A stretch of DNA of 64,000 nt from a plasmid. The number at the start of each line of letters is the position of its first letter. Within the stretch, counting starts at the first letter, position 1. Made by a program: the position numbers and the translations under genes. Positions 1-64,000 of the stretch are shown here, piece by piece. The stretch is from sequence record NZ_CP128202.1. One strand, written 5' to 3'. The notes beneath the pieces are model-generated. The model did no database searches. It was not told the origin of the DNA and saw nothing but the letters and a program-made list of their open reading frames with translations.

Positions 1-426
1 ATTACACACTATCTCTTAAAGCGGCTAAAATTGTAGCGTTGTCTTTCGTTTGCGTTGGGCTGGAAGTCAGGGATGAATCGATATTACGTAAATAAATGTG
101 TGAATTCGCAAGGGCACCATGAGGTTCACCGATTGGGCTGTGCTCTGCAGGCTGAAATAGAAAGCCGAATCTATTTGGGCGTATTCCCATCAGGGACGAT
201 GGCCTTGGTGTTTGCGCGTCGATTGTATGGTGATTCGCAGTACTGCGTGCTTTGCAGAAACACCGATAGCAGTGAACTCGTTACATAGCCGCTCTCCTAA
301 ATGAGAACTCCACCTGAGGAGTGTTGAAAATAACGTTGAGCAAATGACCCTGACAGGTCATAGGCAAGTCTTCGGTTCGTTGACTACTCTTTTTCTACCA
401 CTCACTATTTAGAATGGAGAAAGAGT

Positions 427-717
427 GTGATGCTCATTTGTGACGATACCAGACAGTTCATCATCGCGACAATTGACGATATGCAGACTCGTCTCAGTGA
501 CGATAAGCCGGTCTGCGCTCGCTTACAGTTGACGAATGACTGGCTCAAGCTTTGGATTGACTATCAATACTGGAATATGGTTTTTCATCTCGAGCGACCG
601 GTTGAAGGGATGCTGGCAACGTCAGAGCTGAATATCTTCGCGTTTACGGCTGAGCATATTGCTGATGCATTAATCAGAGACTTGGAAGAGAAAGTCGATG
701 TGACTGAAGATGAATGA
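427..717 (+). CDS. hypothetical protein (96 aa)
   Basis: Intact ORF with an acidic C-terminus. No motif I recognise. Confidence 0.3.
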   Translation: MMLICDDTRQFIIATIDDMQTRLSDDKPVCARLQLTNDWLKLWIDYQYWNMVFHLERPVEGMLATSELNIFAFTAEHIADALIRDLEEKVDVTEDE

Positions 718-1073
718 TGTCACCATCACCGTGGTACTGCTATGGTTAGCGTGTTTCCGTTAACGTAATTCTCTGCGCCCGAGTTAACATAAATGCCGAG
801 TGCTACAGAGGCCACATTGCTGGTCTCTAGGGGGCGTCGTTCGTAATGAGTCGTCCCCGTTACTGCGAACGCGTATCGTCAAACGGGAAAGCCCGTATTC
901 TTTGCTATGTGCAACCAGCGCAGAAACTCAAATGGGTTTCAGTTCATGTAGCACAGCACGTGAGTGCCATCATCTTGAACGCAGACTCTGGGCTTTACTG
1001 CGATGGACAATGACACTTATGCTGTTGTCATTGTAGCGCATCATTCTATGAAATTTTCAGGGAGGAGTTAGGT

Positions 1074-1337
1074 ATGGACAGGAAACAGCGACAAGAGTGG
1101 TTGTTACAAAGACGCAACGGTTTTCTTCACTATGTATACACGAAAGGGCTGGCTTGCGCATTTGCATTCGTGTTTGGGTTGGAGTTTCTAAACAATGACT
1201 TTTATCTGGATATCATCTCACCAGGCTCAGTGCATTTATACATGACCACACTCTTGGTTGCCTTTATTTGCTCTGCGATAAATTGGACGTGCAATGAATG
1301 CAGTTTAAAGCGCTCAAAAGTAAATCCTCCAACCTAA
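1074..1337 (+). CDS. small hypothetical membrane protein (87 aa)
   Basis: ORF preceded by a GGAGG-like RBS (gggaggagttaggt ATG). Two hydrophobic segments. Confidence 0.3.
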   Translation: MDRKQRQEWLLQRRNGFLHYVYTKGLACAFAFVFGLEFLNNDFYLDIISPGSVHLYMTTLLVAFICSAINWTCNECSLKRSKVNPPT

Positions 1338-1477
1338 AATCGCTAAAATGGAGGACAATGGATCTTCTCAACGATACACATGTCTAGATGCGTTCCCGGT
1401 CGCAACTCATGAAGCATTGTAACACTACCTCAGAAATCGAAATTAGTAACAAGGCGCCCAATCGAGCGCCCTTGAGT

Positions 1478-2896
1478 TCAGCGAGTTGTTCTGCATCTGC
1501 CTTGGTAAGGTAGATTGCATCGATACTGATGCAAATTCTTAGTGATGACCGAAGGTACCTGGTAGAGATTAGCGACGTCTTCATCGTAGTTTTCCAAACC
1601 AAGGTCACAGGCGTGAACCACACCATCTTTAAAATCCCACTTTCTCAGTGCATTTGGGTAATCACAACCGACCAACTCCATAGCTTTCGGGAGAGTGGTC
1701 GCAACTAATGTTTTTTGGATGGGGCCGTGGCAGAACCAAATGTCCTTCTGACCACTCTTCGGCTCTTTGAGCGTCCAGCAGTAGGCAATCGCCTCTTTGA
1801 AGTCTTTAGTTCGTGCTGTACTTATAGGTTTAGCATTCCCACCGGTTTGTTGAGTTGGGTTAGCCTGAACGGTTGTCCCGTTGGTTGACGGTTGACTTGA
1901 AGCAGCAGACGCGACAGATGGTGCCGTCGTTGTTTTATTTCCGGCTTGGGTAGCACTTTTCATCGTAGCCAGAGCCTGCTCTCTCTTTTCCATGCGATCC
2001 ATGTAAGTCGGTTGGATTTGCGCGTACTGCTTACTCAGGTTCGGTCGGGGAATGTAGTTGTTAGTATTCGATTGGCTGTATGTAGGCAGTGTTTTAACGC
2101 TAGTATCGAAGTTTGCCAACCCTTGGCGGATACCTGCGCTGACCGCTTCACTATCTCGTTTCTTCTGTTCTGCAACCATCTGGTTGTAGGCTTTAGATGC
2201 TTCGGAACTCTTATCTCCTTTGGCTGCCAGGTAAGCAAGTGAGGTATTAACACGCTTAATGGACGCGGCTGTTCGGGATAAATCCGCTTCCTGAAACTGT
2301 TCTGGTGTCTTGTGCAGTGAGTCCATAAAGCCCTCACACTTTCTCATCGAAAGGTAGGATGATGACTTGAGGCATGGGTGACTCGATTCAAACCCAATGA
2401 CAAAGGTAATCTGCTCTTCAACGATTGCGGTTTCCACTTCGTTGGGAAGGTTTTTCCACGTTCTGTCGATCGTCAATATCGTTGAGCCATCACCAAGGAC
2501 ATACCGCCAAGAGCGAGTTTGAGTGCTGTCCCAACCTCTTCTAAAGTAGTAACTCACCACGTGTCCACCCGCGACGATAGGGTAGTGCTCCTTAAGAACT
2601 TGATCGAACGTATCGATACCACGTGTCATTGCTTCAAACCAATCTCCTGAACGTCCCCAGAAATCCCATTGTGTGTTGAACGTAAAGCGGCATGAATTAC
2701 CTTTCCACGCTTTGGTGGAATCTAGGCAGTACTGTTCCATACGGTTGATAACGTATTGAGAGGATTTGGTCATCTCTTCAGGCGTCTCCGTGGGTTCATC
2801 ACTGTGCCCCCAAATTGCCTGGTGCATCCCATAAGTGCAGCCCGTTAACATTGCAGTGAGCAATAGTAACGTTGGAAATAGAACCTTATTGGTCAT
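1478..2896 (-). CDS. hypothetical lipoprotein (472 aa)
   Basis: N-terminus MTNKVLFPTLLLLTAMLTGC is a signal peptide plus lipobox. S/T/Q-rich linker. Cys-containing C-terminal domain. No recognisable catalytic motif. Confidence 0.6.
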   Translation of the reverse strand: MTNKVLFPTLLLLTAMLTGCTYGMHQAIWGHSDEPTETPEEMTKSSQYVINRMEQYCLDSTKAWKGNSCRFTFNTQWDFWGRSGDWFEAMTRGIDTFDQVLKEHYPIVAGGHVVSYYFRRGWDSTQTRSWRYVLGDGSTILTIDRTWKNLPNEVETAIVEEQITFVIGFESSHPCLKSSSYLSMRKCEGFMDSLHKTPEQFQEADLSRTAASIKRVNTSLAYLAAKGDKSSEASKAYNQMVAEQKKRDSEAVSAGIRQGLANFDTSVKTLPTYSQSNTNNYIPRPNLSKQYAQIQPTYMDRMEKREQALATMKSATQAGNKTTTAPSVASAASSQPSTNGTTVQANPTQQTGGNAKPISTARTKDFKEAIAYCWTLKEPKSGQKDIWFCHGPIQKTLVATTLPKAMELVGCDYPNALRKWDFKDGVVHACDLGLENYDEDVANLYQVPSVITKNLHQYRCNLPYQGRCRTTR

Positions 2897-3236
2897 CTTG
2901 TGAGCTCATCATGTCATTGTTGTTATTGATAGAAAGTATAAATCAGGTAAATCAATAAAAAATTATGCATTGGTTTGAATCGGATATGATTTCTGTAGGC
3001 CACAGCCAAACCAGAGACTCCTGAAGGTGGTGAATTTGAAAAGTTAGCTGCATTAGTTGAAGAGTATGAGGAAAAACACTTCCCATTTAATAACTGTAAT
3101 CCACTTTTGCCCCTTTATGTTTTAACGTACATTCTCAGCGATGAATGACACCACCAAATTTTCGATACTTTTTCTCATGACAATCAACATAGGTCATTGA
3201 CTGTTTAGTATGAAACTTTATTCCTCTCCTACAGTA

Positions 3237-3884
3237 CGGTATCGTAACAAGTCTAAAGGCTGCATTCGTCATATCGCCATTTCTTAAAGTCTTTGGAGAG
3301 GGAGAGTGGAAAGTCAAAAAACACGGAAACGAAAAGCGCAGAACATGGCGTAAACGGCATCTTGCTGTAGATGTAGATACGCATGAAGTCATCAGTGCTG
3401 AAGTGAGCTTGGTTAATGTCGGTGATAGTGAAGTGCTTCCGACGCTGCTTAATCCATTACGAAGAAAAATAGGTTCAGTCTCTGGCGATGGTGCATACGA
3501 TACGAAGGGTTGCCATAACGTGTTACAAAGAAAAGGCATTACTCCGTTAATACCGCCACGTAAAAATGCTAGCTTCTGGGATGATGGACACCCAAGAAAC
3601 GAAGCAGTAAAAGCGTTAAAAAGTGATACGTTGGCTCAATGGAAAATTAACTCTGGTTATCACGACCGTTCTCTATCTGAAACGGCAATGTCACGATACA
3701 AAGGGCTAACGAGTGGCCAATTGAGCTTAAGGAATTATAATGCTCAAGTAGGTGAAGCGCTTGCCAATGTCAAAGCCATGAACAAAGTAATAGGACTAGG
3801 TATGCCAGTTCAAAACTAATGCTGATAGAACGTAGGCAAGATATGTCCTTCACCTGATTTGTTCAACAACGCCATGCGACATTA
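3237..3884 (+). pseudogene. IS5-family (IS903-group) transposase remnant, 3-prime half only
   Basis: Translation 3240-3819 aligns along its length with the C-terminal half of the full IS5 transposases at 5675, 41893 and 54388 (KVFGEGEWKVKKHG..., SGDGAYDT, HKRSLSETAMYRVK, LRNYNAQVGE), roughly 60-65% identity by eye. It ends with a diverged IR-like CAACAACGCC. The N-terminal half is absent. Confidence 0.7.
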
Positions 3885-4052
3885 CCAAAAGTTGCAGGCT
3901 CACTCGTATCCAGAATTACGGATAATTTTCAGATATTGAAACCTGCATCTTCAAGTTGAATAGGTATAGCCATTGAGAATTGGTCAAAATCACTATTTAA
4001 TGGGAATAAATTCATATAAACTGATTACTTATTCATATCAAGGAAGAGGACT

Positions 4053-5405
4053 ATGTCACACATACACGATACTATTGTTGCGTTACAACACAGTAGCCCG
4101 GCTCAAAAAGAGTTTTACCAAGCCGTAGAAGAAGTATTAACTTCTCTCGCTCCAGTCATAGAAAGCAATAATAAATATAAAGAACAAGCGATTATCCAAA
4201 GAATCGTAGAACCAGAACGTCAAATCATGTTTCGAGTTCCTTGGGTCGATGACGCAGGGAATGTGCAAGTAAACAAAGGCTACCGCGTCGAGTTTAACTC
4301 CGCGTTAGGTCCATACAAAGGCGGACTGAGGTTCCATCATTCAGTGAACGCGAGCATCATAAAGTTCCTCGGCTTTGAACAGATTTTTAAAAACGCGCTT
4401 ACTGGCCTTCCAATTGGTGGCGGAAAAGGCGGTTCAAATTTCGATCCTAAAGGAAAATCTGACGGTGAAATCATGCGATTTTGCCAATCATTTATGAACG
4501 AGTTATACCGCCACATTGGTCCCGTTACCGATGTTCCTGCTGGCGATATCGGCGTCGGTGCGCGTGAAATTGGTTATATGTTTGGTCAATATAAACGATT
4601 GACGGGCCGCTACGAAGGAGTACTTACAGGCAAGAGCCTTCTTTGGGGGGGCTCACTTGTTAGAAAAGAAGCAACGGGATACGGAACCGTATATTTTGCG
4701 GAATGCATGCTCAATGACCGTAATGATTCACTAAAAGGCAAAACTTGCCTCGTTTCTGGCGCAGGTAACGTCGCTATCTATGCAATTGAAAAGCTATACC
4801 ACATGGGAGCAACCCCAGTAACATGCAGCGATTCTAGAGGCACGATTTATCATGAACACGGTATTGATCTGCAGCTCCTCAAGCAACTAAAAGAAGTGAA
4901 AAGAGCAAGTTTAGAAGAGTATTTAGACACTTACCCTGAAGCAGAGTATACGCCGTTGGGTGACTATCCTAATGAAGGGCATGCTGTATGGCGATATCAA
5001 GCTGACGCCGCATTCCCTTGCGCGACCCAAAATGAACTGACGTCAAACGATGCTCTTGCTCTTATCGATAATGGGTGTGTTTTGATTAGTGAAGGCGCAA
5101 ACATGCCAACCACTCGTGATGCGGTCAATATCATCGTGGATTCCGAAATGGCTTATGGGCCAGCGAAAGCAGCCAATGCAGGCGGCGTTGCAACCAGTCA
5201 GCTTGAAATGGCACAAAATGCCAGCATGCAAAACTGGACCTTCGAGCAAGTCGATAGCCAGTTGCAGACCATCATGAAAAACATCTTTATTAATGCAAAC
5301 GAAACCAGTCGAGAGTTTGGTCAACCTGGTAATTTAGTTTTAGGCGCAAACATTGCCGGCTTTAGAAGAGTCGCTGATGCCATGATCGAGCAAGGCATCG
5401 TTTAG
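4053..5405 (+). CDS. gdhA: NADP-specific glutamate dehydrogenase
   Basis: 450 aa. Glu/Leu/Phe/Val dehydrogenase active-site motif GGGKGG, dimerisation and NAD(P)-binding domains. High similarity to enterobacterial GdhA. Confidence 0.95.
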   Translation: MSHIHDTIVALQHSSPAQKEFYQAVEEVLTSLAPVIESNNKYKEQAIIQRIVEPERQIMFRVPWVDDAGNVQVNKGYRVEFNSALGPYKGGLRFHHSVNASIIKFLGFEQIFKNALTGLPIGGGKGGSNFDPKGKSDGEIMRFCQSFMNELYRHIGPVTDVPAGDIGVGAREIGYMFGQYKRLTGRYEGVLTGKSLLWGGSLVRKEATGYGTVYFAECMLNDRNDSLKGKTCLVSGAGNVAIYAIEKLYHMGATPVTCSDSRGTIYHEHGIDLQLLKQLKEVKRASLEEYLDTYPEAEYTPLGDYPNEGHAVWRYQADAAFPCATQNELTSNDALALIDNGCVLISEGANMPTTRDAVNIIVDSEMAYGPAKAANAGGVATSQLEMAQNASMQNWTFEQVDSQLQTIMKNIFINANETSREFGQPGNLVLGANIAGFRRVADAMIEQGIV

Positions 5406-5411
5406 TTCACA

Positions 5412-5437
5412 ATAGCCAGCAGCCGGACTGCTGGCTT
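5412..5437 (+). terminator. stem-loop immediately downstream of gdhA
   Basis: agccagcagccggactgctggct is a perfect 9-bp stem. Confidence 0.5.
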
Positions 5438-5620
5438 AACACTATTCGGCGATACACTGCGCTTTGACAAAGAGCTTCATTTAATCTGCAATAAGCGTCG
5501 TCACTTCAGTTTTAACCGAATTGGCGATAAAACAATTCTCATGAGCCATGTGGTGCATTTTTTCTAATTGAGATCGTGTCGGTTGATTATCACCAGCAAA
5601 TGTTATCTTAGAGTTTAGTA

Positions 5621-6674
5621 GGCTTTGTTGCGTAATTCAGACGAGAAACCAAACCTCCTAAAGTTGAGCGACTTTTATACAATATACGGAGTTTCAGGCA
5701 TACCAAGCCCTGTAAGTTTGTTCAGTGCTTTGATCATGGCGTAAGTCTCGCCAACCTGAGCGTTGTAGTTTCTCAGGCTTAATTTTCCACCTAACAACTG
5801 TTTCACCCGATACATTGCTGTCTCTGATAGCGAGCGCTTATGATAGCCATACCGATTTTTCCATTTCTTGTTGGAGCCGTAGAGCTTCTGACAACCTACT
5901 GCTAAATTGCGAGGGTGTCCTTGTTCCCAGAAGGTAGCTCCTTCTCGTGACGGGATAAGCGGAACCGCTCGCTTGAACCGTATAGCATCATGGCAATTCC
6001 TTGTGTCATAAGTGCCATCGCCTGATATCTCAATGATTTTATGACGTGTCTGCTTGAGTAAGTTGGGGAGCACTTCGGCATCAGTTACGTTAGATAAGCT
6101 CAGCTCTGCTGCGACTATTTCGTGGGTGCTTGTATCTACCGCGATATGTAGCTTACGCCAGACTCTTCGCTTCCCATCAGTTCCATGCTTCTTGACCTTC
6201 CATTCACCTTCGCCATAAACCTTGAGGCCAGTGGCATCAATTGCCAGATGTTGTATCGCACCTCTGGTTTTGGTTTTAAATGAAACCTCAACTTCCTTAG
6301 CTCGGCGGCTTATACAGGTGTAGTGTGGGCAAACAAGCGAGATGTTAGCCAGCTTAAATACTGAGTCTAAAAAACCTTGCAGCGCTCTCAATGGCATAGA
6401 GAAAACGCGTTTCACCATCAGAGCGGTAGTAATGGCTAAGTCGCTGAATCGGCGAGGTCTACCACGCTTGCCTTGTTTGTTTTGCTTCCACTCGGCTATC
6501 GCTTCCTCATCAATCCAAAAGGTCAGAGAACCACGTTTGATTAAGGCTTTATTGTACTGCTTCCAGTTAGTTGTTTTGTAACGAGGTTTAGGCATGAGGC
6601 TACGACGATTGATGGGCGTAACCGCTCAGATCGTAGCTTCTTGATTTAGTTCCATCGAATTACGCAACAAAGCC
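5621..6674 (-). mobile_element. IS5-family (IS903-group) insertion sequence, copy A
   Basis: 1054 bp. Terminal IRs GGCTTTGTTGCGTAATTC at both ends. Single transposase ORF. Same size class as IS903 (about 1057 bp). Confidence 0.9.
5675..6595 (-). CDS. IS5-family DDE transposase (306 aa)
   Basis: MPKPRYKTTNWKQYNKALI... Closely resembles the IS903 transposase (recalled from memory). Confidence 0.95.
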   Translation of the reverse strand: MPKPRYKTTNWKQYNKALIKRGSLTFWIDEEAIAEWKQNKQGKRGRPRRFSDLAITTALMVKRVFSMPLRALQGFLDSVFKLANISLVCPHYTCISRRAKEVEVSFKTKTRGAIQHLAIDATGLKVYGEGEWKVKKHGTDGKRRVWRKLHIAVDTSTHEIVAAELSLSNVTDAEVLPNLLKQTRHKIIEISGDGTYDTRNCHDAIRFKRAVPLIPSREGATFWEQGHPRNLAVGCQKLYGSNKKWKNRYGYHKRSLSETAMYRVKQLLGGKLSLRNYNAQVGETYAMIKALNKLTGLGMPETPYIV

Positions 6675-7216
6675 TTCAGTTGGTGAAAGCCAATTCCTGA
6701 GACCTGAGATCAGAATTTATTCTACATATCTAAAAGCGAATGATGAAACGCCTTTTGCTGATAATAAGGACAGTCAACTGAGCTTTGGTATACAGATGGA
6801 AGCTTGGTGGTAAGACTCTAAAAATGAATCGGGCAATTCCCCCAATTGTCCGAATATTTTGTTGAATGTATTTAAACGCTACACAGAATTTAAACTATTC
6901 ATCGCTCCTGAAATTAGTCTCTCTAGACATCTTTACCCTTGATTTCTCCCGTACTAATTTGTACCAGCTAAAAACGTTATAAGTTGAGTGAGTTTTACAT
7001 ACTTAAAGTAATTCGTGTTTAACTAAATTAAGTAGAAACTCTAACGAGCTTTTGTCCAAAACCTTCTCAAAATGGTTCAGAAATCTTGTGAACCCGTCAT
7101 TCCGCAGCCAATTTCAGAATTAAAACAATGTGATCCAGTGATCGTTTACAAATGTTAGTGCGACAGACCTCTTGACCGCGATCCCCAGTTTTGATCTATT
7201 ACTGTTATTTAACGGT

Positions 7217-7578
7217 CACTTTATTATGTCTGCTGCTCAACCTGTCATTAAACGCCTAGATCACTTAGGGCTGATCGCTGCTTTCTGCCATGAAATCGGC
7301 TTACCTGGTATTATTGATCGCGTCATTCCCAAGTACTCGGATCATAACGTTTCACATGGCGATGCGGTCTTGGCTTTCACAGCAGAACGCTGCATATGTT
7401 TTCTGACTTCTTCGAGACGAAGCCTGTTGCCAAGTTGCTTGCTAAAGATATTGAAGCTCACCATTTAACGGACGATGTACTCGGACGCACGTTAGATGCT
7501 TTATATGAAGCAGATGTCTCCGCACTTTATCAAGCGATTGCAGAGCATGTCGTTGATAAGCTAGGACTTAAAACGTAA
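7217..7578 (+). pseudogene. IS1634/IS4-like transposase N-terminal remnant, frameshifted
   Basis: Two frames (7172-7468 and 7396-7578) together reproduce about the first 120 aa of the protein at 15207-15809 (IKRLDHLGLIAAFCHEIGLP..., DVSALYQAIAEHVVDKLGL). Confidence 0.55.
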
Positions 7579-7623
7579 TCGTTCACCAAGGTAACTTGAC
7601 TCGATATTAACGGGGGGAACAGC

Positions 7624-9177
7624 CTATAGATCAAAGATGTTGGGGTACGGTCTCTTCGCCACAACAGCCGTGATGATCTCACTCAACACTGACATTGCCG
7701 ACAAGCCACGTTTTTTGCAGGTTTCGATGAGGGTATGTACCCTACTGCGGAATTTATCGCCTGCATCCGAGGTCGTTCCGAAGCTGATTTTCCTTTGGAT
7801 TACAAAACCTCTAATACATCGCTCAGCTTCATTATTGGTTAAGGGGATTGACACTTTCTTGAGGAAAACCCACAAGCTCTCTCTATGTTTGAGCAGTAAC
7901 TTGCATCGCCCCCGATATCGCTTGACCATGACATCAGTCCCTTTGCTCAACCAATGATCGAACGATTTCTGCAACCTACGCATTCTTCGTAAGTATAGCG
8001 CATAATTTAACTCATCTTGTTCATAACGATGCCGAGTATGGAAAATGGCGTTCGTCAGCAAACAAAGATGTCTGCCAATATAAGCGGTGTGGCCACCGCC
8101 ACTATAATCCGCCATTTGCTGAAGGTTACGCTTCACATGTGCCCAACATAACTGATGACGGTCTGCGGCTATCCAGTTATAGCTAGGGCACTGGTCGCTG
8201 ACCACAATGACTGCATAGTCTTCATCAATGACCTTTTTCGCTGATGAGGTCGAGCGCGAATAAAGTATTTGCTCATAGACAAGGTCATCACTTGCCACTA
8301 ACCAACACCAGCGAAGGCTTTGTTCATCATTTCTGTGATGAGAGGTCTCGTCAGCATGAATCAAAGGTGATCTGAACCAGGTCACCGTTGCTACTGGAAA
8401 GGTTAGCGATCGTATCGCGCAGAGAAATAATCGGACGATAAAAAAGTTGATCAAGAAAATGCGATAACCACGCAAACTATCGTGGCAACAACCGTCGCAA
8501 GGATCGCATTGTTTCTGGTCCATCGAACTGAGCAAAGGCAATCGAACGGTCTAAGCCAATTGCCTAGTACCATTTTTGTCCCCAACATTAATAACATGTG
8601 AGAACAAGATTTTGGGTTACCCGTTAAGAGTGTAGTCAAACACAGAGCTCTGTTTACCAACAGCATTCAGCACGGCTTCTTAAGCCTAGGATAATCCGTA
8701 ACTTTGTCGCCACTTTTAGTAACAGACGACGATGAAGGCAGCAATGTCGTGTTGTCACTCATGATCACAGCCACCGCACTCGAGATAGTCGTTTTGACCA
8801 TGTCGTTCAAAAACGATAAGGTCAGATCCGCGGATACGGTACCGCCCTGCATTTTTTCGATACAGGAAGCGCGCTGCGCTCTCCAGATTGAGCGCGTTAG
8901 CCAGAGACTTGGTCTGGTTAATCAGTTCATCGGCAGAGCCTGTCATCGGCTGGTTTTTATACTGTTGGGCAATTTTGCTCACACCGCCGGCTTTCTCATC
9001 GATGTAGGAGCTGATCATTTCCGCTTGCTCCAATACAAAACTGTTACTTTGAGCCATAATACTCTTAGTCAAAGAGGTTTTTGCTCGTAGTGGCCAATGC
9101 AACGGAGATTGCAACCAGTAAGATAACGGACAATAATAAGGTCCTTTTAATGCCATGTTTTTCATTATTTTTTCCAT
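7624..9177 (-). pseudogene. IS66-family transposase remnant
   Basis: ORF 7624-8541 carries IS66 TnpC hallmarks: HADETS, CWAHVKRNL and TNNEAERCIRGFVIQRK. The upstream part is broken across frames (8451-9177), including a CGGC zinc-finger-like piece. No IS66 tnpA/tnpB partners. Confidence 0.6.
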
Positions 9178-9351
9178 CTCAGATGGTGATTTATGGCAGT
9201 ACTAACTGGGTATTTTTTATATTAGGAGAGTTTTATATCCAATGGAAATGACCTAAATCATTTTCTTGGAAAAAGAGAAGCACTCACATTATCTGAGTGC
9301 TTAGCTTCTCACGACATCTAGTGAATTTTTATAACCAACAATGGAGAGAAA

Positions 9352-10995
9352 ATGAGTAGCGATAATGGTGGTGTTCCCCACCCTAGTGGCAAAGCAAACC
9401 CAATCGATACGGATTATACCGTTGGTCAGGACAACGTCGTTCTTTCCGTCGGTCCGTTTGGCCTGGACATTCATAACCGGGTTTTCGCCGTCTCAGGCTT
9501 AGCGATTGTCATCTTTGTATTTGCAACCCTAATCTTTCGCGAACAAGTCGAACCCCTGTTTCTTCACTTAAGATCTTGGCTCACCTCAAGTTTTGATTGG
9601 TTCTTCTTGTTATCAGGTAACATTTTTGTTGTCGTCTGTCTCGGACTGGCCATATCACCGTTAGGCCGGGTCAGAATCGGCGGTACCGATGCCACTCCGG
9701 ATTATTCCTATTCAGGATGGCTGGCGATGTTATTTGCGGCCGGCATGGGGATTGGCCTAGTCTTCTTTGGCGTTTCTGAACCCATGACCCATTTCACTAC
9801 CGCGCTGGGCGGCACCACACTGGAAAATGGTGTGCGTACCGACTGGGCACCACTGGGTGGTGCGATGGGTGATACCGAAGCCGCACGTTCGCTCGGTATG
9901 GCAGCGACGATTTACCATTGGGCACTTCACCCTTGGGCAATATACGCATTGCTGGCTCTGGGACTGGCTATTTTCTCGTTCAACAAAGGGTTACCACTGA
10001 CTATGCGTTCAGTGTTCTATCCGCTGTTTGGCGAACGAGTCTGGGGCTGGACTGGTCATATCATCGATATTCTGGCAATTGTGGCGACGGTCTTCGGTCT
10101 GGCGACATCTCTGGGCTACGGCGCGTCTCAGGCTGCGACCGGGTTAAACTTCCTGTTTGATATCCCATTGACTGACACCACGCAAATTATTCTGATCATT
10201 GTGATCACTGCATTTGCACTGCTGTCTGTACTGGCTGGCCTTGATGGCGGCGTAAAACGCCTGTCAGAAATGAACATGCTGCTGGCTGCACTGCTGCTGT
10301 TTTTCGTGGTAGTCATCGGTCCGACAGCCGCGATTCTGCTCGGATTTTTCGATAATATCGGTGCTTATCTGACCAACTTCCCTGCACTGTCGATGCCATT
10401 TGGCCGTGAAGATGTGAACTATTCTCAAGGCTGGACATCGTTCTACTGGGCGTGGTGGATTTCATGGTCACCATTCGTCGGTATGTTCATTGCTCGTGTA
10501 TCACGTGGCCGAACCGTACGCGAGTTTATCGTCTGTGTGCTGATTGTTCCGTCAACCGTGTGTGTGTTCTGGATGACGGCGTTCGGTGGTACCGCGATCA
10601 GTCAATACGTCAACGATGGTTATAAAGCCGTGATGGACGCAGACCTGCCATTGAAACTGTTCGAAATGCTTGAAGTTATGCCTCTGCATGAAATTACATC
10701 ATTCATCGGTATCGTACTGGTCGTTGTGTTCTTTATCACATCATCGGATTCAGGTTCGCTGGTTATCGATACCATTGCTGCCGGCGGTAAAGTGGATGCA
10801 CCGACACCACAGCGCGTGTTCTGGTGTACCTTCGAAGGCTTAGTAGCGATAGCATTGCTGCTGGGTGGTGGTTTGGCTGCGGCGCAGGCGATGGCGGTAA
10901 CAACCGGCTTCCCGTTCACTATCGTCTTGTTGATAGCGACAATATCGCTGATTAAAGGCCTGATGAGTGAACCGCGGGTTAAGAAAGCCAAATAA
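9352..10995 (+). CDS. BCCT-family transporter (betaine/carnitine/choline type)
   Basis: 547 aa, about 12 TM segments. BCCT signature region WTSFYWAWWISWSPFVGMFIARVSRGRT. Confidence 0.9.
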   Translation: MSSDNGGVPHPSGKANPIDTDYTVGQDNVVLSVGPFGLDIHNRVFAVSGLAIVIFVFATLIFREQVEPLFLHLRSWLTSSFDWFFLLSGNIFVVVCLGLAISPLGRVRIGGTDATPDYSYSGWLAMLFAAGMGIGLVFFGVSEPMTHFTTALGGTTLENGVRTDWAPLGGAMGDTEAARSLGMAATIYHWALHPWAIYALLALGLAIFSFNKGLPLTMRSVFYPLFGERVWGWTGHIIDILAIVATVFGLATSLGYGASQAATGLNFLFDIPLTDTTQIILIIVITAFALLSVLAGLDGGVKRLSEMNMLLAALLLFFVVVIGPTAAILLGFFDNIGAYLTNFPALSMPFGREDVNYSQGWTSFYWAWWISWSPFVGMFIARVSRGRTVREFIVCVLIVPSTVCVFWMTAFGGTAISQYVNDGYKAVMDADLPLKLFEMLEVMPLHEITSFIGIVLVVVFFITSSDSGSLVIDTIAAGGKVDAPTPQRVFWCTFEGLVAIALLLGGGLAAAQAMAVTTGFPFTIVLLIATISLIKGLMSEPRVKKAK

Positions 10996-11126
10996 CGGTT
11001 TACTTTAAAAGACAATGGGCAGGCTCCGTGTCCGAGTTTGTGTAACGGAGCCACTCATTGACAAAGTGACTATTCAGTCTCTCGTCATCAATATGTAAAC
11101 ACATTTCAGGACGAGACACTGATACG

Positions 11127-11162
11127 AAAAAGCCTCGCAGTGATAACTGCGAGGCTTTTTTA
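11127..11162. terminator. bidirectional rho-independent terminator between convergent BCCT and mscS genes
   Basis: aaaaagcctcgcagtgataactgcgaggctttttt: GC stem flanked by A-run and T-run. Confidence 0.7.
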
Positions 11163-11190
11163 TGTAGCATTAAACGCTAATGGCTGAGCA

Positions 11191-12048
11191 TCAGGCCTTG
11201 TTCTGACCCAGCAATTCCTGCGCTTGAGGCTGAGTCATCGTAATGTGCAGATCACGTTGCGGGAACGGAATGGTCATACCCGCTTCCTCAATCTTACCTT
11301 TCACCTGACGCTGAATGCTCCAGTAGGTTTCCCAGTATTTATCCGTGGTACACCAGGCGCGTAGTTGCAGATTCACTGAGCTGTCCGCCAGCATCTGAAC
11401 CATCACCTGCGGTTTCGGATCCAGCATGACTGCTTCATGGCTGAGCGCTAAATCCTGAAGCACTTTCAGGCCGGTTTCAATTGAATCCTCGTAAGAGATA
11501 CCTACCACGATTTCCATACGACGACGGCCGTTACGGCTGAAGTTACGAATGGTTGCGTTCCAGACGGTGCGATTCGGGCTGGAAATATACAGGCCGTCAC
11601 CGGTTTCAAATACTGAGGTGAACAAACCAATATCTTTTACCGTACCGCTGTAACCGGCAAACTCAACGAATTCACCTTTTTTTATCGGTTTCAGGAACAA
11701 AATCATAATCCCCGCAGCAATATTGCTCAGGGTATCTTTTAATGCCAGGCCAATCGCCAAACCGGCCGCACCGACTAAGGCAACCAAACTGGTGGTATTG
11801 ACACCAAACAGGTCGAGAATAATGACCAGAGCGAGAATGTAGACAATATAACCACCGACTTTAGACATCAGAGACGCGACAATCTCATCACCATTGCTCA
11901 CTTTCATAATGGCTTTCTGAATACCGGCACGCATCAGTTTTGATGCGATAGAAGCAATCACTAAAATAAGCAGGGTTAAAATTGAGTTCTGGATGATATC
12001 CAGAATCAACGCCTGATGTGTCTCGTAAAAGCTGACGAGTAACTCCAT
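11191..12048 (-). CDS. mscS: small-conductance mechanosensitive channel (MscS family)
   Basis: 285 aa. Three N-terminal TM helices followed by the conserved MscS beta domain (GTVKDIGLFTSVFETGDG...). Confidence 0.9.
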   Translation of the reverse strand: MELLVSFYETHQALILDIIQNSILTLLILVIASIASKLMRAGIQKAIMKVSNGDEIVASLMSKVGGYIVYILALVIILDLFGVNTTSLVALVGAAGLAIGLALKDTLSNIAAGIMILFLKPIKKGEFVEFAGYSGTVKDIGLFTSVFETGDGLYISSPNRTVWNATIRNFSRNGRRRMEIVVGISYEDSIETGLKVLQDLALSHEAVMLDPKPQVMVQMLADSSVNLQLRAWCTTDKYWETYWSIQRQVKGKIEEAGMTIPFPQRDLHITMTQPQAQELLGQNKA

Positions 12049-12125
12049 TTTTATCTCCGTAACGGGTTATGGATGTTGTAAAACGGTACCCGGATATCTC
12101 AACCAGGCACCAGCATTAAGCAGCG

Positions 12126-12653
12126 CTAACCAACACTGCCTTGAATCAAGTAAATGTTATAACTTAAATAACACAGAACGAACACTCCCCCTTCCAGGCG
12201 GGAAATAGTTTTTGCTTTACCAATTTTTACCGCAGTGAAGAGCAGCAAGGCCGTACAGAACAGGACCGATGACCAGTCACGCCAGAAAATTTCCGCTCCA
12301 ACATCGGAAATCGGCTCAATGGCACCGGCAATACCGACCACGGCCAGCGAATTAAACATGTTTGAGCCTACCACGTTACCGACAGCCAAGTCATGCTCAC
12401 CTTTACGCGCTGCCGCAAGCGATGCCGCCAGTTCCGGCAATGAAGTCCCCAGAGCGACAATCGTCAGACCAATCGTCAGTTCACTGACACCCAGTTCCTG
12501 AGCAATATTGACCGCTCCCCACACTAAAATGCGAGAGCTCGCGACCAGCAACACCAAACCGGTAACGAGCCAGAAAATAGCGCGGGATAAGGTCATAGAT
12601 TGCGGCATCACCTGTTGTTCTACTTCAGGCGATAGCTGGCTTTTCCGTGGCAT
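12126..12653 (-). pseudogene. Na+/Ca2+ exchanger (CaCA/YrbG family), C-terminal half only
   Basis: 175 aa carrying one alpha-repeat (GTSLPELAASLAAARKGEHDLAVGNVVGSNMFN). Full YrbG-type proteins are about 320 aa with two repeats. The upstream half is replaced by the IS110/IS3 insertions. Confidence 0.7.
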
Positions 12654-12770
12654 TCGTTCACTGGATGAGCAACAACAGAAGTGATCCGCACCAGCAGATA
12701 ATTGGACTCCCCTCCTTACTAACCGTAAGCTAGATAATTCGAAGCTTGCTACATAAAACTGGAGTTCAGC

Positions 12771-13808
12771 ATGAAGAAAACTATCGTTGGTGTCGACTTA
12801 GCAAAGAAAGTGGTTCAAGTTTGTGTCTATGCAAACAAGAAGGTGCGTTCCAATACCGAAATGACGCCGAATGAATTCGCTTTGTGGTTAGCTAACTCCA
12901 AGCCAATGACAGTGATATTTGAAGCGTGTAGTACTTCCAATTACTGGAAGCAGCGGACTGCATCTTTAGGTCATGATGCCCGACTTATTTCTCCAAATTT
13001 AGTTGCTTCAGTAAGACAAAATCAAAAAACAGATAAGAATGATGCACTGGCCATTATTCAAGCTTCATTGCTTCCAGATGTCGCATTTGTTTCTGGAAAA
13101 TCTGTAGAACAACAGCAGCTTCAATCCATAATGCGCATGAGAGAGCTTTGCATGAAGCAAAAGACAGCCGCGAAAAATCAGATTATCGCTTTGCTATCGG
13201 AGTTCAATATTAAAGTGTCTAAGCGCAAGGGTGGATTATTACGAGTTATTGAATCAACACTTGAAGATGCTGAAAACGGCTTTTCTATGGAGTTCAGGGT
13301 TGCTCTCTGTGCAGCTAAAGAACAGTATCTCACTTTGGTTGAAACTATTAGTACTTACGATACCTGCCTTGAGCAATCTATAAAGTCTCATCCCGACTGC
13401 AAAAAACTTCTGAAGATCGAGGGAATCGGAATACTGAACGCCATAAACTTGTACATTGCACTGGGCTGCGCGGATATCGGCTCTTTCACAAAAGGGAAAG
13501 ATGCCGCGGCATGTATTGGTTTAACACCGATACAACACTCCTCGGGAGGTAAATCCAAGGTGGGGTCTATAGGTCGCCGAACAAAGAATACCATTTTAAG
13601 AAGTCAATTGATAACAGGGGCAATGTCTATAGTCAATCACTTAGGGACTAGAGCAGCTAAAACGAAGAAAGAGCTATGGCTTAAAGCGCTGATTGAGCGT
13701 CGAGGCAAAAAGTGTGCAGCAGTCGCTTTAGCCAATAAAAATGTTAGAACAGCCTTCGCCTTGCTTACCCAAGGTTCGGAATACAAAGCGGATCCTGTAT
13801 CAGCTTAA
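12771..13808 (+). CDS. IS110-family transposase (345 aa)
   Basis: N-terminal DEDD-type domain (GVDLAKKVVQVCV...). C-terminal IS110 motif (GIGILNAINLYIALG...GLTPIQHSSGGK). Confidence 0.9.
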   Translation: MKKTIVGVDLAKKVVQVCVYANKKVRSNTEMTPNEFALWLANSKPMTVIFEACSTSNYWKQRTASLGHDARLISPNLVASVRQNQKTDKNDALAIIQASLLPDVAFVSGKSVEQQQLQSIMRMRELCMKQKTAAKNQIIALLSEFNIKVSKRKGGLLRVIESTLEDAENGFSMEFRVALCAAKEQYLTLVETISTYDTCLEQSIKSHPDCKKLLKIEGIGILNAINLYIALGCADIGSFTKGKDAAACIGLTPIQHSSGGKSKVGSIGRRTKNTILRSQLITGAMSIVNHLGTRAAKTKKELWLKALIERRGKKCAAVALANKNVRTAFALLTQGSEYKADPVSA

Positions 13809-14063
13809 ACGTGTCAAAACAGTGAAATGCATATATGATAAAAATCAACTGGTTATGCAGGTCCAAAACAAGAGCTTCTAGCTCGTCTAGCAGAATTGCA
13901 ACTAGTTCGCGTAAATATCATAGAGCCTGAGTTCGCTACTCTTCGAGAGCTCGTACATAAGTGCGCATTTATTTCATATTATAATTTTTACTGTTGACAA
14001 CGGGGAGTCCACATAAGTTTTGGACACTGAGTTAAGTGAGTACAATCACTAACGAGGTGAACC

Positions 14064-14345
14064 ATGACAAACAAGAAGAAACGTATTATCCATTCTCCTG
14101 AATTTAAAGCCGAAACTCTGAAGCTAGCAGAGAACGTGGGAGTCGCTGCGGCAGCAAGACAGCTCTCCTTACATGAATCTCAGATCTACGCTTGGCGCAA
14201 GACTGTAAAGAAAGACACCACAACCAGTCAGCGAGAACAAGAGCTAGCCGCTGAAGTAGCCAAGCTTAAAAGGCAGTTGGCAGAACAAGCAGAAGAGCTA
14301 GATATCGTAAAAAAGGCCACCTACTTCGCGAAAAATCTAAAGTAG
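14064..14345 (+). CDS. IS3 transposase OrfA (HTH)
   Basis: 93 aa. HTH then leucine zipper (LAAEVAKLKRQLAEQAEEL). Confidence 0.9.
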   Translation: MTNKKKRIIHSPEFKAETLKLAENVGVAAAARQLSLHESQIYAWRKTVKKDTTTSQREQELAAEVAKLKRQLAEQAEELDIVKKATYFAKNLK

Positions 14346-14359
14346 ATTGCTATGAATTC

Positions 14360-15210
14360 ATGCTAGAACACCTGCTGTGCTTCAGTGTTGTCCGCATGGC
14401 TAAGGTGTTCAGGGTTTCTCGAAGTGGGTTTTATTATTGGATTAAGCATCGCCACAAGGCTATTCAACGCGAAGCAACTCGCCAAGAACTTGATACAAAG
14501 GTTAAAGATGCTTTTGACAACAGTAAGGGGAGAGATGGTTCAAGGCGCATCCAGAAAGAACAGTCTGAGAACGGTGATAGCCATGATGTTAAAACCATTG
14601 CAGCCAGCATGAAGCGTCAGGATTTAACGCCGAAAGCGGCACGCAAGTTTAAGTGTACAACGGACAGCAAGCATAAGATGCCTGTAGCTCCGAACTTGCT
14701 AGCTCAGGACTTTAATGCAACGGCCCCGAATCAGAAATGGGCGGGAGATATCACGTATCTTGCCACAAGCGAAGGCTGGTTGTATTTGGCTGTGATCATT
14801 GACCTTTACTCACGACAAGTAATAGGCTGGTCGATGGATACGAGGATGACGGCAACACTGGTCTGCGATGCATTATCAATGGCTCGTTCCGTCGAGGCTT
14901 CCCAGAGGAAGTTATTGTTCATAGTGATCGGGGTAGCCAGTATTGCTCAAAAGATTATCGAGACCTCATAACTGCTTATAATCTAAAACAAAGTATGAGT
15001 AGGAAAGGAAACTGCTGGGACAATGCTTGTGTTGAGAGCTTCTTTCATTCGATGAAAGTAGAAGCGATTCAATACGAACCGATAATGACGAGAGATGAGA
15101 TGCGCCAAACGGTCTTCGAGTACATAGAGGTTGATTATAATCGGACGAGAAGGCACAGTGCTCTTGGATATCTAAGCCCAGTTAACTTTGAACAGCAAAA
15201 TGTCGCTTAA
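14360..15210 (+). pseudogene. IS3 transposase OrfB, carrying an extra frameshift
   Basis: DDE-integrase core (WAGDITYL..., [12 protein letters not shown]). The frame breaks near 14880: MARSVEAS should read [22 protein letters not shown]. The C-terminal motif [10 protein letters not shown] resumes in the +1 frame at 14995-15210. This is separate from the programmed orfA/orfB frameshift. Confidence 0.8.
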
Positions 15211-15809
15211 TGAAGTGTCCAGTCTGGCTGGAGCAGATCATCATTGGTGTTACCACTCAGTGCTTGCATGTAAACAGGAATACCTGCTTGGTTTTCACAG
15301 ATGAGTTCAAGCACGACTTGGTTAAGCTCTGGCCTATGATCCCGACTATAACCTCTTACAAGCTTAATCACGTTGGTGTTTTCATCTTGTGCATACTCAC
15401 CATCAACGTGGAAGCTAGTGATATCAAGATGAACAGAATCGGTCGTCAAGCCCAGTTTATCAACAACACGCTCAGCAATAACCTGATAGAGCGCTGAGAC
15501 ATCGGCTTCGTATAGAGCATCTAATGTGCGGCCTAGTACATCATCAGTCAGGTGGTGTGCTTCAATGTCTTTGGCGAGTAGCTTAGATACAGGCTTGGTC
15601 TTAAAAAAGTCCGAGAACATGTGCAGTGTTCTGCTATGAAAGCCAAGTCCATTTAGGAGCATGGCCAATACCGCGTCACCATGAGAAACATTGTGGTCAG
15701 AATATTTTGGGATAACGGCATCTATCATCCGTGGCAGGCCAATTTCGTGACAAAAGGCGGCAATGAGACCAAGGTGATCTAAGCGTTTAATAACAGGATG
15801 GGTAGACAT
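15207..15809 (-). pseudogene. IS1634/IS4-like transposase, N-terminal 200 aa, truncated by the IS3
   Basis: N-terminal LDHLGLIAAFCHEIGL-type domain (DUF4277-like, family assignment from memory). The ORF runs straight into the IS3 right end at 15240. Confidence 0.6.
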
Positions 15810-16081
15810 ATTTTGAGACCGTCAAATAGCAGTAATAGATCAAAACTGTCGATCGCGGTCAAGATGGTGTCGTAGTTTTTATGAAAAGCTGATCGCCAGA
15901 TCACACTATTTAAATTCTGGAATTAGCTGCGGAATAACGGATAGAATGGTCCATCACTGGCATGGGCGGGCAAGATGAATAGCAAGAAAATAATGATTGG
16001 GATGGTCACCCATGGGATGAACCAAGGGAGAGTGTCCTGAATTCTGTGTAACTGTCTAGACTTAAGCCTTAAAGGCTAAGG

Positions 16082-16435
16082 ATGGACAATATGGATAAGA
16101 AAGCACTCGAAGCTTTTGCTCGTGAAGCAGCAAAGTCAATTAAGACAGAATCTGATCTTGATGACTTCCGAAAAATGTTAACCAAGGTGACCGTTGAAAC
16201 GGCGTTAAACGCTGAACTCGATGAGCACCTTGGATATCAAAAACACCAATCTAGAACCAGCTCCAACTCCCGCAATGGTTACTCGGGTAAGTCAATCATC
16301 ACCGATGATGGAGAGGTCGATATCGACGTCCCTCGCGACCGTGAAGCCAGCTTTGAACCTCAACTCGTCCGCAAGCACCAAACTCGATTCCAATCCATGG
16401 ACGACAAGATATTGAGCCTATACGGGGTTCTAGGG
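16082..16435 (+). pseudogene. IS256 (mutator-type) transposase, N-terminal part
   Basis: NSRNGYSGKSIITDDGEVDIDVPRDREASFEPQLVRKHQTRF matches the IS256 transposase N-terminal region. The ORF reads through into the Tn3-type IR (GVLGIFPSKVT). Confidence 0.85.
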
Positions 16436-16517
16436 ATTTTCCCCTCTAAAGTAACATAGAATGCTACAGGCTTTGTATTATATAGCCTCCAGCTGTGGGT
16501 TACTTTCGTTTCCAAGC

Positions 16518-16871
16518 TTAATCATCCACGATTGGCTTCGTAATTTCACTAATATCAGGCAATTTTCCGGTATTGGTGAAGTTATACGTCCCGCTTAAGT
16601 TGATATTTTGCCATGCAACGGGCGAAACAGCACGAGTGATAGCCGCTTTTTCTTCATCACCTGTCGCTTCAAAGTGTCCCAGAAGATGACTCAGTATCGC
16701 GGAGTTGAAGTAGATGAGCGCATTGGCAAGCAATCTTGCGCATTCATTCCAGATAGCGATTTCAGACTCGTTTTTGCCACGGAACTGATCACCATTCACC
16801 GACGCAATGGCTCGTCTAAGGAAGTGCCATGCTTCTCCCCGGTTCAGGGCACGTTGCACATACTGCCGCAA
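16518..16871 (-). pseudogene. second copy of the last 117 codons of the Tn3-family tnpA
   Basis: About 94% aa identity to residues 413-529 of the 16969-18558 ORF. It is followed by its own IR (16424-16455) and stops exactly where IR copy b begins at 16875. Confidence 0.75.
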
Positions 16872-16874
16872 ACT

Positions 16875-16905
16875 GGGGTTCTAGGGATTTTCCCCTCTAA
16901 AAAGA
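16875..16905. repeat. internal Tn3-family IR copy (IR-b)
   Basis: ggggttctagggattttcccctctaaaaagacata. Identical to the outer IRs for 27 bp, then diverges. Confidence 0.75.
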
Positions 16906-16968
16906 CATAATCCTCTGTAGACCACACCAATAAATGGCTGCGGAGGTGGTTTACTTTCAGCTTGGAGC

Positions 16969-19949
16969 CTAATCATCCACTATCGGCCTTGTTATTTCGC
17001 CAATATTGGGCAATTTCCCAGTATTAGTGAAGTTATACGTTCCGCTTAAGTTGATATTTTGCCACGCAACGGGCGAAACAGCACGAGTGATACCCGCTTT
17101 CTCTTCATCTCCTCTCGCTTCAAAGTGTCCCAGAAGATGACTCAGTATCGCGGAGTTGAAGTAGATGATCGCGTTGGCAAGCAATCTTGCGCATTCATTC
17201 CAGATAGCGATTTCAGACTCGTTTTTGCCACGGAACTGATCACCATTCACCGACGCAATGGCTCGTCTAAGGAAGTGCCATGCTTCTCCCCGGTTCAGGG
17301 CACGTTGCACATACTGCCGCAAACTGGCATCGTCGATGTAGTCAAGTAAATATTGCGCTTTAACCAGTCGATTATACTCCGTCAGAGCCTGTAATATTGG
17401 GTGTCCAGAAGGGTAACCAGACAACTTTCTTACCAGCATTGCTTGTGTCGTCCGCTTTGTCTGAAGTGACAGAACAATACGCCTGATATCTTGCCATCCC
17501 GTTGTAATAACATTCGTTCTGATAGGCTTCTTTAGCGCCAGTATGGTGCTGCCTTGTTCACTTTCAGTCACATCAAACAGATCATTGATGACACTACTGA
17601 ACTGCGCGTATCGCGGTGCAAAACTGTAACCGCATAGATCCAGTAAGGCGAAGTTAACATGATTGACACCGTGTGTATCTGTCGAGAGTACGTCAGGTTT
17701 GATTTCACTGCTGTTGGATTGTAACAGGTCATAAATATAGTGTGATTCGTGCTCGTTGGAACCGATGATCCGAGCATTGAGGGCGCTGTGGTTGGCCACC
17801 AGTGTCATGGCCGTGATCCCTTTGTTGGTGCCGAAATACTTAGAGGAGTACCGGGTTTTAAAGGTTTCCAGATGGGTTTCGAATTTCTGACCATCCGCAC
17901 TGGCATGCAGCTGGTCCTCCTGAATATGGTAGTGGCGGAAGATGGGTAGCGCTGCAACCGCATTATTGATCACGTCGCTGGCGTCATGCAGCGTTTCAGG
18001 CCGGATATAGTTGGCCTGCACCGTACTCAGGTGTTCATAGCTTCGATCGGAGATCTGCGCCATGCCATACACACCACGGTGAGTGGCGTTGGCAATCAGA
18101 ATGGCCAGTAAATCATCCTGATGAGTGAACCCTTGTTTTTGTATCGGAAGTACATGAGTCAGACATTTCATGAACCCGGTTTCGCGCTCTACATACCGCA
18201 GTACATCCGCGATACCGACCGGTTGCATTCGCTTAAAAAAGGGATTGTTGACCAGAGATGTAGCGCTTTTGGTCGGCAGACGCCAGCGGGTACCGGTACG
18301 ATTTTTCATGATCACATTTCGATTGTCTCCCTCATCAATATGGAGAGCAACGTCTTTGAGTGCACTTTCCAGCCGGTGTTGTTTCTCCTGTAACAATAAC
18401 TCTGCGGGCTGTTTTAGTCTGTCCAGTGTTGATGAGGCCAGCAAGGTATCCTGCGATGTCTGGGGATCAGGTCGTCTTCCAGTGCGCGGTATTTGGTAAC
18501 ATTTGGCAAATAAATGCGTCCATTCAGTCGTGAGGTTAACTGCCGGTAGAGCAGCCATTCGTAACGTTGCGGGTTAACGTTATCCTGTTTAACCAACCAT
18601 GGGAGGTGCTTTTTCGGGATGAGCGACGTATCCATCGTCTTCAGTGGTCCACCGAATGCGATTTCCGTCTGCATCTGTTGAAGTTGGGCGACGACGGCTT
18701 CTGAGCCTTTACCGGCCTCACATTCAAGGCACAAGAACACCTGCCTTAACAGTTGCTCCAGGAGATTGCATTGTTCATCGTAATGTTGCCACTGGTACTC
18801 TTCCACGGTCCGTTTCTGTTTTTTCAGGTAAAGGCAGAGGGTCTGGATATCCCTGTCATTCATGACCTTCAATGCCTGTTGTCTGACTACTGAGAAGGGC
18901 TGATTGTCATCAATATTCTCGTCAACAAACAGGTGAAGTAGCTCTGCCGCTTTCGTGACATTGTCCGCAGCTGACTGCCAGGACAGGAACACTGCTTGTT
19001 GTGCAAAGGCGTTGGCGGCTTCCTGTTGTTTTCGGATATGGTAAACAAACCCATCCGTCAGGCGCTCCAGTGCAAGTTGCATGCGCTCTGTCAGATGACA
19101 CAGTAACCACAGGTGCTGCTGTGAGCGTTTGAAGCGCCGCACTTTACTGCCGTAGTAATCAATAAGGCCGCTGAAGTGTTGTCGATTTTTTAGCGACAGA
19201 TTGAGCCTGTCCACAACGTCATTTATTTGCGTGTGCCATGGTGCTAACCGGTGGTAAATGGCGAGCTCTTTTTTAAGCTCAGGCACGGTCAGACTTTTGG
19301 CACCACCCCTGAGATGGCTCAGACTCAGCCCGTCGTCTTTAGTAGTGATTATGTTGTCCAGAAAGACGTTAAGTTCATTACTGGTAAGTTGATTCAGTTG
19401 GAGCGTCAGGTCTTTTCTGACCTGTTGCATTGTGCGGCTTATCAGTCTTTGAAGCACGGAGTACTTAGGAATGGCAATGTTATGGCTGGCAAGGTATTCA
19501 ATGGCCGCATCAAAGAGGTGTCGAGGCTCCAGCCAGGCATGACCAATGTAAACCAGGTGGTGGCACAGAGCATTGAGGTGCTGTTTTTCATTCCACTTAT
19601 TGTAATTTAGTAGACGCAGTATCCTTGAGTAAATACGGTCACGCTGCATTTTACTGACACTGAAAGGCCTGATCCCTTTACCTCTTTGAATTTGGGAGGC
19701 AATAAACTGCATGTCGATACTGATATCACGGAAACTCGGAGCAATGATCACTGGCTTAGATTTAAAATAGCCCAGAAGCGCCACGAAATAACAACGATGT
19801 TTAGTAAGCCTGATAGTACGGCATTCGGCCTGTTCTACATCGTTTAGCGAAAAATACAAACGTTGTTCCTCAATAGAAAACTGAGGTGCTGAATACAAGT
19901 CTCGTTGTTCTGCCTGAGTCAGAATCGAGAGTTCATTACTAATTGCCAT
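16969..19949 (-). pseudogene. tnpA: Tn3-family transposase TnpA split into two overlapping ORFs
   Basis: ORF 18414-19949 (511 aa) is the N-terminal half and ORF 16969-18558 (529 aa) the C-terminal half. The C-terminus matches the Tn3-family end (LSPxxWxHINLxGxY). The 145-bp overlap in different frames implies a frameshift. Combined length about 990 aa. Confidence 0.8.
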
Positions 19950-20087
19950 GATGAATAAACGCCAATATGATTGATGGTGTTTATATAAGATGGCAGAATA
20001 TTGGAAGGTAACCCACCGCCACAGACCATATAATATAATACCTGTAGCGTTCTATGTTACTTTAGAGGGGAAAATCCCTAGAACCCC

Positions 20088-20968
20088 TATACGCGAAAGG
20101 CATGACCACACGTGAAATCGTCGCAACGTTCAAGGAAATGTATGATGCTGATGTCTCACCAACGCTGATATCGAAAGTAACCGACTCGGTGCTTGAGCAA
20201 GTGATTGAATGGCAGTCGCGACCTCTCGACGAAATTTACCCTATCGTTTATCTCGATTGCATCGTGGTTAAGGTGCGTCAAGACAAGCAAGTCATCAACA
20301 AAGCGGTCTATCTTGCGTTAGGCGTCAACATGGAAGGCCAAAAAGAACTGCTCGGTATGTGGCTCTCTGAAACAGAAGGTGCCAAGTTCTGGCTTAACGT
20401 GCTGACTGAACTTCAAAACCGTGGGGTAAAAGACATCCTTATCGCTTGCGTTGACGGACTAAAAGGCTTTCCTGACGCCATCAACACTGCGTTCCCAGAG
20501 ACGCAAATACAGCTCTGTATCGTCCACATGGTGCGAAACTCGGTCAAGTACGTCCCTTGGAAAGACTATAAAGCGGTGACGACTGACCTGAAGAAAATCT
20601 ACCAATCAGCCACAGAAGATGAGGCTCTGCTGGCTCTAGCGCAGTTCTCTGACCGATGGGATAGTAAGTATCCTCAAATCAGTCGCTCTTGGACGGCGCA
20701 TTGGGACAACCTCAACCCCCTGTTTAACTACCCAGAGGATATTCGCCGAGCCATTTACACGACTAACGCCATTGAATCCCTCAACAGCGTTATTAGAAAA
20801 GCGATTAAGAAGCGCAAGCTCTTCCCAACGGATGAATCAGCTAGAAAGGTGATCTACCTGGCTATCCGAGATGCTTCCAAGAAATGGACGATGCCGATCA
20901 GAAACTGGCGACAAGCTCTAAACCGCTTTATGATTATGTTCGAAGACCGACTCACTCAATACATGTAA
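20088..20968 (+). pseudogene. IS256 transposase, C-terminal part
   Basis: MTTREIVATFKEMYDADVSPTLISKVTD... and the rest of the IS256 DDE domain. Joining 16423 to 20093 restores SLYAKGMTTRE in frame. Confidence 0.85.
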
Positions 20969-21329
20969 CCCCGACAGTTACACAGAATTATTTACAGGGT
21001 CAACCAAGGGAACAAGGGGGTTCTCATTGTCAGCTCCAGAAAATTTCATAGAGCTAACATGCTAATGATCCCGGTAAGAGCGATTGGCCAGATAGATGAA
21101 TGAATCGTGTGTTTTTCTGACTAGCTGTTGTGACCAGTAACAACAGCTAATTTTAACGAGCCAAATTTATGATTGGACCGCTTTGAGCGAATTGCGGAAA
21201 TTTCTCTTCGTATCATAGTGCTCATTCAAAAGTATGCTTTGTTTGATATAGCGGGCATTACCTTTTCGGATTTTATTGCCCATAAACTACTAAATTAAAA
21301 CCCGCTTAATGTACCTTACTAATTATCTT

Positions 21330-24300
21330 TTAAAAATGCAGCTCTTCTATCCGACACGGTTTTCCGTATAAATAGCCTTGATAGGTGTGACACCCCATAC
21401 TCTGCAATAACGCGCGCTGAGCTTCTGTTTCAACACCCTCAGCTATGACTTGCAGTTCAATTGAGTCGGCTAATGTTATAACTGCCTGAGCGATGGCCCT
21501 ATCATTACTGCTATTGATAATATCTCGAACAAACCCTTGGTCAATTTTCAACTGATTTATAGGCAATTGTTTTAAGTAGGATAAGGATGAATAGCCTGTA
21601 CCAAAATCATCGATTGAAAAAGTCACGCCGTGCTGCTGCAACTCTTTCATCTTAGCTTTAACATCAGGAATGTTATTTGCGAGCAACGTTTCCGTAATTT
21701 CCAGCTTTAGCAACTGTGGATTTGCACCTGAGGTTTTCAATGCATTTAAAACAGTCTGAACAAAATTATCTTTGCTAAATTGAACTACGCTTATGTTAAC
21801 CGCAATGCTTAGGTGTTGTTTTTCGGATTCTAAAGACCATTTTGCCAGAGTGGCGCAAGCTTCCTCTAGCACCCACTCGCCAATGGGCACAATAAGACCT
21901 GTTTCCTCCGCTAATGGGATAAATTGCAGTGGCGACACCATGCCTTTTTCTGGGTGTATCCAGCGTAACAATACCTCAACACCAATACACTGCTTCAGGT
22001 GATTGACCTGTTTTTGATAGAAAAGTACAAATTGTTGGCTTTGTATTGCGGAGTATAAATCACTCACAATTGACGCTCTTGAGCTTACTGAGACTTGCAT
22101 TTGCGGGTCAAAAAACTGCACACCATTTCGGCCAGCATATTTAGCCTTGTACATAGCCATATCAGCTTGCTTTAACAAATCTTCTTTGGGTAGATTTTCA
22201 CTGTTAAAAAGTGTTACACCAATGCTTGCCGAACTATTGTAAGTTAGACCGTCAAGATTATATTCCCTTGTTAAATTACTCACGATTTTTTGTGCAAGCC
22301 TCTCAGCCTGGTTCGCTGCTAATGTTGGTTCATGACTTAAATCTGATGCAATAATAACAAACTCATCGCCGCCTAAACGCGCTACGGTATCACCTTGTCT
22401 CACTGAGTTAACAAGACGCTCAGCGACCTGACCCAACAGCAAATCACCTTTATTATGACCAGCACTATCATTAAGGTTTTTAAAGTTATCTAAATCAAGA
22501 AAAAATAATGCTGAGAAGTTCCTTGTACGAACGCTATGATTTATAGCTTCCGTCAATCTGTCCAACAACAGACGTCGATTAGGTAGCAATGTTAATGGGT
22601 CATAAAATGCTAACTGGTGAATTTCATTTTCACGTTGTTTACGCTCAGTGATATCCCTGACAACACCGATAAAGTTAACTTCACCAGCCATTTGAACTTC
22701 AACTATACTAAGCTCGATTGGAAACATAGAACCATCTTTGCGCAAGGCCTCAAGCTCACGAATACGCCCAGTAATCTCACTGACACCACGTTCTATATAA
22801 TTTGATAAGTAGCTATCGTGATGCTCTCGATGAGGTGACCCCATCAACATGCTAATATTTTTGCCAAGCGTTTCATCTTCCGTATAGCCGAAGATTTCCT
22901 GTGCGGCTTGGTTAAATGTCAGAATTTTACCACGACCATCAATAGTAATAATGCCATCAAGCAACCCTTCAACAACAGCTTCCATCTGCCTTGACTTATC
23001 ACTAAGCGCTTTTTCTGCAATTATTTGGTCATTGATATCAAAGTGTGTACCCAATAACCATAGAGCTTTGCCATCATATATCCTTGAAGAAATACGCCCT
23101 CTGGTGTTTATCCATATCCATTCACCATTTTTGTGTTTCATACGAAGATTGGCTTCATATATGGGTATTAGGCCTGACACGTGCTTTTCAAGAATAGTTG
23201 TACAATAAGCCAGGTCATCAGGATGCGTTAGCCTTTCCCACGTGTATCTGTTTGCAGGTAATAGCTCAGAAAGTGTGTAACCCAGTAATGCGGCCCATTT
23301 ATCATTGATAATCAACTCGCCTGTTTGAATATTAAAATGCCATGTGCCTATATTGTTAGCGTCTATTACGGCCTTAAGTAAATTCTGACTGTTCCTTATG
23401 AGCTCTTCATCCTGTTTCTCTTTTGTAATATCTGTTTCAATTGCAATATAGCCGCTCAAACTACCACTTTCACTAAACAGCGGGTTACAAGCTATTCTCA
23501 CCCAGTAGGAATTTTGCGCTTTTGAATAATTTACAACATCAACATTAAAGCCGTTCTGTTGAGCAAGCGCATCTCTCATTATTGCAACAGTTGCCGGATC
23601 AGTGTCTTCCCCTTGTAATAACTCCCCAGGCTTTTTACCCTGCATTTCTTCAATGCTATATCCTGTAAGAAAGGAGAAGGCTTCATTAATCCATATAACT
23701 CGACCTTTGACATCAGTTATTACCACACCATTGGTTGTCTGCCTTGCAACTTCAGAAAGGCGTCTTATTTCTGACTGCGCTTCAACTTGTGCAGAGGTAT
23801 TACGAATGACCACTAATACTTCATTATCATCAATCTTTTTGTATCGGGCTTCGAACGATTGATTTGACTTTTCAAACGTGTAGTTATGATGAATCACATC
23901 GTTGTTACAAAAGGCTTGCTTGAGGCACTCTACGAGTTGATGACCTAGCTCATTGGGTAGTATCTCATGAACGGTACGCCCCAAAATCGCTTGTTGAGGT
24001 TTAAGTAAGTCAGGATGCTCTTTGCAAACCAAAAAACGAAAGTTTCGGTCAATAACAAATACCATATCAGGCAGTGTTGCCAGTATTGAGGTTGTTCTTG
24101 CCATGCCTTTTAAAAACTGCTCTTGAAGTCGAGCTTGATCTTCTTTGGCAATTTCATACTCAACCATGTCTGCAAATTCGCGCAGTTCTTGCTGCTCTTT
24201 TGCTGAAAAGTCTCTGGCCACGGAGTCAATTAGACATAGAGTGCCGATGGGTTGCCCACTTGTCTCTCGCAGCGGTGCACCCGCATAAAAACGAATATGC

Positions 24301-24623
24301 GGCGCGTGGGTTACTAAAGGATTTGACGAAAAGCGCTCATCTTTTGTTGCATCTGAAACAATTAAAATATCCTCATGCAATATCGCATGGCCACAAAATG
24401 AGATATCACGGCCTGTTTCACAAGCGTCAAGACCCACTTTAGATTTAAACCATTGCCGGTCACTATCCACCAAAGAGATAAGGCATATTGGCACTTTAAA
24501 TACAGACGCGGCTAATCTTGTAATGCGGTCAAAGCGCTTCTCTGCTGGCGTATCCAGCAAATTACTTCGCTGTAATGCAAGTAAACGAGCAGCTTCATCA
24601 ACAGGGAATTCAGGTGCGTTCAA
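21330..24623 (-). CDS. GAF-PAS/PAC(x3)-GGDEF-EAL signalling protein (c-di-GMP turnover)
   Basis: 1097 aa. N-terminal GAF, three PAS/PAC modules, GGDEF motif RLGGDEFVII, EAL domain (ELLRW..., QLLKLEITE, DDFGTGYSSL). Confidence 0.9.
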   Translation of the reverse strand: MNAPEFPVDEAARLLALQRSNLLDTPAEKRFDRITRLAASVFKVPICLISLVDSDRQWFKSKVGLDACETGRDISFCGHAILHEDILIVSDATKDERFSSNPLVTHAPHIRFYAGAPLRETSGQPIGTLCLIDSVARDFSAKEQQELREFADMVEYEIAKEDQARLQEQFLKGMARTTSILATLPDMVFVIDRNFRFLVCKEHPDLLKPQQAILGRTVHEILPNELGHQLVECLKQAFCNNDVIHHNYTFEKSNQSFEARYKKIDDNEVLVVIRNTSAQVEAQSEIRRLSEVARQTTNGVVITDVKGRVIWINEAFSFLTGYSIEEMQGKKPGELLQGEDTDPATVAIMRDALAQQNGFNVDVVNYSKAQNSYWVRIACNPLFSESGSLSGYIAIETDITKEKQDEELIRNSQNLLKAVIDANNIGTWHFNIQTGELIINDKWAALLGYTLSELLPANRYTWERLTHPDDLAYCTTILEKHVSGLIPIYEANLRMKHKNGEWIWINTRGRISSRIYDGKALWLLGTHFDINDQIIAEKALSDKSRQMEAVVEGLLDGIITIDGRGKILTFNQAAQEIFGYTEDETLGKNISMLMGSPHREHHDSYLSNYIERGVSEITGRIRELEALRKDGSMFPIELSIVEVQMAGEVNFIGVVRDITERKQRENEIHQLAFYDPLTLLPNRRLLLDRLTEAINHSVRTRNFSALFFLDLDNFKNLNDSAGHNKGDLLLGQVAERLVNSVRQGDTVARLGGDEFVIIASDLSHEPTLAANQAERLAQKIVSNLTREYNLDGLTYNSSASIGVTLFNSENLPKEDLLKQADMAMYKAKYAGRNGVQFFDPQMQVSVSSRASIVSDLYSAIQSQQFVLFYQKQVNHLKQCIGVEVLLRWIHPEKGMVSPLQFIPLAEETGLIVPIGEWVLEEACATLAKWSLESEKQHLSIAVNISVVQFSKDNFVQTVLNALKTSGANPQLLKLEITETLLANNIPDVKAKMKELQQHGVTFSIDDFGTGYSSLSYLKQLPINQLKIDQGFVRDIINSSNDRAIAQAVITLADSIELQVIAEGVETEAQRALLQSMGCHTYQGYLYGKPCRIEELHF

Positions 24624-24715
24624 AACGTTACTCCAATAATTTGCTGCTTAATCGATTATTATCAATTGTACTGCAAGAATACACTGTTAAATGTTTTAGG
24701 CTTTCACTTGAAAGA

Positions 24716-26269
24716 TTACCGCTTAAACCGTACTACCAGTTCATGAAGCTCATCAGCAATCTTGTTCAAATAAATAATCGTCTCTGAAAGCTGCATCGAG
24801 CTGTCATTACTTAAATCGGCAAGCGTTGAAATATTTACTATTTGCCGGTTAATGTCTTCAGCAACATGGGCTTGCTCTTCCACTGCTGCAGCCATTTGGG
24901 TCGACATAGAAGCGATTTGACCTATGGATTCTGAAATACCGCTTAACATTTTGCCGCTTTCAATAACATTAGAGAGTCCCTCTTCGGCATCAATAGCGCC
25001 TGCATCAGCGATTTTTACGGCATCACCTGCTCGATGAGTTAACTCGGTGACGATACCGTAAATCTCTTTTGTCGACTCCTGAGTACGCCTTGCGAGATTT
25101 CTAACCTCATCTGCAACTACCGCAAAACCTCGCCCCTGCTCACCAGCACGAGCAGCTTCAATAGCGGCATTAAGCGCAAGAAGATTGGTTTGGTCGGCAA
25201 TCTGCTCAATCATTTGTGCCGCATTGGCAATACGAGCGGTTTGTTCTGATACACCGCGAACAGAGCTACCAATTTGCTCTACCGTGAGTTTTAACTTTTG
25301 AATAGAGCCCCTGGTTACATTAGCCACCTCATTACCCTTCGAGGCAAGATGATTAGCGGTGTCAGCCTGTATTGCAGTATCACTGACATGCTTAGATACT
25401 TCAGCAATAGTCGTCGACATTTCGTTCATCGCGGTGGCGACTTGCATCGTTTCAGACTGCTGACTCTCTATATCTTTTCGCGTTTTTGCTGTGAGCTCCG
25501 CGCCTTTTTCAGACTCTTTGGCAACGACAAGCGCTGCACTTTCTATGCGGGTAATCACCGTGCCTAAATGCGCTAACTGACTCAGAATAGCCACTTTTAG
25601 CTTACCTAAATCACCTGTTTCATCAGTGTAACTTTGTACTGCAAGTTCATCTGAAAATGCAAGATTGAGCATCTCGTTTAATGCATTCAGGGTTTTCTTT
25701 CTATTTAATGAGACCCAAAAGGCAAAGATGATGACAGAGACAAGCAAAGCTAACTCAGAAAGCTCTTTGAAACCGAAGCCAAATAAACCAGCACAAATGG
25801 CGATAGATAAGATTAAAAAAGCATTTTCAAGTGATATGGGTAAAGCGGCGCGTTTCGTTTTGCCGGCATTGATATCACGATACAGCTTAGCTGCTCGTTC
25901 AACGTCTTGTCTTGATGGACAAGAGCGCACAGACTCATAACCGATCACCTTACCGTTCTGTGTTACTGGCGTAACATAAGCGTTTACCCAGTAAAAATCG
26001 CCATTTTTACAACGATTTTTCACCAAGCCCATCCAAGGTTTTCCAGCTTTGAGGTAATGCCACATTTTTTCATATGCCTCTGAAGGCATATCAGGGTGCC
26101 TCACCACATTGTGAGGCTGCCCTATTAGCTCATGTTTTTCAAAACCACTGACTTCAACAAAGGCATCATTGCACTCAAGAATAGTCCCTTGAGTATCCGT
26201 GACTGAAATTAACTTAGTATTGCTTCCGAACGTTTTTTCTCTATCAGTAACAGGAAGGTTTTTACGCAT
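24716..26269 (-). CDS. Aer-like methyl-accepting chemotaxis protein with N-terminal cytoplasmic PAS
   Basis: 517 aa. N-terminal PAS without signal peptide, then TM hairpin ([16 protein letters not shown] / [13 protein letters not shown]), HAMP, and the MCP signalling domain with methylation-helix pattern. Confidence 0.85.
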
Positions 26270-26625
26270 GAATGTTCCTTATCGCAAAGTATTGAAAAAC
26301 TAACCTAAATTGTAATATGGCGAGTTACTTAAAAATAGATAGTTAAAGCTCAAGATTCTCTGCAGACGCCAACGCACCTTGCCCATCAATCCCCAAATAG
26401 CGCACCGTACTCTCAATTTTATGAAATAAATTTTTATAGTGGCTTCCCGACATTTTGAGAAACCATGACGTCTGGCCACTTGGTATTGATACAAAGCTCT
26501 CTAAAATAAAGTTCAAAAAAATACACGAATTGAGGAAGGCTTAATCAGTGAATTCCGCTCTGCAACCGAAAGCTGACGTTCGTTGTGAAAGACTGAAATG
26601 TCAGCAACTGGCACATAAGTAATAT

Positions 26626-26873
26626 TGATCTGCTCCAGCCAGACTGGACACTTCATTAAGCGACATTTTGCTGTTCAAAGTTAACTGGGCTTAGATACCC
26701 AAGAGCACTGTGCCTTCTCGTCCGATTATAATCAACCTCTATGTACTCGAAGACCGTTTGGCGCATCTCATCTCTCGTCATTATCGGTTCGTATTGAATC
26801 GCTTCTACTTTCATCGAATGAAAGAAGCTCTCAACACAAGCATTGTCCCAGCAGTTTCCTTTTCCCCGCTCCG
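26626..26873 (-). mobile_element. solo 3-prime fragment (about 250 bp) of the same IS3 element
   Basis: Essentially identical to 14995-15240, including the IRR tgatctgctccagccagactggacacttca. Identity breaks at about 26873, inside the GNCWDN codons. Confidence 0.85.
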
Positions 26874-26987
26874 GCATAAGCGAATCCCTTAACATTATCA
26901 CCCGCCTGAACCGCATCAATGATGTCATTCATTTCCGGCGTAAGGTTGTGTTCTCCAATTGTTCGTTCTGAACTTTTTATTTCCATA
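26874..26987 (-). pseudogene. 5-prime stub (about 38 codons) of a P-loop helicase-like gene, truncated by the IS3 fragment
   Basis: [42 protein letters not shown] ends in a Walker A motif (GxAGxGK) at the position typical of RecD/TraA-type (AAA_30) helicases. The frame then runs into IS3 sequence. Confidence 0.4.
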
Positions 26988-27000
26988 TATCACCTGCCTT

Positions 27001-27561
27001 TTAACTTAGTTTTTCTTTATAGCCTTTTATCGATGCGGTTATTGGTATTACCCTCTCTTTGATTGGAATCGATTTTAATGGCTCATGAGAATGTTTTGAA
27101 GCAGCAAGCAGATGAAAGTGTGATTTCATCAAATTCTTAACCACGCTTCGATGAGAATAAAGAACATCTTCCATCTCTTCTATCATCTCCAATTCCCATT
27201 CACGAGCATGTTTGAACTGTGCGCGTTTGTATTTACCCTCCCTCGGTGTTGCAATGGCTTTGACTACGCGAATTGTTTTACTCCCACGCTTAACAAATTG
27301 AACCCTAATCCATCGGCATGTGAATGCAATGCCAGTAAATTCCAAACGAAACTCGTAATTCGTTGATTCAGTCCGTCTGCTGGCATCACCTCGACGGCTA
27401 AGCTCTCGCTCCGCCACCTTGCGCATCCAGATTGAATGCACAATCTTAGCTCCCTCGTATTCTCTGTCTATCTGTGCGTATATTGCCGCTTGTATTGCTG
27501 CAAATGACATCTTTAAACGATCTCCATTATGCTTAAAGTTGTTTTCAACAAATTTTACCAT
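27001..27561 (-). CDS. hypothetical basic protein (186 aa; start possibly the downstream Met MSFAAIQ)
   Basis: Intact ORF directly upstream of the truncated helicase stub. A perfect 22-bp palindrome lies in its promoter. No confident family assignment. Confidence 0.4.
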   Translation of the reverse strand: MVKFVENNFKHNGDRLKMSFAAIQAAIYAQIDREYEGAKIVHSIWMRKVAERELSRRGDASRRTESTNYEFRLEFTGIAFTCRWIRVQFVKRGSKTIRVVKAIATPREGKYKRAQFKHAREWELEMIEEMEDVLYSHRSVVKNLMKSHFHLLAASKHSHEPLKSIPIKERVIPITASIKGYKEKLS

Positions 27562-27575
27562 AACAAATGTAGTAA

Positions 27576-27597
27576 CAAAATGTAGTTACATTTTGTA
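27576..27597. promoter_or_regulatory. palindromic operator-like site upstream of the 186-aa gene
   Basis: caaaatgtagttacattttg is a perfect palindrome. A direct half-site aatgtagtaaca lies just upstream. AT-rich promoter context. Confidence 0.4.
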
Positions 27598-27970
27598 CTA
27601 ACAAGTTAAGGACAAAATAGCATGATTTTTTGTATTATAAGTCATAGGCGACCTTCGACTCGCTTGGTCGGATCGCCAGATGGGATGCAATGATCGCCAA
27701 ATCTGGCTTGGTGCTGGTAGTGATAGCTGTCCAAGATGAGGCGTTTTTCTGGTTGGCTACAGAGGTGATGTGTACTGGCAATTTAACATAATTACTTATA
27801 TCTTTGCGATTTTGGAATTATTTTTGATGTGGTAGGATTAATTTAATTCTAATTTATTAATGGATGGATATGTTTATGGAAGGTATAGTTGTGTTGGTTA
27901 TTATGTATTTTTGGATGCGATTTGTTTTTAAACTTATCATTCCTCGCTGTAATTCTTTTAGGAAGTTTAT

Positions 27971-28430
27971 TTGGTATTGTATGCTAGGGATTTTTTAAAA
28001 TTGAGGTGGAACATGAGTAAAATAATTCATATTTTTATTTGTATTTTTGCAGTGGTTGTGAATTTTACAACGGCTTTTGCAAGCACAAATCTTTTGAGTG
28101 ATGATGGTGATAAGTTGTTGGTCGAATCAATTGTGTCATCAACTTTTGGTAACTCGGATAACCTATCATCTATCAGTGACTACAATATTCATAACGCAAA
28201 AATAAAAGCGGCAGAATTTACAGGTGAAGTGAATATGTCGACTCCCGCACTAAGGTTGTGAACGGACGTATTTCTAAGCAACAGGTTAGAGTCATTTCTT
28301 CCAGTTATGTGCGACTCGTCTCATTGGATGAACGCAAAGCGGTAGATGATTTGGGTAATTTTACTCTGACCTCAATTGCTACGTTTGAGTTAAGAAAATC
28401 TGATGTCATGAATCATGATTAAAAGACTTA
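27971..28430 (+). pseudogene. secreted protein, paralog of the N-terminal domain of the 399-aa protein at 34238-35437; frameshifted
   Basis: Signal peptide MSKIIHIFICIFAVVVNFTTAFAS. The frame switches near 28228. The continuing frame reads EYVDSRTKVVNGRISKQQVRVISSSYVRLVSLDERKAVDD, which aligns with TYIESVLQVSNQTITKQQVRVLTAGFLEVLSREDKRSVGA of the 399-aa protein. Confidence 0.45.
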
Positions 28431-28520
28431 AAAATGAGGAAGATTTACTTGATAGAATTCAAAGTTTACAATCAAAAAATGATGAACTTATGTTGATTAT
28501 TGAACGTCTATCGTCTGGTG

Positions 28521-29681
28521 TTAATTTTGCTTTTCTAGCACTACCGGTTCGTACACTGCTTCTTCTACCGCTTGGTTTTCTGTTTCACCAAGATCGAAGC
28601 TGAAATCGTCATCGCTGAACGCGAAGTCTGATTCTGGCTCTTCACTGGTTTCAATCGCCGTCTGTTCAGCCGAGAGAACCGCATCACTGGTCACAGTGGT
28701 TTGGTCATCAATGGTTGAATCCCCAAGATCGAAGCTGAAATCATCATCGTTGAACGCGAAGTCTGATTCTGGCTCTTTCATTGGTTCCAACGGTCCCGCA
28801 TTCTGAGGTTCGGATTGAACGCTCGCCATTGCAGGTTGATTGGTTGATGCTTCTTGCAGACTCTTCATGAGAGTGAGCAATTTTTCCTTATTTGCCATAC
28901 GAAACAGTAATCCAGACAGGATGTTGGTTTCGTCAGTGGACAGCTTACCCGCAATCGGCATTTGCTCTTCGACCTTTTTGATTTCCTGAACAAGTCGAGA
29001 AAATCGGCCATTGAGAAACGCTAACCCTTCCACCTTTTCTCGCAATCCGACTAGGCCGTTTACGTTGGTGCGGTTGGGTGCAATCGCGTCTGTTAAGCTG
29101 GATAAAAGCTTATTCGCAGTTTTCAAAATGTCGTCATCAAGAGAATTGCTTAAACCATCGATCTCTTTGCCCATGCTGATGTCCACAGACTGAACCGCAG
29201 CTTGAGCCGATTGCACTTTGAACATTGAGTAGCTTGCTGAGATTTTGCTTTTGACTTCTTGTGCCGGTGTTAATGCGGCGCGAAGTTTTTGCTCATACTC
29301 AGGATACTTTTTAACCCATTCATCTTGGATTAAATCGTGTCGAGAACAATACGCGTCAGCTTCTTTTTCGTAGTCATGAACAATTTTGCTCAATCCTAAC
29401 GCCAAAGCATCGGCCTTGGAGGACGGTATCGCATAGCCACCCATAAATCGGATGCCTACACTCAGACACAAACGCTCCGCTTGACGTTTCAGGGTATTAA
29501 ATACCTTGAGGTCTTTGGGGTCAGTTGTGTATTTCGAACCTAAAGAGATGATCTCTTTCGGCGGGGTTTCCCCACGAAGAGATAAGTCGCTTTCTGCCAA
29601 CTTTTTCCGACCTGTCCAGGTTGAAAAACGTAAGTGAACGGCGACGACATCGTTTAGAACGTTGATGTTTGAATTGCTCAT
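28521..29681 (-). CDS. hypothetical protein with C-terminal tandem acidic repeats (386 aa)
   Basis: No signal peptide. Helical N-terminal two-thirds. C-terminus has two copies of EPESDFAF[NS]DDDFSFDLG separated by a T/S/Q linker. Last gene of the CobS-like ATPase cluster. Confidence 0.55.
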   Translation of the reverse strand: MSNSNINVLNDVVAVHLRFSTWTGRKKLAESDLSLRGETPPKEIISLGSKYTTDPKDLKVFNTLKRQAERLCLSVGIRFMGGYAIPSSKADALALGLSKIVHDYEKEADAYCSRHDLIQDEWVKKYPEYEQKLRAALTPAQEVKSKISASYSMFKVQSAQAAVQSVDISMGKEIDGLSNSLDDDILKTANKLLSSLTDAIAPNRTNVNGLVGLREKVEGLAFLNGRFSRLVQEIKKVEEQMPIAGKLSTDETNILSGLLFRMANKEKLLTLMKSLQEASTNQPAMASVQSEPQNAGPLEPMKEPESDFAFNDDDFSFDLGDSTIDDQTTVTSDAVLSAEQTAIETSEEPESDFAFSDDDFSFDLGETENQAVEEAVYEPVVLEKQN

Positions 29682-29825
29682 AATGGTATCTCCAATTTTT
29701 GATATAAAAAAAAGGACATACCATTACCCGCTAGGGCAAATGATATGCCCTATGGCGGTGTAGAAATGTAGATAAGTCGCGCTAAACGCTAGGACTTATC
29801 TTTCTTTTTCAGTGCTTTTTTGCGA

Positions 29826-29936
29826 GTTGTCTGTCGCACCAAGCGTTGATTTGAGGGGAATAAAGAGCCACTAAACTGACTATTAATCCACCAGCGATAA
29901 TCACAAATAAACCATTCATGATGATCTCCTTGTTTA
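29826..29936 (-). CDS. tiny single-TM peptide (36 aa)
   Basis: MNGLFVIIAGGLIVSLVALYSPQINAWCDRQLAKKH with a strong RBS (aggagatcatcATG). Not in the supplied ORF track, which only lists ORFs of 60 aa or more. Confidence 0.3.
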
Positions 29937-29952
29937 TGTTCTATGCCAAATA

Positions 29953-30198
29953 TTACTCTTGTTTTAACTTTTTCGCAAAAACAGTGAATACAATACCTGA
30001 CACGATTAGAGCGGCCATCTTCACATCGATACCCGTTTGGATCGCATAGACGTAGGAGCCAGTGTAACCAGCTATGCCTAAATTCCCCACATGAGTACCA
30101 ATTTCCTTCCGATGGCAAATTATCCAACCTGAACATTTCTTGATTTGTGCAACAAACCAAAGATAGGCAATCACATAATCGAACATGTATAACTCCAT
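29953..30198 (-). CDS. small two-TM membrane protein (81 aa)
   Basis: Hydrophobic segments FDYVIAYLWFVAQI and MAALIVSGIVFTVFA. Lies between the ATPase gene and the acidic-repeat gene. Confidence 0.4.
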   Translation of the reverse strand: MELYMFDYVIAYLWFVAQIKKCSGWIICHRKEIGTHVGNLGIAGYTGSYVYAIQTGIDVKMAALIVSGIVFTVFAKKLKQE

Positions 30199-30256
30199 AA
30201 ATTATTATGGAGTACCTACCCACACGGGATAGATACCCCGCGTGGGTTAAAGCTGC

Positions 30257-31210
30257 TTAGTTGTTGTTAAAATCAGCACCAAACAACGCTACAGCTAATG
30301 TTTGAATAGTTTCACGTTCTTCTTCTTCCGAGCAGCGGTTTAACAATGCACGATCAAGCGCGTAGCTTAATGCATTGTTTGCTCCTTGGAATCGTTGAGT
30401 GAGTATCGCCCAACGAATTAACGTGCGAGTTGAAAAGGTGATCGATAATTCTGAGTCACCTTGCTCCCCTTTGAAGATAGCGCGAACCTTATTAGCCAGC
30501 TCAATCATCTTCTTACGCAGCACTTTAGGAATGTTCGGTGCCAGTTTTTCCAGTACCGCCATTTCCGTATCTTCGCTGGCGTAATCTTCTTTGATCACCA
30601 CAAAGCGGTCCATGAACGCCATGTTTAGGCGGTTCACTCCCATGTAGTTGCCGTCACCACCAGATCCGTTTGAGTTCGATGTTGCAATCAAACGAAATGC
30701 GGGGTGAGGTCGTACAATTTCGCCGTTAAGCTGAGTGATCACGAGTGGCGCACCTTCCAAAATGGCATTCAGGTTTGCCAATTCCGCCGGATCAACCAAG
30801 TCGATCTCGTTCAGAATCAGTACATGCCCTCCGCGCATCGCAGTCGTCAGTACGCCATCCATCCAGACAGTATTGCCGTTCACTAATGTGTATTGGCCCA
30901 CTAAGTCCATGTACTCAGTCGAACCGCCACATGTATAGCTTTGGGCTGGATAATTTAATCTGGCTAGTACCTGCTCAACCGCTGACGTTTTACCGCAGCC
31001 GGTTGGACCGGTGATCATCAAGCCATCGCCAAATGAGCAATCCAAAAACGCCACGATGTCGCGTAACGTTTCCCGACGAAAGATGTAGTCTTTCTTGGCC
31101 GGAATATTTGGATGTCCACTTGGTGCAAAACCTTCAACCGTAACGTTTGTGCCAGGAAAACCGAACACATCCATTGGGTAGCTTTGCGGAGTTAGAGTTA
31201 GAGTAGTCAT
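30257..31210 (-). CDS. CobS-like AAA+ ATPase (MoxR/AAA_5 group)
   Basis: 317 aa. Walker A GPTGCGKT, Walker B VLILNEID, and the CobS-family segment IVRPHPAFRLIATSNSNGSGGDGNYMGVNRLNMAFMDRF (compare cobaltochelatase CobS VIRPHPAFRLFATANTVGLGD, recalled from memory). No vWA (CobT-like) gene is adjacent. Confidence 0.85.
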   Translation of the reverse strand: MTTLTLTPQSYPMDVFGFPGTNVTVEGFAPSGHPNIPAKKDYIFRRETLRDIVAFLDCSFGDGLMITGPTGCGKTSAVEQVLARLNYPAQSYTCGGSTEYMDLVGQYTLVNGNTVWMDGVLTTAMRGGHVLILNEIDLVDPAELANLNAILEGAPLVITQLNGEIVRPHPAFRLIATSNSNGSGGDGNYMGVNRLNMAFMDRFVVIKEDYASEDTEMAVLEKLAPNIPKVLRKKMIELANKVRAIFKGEQGDSELSITFSTRTLIRWAILTQRFQGANNALSYALDRALLNRCSEEEERETIQTLAVALFGADFNNN

Positions 31211-31266
31211 AATGTTGTCCTTAATTAATCAATAAAAAAGGCAACTTACGACTCCCCTAGTGGGCA

Positions 31267-32500
31267 AGGGCGGGATCGAACTTTAACCACTGAAAATAAA
31301 AGACTTTATTTTATTGGGAACTTTTCAAGGTAATCACGATCTGATCATGAAGTTAAAAATATGAGAAACTCGTGCATGATTATCATTGAGCAGCTAAAAA
31401 AAGTGAAAGATACCCGTTCGCATATCAACCAAGTGTATCCTGTTATGGAAGTGGCTTTCTTGGTCATAACCGCCATGATTTGTGGTCAAAATAAGTGGAC
31501 TGATATTAAGGATTTCGGCGAAGGAAATATCGAGTGGTTGCGTGAGTATCTCCCCTACGACAATGGTCTCCCCACTCGGCATAATATTGCCGCGATAATG
31601 AGAACTGTTGTACCAGAGACGCTCTTGGAAGCGATGGTAGGCTGGGTCAATTTGCACAGAGAAAAGCATGCTCAGCCCATAATCAGCGTTGATGGGAAGG
31701 TTCTAAAAGGAGCGAAAGCAAGCAAACAAGAACACCCTCTCTATATGGTTTCGGCATTTGACGTAGATGAAGGTTTGACTCTCACACATCAACCTTGTGA
31801 CGGTAAAGGTATGGAGCTAATAGCGATAAAAAACATGCTCGACGCTTTGGATGTCAGAGGGTGCTTATTAACTGCTGATGCGCTTCATTGTCAGGTTGAA
31901 ACACTGAATAAAGTGGTTGATAAAGGTGGTGATTTCTTAGTGCAAGTCAAACTGAATCAGCCAAGTTTGTTAGCAGAGATTGATGCGCAGTTCCAAGACT
32001 ATTGGGCTTTGCCAGAAGAACAACAGGAATCGTATATCACTGAAGATAAAGGGCATGGAAGAGAAGAGATTCGTGAGGTTTACGTGCTTCCTGCCTCCTT
32101 CAGCGAAGAACTCAAAGATAAGTGGAGTGTTGTAAAAAGCATTGTTGCGGTGGTAAGAGATAGAAGCGTCAAAGGGAAAGGAAGCTATGAAACATCGTAC
32201 TACATTTGCACAGACCATTTGTCTTTAGAGTTAGCCTCAAACGCAACAAGGAAACACTGGAACATCGAGAACCAGCAGCACTGGGCTTTGGACGTTATTT
32301 TCAAAGAAGACGAGCAGCGAATTTACGCTGGGGACTCAGCATTGAATATGGCTTGTTGTCACCGATTTGTGCAGAACCTCTTCAGGAAGTCAGAAGGGAG
32401 CGTGTCTGTACCAAGGAAGATGAATAAGGCTACGTGGGACAAAGATTATAGAGCAAAAGTTCTCTTTACATCAGCTTAACAAAGTACGTTCGCGCCCTTC
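31267..32500 (+). mobile_element. ISAs1-family insertion sequence
   Basis: 1234 bp. Imperfect IRs aagggcgggatcgaac and gttcgcgcccttc. 9-bp target duplication CTAGTGGGC at 31258-31266 and 32501-32509. It sits inside one of the conserved intergenic hairpin repeats between the exonuclease and ATPase genes. Confidence 0.85.
31361..32479 (+). CDS. ISAs1-family (H-repeat-type) transposase
   Basis: 372 aa. N-terminal KVKDTRSH...GEGNIEWLREYLPYDNGLPTRHNI and a DDE region typical of the ISAs1 family. Confidence 0.9.
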   Translation: MRNSCMIIIEQLKKVKDTRSHINQVYPVMEVAFLVITAMICGQNKWTDIKDFGEGNIEWLREYLPYDNGLPTRHNIAAIMRTVVPETLLEAMVGWVNLHREKHAQPIISVDGKVLKGAKASKQEHPLYMVSAFDVDEGLTLTHQPCDGKGMELIAIKNMLDALDVRGCLLTADALHCQVETLNKVVDKGGDFLVQVKLNQPSLLAEIDAQFQDYWALPEEQQESYITEDKGHGREEIREVYVLPASFSEELKDKWSVVKSIVAVVRDRSVKGKGSYETSYYICTDHLSLELASNATRKHWNIENQQHWALDVIFKEDEQRIYAGDSALNMACCHRFVQNLFRKSEGSVSVPRKMNKATWDKDYRAKVLFTSA

Positions 32501-32576
32501 CTAGTGGGCAGCTTTCAGTTGCCCGATAGGGTTGATATTCATTGAATTAGTCAATCGCTCGACTAATTCCCTCTTC

Positions 32577-33809
32577 TTAAAAATGCATGTTTCGTACAGA
32601 TTTTTCGAAGAAATTACTTGGTGACGTTGGGGTAGCGATCATTGGAATGACCTTGGCGGTTTCTGTCGGCTCAGGCTCAGTTTTCGGTTGAGTCTCTTCC
32701 GGCATTAACGCGCTTGGCGATTTCACCGTCATCACGTTTAACGATTCGGCTTGCACCGGTTCCGTTGAGTGTTCAGGTTGAACGTTCGCATTGTCGCTGG
32801 TTTGAACAGTCGGTGTGATGGTTTCTGGCTCATCAGTTACATTGACTAAGTAGTAAGACGACCCTTTCTTCGTGTGCTTAGCTAGTAACTCTGGTGGTAT
32901 CGCCACATTGAGATCCTTCGCCAGCTCATTAAGAACCGCTTGGTAGTCCACACTGCCATTTCGTTCCACTCGCGTAGCCCGAATACCACCTTTATCGAAT
33001 GTTTTGACATCACTAGGGATTTGCTCAGTGAAGTAACTTTCAAGCTGATTCACATCGGCCTTGACCGCATTCATTTTGCGTTCAATCTCACCTAGATACG
33101 CTTTTTTCTCTTTCAGTTGCTCCACTCGGCTTAGCCAGGTTGGATCAACTTGAGAAAGTGGCGTGTCGTACACAACGGTATCGCGGCCTTCCATCATTGG
33201 CGGTGGCGTCTTAGTTTGCACCAAGTTCCAGAACCACAATGCTTTTTGTTCCGCTTTTTGGATAAACGCATCGTCACGTTTAATGTTTACCGCAATTGAA
33301 CGTTTACCGCGCAAGTAAAAAAACAAACGACCTTGAGGGCTTCCGGCGCAGTTAAGTTGCCACTGCACTTGGGCAGCGTACATCTTGAACGTTGGCGCTT
33401 TGGATTGAAGTTCAACAAGTTCGTTGTAGATCTTTTCACAAGGACATTTGATTTCGAGCACTTCCCGAATGCCTTTAGAGATGGCTTGTAGGCCATCCAA
33501 AGACGCTTTGAACAGTGGATTATGGTCTGCTTCTACGCACACTGGCATATACACAATGCCGTATTGATCTTCCACGGCGCTTCGCGCTTCCGGCTCTTGC
33601 TCGACACCACGTTGAACGTGAAAGTTTTTAGACAGGTCATCTGGTTGTTTATAACCGACTAACTCTGCCCACAGTCCGTATGGGGTTTGATAAGGTGACA
33701 GGCCCATAATCACAGGGATCATGGAGGCTGTAATGCCCGTTTTCCGCCACGCAAACCATTTTTCACTACGTTGTACTAAGTCAACAATAGGCATAAGTGC
33801 CTCCTTCAT
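32577..33809 (-). CDS. YqaJ-type viral recombinase-domain exonuclease (lambda-Exo-like) with C-terminal extension
   Basis: N-terminal 300 aa carry the YqaJ pattern (RSEKWFAWRKTGITASMIPVIMGLSPYQTPYGLW ... ASLDGLQ ... EIKCP). An additional low-complexity C-terminal tail of about 100 aa. Confidence 0.8.
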   Translation of the reverse strand: MKEALMPIVDLVQRSEKWFAWRKTGITASMIPVIMGLSPYQTPYGLWAELVGYKQPDDLSKNFHVQRGVEQEPEARSAVEDQYGIVYMPVCVEADHNPLFKASLDGLQAISKGIREVLEIKCPCEKIYNELVELQSKAPTFKMYAAQVQWQLNCAGSPQGRLFFYLRGKRSIAVNIKRDDAFIQKAEQKALWFWNLVQTKTPPPMMEGRDTVVYDTPLSQVDPTWLSRVEQLKEKKAYLGEIERKMNAVKADVNQLESYFTEQIPSDVKTFDKGGIRATRVERNGSVDYQAVLNELAKDLNVAIPPELLAKHTKKGSSYYLVNVTDEPETITPTVQTSDNANVQPEHSTEPVQAESLNVMTVKSPSALMPEETQPKTEPEPTETAKVIPMIATPTSPSNFFEKSVRNMHF

Positions 33810-33825
33810 ATTGTGTTCAATAAAA

Positions 33826-33867
33826 AGGGCGCACTATCCCCTACGGGCAGTGTCGCCCGTTAGGGTA
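33826..33867. repeat. exemplar of a conserved intergenic hairpin-repeat family in the 28-42 kb island
   Basis: atcccctacgggcagtgtcgcccgttagggta. Related copies at 29718-29755 (tacccgctagggcaaatgatatgccctatggcgg), 30217-30250 (tacccacacgggatagataccccgcgtgggtta), 31250-31266 plus 32501-32540 (split by ISAs1: ctcccctagtgggc / agctttcagttgcccgataggg), 41199-41236 (tacccctacgggctttgtgtcccgtttgggg) and 41712-41748 (ggcccgtaagggatagtttatccccgttgggc). Confidence 0.6.
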
Positions 33868-33891
33868 GATGGATAATTAGGGTACTTTCCT

Positions 33892-34245
33892 TTATAGAGA
33901 AACGGTCACGCAGTATTCACGCGAGCCATTGTGGTTCTGGTAATCCGAGCTCACCGTTTTTAATTGCGCCACTGTGTGCTGACTGCTCAACGTCACCTGT
34001 TCGGTGAGAACATCTTGGGTTTGGGCTTGGCCCTTGCCTTCGGTTGTGATGCTTTTCAGTTCCGTTCTGGCATTCACGGTGGCCCCAAGCTCATGAGAGA
34101 GTTGCCCCTTTGCCAATGCCTTTGCGGTGATTTCATCAACCACCGGATTGCCAGTGTCCGGCACACAGGCTGAGCCGGTGATCGTCTTTGAGGCCGCGAA
34201 CTCACTCACCACCAGTAAGCTGACCAACAACAGATATTTATTCAT
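33892..34245 (-). CDS. small secreted protein (117 aa from MNKYLL)
   Basis: Signal peptide MNKYLLLVSLLVVSEFAAS. Its ATG overlaps the stop of the upstream gene (tATGAATAA), indicating translational coupling. Confidence 0.5.
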   Translation of the reverse strand: MNKYLLLVSLLVVSEFAASKTITGSACVPDTGNPVVDEITAKALAKGQLSHELGATVNARTELKSITTEGKGQAQTQDVLTEQVTLSSQHTVAQLKTVSSDYQNHNGSREYCVTVSL

Positions 34246-35437
34246 ATTTCCACTCGCTCGATTCTTTTTCCGGCACCACCACCACACGCGCATCCAGTGA
34301 ACTGATGCCCTGCAGTTCCGCTTGAGTCACGTTCTTGATGATGACCGGATTGCGATAACGGGAACGATGGTCAGCATCTAACATGCGGTTATCTTTGGAG
34401 TCATTGGAGAATTGAAGCGCGAAGTTGCTCCCTGCGAAGAAATCGCTTCGGCCACTGATTGGCAAATACCCCACTTTGTTCGCCGCTTTAATCTCAATAG
34501 CGACTGTATGACCGGACAGGTAATCCAGCAATTCGCCGCTGTAGGGCTTTAATTGTTTATTGCCACGGTTATTGTACGAAGGGAACTCAATGGTGTAGGG
34601 CGGTGCATGTCGGTCTTTCTCTTTCAGTACCAGATAATTCGACATGACGCTGCGCACCGGTTTCATCGGGACATTCCAACGCACCGGAACGTGAATGTTG
34701 TACGTTCCGTCAGTGTTCTTTTTGAACTCTGGATTGCCAAGCGAAATCTTTGTTTGGGTTTTTAAGTAGCCAAATACATCTCGGTTCACGGCCTCTTTCG
34801 CCAGGTCGTAGTCTTGTCCATCCAGCATCGCCAGTTGGAAAAGAGTACCCTGCTCGAACACTTTCTTTGTGGCCGCACGATTGCTATCGAGCTTTGCCAA
34901 CACCGCGTCACGCTCAGCCAGCAAATCCGTTCGTGCGCCCTCGTTAATCTTGCGGGTTAACTCAAGCACTTCGCCGCGCAGACGTTGATTGTCTTTCTCA
35001 AGTGCGTCCATCTTGGCCTTGCGTTCTGGATCGCTTTTCAGCTTTGCCAACCCATCACGAATGGACGCTTTGGACAGCTTTATTTTAGCGTAGGTATCGA
35101 GCACGAGACTGCCATTGGCTCCTACTGAACGCTTATCTTCACGGCTTAACACCTCAAGAAACCCTGCCGTTAACACGCGCACTTGTTGTTTGGTGATGGT
35201 TTGGTTTGACACCTGCAGCACCGATTCAATGTAGGTTCCGGCGTAGTCGGAAGCCGATTTCTTGGCTTGCTCTAGCGTGATTTCTCTGGCACTGGTTAAT
35301 GTGTCGTTATCACCAAGCACATAACGTTCCGTCACGTTCAGCGTGATGTGGTCCTGATTCTCGGAATCCAGCGATACGGCGGCATGAGTAGAGAAAGACA
35401 GCCCAACCAGTAGGGCCAGTAATGTTCGATTCATCAT
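34238..35437 (-). CDS. secreted coiled-coil protein (399 aa)
   Basis: Signal peptide MMNRTLLALLVGLSFSTHAAVS. Central coiled-coil (KAKMDALEKDNQRLRGEVLELTRK). Its N-terminal domain is paralogous to 27971-28430. Confidence 0.6.
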   Translation of the reverse strand: MMNRTLLALLVGLSFSTHAAVSLDSENQDHITLNVTERYVLGDNDTLTSAREITLEQAKKSASDYAGTYIESVLQVSNQTITKQQVRVLTAGFLEVLSREDKRSVGANGSLVLDTYAKIKLSKASIRDGLAKLKSDPERKAKMDALEKDNQRLRGEVLELTRKINEGARTDLLAERDAVLAKLDSNRAATKKVFEQGTLFQLAMLDGQDYDLAKEAVNRDVFGYLKTQTKISLGNPEFKKNTDGTYNIHVPVRWNVPMKPVRSVMSNYLVLKEKDRHAPPYTIEFPSYNNRGNKQLKPYSGELLDYLSGHTVAIEIKAANKVGYLPISGRSDFFAGSNFALQFSNDSKDNRMLDADHRSRYRNPVIIKNVTQAELQGISSLDARVVVVPEKESSEWKYE

Positions 35438-35448
35438 TTCGTCCTTTG

Positions 35449-35832
35449 TTAGTCAGCCCGAAACCAGTGAGAATCCAACCCCATGCTGGCGCACGCGGTA
35501 CAAATCAACTCGTTTCCGTTGTTCGTGATGATTATCTCCAAATCTGGCCGGACAACGCCGACGATATCTCGGTTACGCATCGTGACCACGATTTTGTTCC
35601 CCCTGACCAGAAACGGCTTATCCATGCTGCCAAATTTGCTTGAGAGTGTTGCGGTATCGTGAGTGAATTGAAGCGTAGCGTTTTGTTTCGACTCAGAGTA
35701 TTTGCCCTTGATAAATTCTTTATTGAAGATGTCTGACACATCAGCAGGAGGATAATGAGCGGTATCAGAATCACACCCTGATACCGCCAATGCGCTCACC
35801 AAACACCATTTACTCAGGCTTGATGAACTCAT
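35449..35832 (-). CDS. small lipoprotein (about 127 aa, start at MSSSSLSKWCLVSALAVSGC)
   Basis: Lipobox LAVSGC. Overlaps the end of the upstream gene. The supplied ORF 35449-35985 starts earlier, in a region shared with the 295-aa gene. Confidence 0.5.
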   Translation of the reverse strand: MSSSSLSKWCLVSALAVSGCDSDTAHYPPADVSDIFNKEFIKGKYSESKQNATLQFTHDTATLSSKFGSMDKPFLVRGNKIVVTMRNRDIVGVVRPDLEIIITNNGNELICTACASMGLDSHWFRAD

Positions 35833-36697
35833 ATTTTTTGCCTTGCGTGTAAATAGCGGGTAAGACTTCCGCATAGTCGGTATATATTTTATTGTCGTAT
35901 TCAGTTTGAGGCATTGATGATGTGTAGACATAAAACCCTTTGGGTAAATGCTGAGTAATGCCTGTATAGAATTCCGTAGTATCAATATTCTTGCCGCTCT
36001 CGACCGTGAATATTAAATGCGTTGGGATCATTATTAATCTATCTTTTATAGTGGATTTTTTCACCCCATAGGTATAATAGCTTCCCGCATTTCCCTCTAG
36101 CGATTGGTCGGTTTTAGTTAGCACCCCCTCCTTGGGCGTATTTATTTGAAAGCCCCCCATAAGGTAGTCCACTCCACCATGATTGAGGTAAAAAAGCTTG
36201 CCTCGCTCTCCCACGGGTTGCAATTTCACTTCCCCATATTTGCTTAATGCTTCAAGTGTCGCGGCATTGATTGTATCGATGATGTATTGCTGCGCATCCA
36301 GTTCCGAAGAAAACGGGGTAGCGTCTACTTCAATGATCCACTCTGTAGCGCCAGCAGCGTGATCGCGGCTGGCAATGTTGGCGACTGCCCCCCCTGCTAT
36401 ATCAATCGCACCCGTGAGATCCAGTGTCAGGAGTTTTAAGCCTCCAATTAACAAAGAGGGATTACCGCCACTTCTTGATCGGCCTACGGCTTGAGTAATT
36501 TCGGCTTCCTCTTCTCTGGTGAAGTCGCGGAGTGGGCTATCATTGCGCATCAGGATAGTTTGATTGGCTACGTTATAGGCGTAACTGTGTTCGTTGCTGA
36601 ATGGCATCGGTTCAACAGGCTTTGGGGTCGATTTACAACCCACTAAGGTCAAACCTAATCCAGCGGCAATTAAAATGGGTTTTATGTATCCTTTCAT
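35810..36697 (-). CDS. lipoprotein (295 aa)
   Basis: MKGYIKPILIAAGLGLTLVGC is a signal peptide plus lipobox. No recognisable domain. Confidence 0.6.
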   Translation of the reverse strand: MKGYIKPILIAAGLGLTLVGCKSTPKPVEPMPFSNEHSYAYNVANQTILMRNDSPLRDFTREEEAEITQAVGRSRSGGNPSLLIGGLKLLTLDLTGAIDIAGGAVANIASRDHAAGATEWIIEVDATPFSSELDAQQYIIDTINAATLEALSKYGEVKLQPVGERGKLFYLNHGGVDYLMGGFQINTPKEGVLTKTDQSLEGNAGSYYTYGVKKSTIKDRLIMIPTHLIFTVESGKNIDTTEFYTGITQHLPKGFYVYTSSMPQTEYDNKIYTDYAEVLPAIYTQGKKYEFIKPE

Positions 36698-36763
36698 TTT
36701 CTCGTTCTCATTTTTTGCTGATATAACACTACGGTATCACCGATTATTTTTTTCCAAAATGCA

Positions 36764-39700
36764 TCATTGGCTGCGACTCCACGCATCCTCATACGCATCG
36801 CGGCGAACTTCGTCAGCATCGATATTTTCCATACGCTCTCGATTGGCCTCTAGGACATTATTTCTGTCTGTTCCGCCTTGCTGAGTGTTCAAATTGGACC
36901 CTTTGCCCGTGAGGGAATCAATATTCACATTCACCATGTCGGTGTAATTCCCCGTACTGATGAGTATGCCAATCCATTCATCCAGATTCACTTCATCCCA
37001 ATCGACTTTATCCAAATCTTGAATACCGACACCTGTGCAGTTCGGTTTTTTCGCGGTTCCCCAATTTAAATTCATCTGTGACTGAGCATAAATTTGCTCC
37101 ATCATGATACGAGATAATGGAGAATCAAATACGCAGTAAGACTGGCGTTTTTCAATACAGGAACCAAGCACCTCTGTCTTACAATAGGAGCCAATTTTAT
37201 GCGTCGATAACAGCTCTCGTTTCATAGCTAAATCCAGCTCTTCCTCTTCGCATTCGTAGATAACATTGACCAGCAAATTAAACACGACATACGCCAGATA
37301 TGCGTAATACACATACATCAAGGCTTGTCCGGCGGCGGCCATTTCAGCACTTGCACCAAGAACCGCTTCACCAGCCGCACTTGTACCCACTTCTTGGAAA
37401 AACATTTTCGCTACCTCTGGACCAAAGGTGTCTATCAAAAACTGGTTGGTGTATTGCATCATTTGTTGTGCCACTGCGCTCATGAGGCCCTTGTTTGCAC
37501 CATCTGTTCCCATTTGCGCCACAATATCCGCCGGTGATATAAATTCACCTTGTACCGCCGACCAAGCAGATTGAGCCGTGGCACTTCCCCACGTTGATGC
37601 GGTTTCCCACACACCAGGATAGTTTTCCAACCCCATGACCTGACCCGTTAGCGCATCCATCTGCATCATTTTGGTCGTGAGCGAAATGTAATCAGCAAGC
37701 GTGACCGCTACAGGGGATTCACAGCAATTCTGCATCCCCCCCACCGCAATTTTGCATTCGGACGCAGTACCTTTGAAGAGTTCGCACGTAACGTTGGTAT
37801 CTCCCCCGCTACTGGTTGTGACCGACGAGGTGGACATGGTACTCATTGACATCGGCTGAGCAGTAGAACTTGCTGACGCAAGGCCCATGAGCTGCTGTCT
37901 GCCCACTGTCGTCAACGCAATGTTGTTCTGTTGTTCTTCAGCCATAGAAAGGAATTGCTCGGCCACGTACTGTTGCATCGTTTCTTGCGTCAGTTTGGCT
38001 TCCTCTGACCCCTGCAACTCGCTGCTTGCGTTCGCTTTGGGAATTAACGTATCCAGCATGTGCTCGAACGGCGAAAGAACCATTGCAATCACTTCTTGTG
38101 TTTGGGTCGGGTTTAGTGGTTCATTGTTCAATTCGAACTGTGATCGAACATTAGCCAACGGGGAAATACTACTGGATTCGCAACGGTTTTCTTCTGCATT
38201 CCAAATAGGGTAACTTGTAGGACAGCTAATGCTAGCTGGTTCTTCGCGTATGCAACGTCCAGTTGTAGCATTGTAATATGTACCTTCCTCGCTACACACC
38301 CATTCAGGAGGACTAACAGAGCCAGCTTTGCACTTACCAGTAGCACTATCATAAGAGCCTATCGCGCACACTGGATCCTTTGTAGTGTTGACATTAGTAC
38401 AAATCTCATAGGTATAGTTCCAATCTTGAGTCATAATACACCAGCCAGCAAAATGGCCAGTTCCATTATAATTACTTAACGTTCCTCTGCCTCTATTTAT
38501 GATATTTGAGCTAGGACCCCAACTAGAGTAATTTAACGTTCTACCGCAACCAGCACTACTACCAGAGTAATATTTCCACTGTTCTCGTTGTTTACCTCTC
38601 CAAAACGCACCACTACCTAAATAAGCGTTGCTTGGTTTAATCGTCGCTGGATCATCACCACAAAAATCATAGTAAGTGTTGTGGCAAAGACCATCGAGAA
38701 CCCTCGTTTCAGTCCTTGGTGTATTAAGCCCTGAATGCTCACCATTACTAATGACAAAGGCATCTTTATCGAAATAACAACCTTCCTTAATACCTACACA
38801 TTGCCCATTACTAAGTGTTAAACCACTGTCGCATTGAGCATCCGTATATGTAATACCGTTGCAAAGCCCAGTTGCAGCATCGTAAGTTTCATTTGCATTA
38901 TTGCATTTGGGTACTGCCGGAATATCAAGCAAACACTTATCATCCAAAACACTCCAAGGATCACCACCTTCAATCAACGGCACACCTTCAGGACACGTTG
39001 GTGTCGGCGGTATTTCACAATACCCCGTCTTGGGATTGAGCGTGTGATCAGGACTTGGGCAACCACTCGGAATGACTGGTGATTCTGCATTGGTACAGAC
39101 CTCATAAAAGGTATCAGTCGCCAGTTTTTTCTTTGCCTCACCACATGTATAAGTCACCCCATTTTTCTTCACGGGTATGCAGGTAGGAACGCTGGCATCA
39201 TCCACCACCACTTGATTTCCCACCAGCACTTGAATGCCATTGCGCGAGCTCGCGGCATAAAAATCGTTGTCAGAATAGGTACAGCCTGTTGGTTTCAAAC
39301 ATTGGTTAGTTTGTTTGTTGTAAACGAACCCGTCAGCACAACTTGGAACGGGAATGTATTGGTCCGGCGGTGCATCTGCATCGTATGGGGATTCGGGAAT
39401 GCCTTGGCAGGTCATGTCAGCTTTTGCGTATTTCAGCATTTCCAGATAGGCATTCACTTTGCCAAAATCTTCATTCGCGCCATCACGCGCAGGGCTGTAA
39501 CAATTCTCGCCAACACACTGAAGTTTGCCGTTACAGCGCAATACCTGCTCTTCTTTCGGCTGTCCCGTTGAAGCCGTGAAGCCACAATCGTAGGTGTCTT
39601 CTTGGACATAACAGTGGCCGGAGCTGCCTTCGGCCCCTTCCACACACTCACTCTTGATATAAGAACACGTAGGGTTCTCTTCGTATTTTTTACACTGATT

Positions 39701-41185
39701 GCGATCTACTGTGTCATTATCAAAACAGCGCTCTACCCCATTGAGATCCTTTGAGCAAAATTGGCCTTCGTTAAACCCACAGTTGGAAGTCACTTCCACT
39801 TTTCGACAAAACGGACTGATGCCTAAACTAGCAAATGGGTTCGATTTGAAATTAGACTCACAGACTTTCACCCCGTTCATCACCGTACAACCGGCTGCAT
39901 CAAGGCTTGGCATGTCGGTACACTGAAACGAGCCGGTACAGTAACCGTCATCGATCTGTTTTTTTACTTGGAAAGCTTTGTCGATGTTTTCTTGCGTTGT
40001 CCAATTGTCACCGTACACGAGATCGTTCATGTTGTAGTACACCAACAAAGAGGAATAGCCTTCCCCTTCCCCCGCTACAGAGGTGCGAGTTTTAAACGTT
40101 ATCTCACCATATTCAGGCACACTGGTGAATGAACTGGTGACGTTAATGTTAGGTCGGGTGTCCCAGGAAGTGCTTAACTCACATTTCGTCCCGACTTCGG
40201 GCGGAAATTCACCGTTCGGGCCGTTGTAGATTTTCACCCCGTTCAAATACACTTGGTGATAATCATCGAACTTCGAGCGATCCAGAACGGCATAAGTAAT
40301 TTTATCCGGCTTCAACACTTCAACGGACATGCTCTCTTCATAAATCGTACACCAGCCTGGCCAGTAATTGTTGCCTACTGTGCCGATCCAAACCTGTGTG
40401 CAGCCATTTCCGCAAGAAACAAGGTTCACCGGACCGCTTTTATGTCTCAAAATGCCGACTTTGTATTCGTGGCTGATGGTAAATGTCTCTTCGACAACCG
40501 GTAGTTTTTCGCACGTTTCGTATTTCGGCACATGGTAATCCTTGCCTGACGAAATGAGCTCAGTCGTGAGTGTGCAGTTGGCAAAGTCTTTGGTAATGTC
40601 GGTGAGGTTGTCGAGTACCTGATCGGTGTTCTTCCACATCGGATCGTTGCTTAAATCCGGCTTTTGAGTAGCAAAAGACCTCTTCAGTAGATGATAAGCT
40701 CGTTCACCGCTTGAATCGGCGGTTTCGAGTGTCTTTTGTTCGTATTTATCTTTCGCTAACTGGCCTTGGATAAGGGTTTTGGAATCACTGCCATAGGTGT
40801 CGGTATCAGCGGGGATGTAATCATTGTCGCGCTGACCCGTGAGCTCCTGTTTCGTCATAATGGCTTTGCCATTGACCATCAGCGAACCATCTGACGAAAA
40901 GGTTGGATTAGAGTGTGCGTTTTTGACAGGTTGTTTAACCTGTGTTTTTTGCACGTTTGCATTGGGTTGTTTCGCCAAAACCTTAAAGGTGAAGCGAATC
41001 AAGCAGAACGCAAGATAGGCAACCAACGAAACCGTTGCCAGTAGGATAAATGCTGCCACCATCCGAGCTGGATTCTCTGCTTGGTAAGCAACAAAGGCAC
41101 CAATAAAACACAAAGCAAAAACCGTGAAGTTTTTGAATGATGTTTTTGGTAGAAGTGTTGATAGGGTTTGAGTTGAAGTGTTCAT
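36764..41185 (-). CDS. giant cysteine-rich membrane-anchored protein with a TraN-like C-terminal region (1473 aa)
   Basis: Two N-terminal TM helices, then more than 1000 aa rich in Cys/Gly/Asn/Thr. The C-terminal segment KIGSYCKTEVLGSCIEKRQSYCVFDSPLSRIMMEQIYAQSQMNLNWGTAKKPNCTGVGIQDLDKVDWDEVNLDEW resembles the conserved C-terminus of F-type TraN mating-pair stabilisation proteins (recalled from memory, not checked). Confidence 0.5.
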   Translation of the reverse strand: MNTSTQTLSTLLPKTSFKNFTVFALCFIGAFVAYQAENPARMVAAFILLATVSLVAYLAFCLIRFTFKVLAKQPNANVQKTQVKQPVKNAHSNPTFSSDGSLMVNGKAIMTKQELTGQRDNDYIPADTDTYGSDSKTLIQGQLAKDKYEQKTLETADSSGERAYHLLKRSFATQKPDLSNDPMWKNTDQVLDNLTDITKDFANCTLTTELISSGKDYHVPKYETCEKLPVVEETFTISHEYKVGILRHKSGPVNLVSCGNGCTQVWIGTVGNNYWPGWCTIYEESMSVEVLKPDKITYAVLDRSKFDDYHQVYLNGVKIYNGPNGEFPPEVGTKCELSTSWDTRPNINVTSSFTSVPEYGEITFKTRTSVAGEGEGYSSLLVYYNMNDLVYGDNWTTQENIDKAFQVKKQIDDGYCTGSFQCTDMPSLDAAGCTVMNGVKVCESNFKSNPFASLGISPFCRKVEVTSNCGFNEGQFCSKDLNGVERCFDNDTVDRNQCKKYEENPTCSYIKSECVEGAEGSSGHCYVQEDTYDCGFTASTGQPKEEQVLRCNGKLQCVGENCYSPARDGANEDFGKVNAYLEMLKYAKADMTCQGIPESPYDADAPPDQYIPVPSCADGFVYNKQTNQCLKPTGCTYSDNDFYAASSRNGIQVLVGNQVVVDDASVPTCIPVKKNGVTYTCGEAKKKLATDTFYEVCTNAESPVIPSGCPSPDHTLNPKTGYCEIPPTPTCPEGVPLIEGGDPWSVLDDKCLLDIPAVPKCNNANETYDAATGLCNGITYTDAQCDSGLTLSNGQCVGIKEGCYFDKDAFVISNGEHSGLNTPRTETRVLDGLCHNTYYDFCGDDPATIKPSNAYLGSGAFWRGKQREQWKYYSGSSAGCGRTLNYSSWGPSSNIINRGRGTLSNYNGTGHFAGWCIMTQDWNYTYEICTNVNTTKDPVCAIGSYDSATGKCKAGSVSPPEWVCSEEGTYYNATTGRCIREEPASISCPTSYPIWNAEENRCESSSISPLANVRSQFELNNEPLNPTQTQEVIAMVLSPFEHMLDTLIPKANASSELQGSEEAKLTQETMQQYVAEQFLSMAEEQQNNIALTTVGRQQLMGLASASSTAQPMSMSTMSTSSVTTSSGGDTNVTCELFKGTASECKIAVGGMQNCCESPVAVTLADYISLTTKMMQMDALTGQVMGLENYPGVWETASTWGSATAQSAWSAVQGEFISPADIVAQMGTDGANKGLMSAVAQQMMQYTNQFLIDTFGPEVAKMFFQEVGTSAAGEAVLGASAEMAAAGQALMYVYYAYLAYVVFNLLVNVIYECEEEELDLAMKRELLSTHKIGSYCKTEVLGSCIEKRQSYCVFDSPLSRIMMEQIYAQSQMNLNWGTAKKPNCTGVGIQDLDKVDWDEVNLDEWIGILISTGNYTDMVNVNIDSLTGKGSNLNTQQGGTDRNNVLEANRERMENIDADEVRRDAYEDAWSRSQ

Positions 41186-41279
41186 AATGTGTCTCCATTA
41201 GACAAAAAAATGGGACACATTACCCCTACGGGCTTTGTGTCCCGTTTGGGGTTTGAATTAATATCGACCTATTTATCTA

Positions 41280-41396
41280 GATGATACTTTTTGCTGTAGT
41301 GCTTGACGACTTGCCATCCGACAATACCAAGTATTGTCACAAAGCCAATACACATACCAAGATAGATTAGTGCGCCAGTAGTCATATGATTCTCCT
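41280..41396 (-). CDS. tiny TM peptide (38 aa)
   Basis: MTTGALIYLGMCIGFVTILGIVGWQVVKHYSKKYHLDK. Not in the supplied ORF track, which only lists ORFs of 60 aa or more. Confidence 0.25.
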
Positions 41397-41435
41397 TTTC
41401 GATAAGTATAACAAAGTGGCGTTTTTTAAACCAAA

Positions 41436-41669
41436 TTATTCCTCTCCATCGCTGTTTTGAACCATATCACCTATCACCAAGCCCACATCAATAATCACAT
41501 AGGCGAGCATAAATGCTATACCGACTGCAATTGTGATGACGTTCATTGGGATATTGTCTGCTGTGCTAACTAAGTTGATTCCTCCTGTGACCATTATACC
41601 TGCGCCTATTGCTAGGAACACATTGGCAAACGCTCGAAGAAATGCTTTTTTTATAATATTCATACGCAT
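41436..41669 (-). CDS. small two-TM membrane protein (77 aa)
   Basis: Hydrophobic segments ANVFLAIGAGIMVTG and VITIAVGIAFMLAYVIIDV. Confidence 0.35.
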   Translation of the reverse strand: MRMNIIKKAFLRAFANVFLAIGAGIMVTGGINLVSTADNIPMNVITIAVGIAFMLAYVIIDVGLVIGDMVQNSDGEE

Positions 41670-41813
41670 TACCTCATTTGTTATTTTGAATATTTAATAA
41701 CAGAGATAAACGTATGGCCCGTAAGGGATAGTTTATCCCCGTTGGGCTGAACACATCGTCAAAGTAAAAACTTATCGGATGGTAAAGAGTGACCGTTATT
41801 GGTCAATTGAAAA

Positions 41814-42867
41814 GGCCTTGTTGCTTAAATCAATGGAACTAAATCAGGAAGCTACGATCTGATCGGCTACACCCATCAATCGTCGTAGCCTCATGCCTAA
41901 ACCTCGTTACAAAACAACTAACTGGAAGCAGTACAATAAATCCTTAATCAACCGTGGTTCTCTGGCCTTTTGGATTGATGAGGAAGCGATAGCTGAGTGG
42001 AAGCAAAACAAACAAGGCAAGCGTGGTAGATCTCGCCGATTCAGCGACTTAGCCATTACTACCGCACTGATGGTGAAACGCGTTTTCTCTATGCCCTTGA
42101 GAGCGCTGCAAGGTTTTCTAGACTCCGTATTTAAGCTGGCTAACATCCCGCTTGTTTGCCCGCACTACACCTGTATAAGCCGCCGAGCTAAGGAAGTTGA
42201 AGTTTCATTTAAAACCAAAACCAGAGGAGCAATACAACATCTGGCCATTGATGCCACTGGCCTCAAGGTTTATGGCGAAGGTGAATGGAAGGTCAAGAAG
42301 CATGGAACTGATGGGAAGCGAAGAGTCTGGCGTAAGCTGCATATCGCGGTAGATACAAGCACCCACGAAATAGTCGCAGCAGAGCTGAGCTTATCTAACG
42401 TAACTGATGCCGAAGTGCTCCCCAACTTACTCAAGCAAACACGTCGTAAAATCATTGAGATATCAGGCGATGGCGCTTATGACACAAGGAATTGCCATGA
42501 TGCCATACGGATCAAGCGAGCTGTTCCGCTCATCCCGCCAAGAGAAGGAGCAGCCTTCTGGGAACAAGGGCATCCTCGTAACTTAGCGGTAGGTTGCCAG
42601 AAGCTCTATGGCTCCAACAAGAAGTGGAAAAAGCGGTATGGCTATCATAAGCGCTCTCTATCAGAGACCGCAATGTACCGAGTAAAACAGCTGCTAGGTG
42701 GGAAATTAAGCCTGAGGAACTACAACGCTCAAGTTGGCGAGACTTACGCTATGATTAAAGCCCTGAATAAGCTTACAGGGCTTGGTATGCCTGAAACACA
42801 GTATATCGGTTAAGAATTAAGCACAATGGGGCAGGCATGGCTTATCTATGAATTAAGCAACAAAGCC
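41814..42867 (+). mobile_element. IS5-family (IS903-group) insertion sequence, copy B
   Basis: 1054 bp. IRs ggccttgttgcttaaatc and gcttaattcatagataagcc...caacaaagcc-type ends. No flanking 9-bp duplication. Confidence 0.9.
41893..42813 (+). CDS. IS5-family transposase (306 aa)
   Basis: About 96% identical to copy A, and about 99% to copy C. Confidence 0.95.
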   Translation: MPKPRYKTTNWKQYNKSLINRGSLAFWIDEEAIAEWKQNKQGKRGRSRRFSDLAITTALMVKRVFSMPLRALQGFLDSVFKLANIPLVCPHYTCISRRAKEVEVSFKTKTRGAIQHLAIDATGLKVYGEGEWKVKKHGTDGKRRVWRKLHIAVDTSTHEIVAAELSLSNVTDAEVLPNLLKQTRRKIIEISGDGAYDTRNCHDAIRIKRAVPLIPPREGAAFWEQGHPRNLAVGCQKLYGSNKKWKKRYGYHKRSLSETAMYRVKQLLGGKLSLRNYNAQVGETYAMIKALNKLTGLGMPETQYIG

Positions 42868-43650
42868 TTTAATAATATCAATTTCGCTGAACCATTCCTG
42901 TGTGCTCCAATCGCTCGTATTTTGACTAGTTCGAATCATCACCGTTTGACCAATCATCGTTTGAGCTTTGTTCAAAACTTCTAATGCAGACTCTTTGTAT
43001 TTAGTAATACTCATTTTTCTGGTATCGCCTGTACTATTTTTGATGATAATAATTGAACCTACTTTCGATGCTGATACCAGTGTTCCAAAGTCATTCCACA
43101 CAAAATTGTTCATTTCTAAAACCTTATAAACGGTTGTACGACTGCATCCTAACTCTTTACTAATAGCATGCTTGTTCATTCCCTGCTCAGCAAACGCTTC
43201 TATGCGTTCATGTAGTTGCTTATCAGGAAATCGTCCGATGTGCCTGCCTTCAGCTTTAGCTCTCTCCCTGCCCTCGTTACAGCGCTGTAAGATACGTTTT
43301 CTTTCCATTTCTGCGAAAGCGGAAATCGTTGTGTAAATGACCCGTCCCACATCACTATTGATGTCTAAATCCCCGAGGTCATGAAACACCAGTCCAGCCC
43401 CCTTATCTGAAAGCTCATCGGCAATCTTAAGAGCATCTATCGTATTACGTGCAATGCGGTCCACTTTAGTTACATGGATAACATCACCTTCACGGGCAAA
43501 CTCGATCAAGCGAGAAAGCTCTTCACGATCAGCCGACTTTCCGCTGGCTTTTTCCTGGAATACTTTCTCACATCCTATCGATTGAAGTTGCTCAAGCTGA
43601 ACATTCAGAGTTTGGTCGTCAGAACTAACACGGGCATAGCCGATTTTCAT
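42853..43650 (-). CDS. serine recombinase (resolvase/invertase family); C-terminus may be altered by IS5 copy B
   Basis: N-terminal catalytic domain MKIGYARVSSDDQTLNVQ with Ser10 and an HTH. The last codons lie inside the IS5 end at 42853-42867. Confidence 0.8.
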   Translation of the reverse strand: MKIGYARVSSDDQTLNVQLEQLQSIGCEKVFQEKASGKSADREELSRLIEFAREGDVIHVTKVDRIARNTIDALKIADELSDKGAGLVFHDLGDLDINSDVGRVIYTTISAFAEMERKRILQRCNEGRERAKAEGRHIGRFPDKQLHERIEAFAEQGMNKHAISKELGCSRTTVYKVLEMNNFVWNDFGTLVSASKVGSIIIIKNSTGDTRKMSITKYKESALEVLNKAQTMIGQTVMIRTSQNTSDWSTQEWFSEIDIIKGFVA

Positions 43651-43850
43651 GATAGAGGCCTTAAAGTGAACAATAAGATAAGCAGTAATTAGTGTACATG
43701 TTCACTAATAATAATTAAGACTAACTGAACAGTTTTGTGATGGGTGCTTCATTATGTCCATAAAGGTACACCTTTATGGACATTTAGTCATAACATTCGA
43801 ATAGTTTAAATCGTTCGATTCGTTTATAATTAACCCAAAGGAGAGTAACT

Positions 43851-44096
43851 ATGCAATCATTAACAGCAAATACAGCAAAAACCAAATTTGGCGATTTACT
43901 GATGAAGGTTCAGCGTGAACCCGTGCAAATCAGTAAAAATGGCTCACCGGTTGCGGTGATGATGTCCTGTGAAGAATATGAGCAATTAGAAGCACTCAAG
44001 ATGATGCTGGTTAAATCTCGTTTTGAACAGGCAGAAATTGATATCAGGAATGGCGATCTGGTCGATGGTGATGAATTTATGAAATCTCTGGCTTAA
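43851..44096 (+). CDS. Phd/YefM-family antitoxin
   Basis: 81 aa. The motif KTKFGDLLMKVQREPVQISKNGSPVAVMMS is typical of the Phd/YefM family. Confidence 0.85.
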   Translation: MQSLTANTAKTKFGDLLMKVQREPVQISKNGSPVAVMMSCEEYEQLEALKMMLVKSRFEQAEIDIRNGDLVDGDEFMKSLA

Positions 44097-44110
44097 GGGT
44101 TAATGTTTTC

Positions 44111-44413
44111 ATGAGCAGTTATAAGCTTTCACCTTTAGCCCAGTCTGATCTCACTGATATTCGTCGTTACACCATAGAACATTGGGGCAGTACTCAATGG
44201 TCCGTCTATTTTAATGAATTACAGGAATCGATGTCATTGCTGGCAAGTAACGAACTGATCGGAATTCAGATCCCGGAAATGGGAGAGCGATACTACCGTT
44301 TTCCTCTGAAGCACCATGTGATTTATTACATCACTCAGGAAGACCATATCGTTATCGTCGCTGTGCTGGGTAAGCATATGTCTCCTGCAAAACATTTTGC
44401 GTCTATTTCTTAA
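44111..44413 (+). CDS. ParE/RelE-family toxin
   Basis: 100 aa. 15-bp gap from the antitoxin. ParE-like RelE/ParE fold motifs (HHVIYYI..., IVIVAVLGKHM). Confidence 0.85.
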   Translation: MSSYKLSPLAQSDLTDIRRYTIEHWGSTQWSVYFNELQESMSLLASNELIGIQIPEMGERYYRFPLKHHVIYYITQEDHIVIVAVLGKHMSPAKHFASIS

Positions 44414-45012
44414 TTTTTTAATTTCCGGCGAATAATATAATCACGCAATGTGCTCGGTGCTTCATCTATCAACTTTGCCGTAGGCCGGATACCTAGCCCC
44501 ATTTTGAGGTATTTTTCGATTTGATCACGTTTAGCGTCCAGCTTTAATTTATTTGCCGGCCCTTTAGGTCTGCCAAGAATTACCCCATCCTTTTTGCGTG
44601 CCGCCAGTGCTTCTTTGGTCCGCATCGAGATAAACTCGCGTTCAATCTCAGCGGCGAGCCCAAGCACTGTTGCGGTAATTCTGGCCTGCATAGAGCCGTC
44701 CAGCTGCATGTTCTGTTTGGCTATGTACACATCGATTTTTTTCTCCATGCATACTTCCAACACTTCAAGTACCTGTAAGGTAGAACGGGCGATACGGCTC
44801 ACTTCGGCAAAAATGAGTTTATCTCCGGATGTCATGCCCTCTATCAGAGCTCCGAGTTTGCGCTCGTGCCATTTTTTCTTGCCTGTGACGATGTCTTCAA
44901 CAAAGCAAAGACCGGATAAACCAACTTTGTTGGCGTATTCATAGATACCGTGCTTTTGGTTAGCAACATCCTGGCTGTCGGAAGATACTCTAAGGTAGGC
45001 GTAGTGGGTCAT
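44410..45012 (-). CDS. serine recombinase / resolvase (200 aa)
   Basis: MTHYAYLRVSSDSQDVANQ catalytic-Ser motif. C-terminal HTH. Plasmid multimer-resolution type. Confidence 0.85.
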   Translation of the reverse strand: MTHYAYLRVSSDSQDVANQKHGIYEYANKVGLSGLCFVEDIVTGKKKWHERKLGALIEGMTSGDKLIFAEVSRIARSTLQVLEVLEVCMEKKIDVYIAKQNMQLDGSMQARITATVLGLAAEIEREFISMRTKEALAARKKDGVILGRPKGPANKLKLDAKRDQIEKYLKMGLGIRPTAKLIDEAPSTLRDYIIRRKLKN

Positions 45013-45099
45013 GGCAATCTCCTTTTGTTCAGGAGTGTTATAACAATCCCAGACATAAAAAAGGTGTGCGATTACCTGGATTGTGACCTTTAAAAAATA

Positions 45100-45620
45100 A
45101 AAAGAAGAAAGAAATGTAATTGTTATTGTTGTGGTTAACTGTGTAAATCTTTGATTTTCCAGTTATCCACATCAGCTATAAAGATCTATAGATAACTATT
45201 AAAACTATACAGACTATAAATCTATAAGATCTATAGTTTATGTAACGTACTGATTATTAATAATAAAAATAGCATTTATGATCCTATTTTAGGTATTTAG
45301 ATAACACTATTCAGGTTGAAATGATCTTATTTCAGGTGTGGTTGATCACTTATCAGGTGAATAGATGACACATTTCAGGTGTTAATGATCGTATGTCAGG
45401 TGTTTAGATGACAGTTTTTAGGTGTCCGGAAGTCAGATCAGGCACTTACTGAGCATGGCGGATGTATTACAGCGATTACTACACCTGATTTCTGTCTTTG
45501 ATACCGCTTAAGTATCACATTTTAGGTGGATCTCGTTCTTTACACCTAAAATGTGTCATACATCACGTGGATATACCTTATTTATGTCCGTTGTGGGAGA
45601 TAAGCACCTAAATTATGTCT
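45100..45620. repeat. iteron-type replication origin
   Basis: At least seven direct repeats, period about 21-22 bp, consensus TGATCnnaTTTCAGGTGt, with GATC inside most repeats. Inverted copies at 45481-45620 (acacctgatttctgtc, acacctaaaatgtgtc, gcacctaaattatgtc). DnaA box TTATCCACA at 45163-45171. AT-rich ctataga/ctataa repeat block at 45175-45240. Confidence 0.65.
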
Positions 45621-45621
45621 G

Positions 45622-46716
45622 CTAGTACTCTGGGTTGTTACTGATTTCTGACAGGGTTTCTATCTTATCCAGCAGCGAATCAACTTCATTCTGAGTGTTT
45701 TCTTCTTGTTCTGCTTGTTGCTTAAGGTGACGTTTCGATAAGCTCTCTTCCACTTTGATGGCGTGTTCTTCTTTCCCTATGTAACGATAAGCAATCGCCA
45801 GGGACTCGAGCTCTGCTTTAGAAAGGCGAATGTTGTTTTGCAGCCTTTTAAGCTCAAGTTCCCGAATTGTTTTCAGTGCGTCATGCTGATTGAGTTCGTC
45901 TACAGTGCCGAGCTTTATCCAGCGGAACAGGAACTTGATCCCAGTGATGGTCCGGCCTTTCTTGATCACTTCAAATCCTTTTTCTCCGCTATCGCTTTCG
46001 AGAAATAGAAGTTCTTTTCGGATCTGTGGATGCTCAGAGAGTTCCTTAATGCTTTCACGAATACAGCGCTTCATGAATACGCTGTTGTTCTTAAAAGAAG
46101 TCTTATCCTTTTTAAGCTTCCCTGCTTCATTAAGGAGGCCAAAGACGCCTTTCAGCTCGTCGAGCTTTTGCTGGTGCATTTCAAAGCCTTTGTCTTTGAA
46201 GCGGCTCAGCAGCTCATAAAGGCGCTTGGAGTATTCTTTTTTTACATCAAAGAAATTACGGGTGTTGATCAAGGCAAATCCCTGATTGTACTCGATGTAT
46301 TCAGATTTAAGCATGTCGTTAGGAACCATGGTTAATACACCATTTTTATAGGCAATATGCTTAAACAGAGGACGATAGTCGAACTCTGTATCTCCTTTTC
46401 TGGATTCGATTTTGATACCGATTTTACGGCTGGCCAGACGATTAGCTACCGGGCTTAAGTTACTGCCAATGTGTTTGGATTCAACGCCTAACCATTCTGA
46501 TAACTGGTGTGAAGTGAATTCGTAATGTGGAGTGTTGGTATCCCAGTCAGCCGCTTTCATATGAGCCACCATCAGCGCAAACATATCCGCTTCCCTGGCT
46601 GAAAGATCCTGACGGCTGAATACCAGCTGATGACCTTTCTTGATGTGCTTTGGCAGGTTGTCACTGACGACAGGATAGTAATATTGTTCTTCGCTCATGG
46701 TTTCCATCCAAGACAT
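45622..46716 (-). CDS. repA: plasmid replication initiator (RepA, iteron-binding type)
   Basis: 364 aa, immediately adjacent to the iteron array. Size and context match Rep_3/IncA-C-type initiators. The family assignment rests on context and recall, not a motif match. Confidence 0.65.
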   Translation of the reverse strand: MSWMETMSEEQYYYPVVSDNLPKHIKKGHQLVFSRQDLSAREADMFALMVAHMKAADWDTNTPHYEFTSHQLSEWLGVESKHIGSNLSPVANRLASRKIGIKIESRKGDTEFDYRPLFKHIAYKNGVLTMVPNDMLKSEYIEYNQGFALINTRNFFDVKKEYSKRLYELLSRFKDKGFEMHQQKLDELKGVFGLLNEAGKLKKDKTSFKNNSVFMKRCIRESIKELSEHPQIRKELLFLESDSGEKGFEVIKKGRTITGIKFLFRWIKLGTVDELNQHDALKTIRELELKRLQNNIRLSKAELESLAIAYRYIGKEEHAIKVEESLSKRHLKQQAEQEENTQNEVDSLLDKIETLSEISNNPEY

Positions 46717-47641
46717 AACTTAGGTTAATTATTACATAATATAGGTGAGCTGAACAAATTAATACCTGGATTGTGTCACATAAAATTTGACAGATATATT
46801 TCTCTTTTGAGGCGGCGCAAAAACAGGCGTGTAATTGTTTTGATCCTCGCTGTTTAAAGATCAGATCTTCGATCTCAGCATGGATCTAAAAGAGATGCAT
46901 AAATGAAAGTTTTTCCCCCTCAATTATGTCCGGTTCTTACATGCCGGTCGTTACGGGAAAAGACGCCAGCGACAGTAAATAAATGGGCGGCCATTGTGCT
47001 TGTACAATCAAAGAAAATGTAAGTGACAACGTGATGTCGTCTTGACGGGTGACGCCTGAGTTTTGGTTTTAACTTACTCAGGATAAACAGGTTCTACGGG
47101 TGATGATGACCCTGCCTTGCTGTTAGGTTGATTAATTTTTAACACAAACCAGTAAAGGAAACGGAAGAGAGTAACGCCTCGACCTGCGATGGAGTGGCGA
47201 ACCATGTGACTAAGCCCAGCCCTAACTAATCTGTCACAAATTTACGCACCTGATAAAACATCACGAAGAAAAACCAACATCTTAAATATTCCTGGATGGG
47301 AGAAGACAGGGTTGATGCTAACGCTTTTATGTGGCATCACCCAGCCCCGTCATAGACTTCCTATGTGCGAAAAATACGGTCGTTAATTTTAATCATCTAC
47401 CCTAATCATCATCACTGTCACTTATCATCCTATTGTTTACCCCTTTCTTTCGATTAAAAACCCGCGACGCTGTGCGAGATTAACCTGTGTCCCCTGCCCT
47501 CCCGGATTGAGACGAGAGCTGGCTCCACTTTGTTCAATATACAACACCATTACATTTTTATTTCGGGTGAGTCGCAGGGAATTTGCTCACGCTTTTTTTA
47601 TTTCTCTTACCTTGTATGTTGTAGCGGTCAGGAAGAAGAGT

Positions 47642-48364
47642 ATGCGATTTTTAAAACTTAGAACCGATCATAAACGCCAGCGAAAAGACGGGTCTCGTTA
47701 TGTGACACCTTTAATCGTAGATACCCCTCGTCGCTTTGCGCCAAGCCGGGATCGAAAAGAAACCAGCTTACGCCGAACCCAGTGTCAGCTGATAACCGGT
47801 GCGCATGATTCGGGTAAAAGCCGGTGGCTCACCCGCCTGCGTGACAGCCGGCACGAGATCTGGGGCAGTAAACCACAACCGGTTTTGCTGGAAGGCCTGA
47901 TGCCGCTTTCCAGCTGGGTGGAAGTGAAAGGGATTGAACAATGGTACGAAAATTGTCACGAAGAAGACGCCTGTTTTACTCCCTGGAGCAAGCTCAACCT
48001 GCAACTCAAAGCGGATTTACTGGCTGATTACCTGGTTGAGACTCAATCGCTGCTGTTCATCGACGATGCTCACAAGCTGACAGGACGTAAAGCACAGATA
48101 GCGCGTAAATGTCTGCTGTCAGCAAAAACCTGGCTGATGGCCTGCAGTGAAGAAGGACGCTTGCCTCCTTCTATTCGCCCTATTGTTGAAAGGCGTGAGC
48201 CTCAACGTATCAATCTGGAAAGTGACGTGAGTTACGACACAACGAAAGCCCTGATCTGGTTCATGGTTGCCTTATGTGTCGTTGCCGGCGCCTGGGAAGC
48301 GGGGGCTGTGATTGGGGGGCTTCAGATGTTGGGCAATGGACGGAGGTCTACCCGTGCAGATTAG
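47642..48364 (+). CDS. small P-loop NTPase with C-terminal TM helix (about 240 aa from MRFLKL)
   Basis: Walker A LITGAHDSGKS, Walker B LLFIDDAH, C-terminal hydrophobic helix ALIWFMVALCVVAGAW. GC-rich gene in an otherwise AT-rich context. Confidence 0.4.
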   Translation: MRFLKLRTDHKRQRKDGSRYVTPLIVDTPRRFAPSRDRKETSLRRTQCQLITGAHDSGKSRWLTRLRDSRHEIWGSKPQPVLLEGLMPLSSWVEVKGIEQWYENCHEEDACFTPWSKLNLQLKADLLADYLVETQSLLFIDDAHKLTGRKAQIARKCLLSAKTWLMACSEEGRLPPSIRPIVERREPQRINLESDVSYDTTKALIWFMVALCVVAGAWEAGAVIGGLQMLGNGRRSTRAD

Positions 48365-49103
48365 AGCACCCTGGATGTTACTTGGGATACTGGCTGTTAG
48401 CCAAAGCTATGCGAATGACTGGGGGATCGATTCTCCCTGGAAGGAACCTGTCGCACCTCCTCCGGAAATAAAACCATTCGTGTTACCTACTCTCACAGGA
48501 GAAGCCCCACATTACAACACCCCTGCTCCGGCTTTAAAACCTGCCCCTAAAATCGACCCTGATGTTATTTTTCAAACCGTTCTGAATTGCTACCCGGAGA
48601 AGAGTAAATTTAAGCTGGACTTAAGTCTGGTCGCGGGAATGAAAACCAATCTTGACGAGTACAACAGTGATGACTGGCCGGAAATCTCCGAGCACTATGT
48701 TGGGATTGTCGGCAAGATGCCGCTCTATTCCACGACAGAACAGTCACGGGAACGCCAGTGGGAGTATCAGCGTCGTACCTCAACCGCAACTTCGGTGGCG
48801 GCGTTTGCTCAGGCCCTTGCTGACCGTAATTATGCGTATCGTCTGATGGGACTGTATTTATCTCTCGAGGCTCGCTCACAGCAGCGTGTGGCTCAGGGGG
48901 TGGCAAGCGTTAATGAGCAAGTCGCATTACTTGAAAAGGTCGCGGGCTCTCATCGCAATGTTCTGGCGCATGAAGCCAAAATAGTAGAGCACCGGTTAGC
49001 ACTGGTTGCACTCTGTGAAGACAGCTACAGTAAGAGGGTTAATCAGTACTTGCTGGACTTAGCGTTTCTTCCTCCTCATCAGGCGGAACATCAAAGCAAA
49101 TGA
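48357..49103 (+). CDS. hypothetical secreted protein (start uncertain, GTG 48357 or ATG 48375)
   Basis: N-terminal MLLGILAVSQSYA signal-like segment. Pro-rich then helical C-terminal half. Overlaps the end of the upstream P-loop gene. Confidence 0.35.
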   Translation, partial: QIRAPWMLLGILAVSQSYANDWGIDSPWKEPVAPPPEIKPFVLPTLTGEAPHYNTPAPALKPAPKIDPDVIFQTVLNCYPEKSKFKLDLSLVAGMKTNLDEYNSDDWPEISEHYVGIVGKMPLYSTTEQSRERQWEYQRRTSTATSVAAFAQALADRNYAYRLMGLYLSLEARSQQRVAQGVASVNEQVALLEKVAGSHRNVLAHEAKIVEHRLALVALCEDSYSKRVNQYLLDLAFLPPHQAEHQSK

Positions 49104-49573
49104 AGTGGCTCAATCATGGTCTCATCGCTGGCGCTGTTTGTGCCGTTGTCTCGCCACCTCATGTACCCATATGCATTGCAGGAGCCACCGCTCCAGACTG
49201 GATTGAATACGTTGTTAAAGTGTTTGGTCACAATATCAAGCATCGTGGCACTACCCATATTTTTACCCACTGGCTTATCGTTGCCCTCGTCTTCACATTT
49301 GTCTGGGACTATCAGGGGGTAGGAATGGCGTTCGCATGGGGTGGTGTCAGCCATATCCTGACCGATGCCATGACCGTTTCCGGTGTTCCTTTTTCTCCCT
49401 ACAGTGACAGACGTTTCCATCTGTTTGGTGGACGGTTCCGGACCGGTGACCCGGTGGAATATGCCATCTCTGCTGGCGTTGTGATTGTCTGTATCGCTTT
49501 GTCTCATATCTCCGGAGGGCAAGGTTTGCTCCATTTTTTTATGACTGGGCCGGTATGTATGAGCGCGGATTAA
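49100..49573 (+). CDS. membrane-bound metal-dependent hydrolase (DUF457/YdjM-like)
   Basis: 157 aa. Conserved His pattern (APDWIEY, HRGTTH, GGVSHILTD) across three to four TM segments. Start overlaps the upstream stop (ATGA). Confidence 0.55.
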   Translation: MKWLNHGLIAGAVCAVVSPPHVPICIAGATAPDWIEYVVKVFGHNIKHRGTTHIFTHWLIVALVFTFVWDYQGVGMAFAWGGVSHILTDAMTVSGVPFSPYSDRRFHLFGGRFRTGDPVEYAISAGVVIVCIALSHISGGQGLLHFFMTGPVCMSAD

Positions 49574-49725
49574 TTGATGCTCTGGAGTGGAAAACAAACC
49601 GGTTCAGGCTGATTTAAATGGGCTGAAAGTTGTCAATATTCAGGCTGAATATCTTTTGGTTTTCGCTCCCGGTTCCATTATCCTAACCCCTTGGTTGATA
49701 AGTTGTTTGCAGTTAGAAGAGTGAG

Positions 49726-50427
49726 ATGGGCATTAATGTTTCCAAATCAAAACTGGTGTCACTGACCGATGCCCATGAGCGACTGGTTGTCACCCACCCG
49801 GATAAAAATCCGGTGGAGTATAACCTCGGCTTAGAGAAATACCTGACGGCGGTTTTTCAGCGTAAGAAAGCCCGGAACAGGACCGGAGACGGTAATCCGC
49901 TCATTTACGCACTGAAGAACATGCACAGGTTCCGTATTTCGGATGAAGACAGAGCGTCTCTGTTTGGATTGATGAAGTCCATTATTGCACGCCATTATCA
50001 GGGGGAAGTATTTGATCGTATTCTGCCTTTGCCCTCTTCAAAACCGGTGGTGTTCTGGGTGGCTCAGGCTTGTCAGGAAGCCCAGGGCGTGCCGGTTGAG
50101 CGTAATGCGTTTGTCAAAGCGACCAATGCCAATGTGCTGGCCCAGCTGCAGCAGGTGGAGAGCCACAAAGAAATTATTGAACTGAGGAAGTTACTGGAAG
50201 CGCGCAAACCGAATGCGGTTTTTAGTATGAAAGACTTGTCGCAGTTTCAGCGTCAGTTTGTTGAGCCTGTCCGTCTGAACCCGTTTTTTACGCCCGAAGG
50301 CAGAGTGCTTTTGGTGGATGATTTGGTTTCCTCAGGTGCAACGTTTAAATCCGGCTATCGGTCGGTGAAAAACAAACATCCGGAAGTGGATATAGAATGC
50401 TTGTCGTTGCTTGGTCCGGTGACTTGA
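49726..50427 (+). CDS. hypothetical protein with C-terminal phosphoribosyltransferase-like motif
   Basis: 233 aa. The C-terminal RVLLVDDLVSSGATF resembles the type I PRTase PRPP-binding motif (VLLVDDVxTTGxT). Confidence 0.4.
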   Translation: MGINVSKSKLVSLTDAHERLVVTHPDKNPVEYNLGLEKYLTAVFQRKKARNRTGDGNPLIYALKNMHRFRISDEDRASLFGLMKSIIARHYQGEVFDRILPLPSSKPVVFWVAQACQEAQGVPVERNAFVKATNANVLAQLQQVESHKEIIELRKLLEARKPNAVFSMKDLSQFQRQFVEPVRLNPFFTPEGRVLLVDDLVSSGATFKSGYRSVKNKHPEVDIECLSLLGPVT

Positions 50428-50715
50428 CTCGGTAACGCAGGGACGTATAATTGAACATACAGACCGTACATGTGCTCTATGGTCTTTAAAGAAGATATGA
50501 GCGAAAGCTTATGAGCCCGAGCTGCACCCTGAAACGAGGTCAGACCATAAGGGTTGAGTATCGTTTAGTTAGGCATCGGCTAACACCATTAATTTATTAA
50601 TGACAACAGCGCCCGGTTTATCCGGGCGCTGTTGTATCTGCAGTTTACCACTCGTTTTATTCTCCGGAATTTTGTCAATATTCAGGCTGAATATTGACAA
50701 ACTCCGCTCTGATAT

Positions 50716-51612
50716 TCATTCATATTTCAAGGTCTTAACCGTTTCTTTTGAGCAGGCGGAGAAGTGACGGGAAAGATCACTGCGGATACGGTCTGAGGCG
50801 TAATACATAGTGTATCGATACTCCAGCCCCGGGCTGAAAGGACGGGTCACTACGTTATCTTTTGGCCACAGATGGGCGTTGAAAGGATCCAGCAAAGCAA
50901 GACAAAGCCCGTTGGCAACCAGACCGTATCCGGACAGCGATCGCTGAGTCGCGAACTGGAAGCGGACATCGATGTTGTGTTCCTCGAGCATGGCTTTATG
51001 CCGGTTCCATTCTATGCCGTCTTCATCGACCAGTTTTAGCAGGTTTTCTCCGTTCAGATCCTGAGGGTTAATCACCTCTTTCTCCGCAAGCCGATGGCCT
51101 GCCGGCATCACACATACCCAGTTCACAGTGATCAGCGGCTCATCAATAAAGCCAAAATCGTAGCTGACATGGTTGGTAATAATCAGATCGTATTTGGCGT
51201 GACGCAATCCCTGCATTAGCTGGTTGACGCTGTCAGAGAGCAGGCTTACCTGAACATCCGGATACGAAGTTACAAAGTCTTTGATGATGCGCGGTACCAC
51301 CCAGGTAGCCAGAGCGGGCGTAGCCCCGATCGATAAACGGCCGCGTGAGGAATGACGAAGATTTTCCGCCACACTTTCCAGGTGCTTAATGCCGTGAAAG
51401 ATGTTTTTCACCTCATCGTAAAACGCCATCGCTTCCGCAGTCGGGTGCATCCGGCCCTTTTCCTTACGGAATAATTCAAACTCGACGCCTTCCTGCAAAT
51501 CCTTGATGAGCCGGCTGACAGAAGGCTGGGAAATACGCAGCTCTTCGGCTGCCCGGGAAAATGACCCGGTCTGAATGACCGAGAGAAAAGCCTGAAGCTG
51601 TTTATATTGCAT
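50716..51612 (-). CDS. LysR-family transcriptional regulator
   Basis: 298 aa. N-terminal HTH (FSRAAEELRISQPSVSRLIKDLQ). LysR substrate-binding domain. Confidence 0.9.
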   Translation of the reverse strand: MQYKQLQAFLSVIQTGSFSRAAEELRISQPSVSRLIKDLQEGVEFELFRKEKGRMHPTAEAMAFYDEVKNIFHGIKHLESVAENLRHSSRGRLSIGATPALATWVVPRIIKDFVTSYPDVQVSLLSDSVNQLMQGLRHAKYDLIITNHVSYDFGFIDEPLITVNWVCVMPAGHRLAEKEVINPQDLNGENLLKLVDEDGIEWNRHKAMLEEHNIDVRFQFATQRSLSGYGLVANGLCLALLDPFNAHLWPKDNVVTRPFSPGLEYRYTMYYASDRIRSDLSRHFSACSKETVKTLKYE

Positions 51613-51762
51613 GAGTAATACCTATAGCATTTTCAAATAATACTATACAAAAATGGCCATTGAATAAATAAGGTATGTGTGGAACATTGCCCGTACACCG
51701 GATGAATTATTTCCCGGAAAGCAAAACGGATTTACTTGGACATACAGAAACGGAGAACTGTC

Positions 51763-53217
51763 ATGAGTACGATGAGCCAGGAGCAGAGCCGCTCCCGGGA
51801 AACTGAGATGCCGAGCCGTTGGTATCAGCGCTTCCCTGATCCTATGGTACTGATTTTTTATATTCTGCTGGTTGCCAGTGCGCTGACCTGGCTGGTACCT
51901 AAAGGTGCCTACGATACCGAAAGCGTCGACGGACGCCAGCGGGTTATCGCCGGTTCCTTTCATTACTTAACTGAGAGTGACGCACCGGCCGGTGTGTTTA
52001 GCGTCATCAATAAGCTGTTCGATATTTTTGTCGCCATCCCGCAGGGGCTGGTTCAGTCGGCGCAATACCTGTTTATTGTGTTCATTGCCGGAGGACTGTT
52101 TAACATTCTTTACCGCACCCACGCACTGGAAAACTTCGTCGGTTCTTCTGTTAAGCGTATCGGTCTGGAACGCGGTAATCTGCTGATCTGGTTATCCACT
52201 TACCTTTATGGTGTATTCGGGATTGCAGTGGGTTTTGAAAACAATATTGCGCTGGTACCGGTCGCGCTGCTGGTTTCGAGTGCCCTGGGTTATAAGAACC
52301 TGGTTGGGGCCTGCATTGCGATCGGGGGGATTGGAATTGGTTTCGCTCTGTCACCGATTAACCCTTACACCGTCGGTGTGGCGCAGAATATTGCCGGGCT
52401 GCCGATTTTCTCAGGCGCTCTGGTCCGTTGTATTTTAACCTTTGTCTGTCTGTCGATGCTTGCCTGGTACATCACTGCGGTTGTCGCTCCCAAAGCGCGC
52501 AGGGAAGATACCGGACAGGACGGGTTATCTTCTGAACTCAGCAGCTACAGCATGAGCATGCAGGACAAAGCCGTCATTCTGATTTTTCTGGCCGGTATTG
52601 TGGTTATTGCCGGATGTTCCTATCTGGCGGGTACTGGCGCGCTGGGCCGCAGCTGGTACATTAAAGAAATCACGGCGGTATTCCTGCTGATCTCTATTGC
52701 GATTGCCGCTACCTGCCGTATCGGTGCCAATCAATACGTGAAATACATGATTGAAGGGGCATCCGGCGTGACTGGAGGAGCTCTGGTTATCGGTCTGGCA
52801 GCTTCGATTAAAGTGGTGCTGGAAGACGGCCAAATCATTTATACCATAGTGCACACCTTTAACCTGCTGATTGGCTACGTACCGGACGCGCTGACAGCGG
52901 TCACTATTAGTGTGATTCAGGGGTTCATTAACCTGTTTATTCCGAGTGGTTCAGGACAGGCTCTGGTGACCATGCCTATTCTGATCCCGCTGGCAGACCT
53001 GATTGGTATCAGCCATCAGGTGATGATTTTGGCGTTTCAGGTCGGTGACGGCATCACTAACCTGATCATCCCGACCTCAGGCGGTACGCTGGCCATGCTG
53101 GCTCTGGCCAAGGTGAGCTTTTCCAATTGGGTGAAAACCATCTTCCCGGTCATTGTCATGGCATATGTCTTAAGCTGGGTATGTCTGGTAATAGCCCAGT
53201 ACACCAACTGGTCATAA
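51763..53217 (+). CDS. YfcC-family transporter (putative amino-acid/carboxylate carrier)
   Basis: About 484 aa, more than 10 TM segments. Divergently transcribed from the LysR gene. YfcC/DUF1063-like topology and Gly-rich re-entrant segments. Confidence 0.7.
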   Translation: MSTMSQEQSRSRETEMPSRWYQRFPDPMVLIFYILLVASALTWLVPKGAYDTESVDGRQRVIAGSFHYLTESDAPAGVFSVINKLFDIFVAIPQGLVQSAQYLFIVFIAGGLFNILYRTHALENFVGSSVKRIGLERGNLLIWLSTYLYGVFGIAVGFENNIALVPVALLVSSALGYKNLVGACIAIGGIGIGFALSPINPYTVGVAQNIAGLPIFSGALVRCILTFVCLSMLAWYITAVVAPKARREDTGQDGLSSELSSYSMSMQDKAVILIFLAGIVVIAGCSYLAGTGALGRSWYIKEITAVFLLISIAIAATCRIGANQYVKYMIEGASGVTGGALVIGLAASIKVVLEDGQIIYTIVHTFNLLIGYVPDALTAVTISVIQGFINLFIPSGSGQALVTMPILIPLADLIGISHQVMILAFQVGDGITNLIIPTSGGTLAMLALAKVSFSNWVKTIFPVIVMAYVLSWVCLVIAQYTNWS

Positions 53218-53266
53218 ACAAGAGACCGCAGCGTGGCTGGCACCGCGCTGCTGTATGGAGATGTAA

Positions 53267-54172
53267 GTGAATACAGTGAAAAATATCGCGTTGATCGGCG
53301 GCACCCACGGTAATGAGTTATCCGGGATTTATCTGGTGAAAAAGTGGCAGCAGAACCGGACACTGACGCAGTGGCCTGAGCTCAGCATCACTACCAAAAT
53401 TTCAAATCCGAGAGCCTGTGAGAACAGTGTGCGTTATATGGAATCGGATCTGAACCGGGAATTCTGTCAGGCTGATCTGGACGATAACAGTAAGGTCGGT
53501 TACGAGCAGTTGCTGGCAAAAAAGCTTAACGCTGAACTGGGGCCAAAAGGTGCGTCACCGTTTGATTTCATTATCGATCTGCACAACACCACCTCTAACA
53601 TGGGAGCGTGTCTGATGCTGTTGAAAAAAGATGATTTCAACTTAAAGCTGGGCGCGTATGTTAAAAGCCGCATGCCGGAATCGAACATCTACTTCCAGGA
53701 CAATATCCCGGAGAACAAACGCAGCTTTCTGATCACCATCGCAGAGCAGGGGGTGACGGTCGAAGTCGGCGCACAGCCAAATTCAGTGTTGCAGCATAAA
53801 ACGCTGGAGCTGATGGAAACCATGACCGCGCACATCCTGAACTTTTGTGAGCAGTATAATCAGGGCTCTGAACTGGACCTGCCGGACGGTTATGAGGCCT
53901 TCCAGTACTGCGGAGACCTGAAGCTGCCGATGACCGAAAACGGTGAACGAAACGGAATGGTGCTGAAATCGATTGATCAGCGTGACTTCTCTCCGGTTGA
54001 ACCGGGGCAGGCGATCATGGAGACCTTCGATGGCCAACTAATTTACTGGGAAGGCGATTATACTGCTTATCCGTTGTTCATCAATGAAGCGGCATATCGA
54101 AAAAGCAGCAACGCGATGAGCCTGTCAAAGAAAATCACGATAAGCGGGTATCAGGCCTGTCTTACTGAGTAA
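53267..54172 (+). CDS. succinylglutamate desuccinylase/aspartoacylase-family (AstE/AspA, M14-like) zinc hydrolase
   Basis: 301 aa. N-terminal IALIGGTHGNELSG zinc-ligand motif and a later His/Glu pattern typical of the AstE/AspA family. Confidence 0.75.
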   Translation: MNTVKNIALIGGTHGNELSGIYLVKKWQQNRTLTQWPELSITTKISNPRACENSVRYMESDLNREFCQADLDDNSKVGYEQLLAKKLNAELGPKGASPFDFIIDLHNTTSNMGACLMLLKKDDFNLKLGAYVKSRMPESNIYFQDNIPENKRSFLITIAEQGVTVEVGAQPNSVLQHKTLELMETMTAHILNFCEQYNQGSELDLPDGYEAFQYCGDLKLPMTENGERNGMVLKSIDQRDFSPVEPGQAIMETFDGQLIYWEGDYTAYPLFINEAAYRKSSNAMSLSKKITISGYQACLTE

Positions 54173-54308
54173 AATTTTCACGAATGAAAAACGTCTGAAG
54201 CCGTGTTATTACTTGGTTCTTCAGGCTTTTTTTGTTTGTGGTTGCGCTGATGTTTAGGAACAATAAAGTTTGTACACTAAATCAATTTTGGAATAATAAA
54301 GTTTGTAC

Positions 54309-55362
54309 GGCTTTGTTGCGTAATTCGATGGAACTAAATCAAGAAACTATGATCTGAGCGGCTACGCCCATCAATCGTCGTAGCCTCATGCCTAAACCTC
54401 GTTACAAAACAACTAACTGGAAGCAGTACAATAAATCCTTAATCAACCGTGGTTCTCTGGCCTTTTGGATTGATGAGGAAGCGATAGCTGAGTGGAAGCA
54501 AAACAAACAAGGCAAGCGTGGTAGACCTCGCCGATTCAGCGACTTAGCCATTACTACCGCACTGATGGTGAAACGCGTTTTCTCTATGCCCTTGAGAGCG
54601 CTGCAAGGTTTTCTAGACTCCGTATTTAAGCTGGCTAACATCCCGCTTGTTTGCCCGCACTACACCTGTATAAGCCGCCGAGCTAAGGAAGTTGAAGTTT
54701 CATTTAAAACCAAAACCAGAGGAGCAATACAACATCTGGCCATTGATGCCACTGGCCTCAAGGTTTATGGCGAAGGTGAATGGAAGGTCAAGAAGCATGG
54801 AACTGATGGGAAGCGAAGAGTCTGGCGTAAGCTGCATATCGCGGTAGATACAAGCACCCACGAAATAGTCGCAGCAGAGCTGAGCTTATCTAACGTAACT
54901 GATGCCGAAGTGCTCCCCAACTTACTCAAGCAAACACGTCGTAAAATCATTGAGATATCAGGCGATGGCGCTTATGACACAAGGAATTGCCATGATGCCA
55001 TACGGATCAAGCGAGCTGTTCCGCTCATCCCGCCAAGAGAAGGAGCAGCCTTCTGGGAACAAGGGCATCCTCGTAACTTAGCGGTAGGTTGCCAGAAGCT
55101 CTATGGCTCCAACAAGAAGTGGAAAAAGCGGTATGGCTATCATAAGCGCTCTCTATCAGAGACCGCAATGTACCGAGTAAAACAGCTGCTAGGTGGGAAA
55201 TTAAGCCTGAGGAACTACAACGCTCAGGTTGGCGAGACTTACGCCATGATCAAAGCACTGAACAAACTTACAGGGCTTGGTATGCCTGAAACTCAGTATA
55301 TTGTATAAAAGTCGCTCAACTTTAGGAGGTTTGGTTTCTCGTCTGAATTACGCAACAAAGCC
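54309..55362 (+). mobile_element. IS5-family (IS903-group) insertion sequence, copy C
   Basis: 1054 bp. IRs ggctttgttgcgtaattc and gaattacgcaacaaagcc. Same orientation as copy B. Confidence 0.9.
54388..55308 (+). CDS. IS5-family transposase (306 aa)
   Basis: Differs from the copy B protein at only 2-3 residues. Confidence 0.95.
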   Translation: MPKPRYKTTNWKQYNKSLINRGSLAFWIDEEAIAEWKQNKQGKRGRPRRFSDLAITTALMVKRVFSMPLRALQGFLDSVFKLANIPLVCPHYTCISRRAKEVEVSFKTKTRGAIQHLAIDATGLKVYGEGEWKVKKHGTDGKRRVWRKLHIAVDTSTHEIVAAELSLSNVTDAEVLPNLLKQTRRKIIEISGDGAYDTRNCHDAIRIKRAVPLIPPREGAAFWEQGHPRNLAVGCQKLYGSNKKWKKRYGYHKRSLSETAMYRVKQLLGGKLSLRNYNAQVGETYAMIKALNKLTGLGMPETQYIV

Positions 55363-55612
55363 GATTATTGATGCTAATGGCCCTAAGGGCATGGATAAAT
55401 TCAAAGGACAGCTGGCTCATAATATGTTGTCTATTCAGAAATATTTACCTGAATCGTCACGGTTTGAAGTTGTCGATAAAGGATTGTTTCTGACATTGCC
55501 ATTAACTTGGGCCGAGGAAAACCATGACTTGAAAGATAACTTGGAAAATTTACTTTCCGTGTTAACGCCTCTTAAATTAGCTCAGAAATCAAGCTCCATT
55601 GATGCTGGTTAA
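55363..55612 (+). pseudogene. 3-prime remnant (about 83 codons) of a gene cut by IS5 copy C
   Basis: The reading frame starts exactly at the IS boundary with no start codon: IIDANGPKGMDKFKGQLAHNMLSIQKYLPE... Confidence 0.3.
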
Positions 55613-55633
55613 ATTTTGTGAATAAGCCGGGAA

Positions 55634-55652
55634 CCCCGGCTTAACTTCTGCT
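55634..55652. terminator. hairpin between the convergent remnant gene and parB
   Basis: aagccgggaaccccggctt. Followed by a (ttattgc)x3 tandem repeat. Confidence 0.45.
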
Positions 55653-55661
55653 GCTTATTGC

Positions 55662-56732
55662 TTATTGCTTATTCAGTACCGAATGAATAGCTTTATCCAA
55701 CTCATCCTGAACCTCTTTCGACAATCGTCCGAACTCGTAAGAAAAGTTACGGCCTTTTACCCGCTTACGGGCAAACATACCTTTGCTGTCGAAATGGGCC
55801 AGGGGAGTCACTTCGGCTTTGTCCTTATCTTGCTTTTCTTCTTCTATCTTGAGCTCAGCTTTGATGGCAGAAACAATAGCGTCTTTCTGATCCTGAAGGT
55901 CGTATTCAGCCTGAATATTGACAATATGCTTTTCGATTTTATTTACGAAGCCTGAAAGCTGCCTGTTGTCCTGGCAAACCTTCATCACCTTATCAAGTAA
56001 GGTATAGTCAGGATGGGAAAGGGCGTTTGCAACTGGGAATAACTGGACGAGCTTTTCATCAACGCTGGCCGCCTTGATTGCTTTACTTACACCGGCCTGG
56101 CTAAGACCAACTTGTTTTGCAATTTCAGCCTGAGTGAGTTCTTCATTCGAAGCTTTGATTGCTAAACATTGTTTGCCTATTTCCCGAAGGTTGTGCTCTT
56201 TGGCTGTCTGCAATTGTTTGGCTAATGCTTTTGCATCGGCAACCGAAATATCATCCTGAGTAACCAGAATACGGAACGACTCTACGCGACCTTCCTGCAG
56301 CAGGAACCAGGCGCGACGACGAGAGCCATCCAGCACATCAATTTTACCATCGACTTCGCGGCCAACTGCCGGGTAGAACTGTTGAAACTCGAGTGAATTT
56401 AAATCTGAAAGTGACTCTGGCGTCAATAATGACTGGTCCCGGCCGTTTACATCAAAAGTAACGACGGTTTCATCACGAACCTGTTCATGTGACAATGTCA
56501 CTTCATTAAAGGTTGCCGTATTGCCAGATGAAAGCTGCCAGACCATGCTCTGGCCAACTGAATCGATACCAAATTGCTCTTTAAGGAATGCCGCCGCGTT
56601 TTCACCGGCTTTCTCTATTTCAGTAGTCAGTTGCTGAGTTAAATTAGTCAGGTTTGCTTTTGCTGCCGATTGTTGTGCTTCTGCAGATCCAGGAGCATTA
56701 CCCAAAGGGCTGCCACCACGTTTTTTGGCCAT
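55662..56732 (-). CDS. parB: ParB-family partition protein
   Basis: 356 aa. ParB N-terminal domain plus an HTH (LTQAEIAKQVGLSQAGVSKAIK). Its start overlaps the stop of parA. Confidence 0.8.
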   Translation of the reverse strand: MAKKRGGSPLGNAPGSAEAQQSAAKANLTNLTQQLTTEIEKAGENAAAFLKEQFGIDSVGQSMVWQLSSGNTATFNEVTLSHEQVRDETVVTFDVNGRDQSLLTPESLSDLNSLEFQQFYPAVGREVDGKIDVLDGSRRRAWFLLQEGRVESFRILVTQDDISVADAKALAKQLQTAKEHNLREIGKQCLAIKASNEELTQAEIAKQVGLSQAGVSKAIKAASVDEKLVQLFPVANALSHPDYTLLDKVMKVCQDNRQLSGFVNKIEKHIVNIQAEYDLQDQKDAIVSAIKAELKIEEEKQDKDKAEVTPLAHFDSKGMFARKRVKGRNFSYEFGRLSKEVQDELDKAIHSVLNKQ

Positions 56733-57931
56733 TATGCTTGCTCCTGTTCACGCCAGATATTAAGGATGTCACGCTGAATTTGGCTTATGACTTCATAACC
56801 ATTTTGCTGCGCGGTCTGGAAAGTTGATTTGCTCTTAGGGTATTCACTCTTTGACATATCGAAAACGGTCGAGAGCAGGGAGGAGGCTTGTCTAATCGCT
56901 TCGCTGTGTTTGAATTCTTTCGAATACAGATACGGACCAAAGTGATCATAAAGGCTGTTCATCAGCTCGGTAGTTGTTGAGCTATCACGATGGTTAGTCA
57001 GCAATATTTTCATGAAGTCATAACCTTCGTGATTCGCATTGGCCAGCAACGCCCAGACCTGAGGAATGTAACTAAAATATGAGCATGTTGCATCGATATC
57101 GTTTTCAGTAATTGATAACGGGAACACCACACTGGTTGCTGCAAAGTACGCGTTGTACGTTGCGTAACCTAAAGAAGGTGGCGTATCGATGATGATGATG
57201 TCGAACTCCTCTTTCACGGCATCAATGATATCGTCCAGAATAGAGTAAGGGGAGGGCAGTTTGTGGCTGAACACTTGTTCATGAAACCACCCTTCGATCG
57301 CCCGGTCACTCTGTGCCGCAGGCAGGATACGCAAATTTGGAATAGTGGTTTCAAGGAATGCCTCGGATACCGCCTGTTCAAATGTCTCGCCTTCATCCAA
57401 ATCAAAATTACGCATAATAAGGTCACCAACAGAAAGGCTTCCTTCCTGATCGGCTTCTGGTGCGTAGTACATGGATAATGTTGCCTGACCATCCATATCA
57501 ATTAAACCAACACGATATTCCTGATGGAACTCGGTTGCCAAACCTGATGCAACAGTTGCGGCAGATACGGTCTTACCAACACCACCTTTCTGGTTCTGGA
57601 TCACTATGACTTGAGCTGACTGCTTTTCACTACGACTGAATTTTGGCTCTTTACGTAAAGTCTCAGGTAATAAATCACGTACGCGATACATTTCTTCGAT
57701 ATCAATAGACCATTGCGAGTCTTCATGACGACGAGGGTCAATCTCTGCAGCTGTTACGTACTTATCTAAGGTTTTGGCATCAATGCCCAGATAGGCTGAA
57801 GCCTCTGCGCGAGTGAAATTACGCAGTTCTTTACGGTGATTAGCAAGCAAACGTAAGTTACGTCGTTTGATGTAGGCATCTGCACCTTGCTTAAGTGACT
57901 GAAATATTGTGGTGGTCTGCTGGGAATCCAT
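56732..57931 (-). CDS. parA: type Ia ParA partition ATPase (SopA/P1-ParA-like, N-terminal HTH)
   Basis: Deviant Walker A KGGVGKT. N-terminal extension of about 100 aa with HTH. Likely start MDSQQ at 57931 with an AAGGAGG RBS. The supplied ORF extends to 57991. Confidence 0.9.
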   Translation of the reverse strand: MDSQQTTTIFQSLKQGADAYIKRRNLRLLANHRKELRNFTRAEASAYLGIDAKTLDKYVTAAEIDPRRHEDSQWSIDIEEMYRVRDLLPETLRKEPKFSRSEKQSAQVIVIQNQKGGVGKTVSAATVASGLATEFHQEYRVGLIDMDGQATLSMYYAPEADQEGSLSVGDLIMRNFDLDEGETFEQAVSEAFLETTIPNLRILPAAQSDRAIEGWFHEQVFSHKLPSPYSILDDIIDAVKEEFDIIIIDTPPSLGYATYNAYFAATSVVFPLSITENDIDATCSYFSYIPQVWALLANANHEGYDFMKILLTNHRDSSTTTELMNSLYDHFGPYLYSKEFKHSEAIRQASSLLSTVFDMSKSEYPKSKSTFQTAQQNGYEVISQIQRDILNIWREQEQA

Positions 57932-57964
57932 TTCTGCCTCCTTATAGGAATTAGAAACAGTATA

Positions 57965-58002
57965 TCCCTTATTTTTTGATGTGTGTATCAAAAAATAAGG
58001 GA
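57965..58002. promoter_or_regulatory. palindromic operator upstream of parA
   Basis: tcccttattttttgat-gtgtgt-atcaaaaaataaggga. Perfect 16-bp arms with a 6-bp spacer, 34 bp upstream of the parA start. Confidence 0.55.
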
Positions 58003-58243
58003 GTGGTGTGAACTGCTATTAGTTTTTGCACAAATTTAATACTAATTAATGTAAGTCGCACCGGGGATGTATGCGCTATTTCTTGCGAGCCTCGATTTTA
58101 GGGGGGCGTCCAAGTTCCTCATTGGGCTCAATACACTCATCTTCGAGCCAATCCAAGCAAATATGGGGGTAATGACCAAACCCCCGATTTGTTCTCTTGA
58201 AATCATTTATGGGGTCTGAAGCCCAATGGGACGAAAACGTACG

Positions 58244-61200
58244 CTAAGCAAAATCTTCCTGTTCTGACGGCTGTTTAAGCGGTCTTAACTCACCATTTAA
58301 AACCTGTTCGGTCAATGTAAATGAGTAATGCCCCAACATATTCACATGTTTATGGCTGAGTGGTGATAGTCTTGCAATGTCTTCATCGTTTAGTGTTTCA
58401 CCTTGTCGTTCTACGTGCTCTAATGCAGCTTGCATATAGATGGTATTCCACAGCACAACGGCATTAGTGACTAAGCCAAGCGAACCCAATTGATCTTCTT
58501 GCCCTTCTCGGTAACGTTTGCGGATTTCACCGCGTTGACCGTGACAAATGGCTCTGGCAACGGCATGACGACTTTCGCCTCGGTTTAATTGGGTTAGTAT
58601 TCTGCGTCGATAGTCTTCATCATCGATGTAATTCAGTAAATATAATGTCTTATTGATACGACCAGCTTCGATAATGGCCTGAGCAAGACTCGATGGTCGG
58701 TCACTTTTGAGCAACGACCGAATCAGTTCTGATGCCTGCACTTTTCCCAGTTTAAGAGAGCCTGCTATACGCATCATGTCATCCCAGTGAAGCTCTATTT
58801 TTTGTGGATTTACGCAGTTTCGTGCTAGCTCATCGAGTACACCGTAATCCGCTTCTTTATCTACGCGCCAAAATACCGATTCGCCTGCATCGGCTAACCT
58901 TGGCGAGAACTGATATCCCAATAACCAGAATAAGCCGAAGACCATGTCACTGGCTCCTGCTGTATCTGTCATGATTTCAGTAGGGTTTAATCCGGTTTGC
59001 TGTTCCAATAACCCTTCGAGTACGAATATGGAATCTCGTAGTGTTCCTGGTATAACTATTCCGTGAAATCCAGAAAACTGATCGGAGACGAAGTTATACC
59101 ATGTGATACCACGGCTGGAGCCAAAGTATTTTCGGTTCGCACCTGAATTGACGGTTCTTATTGGTGTGATAAATCGCATCCCATCAGCAGATGGCAACTT
59201 CACCTCCGCCCCAATGCTTAGCTAGTGCAAGAGTAGACTGAAAATCGACCAGTTTCGCGTTGGCTTTTACTAACGTTTCAGCACGTAAATAATTTTGTTT
59301 AACCCAACTGAGTCGGTGTCTGGTTAAAGCAGGGATATGAGACTTTATCAGTGGCTCAAGGCCGATATTGCAAGCTTCGGACAGTAACACGGCGCAGATA
59401 CTTACCGTTAAATCATTGGCACGTGCGTTAGATTCGCTAATATGAGTGAATTCATCGGCAAAGCCAGTATGAGCATTGACTTCAAGTAGTAGTTCTGTGA
59501 GGTCTACGGCAGGAAGTAACGCCTCAACTTGTTTGGATAATCCCTGTAAGCTCGGAGGGTTATCTAGTCTATCAATATTTGTGATGGTCAGAGCTGGTCG
59601 TTTCCCCGAGATATCAATATCCACCGAACCATTATCGTCAAAATTTGCGGCAACCTGATGATAGGTTGTATCCAGTTGCCTGACTAACGCATCGATGGCT
59701 TCTTTTGCGTTTAGCGGATGTCCCAGTGATCGACAGACCTGAATTCGGTTGGACTGCCACTCTTGCCCCTGCAAAAGTTTGGCTCTCGGATCGCCCCAGC
59801 GATCGCTGTTTTCGACATAGATATCTCGTCGGCGCAAGCTATCCTGTAATTTATCCAAAAAACACAGTGTGTAGCCTCGTTTAGTCACCCGACCACCTTT
59901 ATCTAATACCAATCGCTTCCATGGATTAGATACGATATCCACTGGCGCATCATCAAGAATTTGTTTTTTTGAGTCGAGTAGTTGCGCTAAGTACTGGTGA
60001 ACTTCAAGCGTTTTGTCTCCCGCAGGAGCGGCGGAAAATTCGATATCACGGAGCAGTTTTGGTAGAAAACGCCGAACTCGCTCGTACTGTTCAACCATCT
60101 CTTCATGAAAATTGTCATCATAAGGTCGGGCTAACTCGTGTACGGTAGAAATAGATTGCGCTAGCTTTTCCCGTGAAAATTTAGCAAAGATTGACGGACG
60201 TAGCGACTCATCATCTAAGTTGTCGTCTAGCAGCAGAGTACAAACTTTAGCTAAAGCCAGTGCAGATTTATCCAAATCTTTTAGAGTACGAAGACGCTTT
60301 TTCTGTCCTAATTTCTTCGCTTCGCCAGCGATATTTGTAATCAAAAGATCCAGTACATCCAACGCTTCATCTAATGCAATAATTTCATAGGCTTTCACAA
60401 AAGCCACGAGTATCGCAGTACGCTTAGTCTCCGGCATACGGCCTATTTTGTATGCCGAGATCATTCCAGCATGACGGGCAATATGTTTAAACCGGACGGG
60501 AGGAATACCAGTAAAATCCAGTTCAGTTATTCCATAGGTTTGAAGTGCTTTGTAACGTTCAATAGCCTCATTAAATGCAGGGCCACTGACATTGACCGGC
60601 CCCTTACGAAAACGGTCGAAGTGTGTTGTTCTGGCTGCTTCAGGAATTTGTAGTAAGGAATCCAACCTAGCTTGCTGATCCGAATTTGGGAGACTGGATA
60701 GTTGCTGCCACAATCGGTTTTCTGCTCGGTCTCTGATTTGTGAAATTAAACGGGTTAAAGTTGATGCGCCTGGTAAAAGGATTTTATGTTGGATCAGCCA
60801 TCCGGTCGCTAAATCAAACAGTAAACTCGGGCGTTCATTACTGATCCAACTCCGGCTATAGAGAAGGCGGGATAACAGGAATGACCACGGCCAAACAAAC
60901 TCACGATAACCATACTGATTGCGGATCAGAGCGGTATGCTCGCGGCGTGTGGTTTCGCGCTGAGAATAGTCAGACAAAATACCAATATTGGTTATATTCA
61001 GTTGCCTTGCGACAAACCATTGGGTATTCGTTGGGATTTGATTTAAATCGATCAAGAAAGTACCAAGAAAGCGAACACAACCTAATTGCAGCGCAACTCC
61101 AAATCGATTGTGTTCACCACGTCTTTGTGTAATAAAAGCTAAGTCAGCCTCGTCCAAATGGAAGTACCGCGCCAATTGAACATCATTCGGCTCCCCATTA

Positions 61201-61261
61201 AATTGCCCGTAACTATTTTTTTGTTCAGTGGTTAAAAAAATCTACGGGCATAGCCAAAACC
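58244..61261 (-). pseudogene. tnpA: Tn3-family transposase TnpA with two single-base frameshifts
   Basis: Collinear with, and highly similar to, Tn3 TnpA over its whole length (MPVDF-LTTEQ... to ...HINMLGHYSF). Frameshift 1 is an extra T in a T7 run at about 61237 (MPVDFFNH* should read MPVDFLTTEQ). Frameshift 2 is an extra A at about 59195 (EVAIC* should read EVASADGMRF). The ORF ends inside the IR as in Tn3. Confidence 0.9.
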
Positions 61262-61334
61262 TCTTATTGGTTACACAAACTCAAATCAGTGACGTATTGT
61301 TTTCCCATTTCCGGCATGTAAGCCATGAGGAATT

Positions 61335-61634
61335 TTAATAAATATCTGGATGGAAATGCCGCAATGGTTCCATTTGCTGATGAAGAATACGGATTATGTA
61401 AATACTATGAGGTTGTGGGCGATAAAAAATAGCATGTTTATGGTGATCGTGGCGGCGAAGCCCTTCGGCAATTTCGGGGCACTCGTAACCCATCAAAGGT
61501 TGTTCTGCAAGCGTTAGCAAAACGTCATGCATACTGTCTGTATAAGCATCCGCTTGCTCTATGCCAAAGTTCAATAGGGTGTATTCAAAGATATGCTCAA
61601 AGTCTTCTGCGGCGAGGTTGGAAAGTTTATACAT
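61335..61634 (-). CDS. parE: ParE/RelE-family toxin
   Basis: 99 aa. 8-bp overlap with the upstream antitoxin gene. ParE-like sequence (HAIFYRPQPHSIYIIRILHQQM). Confidence 0.85.
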   Translation of the reverse strand: MYKLSNLAAEDFEHIFEYTLLNFGIEQADAYTDSMHDVLLTLAEQPLMGYECPEIAEGLRRHDHHKHAIFYRPQPHSIYIIRILHQQMEPLRHFHPDIY

Positions 61635-61869
61635 TGTGTCTCTGCTTTACTTTAGTCGCAATGTCATGAAGTGATAATGAGCATTGACCACTCTGCTCTC
61701 CGGCTTCAATCGCCATTTTTAGAGCCGTGGTTTGTTTCTCTTGCCTTTCGAGTAGCCGCAATGCAGAACGAACTACTTCGCTTGTTGAGCCATAGCGACC
61801 AGTCGCTATGAGTTGGCCGACAAACTCATCTAGCTGAGACCCAATCGTAACACTAGTTGTGCGTGACAT
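61627..61869 (-). CDS. parD: ParD/ribbon-helix-helix-type antitoxin
   Basis: 80 aa. Segment RYGSTSEVVRSALRLLERQE is typical of RHH antitoxins. Confidence 0.7.
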   Translation of the reverse strand: MSRTTSVTIGSQLDEFVGQLIATGRYGSTSEVVRSALRLLERQEKQTTALKMAIEAGEQSGQCSLSLHDIATKVKQRHNV

Positions 61870-62064
61870 ATTTCCACCTACATGTGTGAATAATTAACAC
61901 ACCAATAATAGGTCAACTAAAATTCAAAATCAAATCACGATCTTCGTATGATAATGAAGTATACTTATAAGTCACACGTAAAAATTGACACGAAAAGTAG
62001 ATTTGTCATAACCTATTTGTCACACTTGTTTAGATCATAATCTAAATGTCACTTTGAGGGGCTT
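61870..62064. promoter_or_regulatory. putative res site / divergent promoter region between parD and tnpR
   Basis: AT-rich region with repeated TGTCAC/TGTCATA half-sites (tgtcataacctatttgtcacacttg, aaatgtcac), at the position where Tn3-family res sites lie. Confidence 0.45.
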
Positions 62065-62700
62065 ATGTACATCTTTGGATACTTAAGAGCATCAACCTCT
62101 GATCAGAATGCAAAACGTGCTCAAGGTGCTTTACAGGAGTTTGCACAGCAAAAGGGCTTTCGAATAGCAGGTTGGTATATTGAGAATGAATCGGGAGCCT
62201 CATTACAAAGACCTGAATTACTCCGATTACTTGATGATGCTGCAATTGGTGATGCGATCATAATAGAGCAAATTGATCGTCTTTCTCGACTTGATGAAGA
62301 AAGTTGGTTCAAATTAAAAGAAATGCTGAACCAAAAGGAACTTAAGGTAATCAGTATCGATTTACCAACTAGCCATATCGCTTTTGCGCCACACATTCCC
62401 GACGAGTTCACTCGTTCGATGATCAGGGCTATTAATGGGATGATGATGGATATGCTCGCTGCAATTGCACGAAAAGATTACCAAGATCGACGGCGGCGGC
62501 AAGCTGAAGGGATCATGAAGGCTCGAGAAGAGGGAAAATATCGAGGAAGACAAGCAGATCTCCAGCTTCATGAAAAAATCTATCAGTTAAGAGTTATCAA
62601 TGGGTTAAGTATCAGTGATACCGCTAAATTGACGAATGTGTCCACTAGAACGGTAATCCGGGTGGCTAAGAAGTTAGCAAGTGAGCGTTCATTGGGATAA
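62065..62700 (+). CDS. tnpR: serine recombinase TnpR (resolvase)
   Basis: 211 aa. MYIFGYLRASTSDQ catalytic-Ser motif. C-terminal HTH (SISDTAKLTNVSTRTVIRV). Confidence 0.9.
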   Translation: MYIFGYLRASTSDQNAKRAQGALQEFAQQKGFRIAGWYIENESGASLQRPELLRLLDDAAIGDAIIIEQIDRLSRLDEESWFKLKEMLNQKELKVISIDLPTSHIAFAPHIPDEFTRSMIRAINGMMMDMLAAIARKDYQDRRRRQAEGIMKAREEGKYRGRQADLQLHEKIYQLRVINGLSISDTAKLTNVSTRTVIRVAKKLASERSLG

Positions 62701-63200
62701 GAAGCTTAACGTTTCTGTTCCTTATGGGCTTTAGTCCCCTAAACAAGAAATGCCCCAAAACGAGTTAACTCGTTGTCTGTGACGCAGTCAAACGCAGACT
62801 TTTTCGCCTACAAATTTTCATCCATTTCACTCAAATGTTGTCCTTCTTTGAAATACCTAAAAGCTGGACGGGCATACAGTCATATTGAAATCATGGCGAT
62901 TTTTATCTCAACTTCGTGCGCGTCTTTACATTCCAATACAAATAAATATGATTAAAATCATGTGATTATAAAGCCTATGGGTTAGATAATAGGTTTGGGA
63001 AACGCGCATGCGAACTATAAAATGTTATAAGCACAATGGTTTGGAGTAAAATGGATAAAATTTCTCTCGCGATTTCTAGCGCCTTTATTGGTGTTATTGC
63101 AACGCATGTTTACACGATCATGAAAGAGTGGCGGCGCAAGGTTAAAATTAAGCAGCAATTAAAATTGGAACTATCCGCTATTCAACTCCAACTTCAACAG

Positions 63201-63744
63201 GGCTTTGTTGCGTAATTCGAGGGAACTAAATCAGAAGGTTGCGATCTGATCGGCTAAGTAAGTTAATTATCCTAGTCTCATGCCGAAACCTCGCTACAAA
63301 ACAACGAACTGGAAACAGTACAACAAAGCCTTAATCAACCGTGGTTCACTCACTTTCTGGATTGATGAAGAAGCCATTCGCCAGTGGAAGCAGAGCAAAC
63401 AAGATAAACGAGGTAGGCCTCGCCAGTTCAGCGACTTAGCCATTACTACTGCGCTTATGGTGAAACGAGTTTTCTCAATGCCGTTGAGAGCATTGCAAGG
63501 GTTTATCGATTCTGTTTTTTCATTGGCTAACGTCCCTATAGTCTGCCCACATTACAGTTGTATCAGTCGAAGAGCTAAGCAAGTCGAGGTTTCATTTAAA
63601 CCAAAGACTGGAGGTGCAATACAGCATCTAGCCATTGATGCAACAGGTCTCAAGGTTTATGGCGAAGGTGAATGGAAGGTCAAGAAGCATGGTACTGACG
63701 GGAAGCGTAGAGTCTGGAGAAAGTTGCATTTTGTAGTGGTACGG
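63201..63744 (+). pseudogene. IS5-family (IS903-group) copy D, truncated after 155 codons by an IS3-family insertion
   Basis: IRL ggctttgttgcgtaattcgagg. Transposase N-terminal half about 85% identical to copies A-C. The frame ends KLHFVVVR* where the new element starts. Confidence 0.85.
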
Positions 63745-64000
63745 TGAATTTGGCCACCTGATTAGAGGTGTTAAGATACACCTCATAGCATGACAGGTGA
63801 AACTATGACCAAGCGTACCAGACGCACTTTCAGTGCGGAATTCAAACTCGAAGCAGCGCAACTTATTCTCGACCAAAACTACACCGTTGTTGAAGCCGCA
63901 AAAGCCATGGGTGTGGGTAAATCGACAATGGATAAGTGGGTAAGGCAGCTCAAGCAAGAAAGAATGGGAGTAGCACCTCAAGCCTCACCAATGACACCAG
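63745..64000 (+). mobile_element. left end of an IS3-family (IS2/IS911-like) element, runs off the window
   Basis: Terminal TGAATTTGGCCACCTGATTAGAGGTG IR-like end, then orfA (63795 onwards): [52 protein letters not shown], the IS3/IS911-type OrfA HTH. Confidence 0.8.

Follow-up and report, generated by a model that had tools for sequence, protein, structure and literature searches.

The replication and partition region at positions 42853 to 58002 is very probably the backbone of an ordinary circular plasmid, ∼76 to 86 kb in size, that is found in Vibrio furnissii and Vibrio fluvialis and has already been sequenced. (The window is the whole 64,000-nucleotide stretch analyzed.) This 15-kb region was covered in full (100%) by closed circular V. 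furnissii plasmids, at 99.7% identity in NZ_CP040989.1 and NZ_CP064380.1 (76,098 bp) and at 99.6% identity in pVFBJ05 (NZ_CP128206.1; 85,626 bp). The three plasmids share its gene order through most of the window. They differ in IS and transposon insertions, and pVFBJ05 has a resistance island; the NZ_CP040989.1/NZ_CP064380.1-type and pVFBJ05-type versions are combined in the window as a mosaic.

Backbone genes and their relatives

The region had been predicted to be a single 15-kb module. All of the listed genes are present, but they form two backbone blocks (GC content, 0.40 to 0.44) parted by ∼5 kb of cargo with a higher GC content (0.49 to 0.51) and an IS5 copy.

42853–43650 (−): serine recombinase 1, 265 aa (Pfam Resolvase, E = 8.6e-38, and HTH_7)
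43851–44096 (+): Phd/YefM antitoxin (Pfam PhdYeFM_antitox, E = 2.1e-12)
44111–44413 (+): ParE toxin (Pfam ParE_toxin, E = 1.1e-15)
44410–45012 (−): serine recombinase 2, 200 aa, resolvase/invertase type (Pfam Resolvase, E = 7.7e-29)
45622–46698 (−): repA, Rep_3-family initiator (RefSeq start; ORF to 46716; Pfam Rep3_N, E = 3.7e-23, and Rep3_C, E = 1.5e-6)
49726–54172: cargo block with a PRTase-like protein, a LysR regulator (−), a DcuC/NhaC-type transporter and an aspartoacylase-family enzyme (Pfam, composition and RefSeq annotation)

Both serine recombinases and the Phd/ParE pair (43851 to 44413) were recovered as predicted. In recombinase 1, the catalytic and HTH_7 domains are followed by an 85-aa C-terminal read-through up to the end of an IS5 copy, and residues 1 to 179 are 80% identical to the 180-aa resolvase of pFORC54. 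Recombinase 2, which matched the NCBIfam Mpi-family model at an E value of 1.3e-53 (below the model's cutoff), adjoins the origin, a position kept in relatives. It is likely a multimer-resolution enzyme that would resolve plasmid multimers beside the origin. Phd/YefM and ParE constitute a type II toxin-antitoxin pair, annotated likewise on the RefSeq plasmids, and may act by postsegregational killing.

The initiator homology expected of RepA (358 aa from the RefSeq start at 46698) is present, with both Pfam matches above the cutoff. The protein is 100% identical to WP_038152856.1 of NZ_CP040989.1, annotated as a replication initiation protein on V. furnissii plasmids and found under the same accession in pVFBJ05. 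In a tblastn search of 72,556 plasmids, close relatives of RepA occurred only in marine genera, and every relative above 30% identity was on a marine plasmid. A link to IncA/C-type origins had been proposed. A match to the IncC RepA would be expected to bring Escherichia, Klebsiella, and Salmonella into the ten most frequent host genera; all three were absent from these ten, and the search gave no sign of the IncC RepA, so the link is unsupported. IncA/C (IncC) plasmids resemble the present replicon in having iterons downstream of repA, but they were not retrieved by the RepA search. Remnants of mobI(A/C) and traN in the window come from an IncA/C-like or pAQU-like backbone.

A ∼30-kb Vibrionaceae backbone, represented by pVIBHAR (V. 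campbellii BAA-1116), pFORC54, p1-ED002, and a plasmid of Vibrio sp. 09022 (pVIBHAR and p1-ED002 belong to MOB-suite rep_cluster_1874), has the same order of resolvase, Phd/ParE, resolvase, origin, repA, structured element, and AAA+ operon. Its DNA is ∼74% identical to the module in the window, RepA and its pFORC54 counterpart are 88.5% identical, and pFORC54 also has P1-type ParAB. Unlike the plasmid in the window, these plasmids are smaller, carry parAB far from rep, and retain pseudopilin genes downstream of the AAA+ operon. By this comparison, the window has lost the pseudopilin genes and gained cargo.

A structured noncoding element upstream of a conserved operon

The one unexpected item of this otherwise known Vibrio plasmid core is a folded element next to a conserved operon.

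46936–47470 (+): structured noncoding element, ∼540 nt, unannotated (conservation, covariation and G-U excess)
47642–48364 (+): AAA+ ATPase (weak Pfam AAA_22 match)
48354–49103 (+): hypothetical protein, middle gene of the conserved three-gene operon (47642–49573)
49100–49573 (+): YdjM-like metal-dependent hydrolase (Pfam YdjM), shorter than its 172-aa homologues

The element is carried by 31 PLSDB plasmids and 12 further Vibrionaceae contigs (by another count, 24 Vibrionaceae plasmids or contigs). Its consensus contains 56 pairs, 37 of them with compensatory changes; 93.5% of the cells were paired, compared with 33 to 45% in slid controls, and the covariation score was 0.442, compared with 0.07 to 0.09 in controls. 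The thermodynamic z-score was not significant, and no Rfam family matched the element, even at a permissive E value. The G-U excess falls on the + strand, and the element is probably an undescribed structured RNA transcribed rightwards. It is located upstream of the AAA+/hypothetical/YdjM operon in every locus examined and is most likely a structured RNA tied to that operon. Since it is also found in this position next to other types of replicon, it is no part of the Rep_3 system. The gene order of the operon is also found outside Vibrionaceae, and an AF2 model of the ATPase (pLDDT, 86) suggests an AAA+ fold nearest to Cdc6/ORC, RFC, RuvB, and MuB.

There is a small chance that, instead of a regulatory or RNP RNA, the element represents an MRB-type RNA-primed origin or some other DNA site acting in cis (such as an oriT or a single-strand initiation site). 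The MRB origin is ∼490 bp long, noncoding, and confined to Vibrionaceae and encodes a pre-primer RNA that is at least 465 nt long (PMC3035462); the element is like it in size, noncoding nature, and Vibrionaceae restriction and always adjoins replication genes. Every carrier examined, however, encodes a protein initiator (of the Rep_3, RepB, or RepA-helicase type), and an RNA I-like terminator with A and T run flanks was absent 40 to 100 nt from either end. The constant adjoining operon also clashes with the description of MRB as having no conserved gene besides RNA I, and the carriers are typed as nonmobilizable. As a structured RNA, the element can be compared with OLE, ROOL, GOLLD, HEARO, and the MRB pre-primer RNA II, with which it has in common a length of several hundred nucleotides, numerous helices (some of them long range), unpaired blocks that do not vary, and carriage on mobile elements; it differs in being restricted to Vibrionaceae plasmids and fixed upstream of the operon.

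Iteron origin and GATC sites

45080–45278: AT-rich origin flank (sequence; TRF repeats of periods 9 and 17)
45279–45428 (+): seven direct iterons, 21 to 22 bp (direct-repeat family search, TRF periods 22 and 43, core-motif clustering)
45481–45621: four more iteron-like copies, one direct and three inverted (repeat search, core-motif clustering)
46699–46890: repA promoter/operator region (sequence and repeat search; relatives)

The iterons lie next to the initiator gene, as predicted, on its 3′ side and not upstream. Their number, seven, also agrees with the original prediction, in which each unit contained GATC; this holds for only four of them (units 1, 3, 4, and 6), whereas GATAA or GATGA takes its place in units 2, 5, and 7. 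The subtypes TGATC...AGGTG and GATRACA...AGGTG alternate. The window contains 27 occurrences of the core WTYAGGTR (14.5 expected), nine of them within 325 bp (45288 to 45612). The inverted repeats and DnaA box anticipated at the origin are found as a 13-nt perfect inverted repeat (45516 to 45528 with 45543 to 45555) and a perfect box, TTATCCACA, at 45163 to 45171. Short CTATA/AGATCT repeats at 45176 to 45241 include two GATC sites.

ED002, pFORC54, and pVIBHAR retain the origin block by block, including the DnaA box, the positions of the iteron units, their four GATC sites, and the 13-nt inverted repeat; the block GGTAACTGTGTAAATCTTTGATTTTCCAGTTATCCACAT of the AT-rich flank is invariant in four plasmids. 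GATC reaches densities of 7 sites in 254 bp and 5 sites in 46 bp, compared with 3.2 per kb across the window. In front of repA, a cluster of five sites (46842 to 46886) corresponds to three in the matching stretch of relatives. Because GATC is enriched and its position is kept in four of the seven iterons across plasmids whose modules are only ∼74% identical, Dam-linked control of initiation is plausible on sequence grounds.

Going by what is known of these protein families, RepA would bind the seven iterons just 3′ of its own gene and, together with host DnaA at the adjoining box, open the neighboring AT-rich DNA to fire the origin. Two iteron-like units at the repA start (∼46711 to 46750), which are kept in relatives, may mediate autorepression, and the extra direct and inverted copies may serve handcuffing-type copy control. 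With GATC sites present within four iterons, next to the DnaA box, and in front of repA, initiation could be coupled to Dam methylation and SeqA, as it is at P1 oriR and at V. cholerae oriCII.

It is improbable that the seven-repeat array is instead a copy number and incompatibility locus, like P1 incA, with initiation taking place at another site, such as the GATC-rich stretch in front of repA. The array does lie 3′ of repA, as incA does, and the second GATC cluster and two iteron-like units do lie upstream; but it is next to the array, not in the upstream region, that the DnaA box, perfect and invariant, and the AT-rich tracts are located, and the upstream sequence is poorly conserved except for the operator-like units.

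Partition genes and comparison with known systems

55662–56732 (−): parB, P1-type centromere-binding protein, 356 aa (Pfam PF08775, E = 5.5e-37; TIGR00180 above cutoff)
56732–57931 (−): parA, type Ia partition ATPase, 399 aa (RefSeq start; ORF to 57991; Pfam AAA_31 and CbiA; NCBIfam partition RepA and SopA models)
57965–57980 with 57987–58002: perfect 16-6-16 palindrome, TCCCTTATTTTTTGAT-N6-ATCAAAAAATAAGGGA (inverted-repeat search; 100% complementary)

Type Ia parAB accompanied by a perfect palindrome (57965 to 58002) had been predicted, and both are there. ParA has a long N-terminal extension, and its Pfam ATPase domain does not begin until about residue 105. The palindrome, 34 bp upstream of the annotated parA start, is partly kept in pHZ52-3 and pFORC54, with a nearly invariant parA-proximal arm. 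Its sequence and position make it a putative par operator, through which the P1-type ParA/ParB system that would segregate the plasmid may be autoregulated. A search of the region for parS found none, nor was a P1-like site with boxes A and B recognized there. Downstream of parB, relatives show no sequence conservation, and an IS5 copy breaks the DNA ∼300 bp away. Of the complete low-copy plasmid core that had been proposed, the Rep_3/iteron origin, type Ia ParAB, toxin-antitoxin pair, and resolvases are present, but completeness is not established because no parS was identified.

The maintenance region of prophage P1 comprises RepA, oriR, incA, and ParA/ParB/parS, with an iteron-binding initiator, DnaA boxes, and a GATC-rich origin. 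The present replicon is similar in its iteron-type initiator and DnaA box, GATC-rich origin DNA, iterons 3′ of repA, type Ia ParA, ParB with the P1 ParB C-terminal domain (PF08775), and putative operator palindrome upstream of parA. Unlike P1, it shows no sign of an enterobacterial RepA match, and its GATC sites lie inside iterons, while those of P1 are in separate 7-mers. Chromosome 2 of V. cholerae (RctB, oriCII) is a Vibrionaceae replicon with GATC-containing iterons, in which Dam methylation is needed for initiator binding. The Vibrionaceae setting and GATC in iterons are shared, but RctB is not a Rep_3 protein, GATC is found in only four of the seven iterons here, and Dam dependence is here predicted.

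Cargo genes and replicon context

41814–42867 (+): IS5-family element copy A, transposase at 41893–42813 (Pfam DDE_Tnp_1_5 and DDE_Tnp_1; ends from self-BLAST)
54309–55362 (+): IS5-family element copy B, transposase at 54388–55308 (Pfam, self-BLAST)

As originally noted, gdhA, mscS, BCCT, and chemotaxis and c-di-GMP genes (MCP and EAL) lie elsewhere in the same window, by Pfam domain calls, besides the IS5 copies. They had been taken to mean either chromosomal integration or a megaplasmid or chromid. This dichotomy fails: most of the remaining window, with gdhA, BCCT, MscS, EAL, MCP, MobI, and TraN, is 98 to 99.9% identical to the same closed V. furnissii plasmids, on which gdhA, BCCT, MscS, MCP, and EAL have the same order. 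The plasmid core is already in public databases, and the nearby "housekeeping" genes are therefore accessory plasmid cargo and do not themselves point to a chromosome; they may have accumulated along with IS5 and Tn3-family elements. Because no part of the window needs a chromosome, it appears to be a mid-sized plasmid laden with IS and Tn3 elements, neither an integrated replicon nor a chromid. The earlier observation is thus partly confirmed and its interpretation partly supported.

It is very unlikely that the window belongs to a megaplasmid or chromid with captured core metabolism. The cargo does include metabolic and transport genes, and pIDH5335-1, a 370-kb IncC plasmid of V. fluvialis, is a cointegrate that contains the 15-kb module at 99.9% identity; its IncC typing is probably due to another replicon located elsewhere on it. 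The window flanks (TraN, YqaJ, DUF3150, MobI, MCP, and EAL), however, are covered at 92% by pVFBJ05 and at only 6% by pIDH5335-1, the closed relatives are 76 to 86 kb in size, and there is no sign of the cargo genes being essential or single copy. Integration of the plasmid core into a chromosome (for example, via IS5-mediated recombination), with the housekeeping genes as chromosomal neighbors, is extremely improbable: recombination substrates are present (three full and one partial IS5 copies and Tn3-family elements) and the module has moved at least once, into the 370-kb IncC plasmid, but most of the window maps on closed circular plasmids that themselves carry gdhA, BCCT, and MscS as annotated genes, and no chromosomal flank was seen (8 to 31% of the queries are uncovered by the V. 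furnissii plasmids, with segments not mapped one by one).

By self-BLAST, IS5 copy A is 96% identical to copy B and 92% identical to the copy at 5620 to 6676. Copy A adjoins the gene downstream of recombinase 1 and probably truncated it.

The module is the backbone of a known plasmid family

The 15-kb module (42853-58002), which runs from two resolvase genes through an origin, repA, an AAA+ operon and cargo to parB and parA, matched three closed circular plasmids of Vibrio furnissii from end to end at 99.6 to 99.7% identity: NZ_CP040989.1 and NZ_CP064380.1 (76,098 bp) and pVFBJ05 (85,626 bp). A further match, at 99.9% identity, was to part of the 370-kb V. fluvialis plasmid pIDH5335-1. By per-segment megablast, the bulk of the remaining window mapped to the same V. 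furnissii plasmids in the same order, including gdhA, mobI(A/C), traN and the genes for a BCCT transporter, MscS, an EAL protein, an MCP, DUF3150 and YqaJ. The window flanks were covered to 92% by pVFBJ05 versus 6% by pIDH5335-1, which indicates that the genes of chromosomal type are plasmid cargo. RepA is 100% identical to RefSeq protein WP_038152856.1, and ParA and ParB correspond to WP_004729612.1 and WP_004729611.1. The window further contains three full IS5 copies, one partial IS5 copy and Tn3-family elements, and GC content is raised in the block that separates the rep segment from the par segment (0.49 to 0.51 versus 0.40 to 0.44); this is therefore an ordinary mid-sized mosaic plasmid.

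The original prediction was right in kind in recognizing a plasmid backbone. Its suggestion that the replicon is a chromid or has integrated into a chromosome is rejected, since closed circular plasmids of 76 to 86 kb carry the same genes in the same order. The module is a real, ordinary and already deposited plasmid backbone, and the outcome is a clean negative: the plasmid core has "chromosomal" genes beside it because a known family of V. furnissii plasmids has accumulated cargo.

Two further genes, mobI(A/C) (27001-27561, minus strand) and a very large traN (1473 aa; 36764-41185, minus strand), appear to be left over from a conjugative backbone of the IncA/C-like or pAQU-like kind. In the relatives, MOB-suite detected neither a relaxase nor a mating-pair system, and the plasmid is typed as nonmobilizable. 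A PRTase-like protein (49726-50427, plus strand) has a weak PADLOC match to ShosT (E = 0.001) and may be the remnant of a defence gene.

A Rep_3 replicon of marine Vibrionaceae

Pfam searches upheld the predicted gene calls for two serine recombinases, Phd, ParE, ParA and ParB, and the presumed repA ORF does have initiator homology. The features of the backbone are as follows.

42853-43650, minus strand: serine recombinase (Pfam)
43851-44096, plus strand: Phd antitoxin (PhdYeFM, 81 aa)
44111-44413, plus strand: ParE toxin (ParE_toxin, 100 aa)
44410-45012, minus strand: second serine recombinase (Pfam)
45085-45130 and 45250-45278: AT-rich tracts near the iterons
45163-45171: perfect DnaA box, TTATCCACA
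45279-45428: seven direct iterons of 21-22 bp
45622-46716, minus strand: Rep_3 initiator gene repA, both winged-helix domains (Pfam); RefSeq start at 46698
55662-56732, minus strand: ParB with a P1-type C-terminal domain (Pfam)
56732-57991, minus strand: large ParA (Pfam); annotated start at 57931

RepA has a tandem winged-helix architecture, with 82.9 bits to PF01051 (Rep3_N/WH1; cutoff, 22.4) and 28.8 bits to PF21205 (Rep3_C/WH2; cutoff, 21.1). Together with the direct repeats next to rep, the DnaA box and the AT-rich region, these domains point to an iteron-type theta replicon of the Rep_3 family. The origin features are intergenic, between the second recombinase gene and the 3′ end of repA, with the iteron array downstream of repA. 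The window contains 27 copies of the iteron core WTYAGGTR (14.5 expected), nine of which are clustered within 325 bp. Besides the array, the origin holds four extra iteron-like copies, one direct and three inverted, and a 13-nt perfect inverted repeat. The seven 21-22-bp repeats, the inverted repeats and the DnaA box were thus as predicted, except that GATC is not present in each iteron: only four of the seven have it, with TGATC-type units alternating with GATRACA-type ones.

When the origin was aligned with those of relatives, conservation was block-wise and the DnaA-box stretch was invariant in four plasmids. All seven iterons hold their position across the relatives, which also share the inverted repeat and the GATC sites of the four iterons. 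The repA start carries two iteron-like units that are conserved as well, which fits autorepression. On this conserved anatomy, and by analogy with the Rep_3 family, RepA monomers would bind the iterons and DnaA the box adjoining them, after which the AT-rich DNA would open. The units at the repA start codon would let RepA repress the promoter of its gene, and the extra iteron copies may serve handcuffing.

Searching PLSDB by tblastn (E ≤ 1e-3), we found RepA at >60% identity on ~70 plasmids. Among the matches listed, all those above ~30% identity were from marine genera (Vibrio, Photobacterium, Pseudoalteromonas and Salinivibrio), and remoter Rep_3 proteins were found in Firmicutes. IncC plasmids are common in enterobacterial genera. 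As no enterobacterial genus was among the ten most frequent host genera of the RepA matches and the close matches were confined to marine genera, the proposed IncA/C-type (IncC) kinship was not borne out; nor did the same search support a kinship with the P1 initiator. The order resolvase, Phd/ParE, resolvase, origin and repA recurs at ~74% DNA identity in ~30-kb plasmids of V. campbellii (pVIBHAR), V. vulnificus (pFORC54), Vibrio sp. ED002 and V. alginolyticus. This Rep_3 family with alternating GATC and non-GATC iterons is widespread in marine Vibrionaceae, and our search for an experimental study of it found none. Single-sequence searches of the PDB returned no match for RepA or for two proteins of the AAA+ operon.

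GATC sites are clustered around the replicon, with seven in 45183-45436 and five in 46842-46886, compared with 3.2 per kb in the window overall. The first cluster includes two AGATCT sites next to the DnaA box; the second, with its five sites, is upstream of repA, where the relatives retain three. At V. cholerae oriCII, binding of RctB to GATC-containing iterons requires Dam methylation, and P1 oriR requires methylated GATC. Given these precedents and the enrichment, coupling of this origin to Dam is a reasonable and testable idea, and the replicon would be a simple system in which to study whether recognition of iterons depends on Dam away from V. cholerae chromosome 2. The densest GATC cluster of the window (7131-7340; seven sites in 200 bp) is at the start of an apparent truncated transposase ORF (MSAAQPVIKRLDHLGL...).

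A covarying noncoding element beside the replicon

A spacing of 940 bp separates repA from the next gene, and within it the stretch 46936-47470 (here, the element) contains blocks of near-perfect identity in relatives. The element, which has no annotated feature, was present in 31 PLSDB plasmids, and a pattern scan, run on one genome for each species, detected it in 12 further Vibrionaceae contigs; its genera are Vibrio, Photobacterium, Grimontia, Veronia, Salinivibrio and Parasalinivibrio. Another 11 pattern-scan matches, in high-GC genomes, were unconfirmed by nhmmer and dismissed as chance. Among the relatives' loci compared with the window, those with the element are L005-L016, L021, L024-L027, L032, L034-L036, L038, L039 and L041. 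RepA (45622-46698, minus strand) is a full-length match to the phage protein family phrog_16861 (E = 3.5e-188), a hint of phage origin that was not borne out, as neither RepA nor the element had a match in 50,697 phage records; the likely source of phrog_16861 is a plasmid or a mis-called prophage.

We assessed covariation in 24 distinct sequences by RNAalifold and pair counting. The consensus comprised 56 pairs, 37 of which showed compensatory double changes. Paired cells made up 93.5%, compared with 33 to 45% when the 3′ partners were slid by one to three columns, and the covariation score was 0.442, compared with 0.07 to 0.09 in the slid controls and 0.186 in shuffled alignments, none of which reached the observed score (0/500). 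Long-range pairing is seen in several helices, one of which joins CGTGATGT (~47030-47037) to ACATCACG (~47264-47271); such pairing speaks for a single strand that folds and not for palindromes bound by protein. In the covarying helices as read on the plus strand, G-U pairs outnumber A-C mismatches 51 to 10, which points to the plus strand, facing the downstream operon, as the one that folds. In the Photobacterium/Grimontia group, an extra covarying 5′ hairpin lengthens the element.

Rfam gave nothing at gathering score in the whole window and only noise (E ≥ 0.98) in 44900-47700. The single-sequence folding energy of the element was not significant (z = +0.49 on the plus strand and −0.17 on the minus strand), so it is covariation that carries the case for structure.

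The element has a fixed neighbor and varying replicons

At every locus examined, the element was upstream of the same operon (47642-49573, plus strand), which encodes a 240-aa AAA+ protein, a ~250-aa (249) protein without known family and a YdjM-like hydrolase, and which is 70 to 94% identical across Vibrionaceae genera. The AF2 model of the AAA+ protein (pLDDT, 86) has Cdc6/ORC, RFC, RuvB and MuB as its nearest folds, with low TM scores. Apart from the YdjM-like hydrolase, the operon proteins received no PADLOC, PHROG or NCBIfam assignment. On its other side, the element adjoins replication or recombinase genes, and the replication type varies by plasmid: Rep_3, RepB with a ParA-like protein, or a RepA-helicase-type pair. 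Since the adjoining replication genes differ, the element is not part of the Rep_3 system.

Oceanospirillum, Endozoicomonas and Marinospirillum carry the operon too, next to genes for replication or partition. Outside Vibrionaceae, the element is detectable only as its 3′ portion upstream of the AAA+ gene, consisting of TTTACCCCT, a small hairpin and a T-run (L045:1582-1702 and L047:3848-3911). This suggests that the 3′ portion is a conserved terminator or attenuator module.

We see an even chance that the element represents an undescribed class of large structured RNA on Vibrionaceae plasmids, transcribed toward, and working with, the AAA+/hypothetical/YdjM operon. Our working model is more tentative, its chances running from rather low to even at best: a structured RNA, transcribed rightward and ending in a terminator-like hairpin, would be the leader for, or the partner of, the AAA+ operon. 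As a leader, it could be a long sensing RNA that ends in the TTTACCCCT, hairpin and T-run attenuator; as a partner, it could act with the Cdc6/ORC-like AAA+ protein. If so, the element and operon would travel as a module beside whichever replicon a plasmid uses.

A marine RNA-based (MRB) origin would offer another, less likely account of a structured element at this position, namely, RNA-primed replication. The MRB origin is ~490 bp long and Rep independent, with a 68-nt antisense RNA I and a terminator flanked by A and T runs (PMC3035462). Compared by description, these features do not fit: all element carriers checked have protein initiators, and no RNA I-like terminator with A- and T-run flanks was found at the element. 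The element also showed no similarity in pSIO1. The VBR1 oriV, a 570-bp AT-rich origin with four direct repeats that acts with vrp1AB (PMC12753305), does not fit either, likewise by description, as no direct-repeat family lies wholly inside the element, its G+C content reaches ~44 to 49% instead of being AT-rich and, in the window, a Rep_3 replicon adjoins it.

The putative structured RNA is the part of the module able to add new knowledge and worth following up. Large structured RNAs are rare, and this candidate is strongly supported by comparison, keeps the same genetic partner and occurs in hosts that can be cultured, among them V. campbellii BAA-1116.

Partition, toxin-antitoxin and resolvase genes

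ParA, a large Walker-type protein whose gene precedes parB, is 399 aa long and has an N-terminal extension before the Pfam ATPase domain, which begins at about residue 105 to 127 depending on the start codon; it matches partition RepA and SopA models. ParB combines an N-terminal ParB/Spo0J domain with the C-terminal domain of P1 ParB (PF08775, 127.3 bits, cutoff 25; TIGR00180, 63.5 bits, cutoff 58.45). The perfect 16-6-16 palindrome predicted upstream of parA is present 34 bp from the gene as a putative operator. It is partly kept in two relatives, its parA-proximal arm being nearly invariant. By analogy with type Ia partition systems, ParA would repress the par operon at this palindrome and ParB would bind a parS site. 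Downstream of parB, no conserved repeat or box A/B pattern indicative of parS was found; the relatives are unalignable there, and an IS5 copy is ~300 bp away. A Tn3-like terminal inverted repeat (~58203-58240) lies ~200 bp from the par operator. The Tn3-family transposase gene (58244-61175, minus strand) consists of two ORFs with a frameshift near 59184-59203 and is followed by a ParD/ParE pair and a resolvase, as in pVFBJ05.

Phd and ParE form a type II toxin-antitoxin pair, with the small antitoxin gene followed after 14 bp by the toxin gene and matching domains in both; together with the resolvase, the pair may add stability. Both recombinases have the resolvase catalytic domain, and Pfam detected HTH_7 in the first only. 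The first recombinase reads past its usual stop position for 85 extra codons (42853-43110, minus strand), ending at the IS5 end at 42867. It is missing from the gene table of the RefSeq copies and so may be marked there as a pseudogene. Between it and phd are two palindromes, at 43689-43710 (ATTAGTGTACA/TGTTCACTAAT) and 43752-43781 (ATGTCCATAAAGG-N4-CCTTTATGGACAT), which might represent a res site or the operator of the toxin-antitoxin genes.
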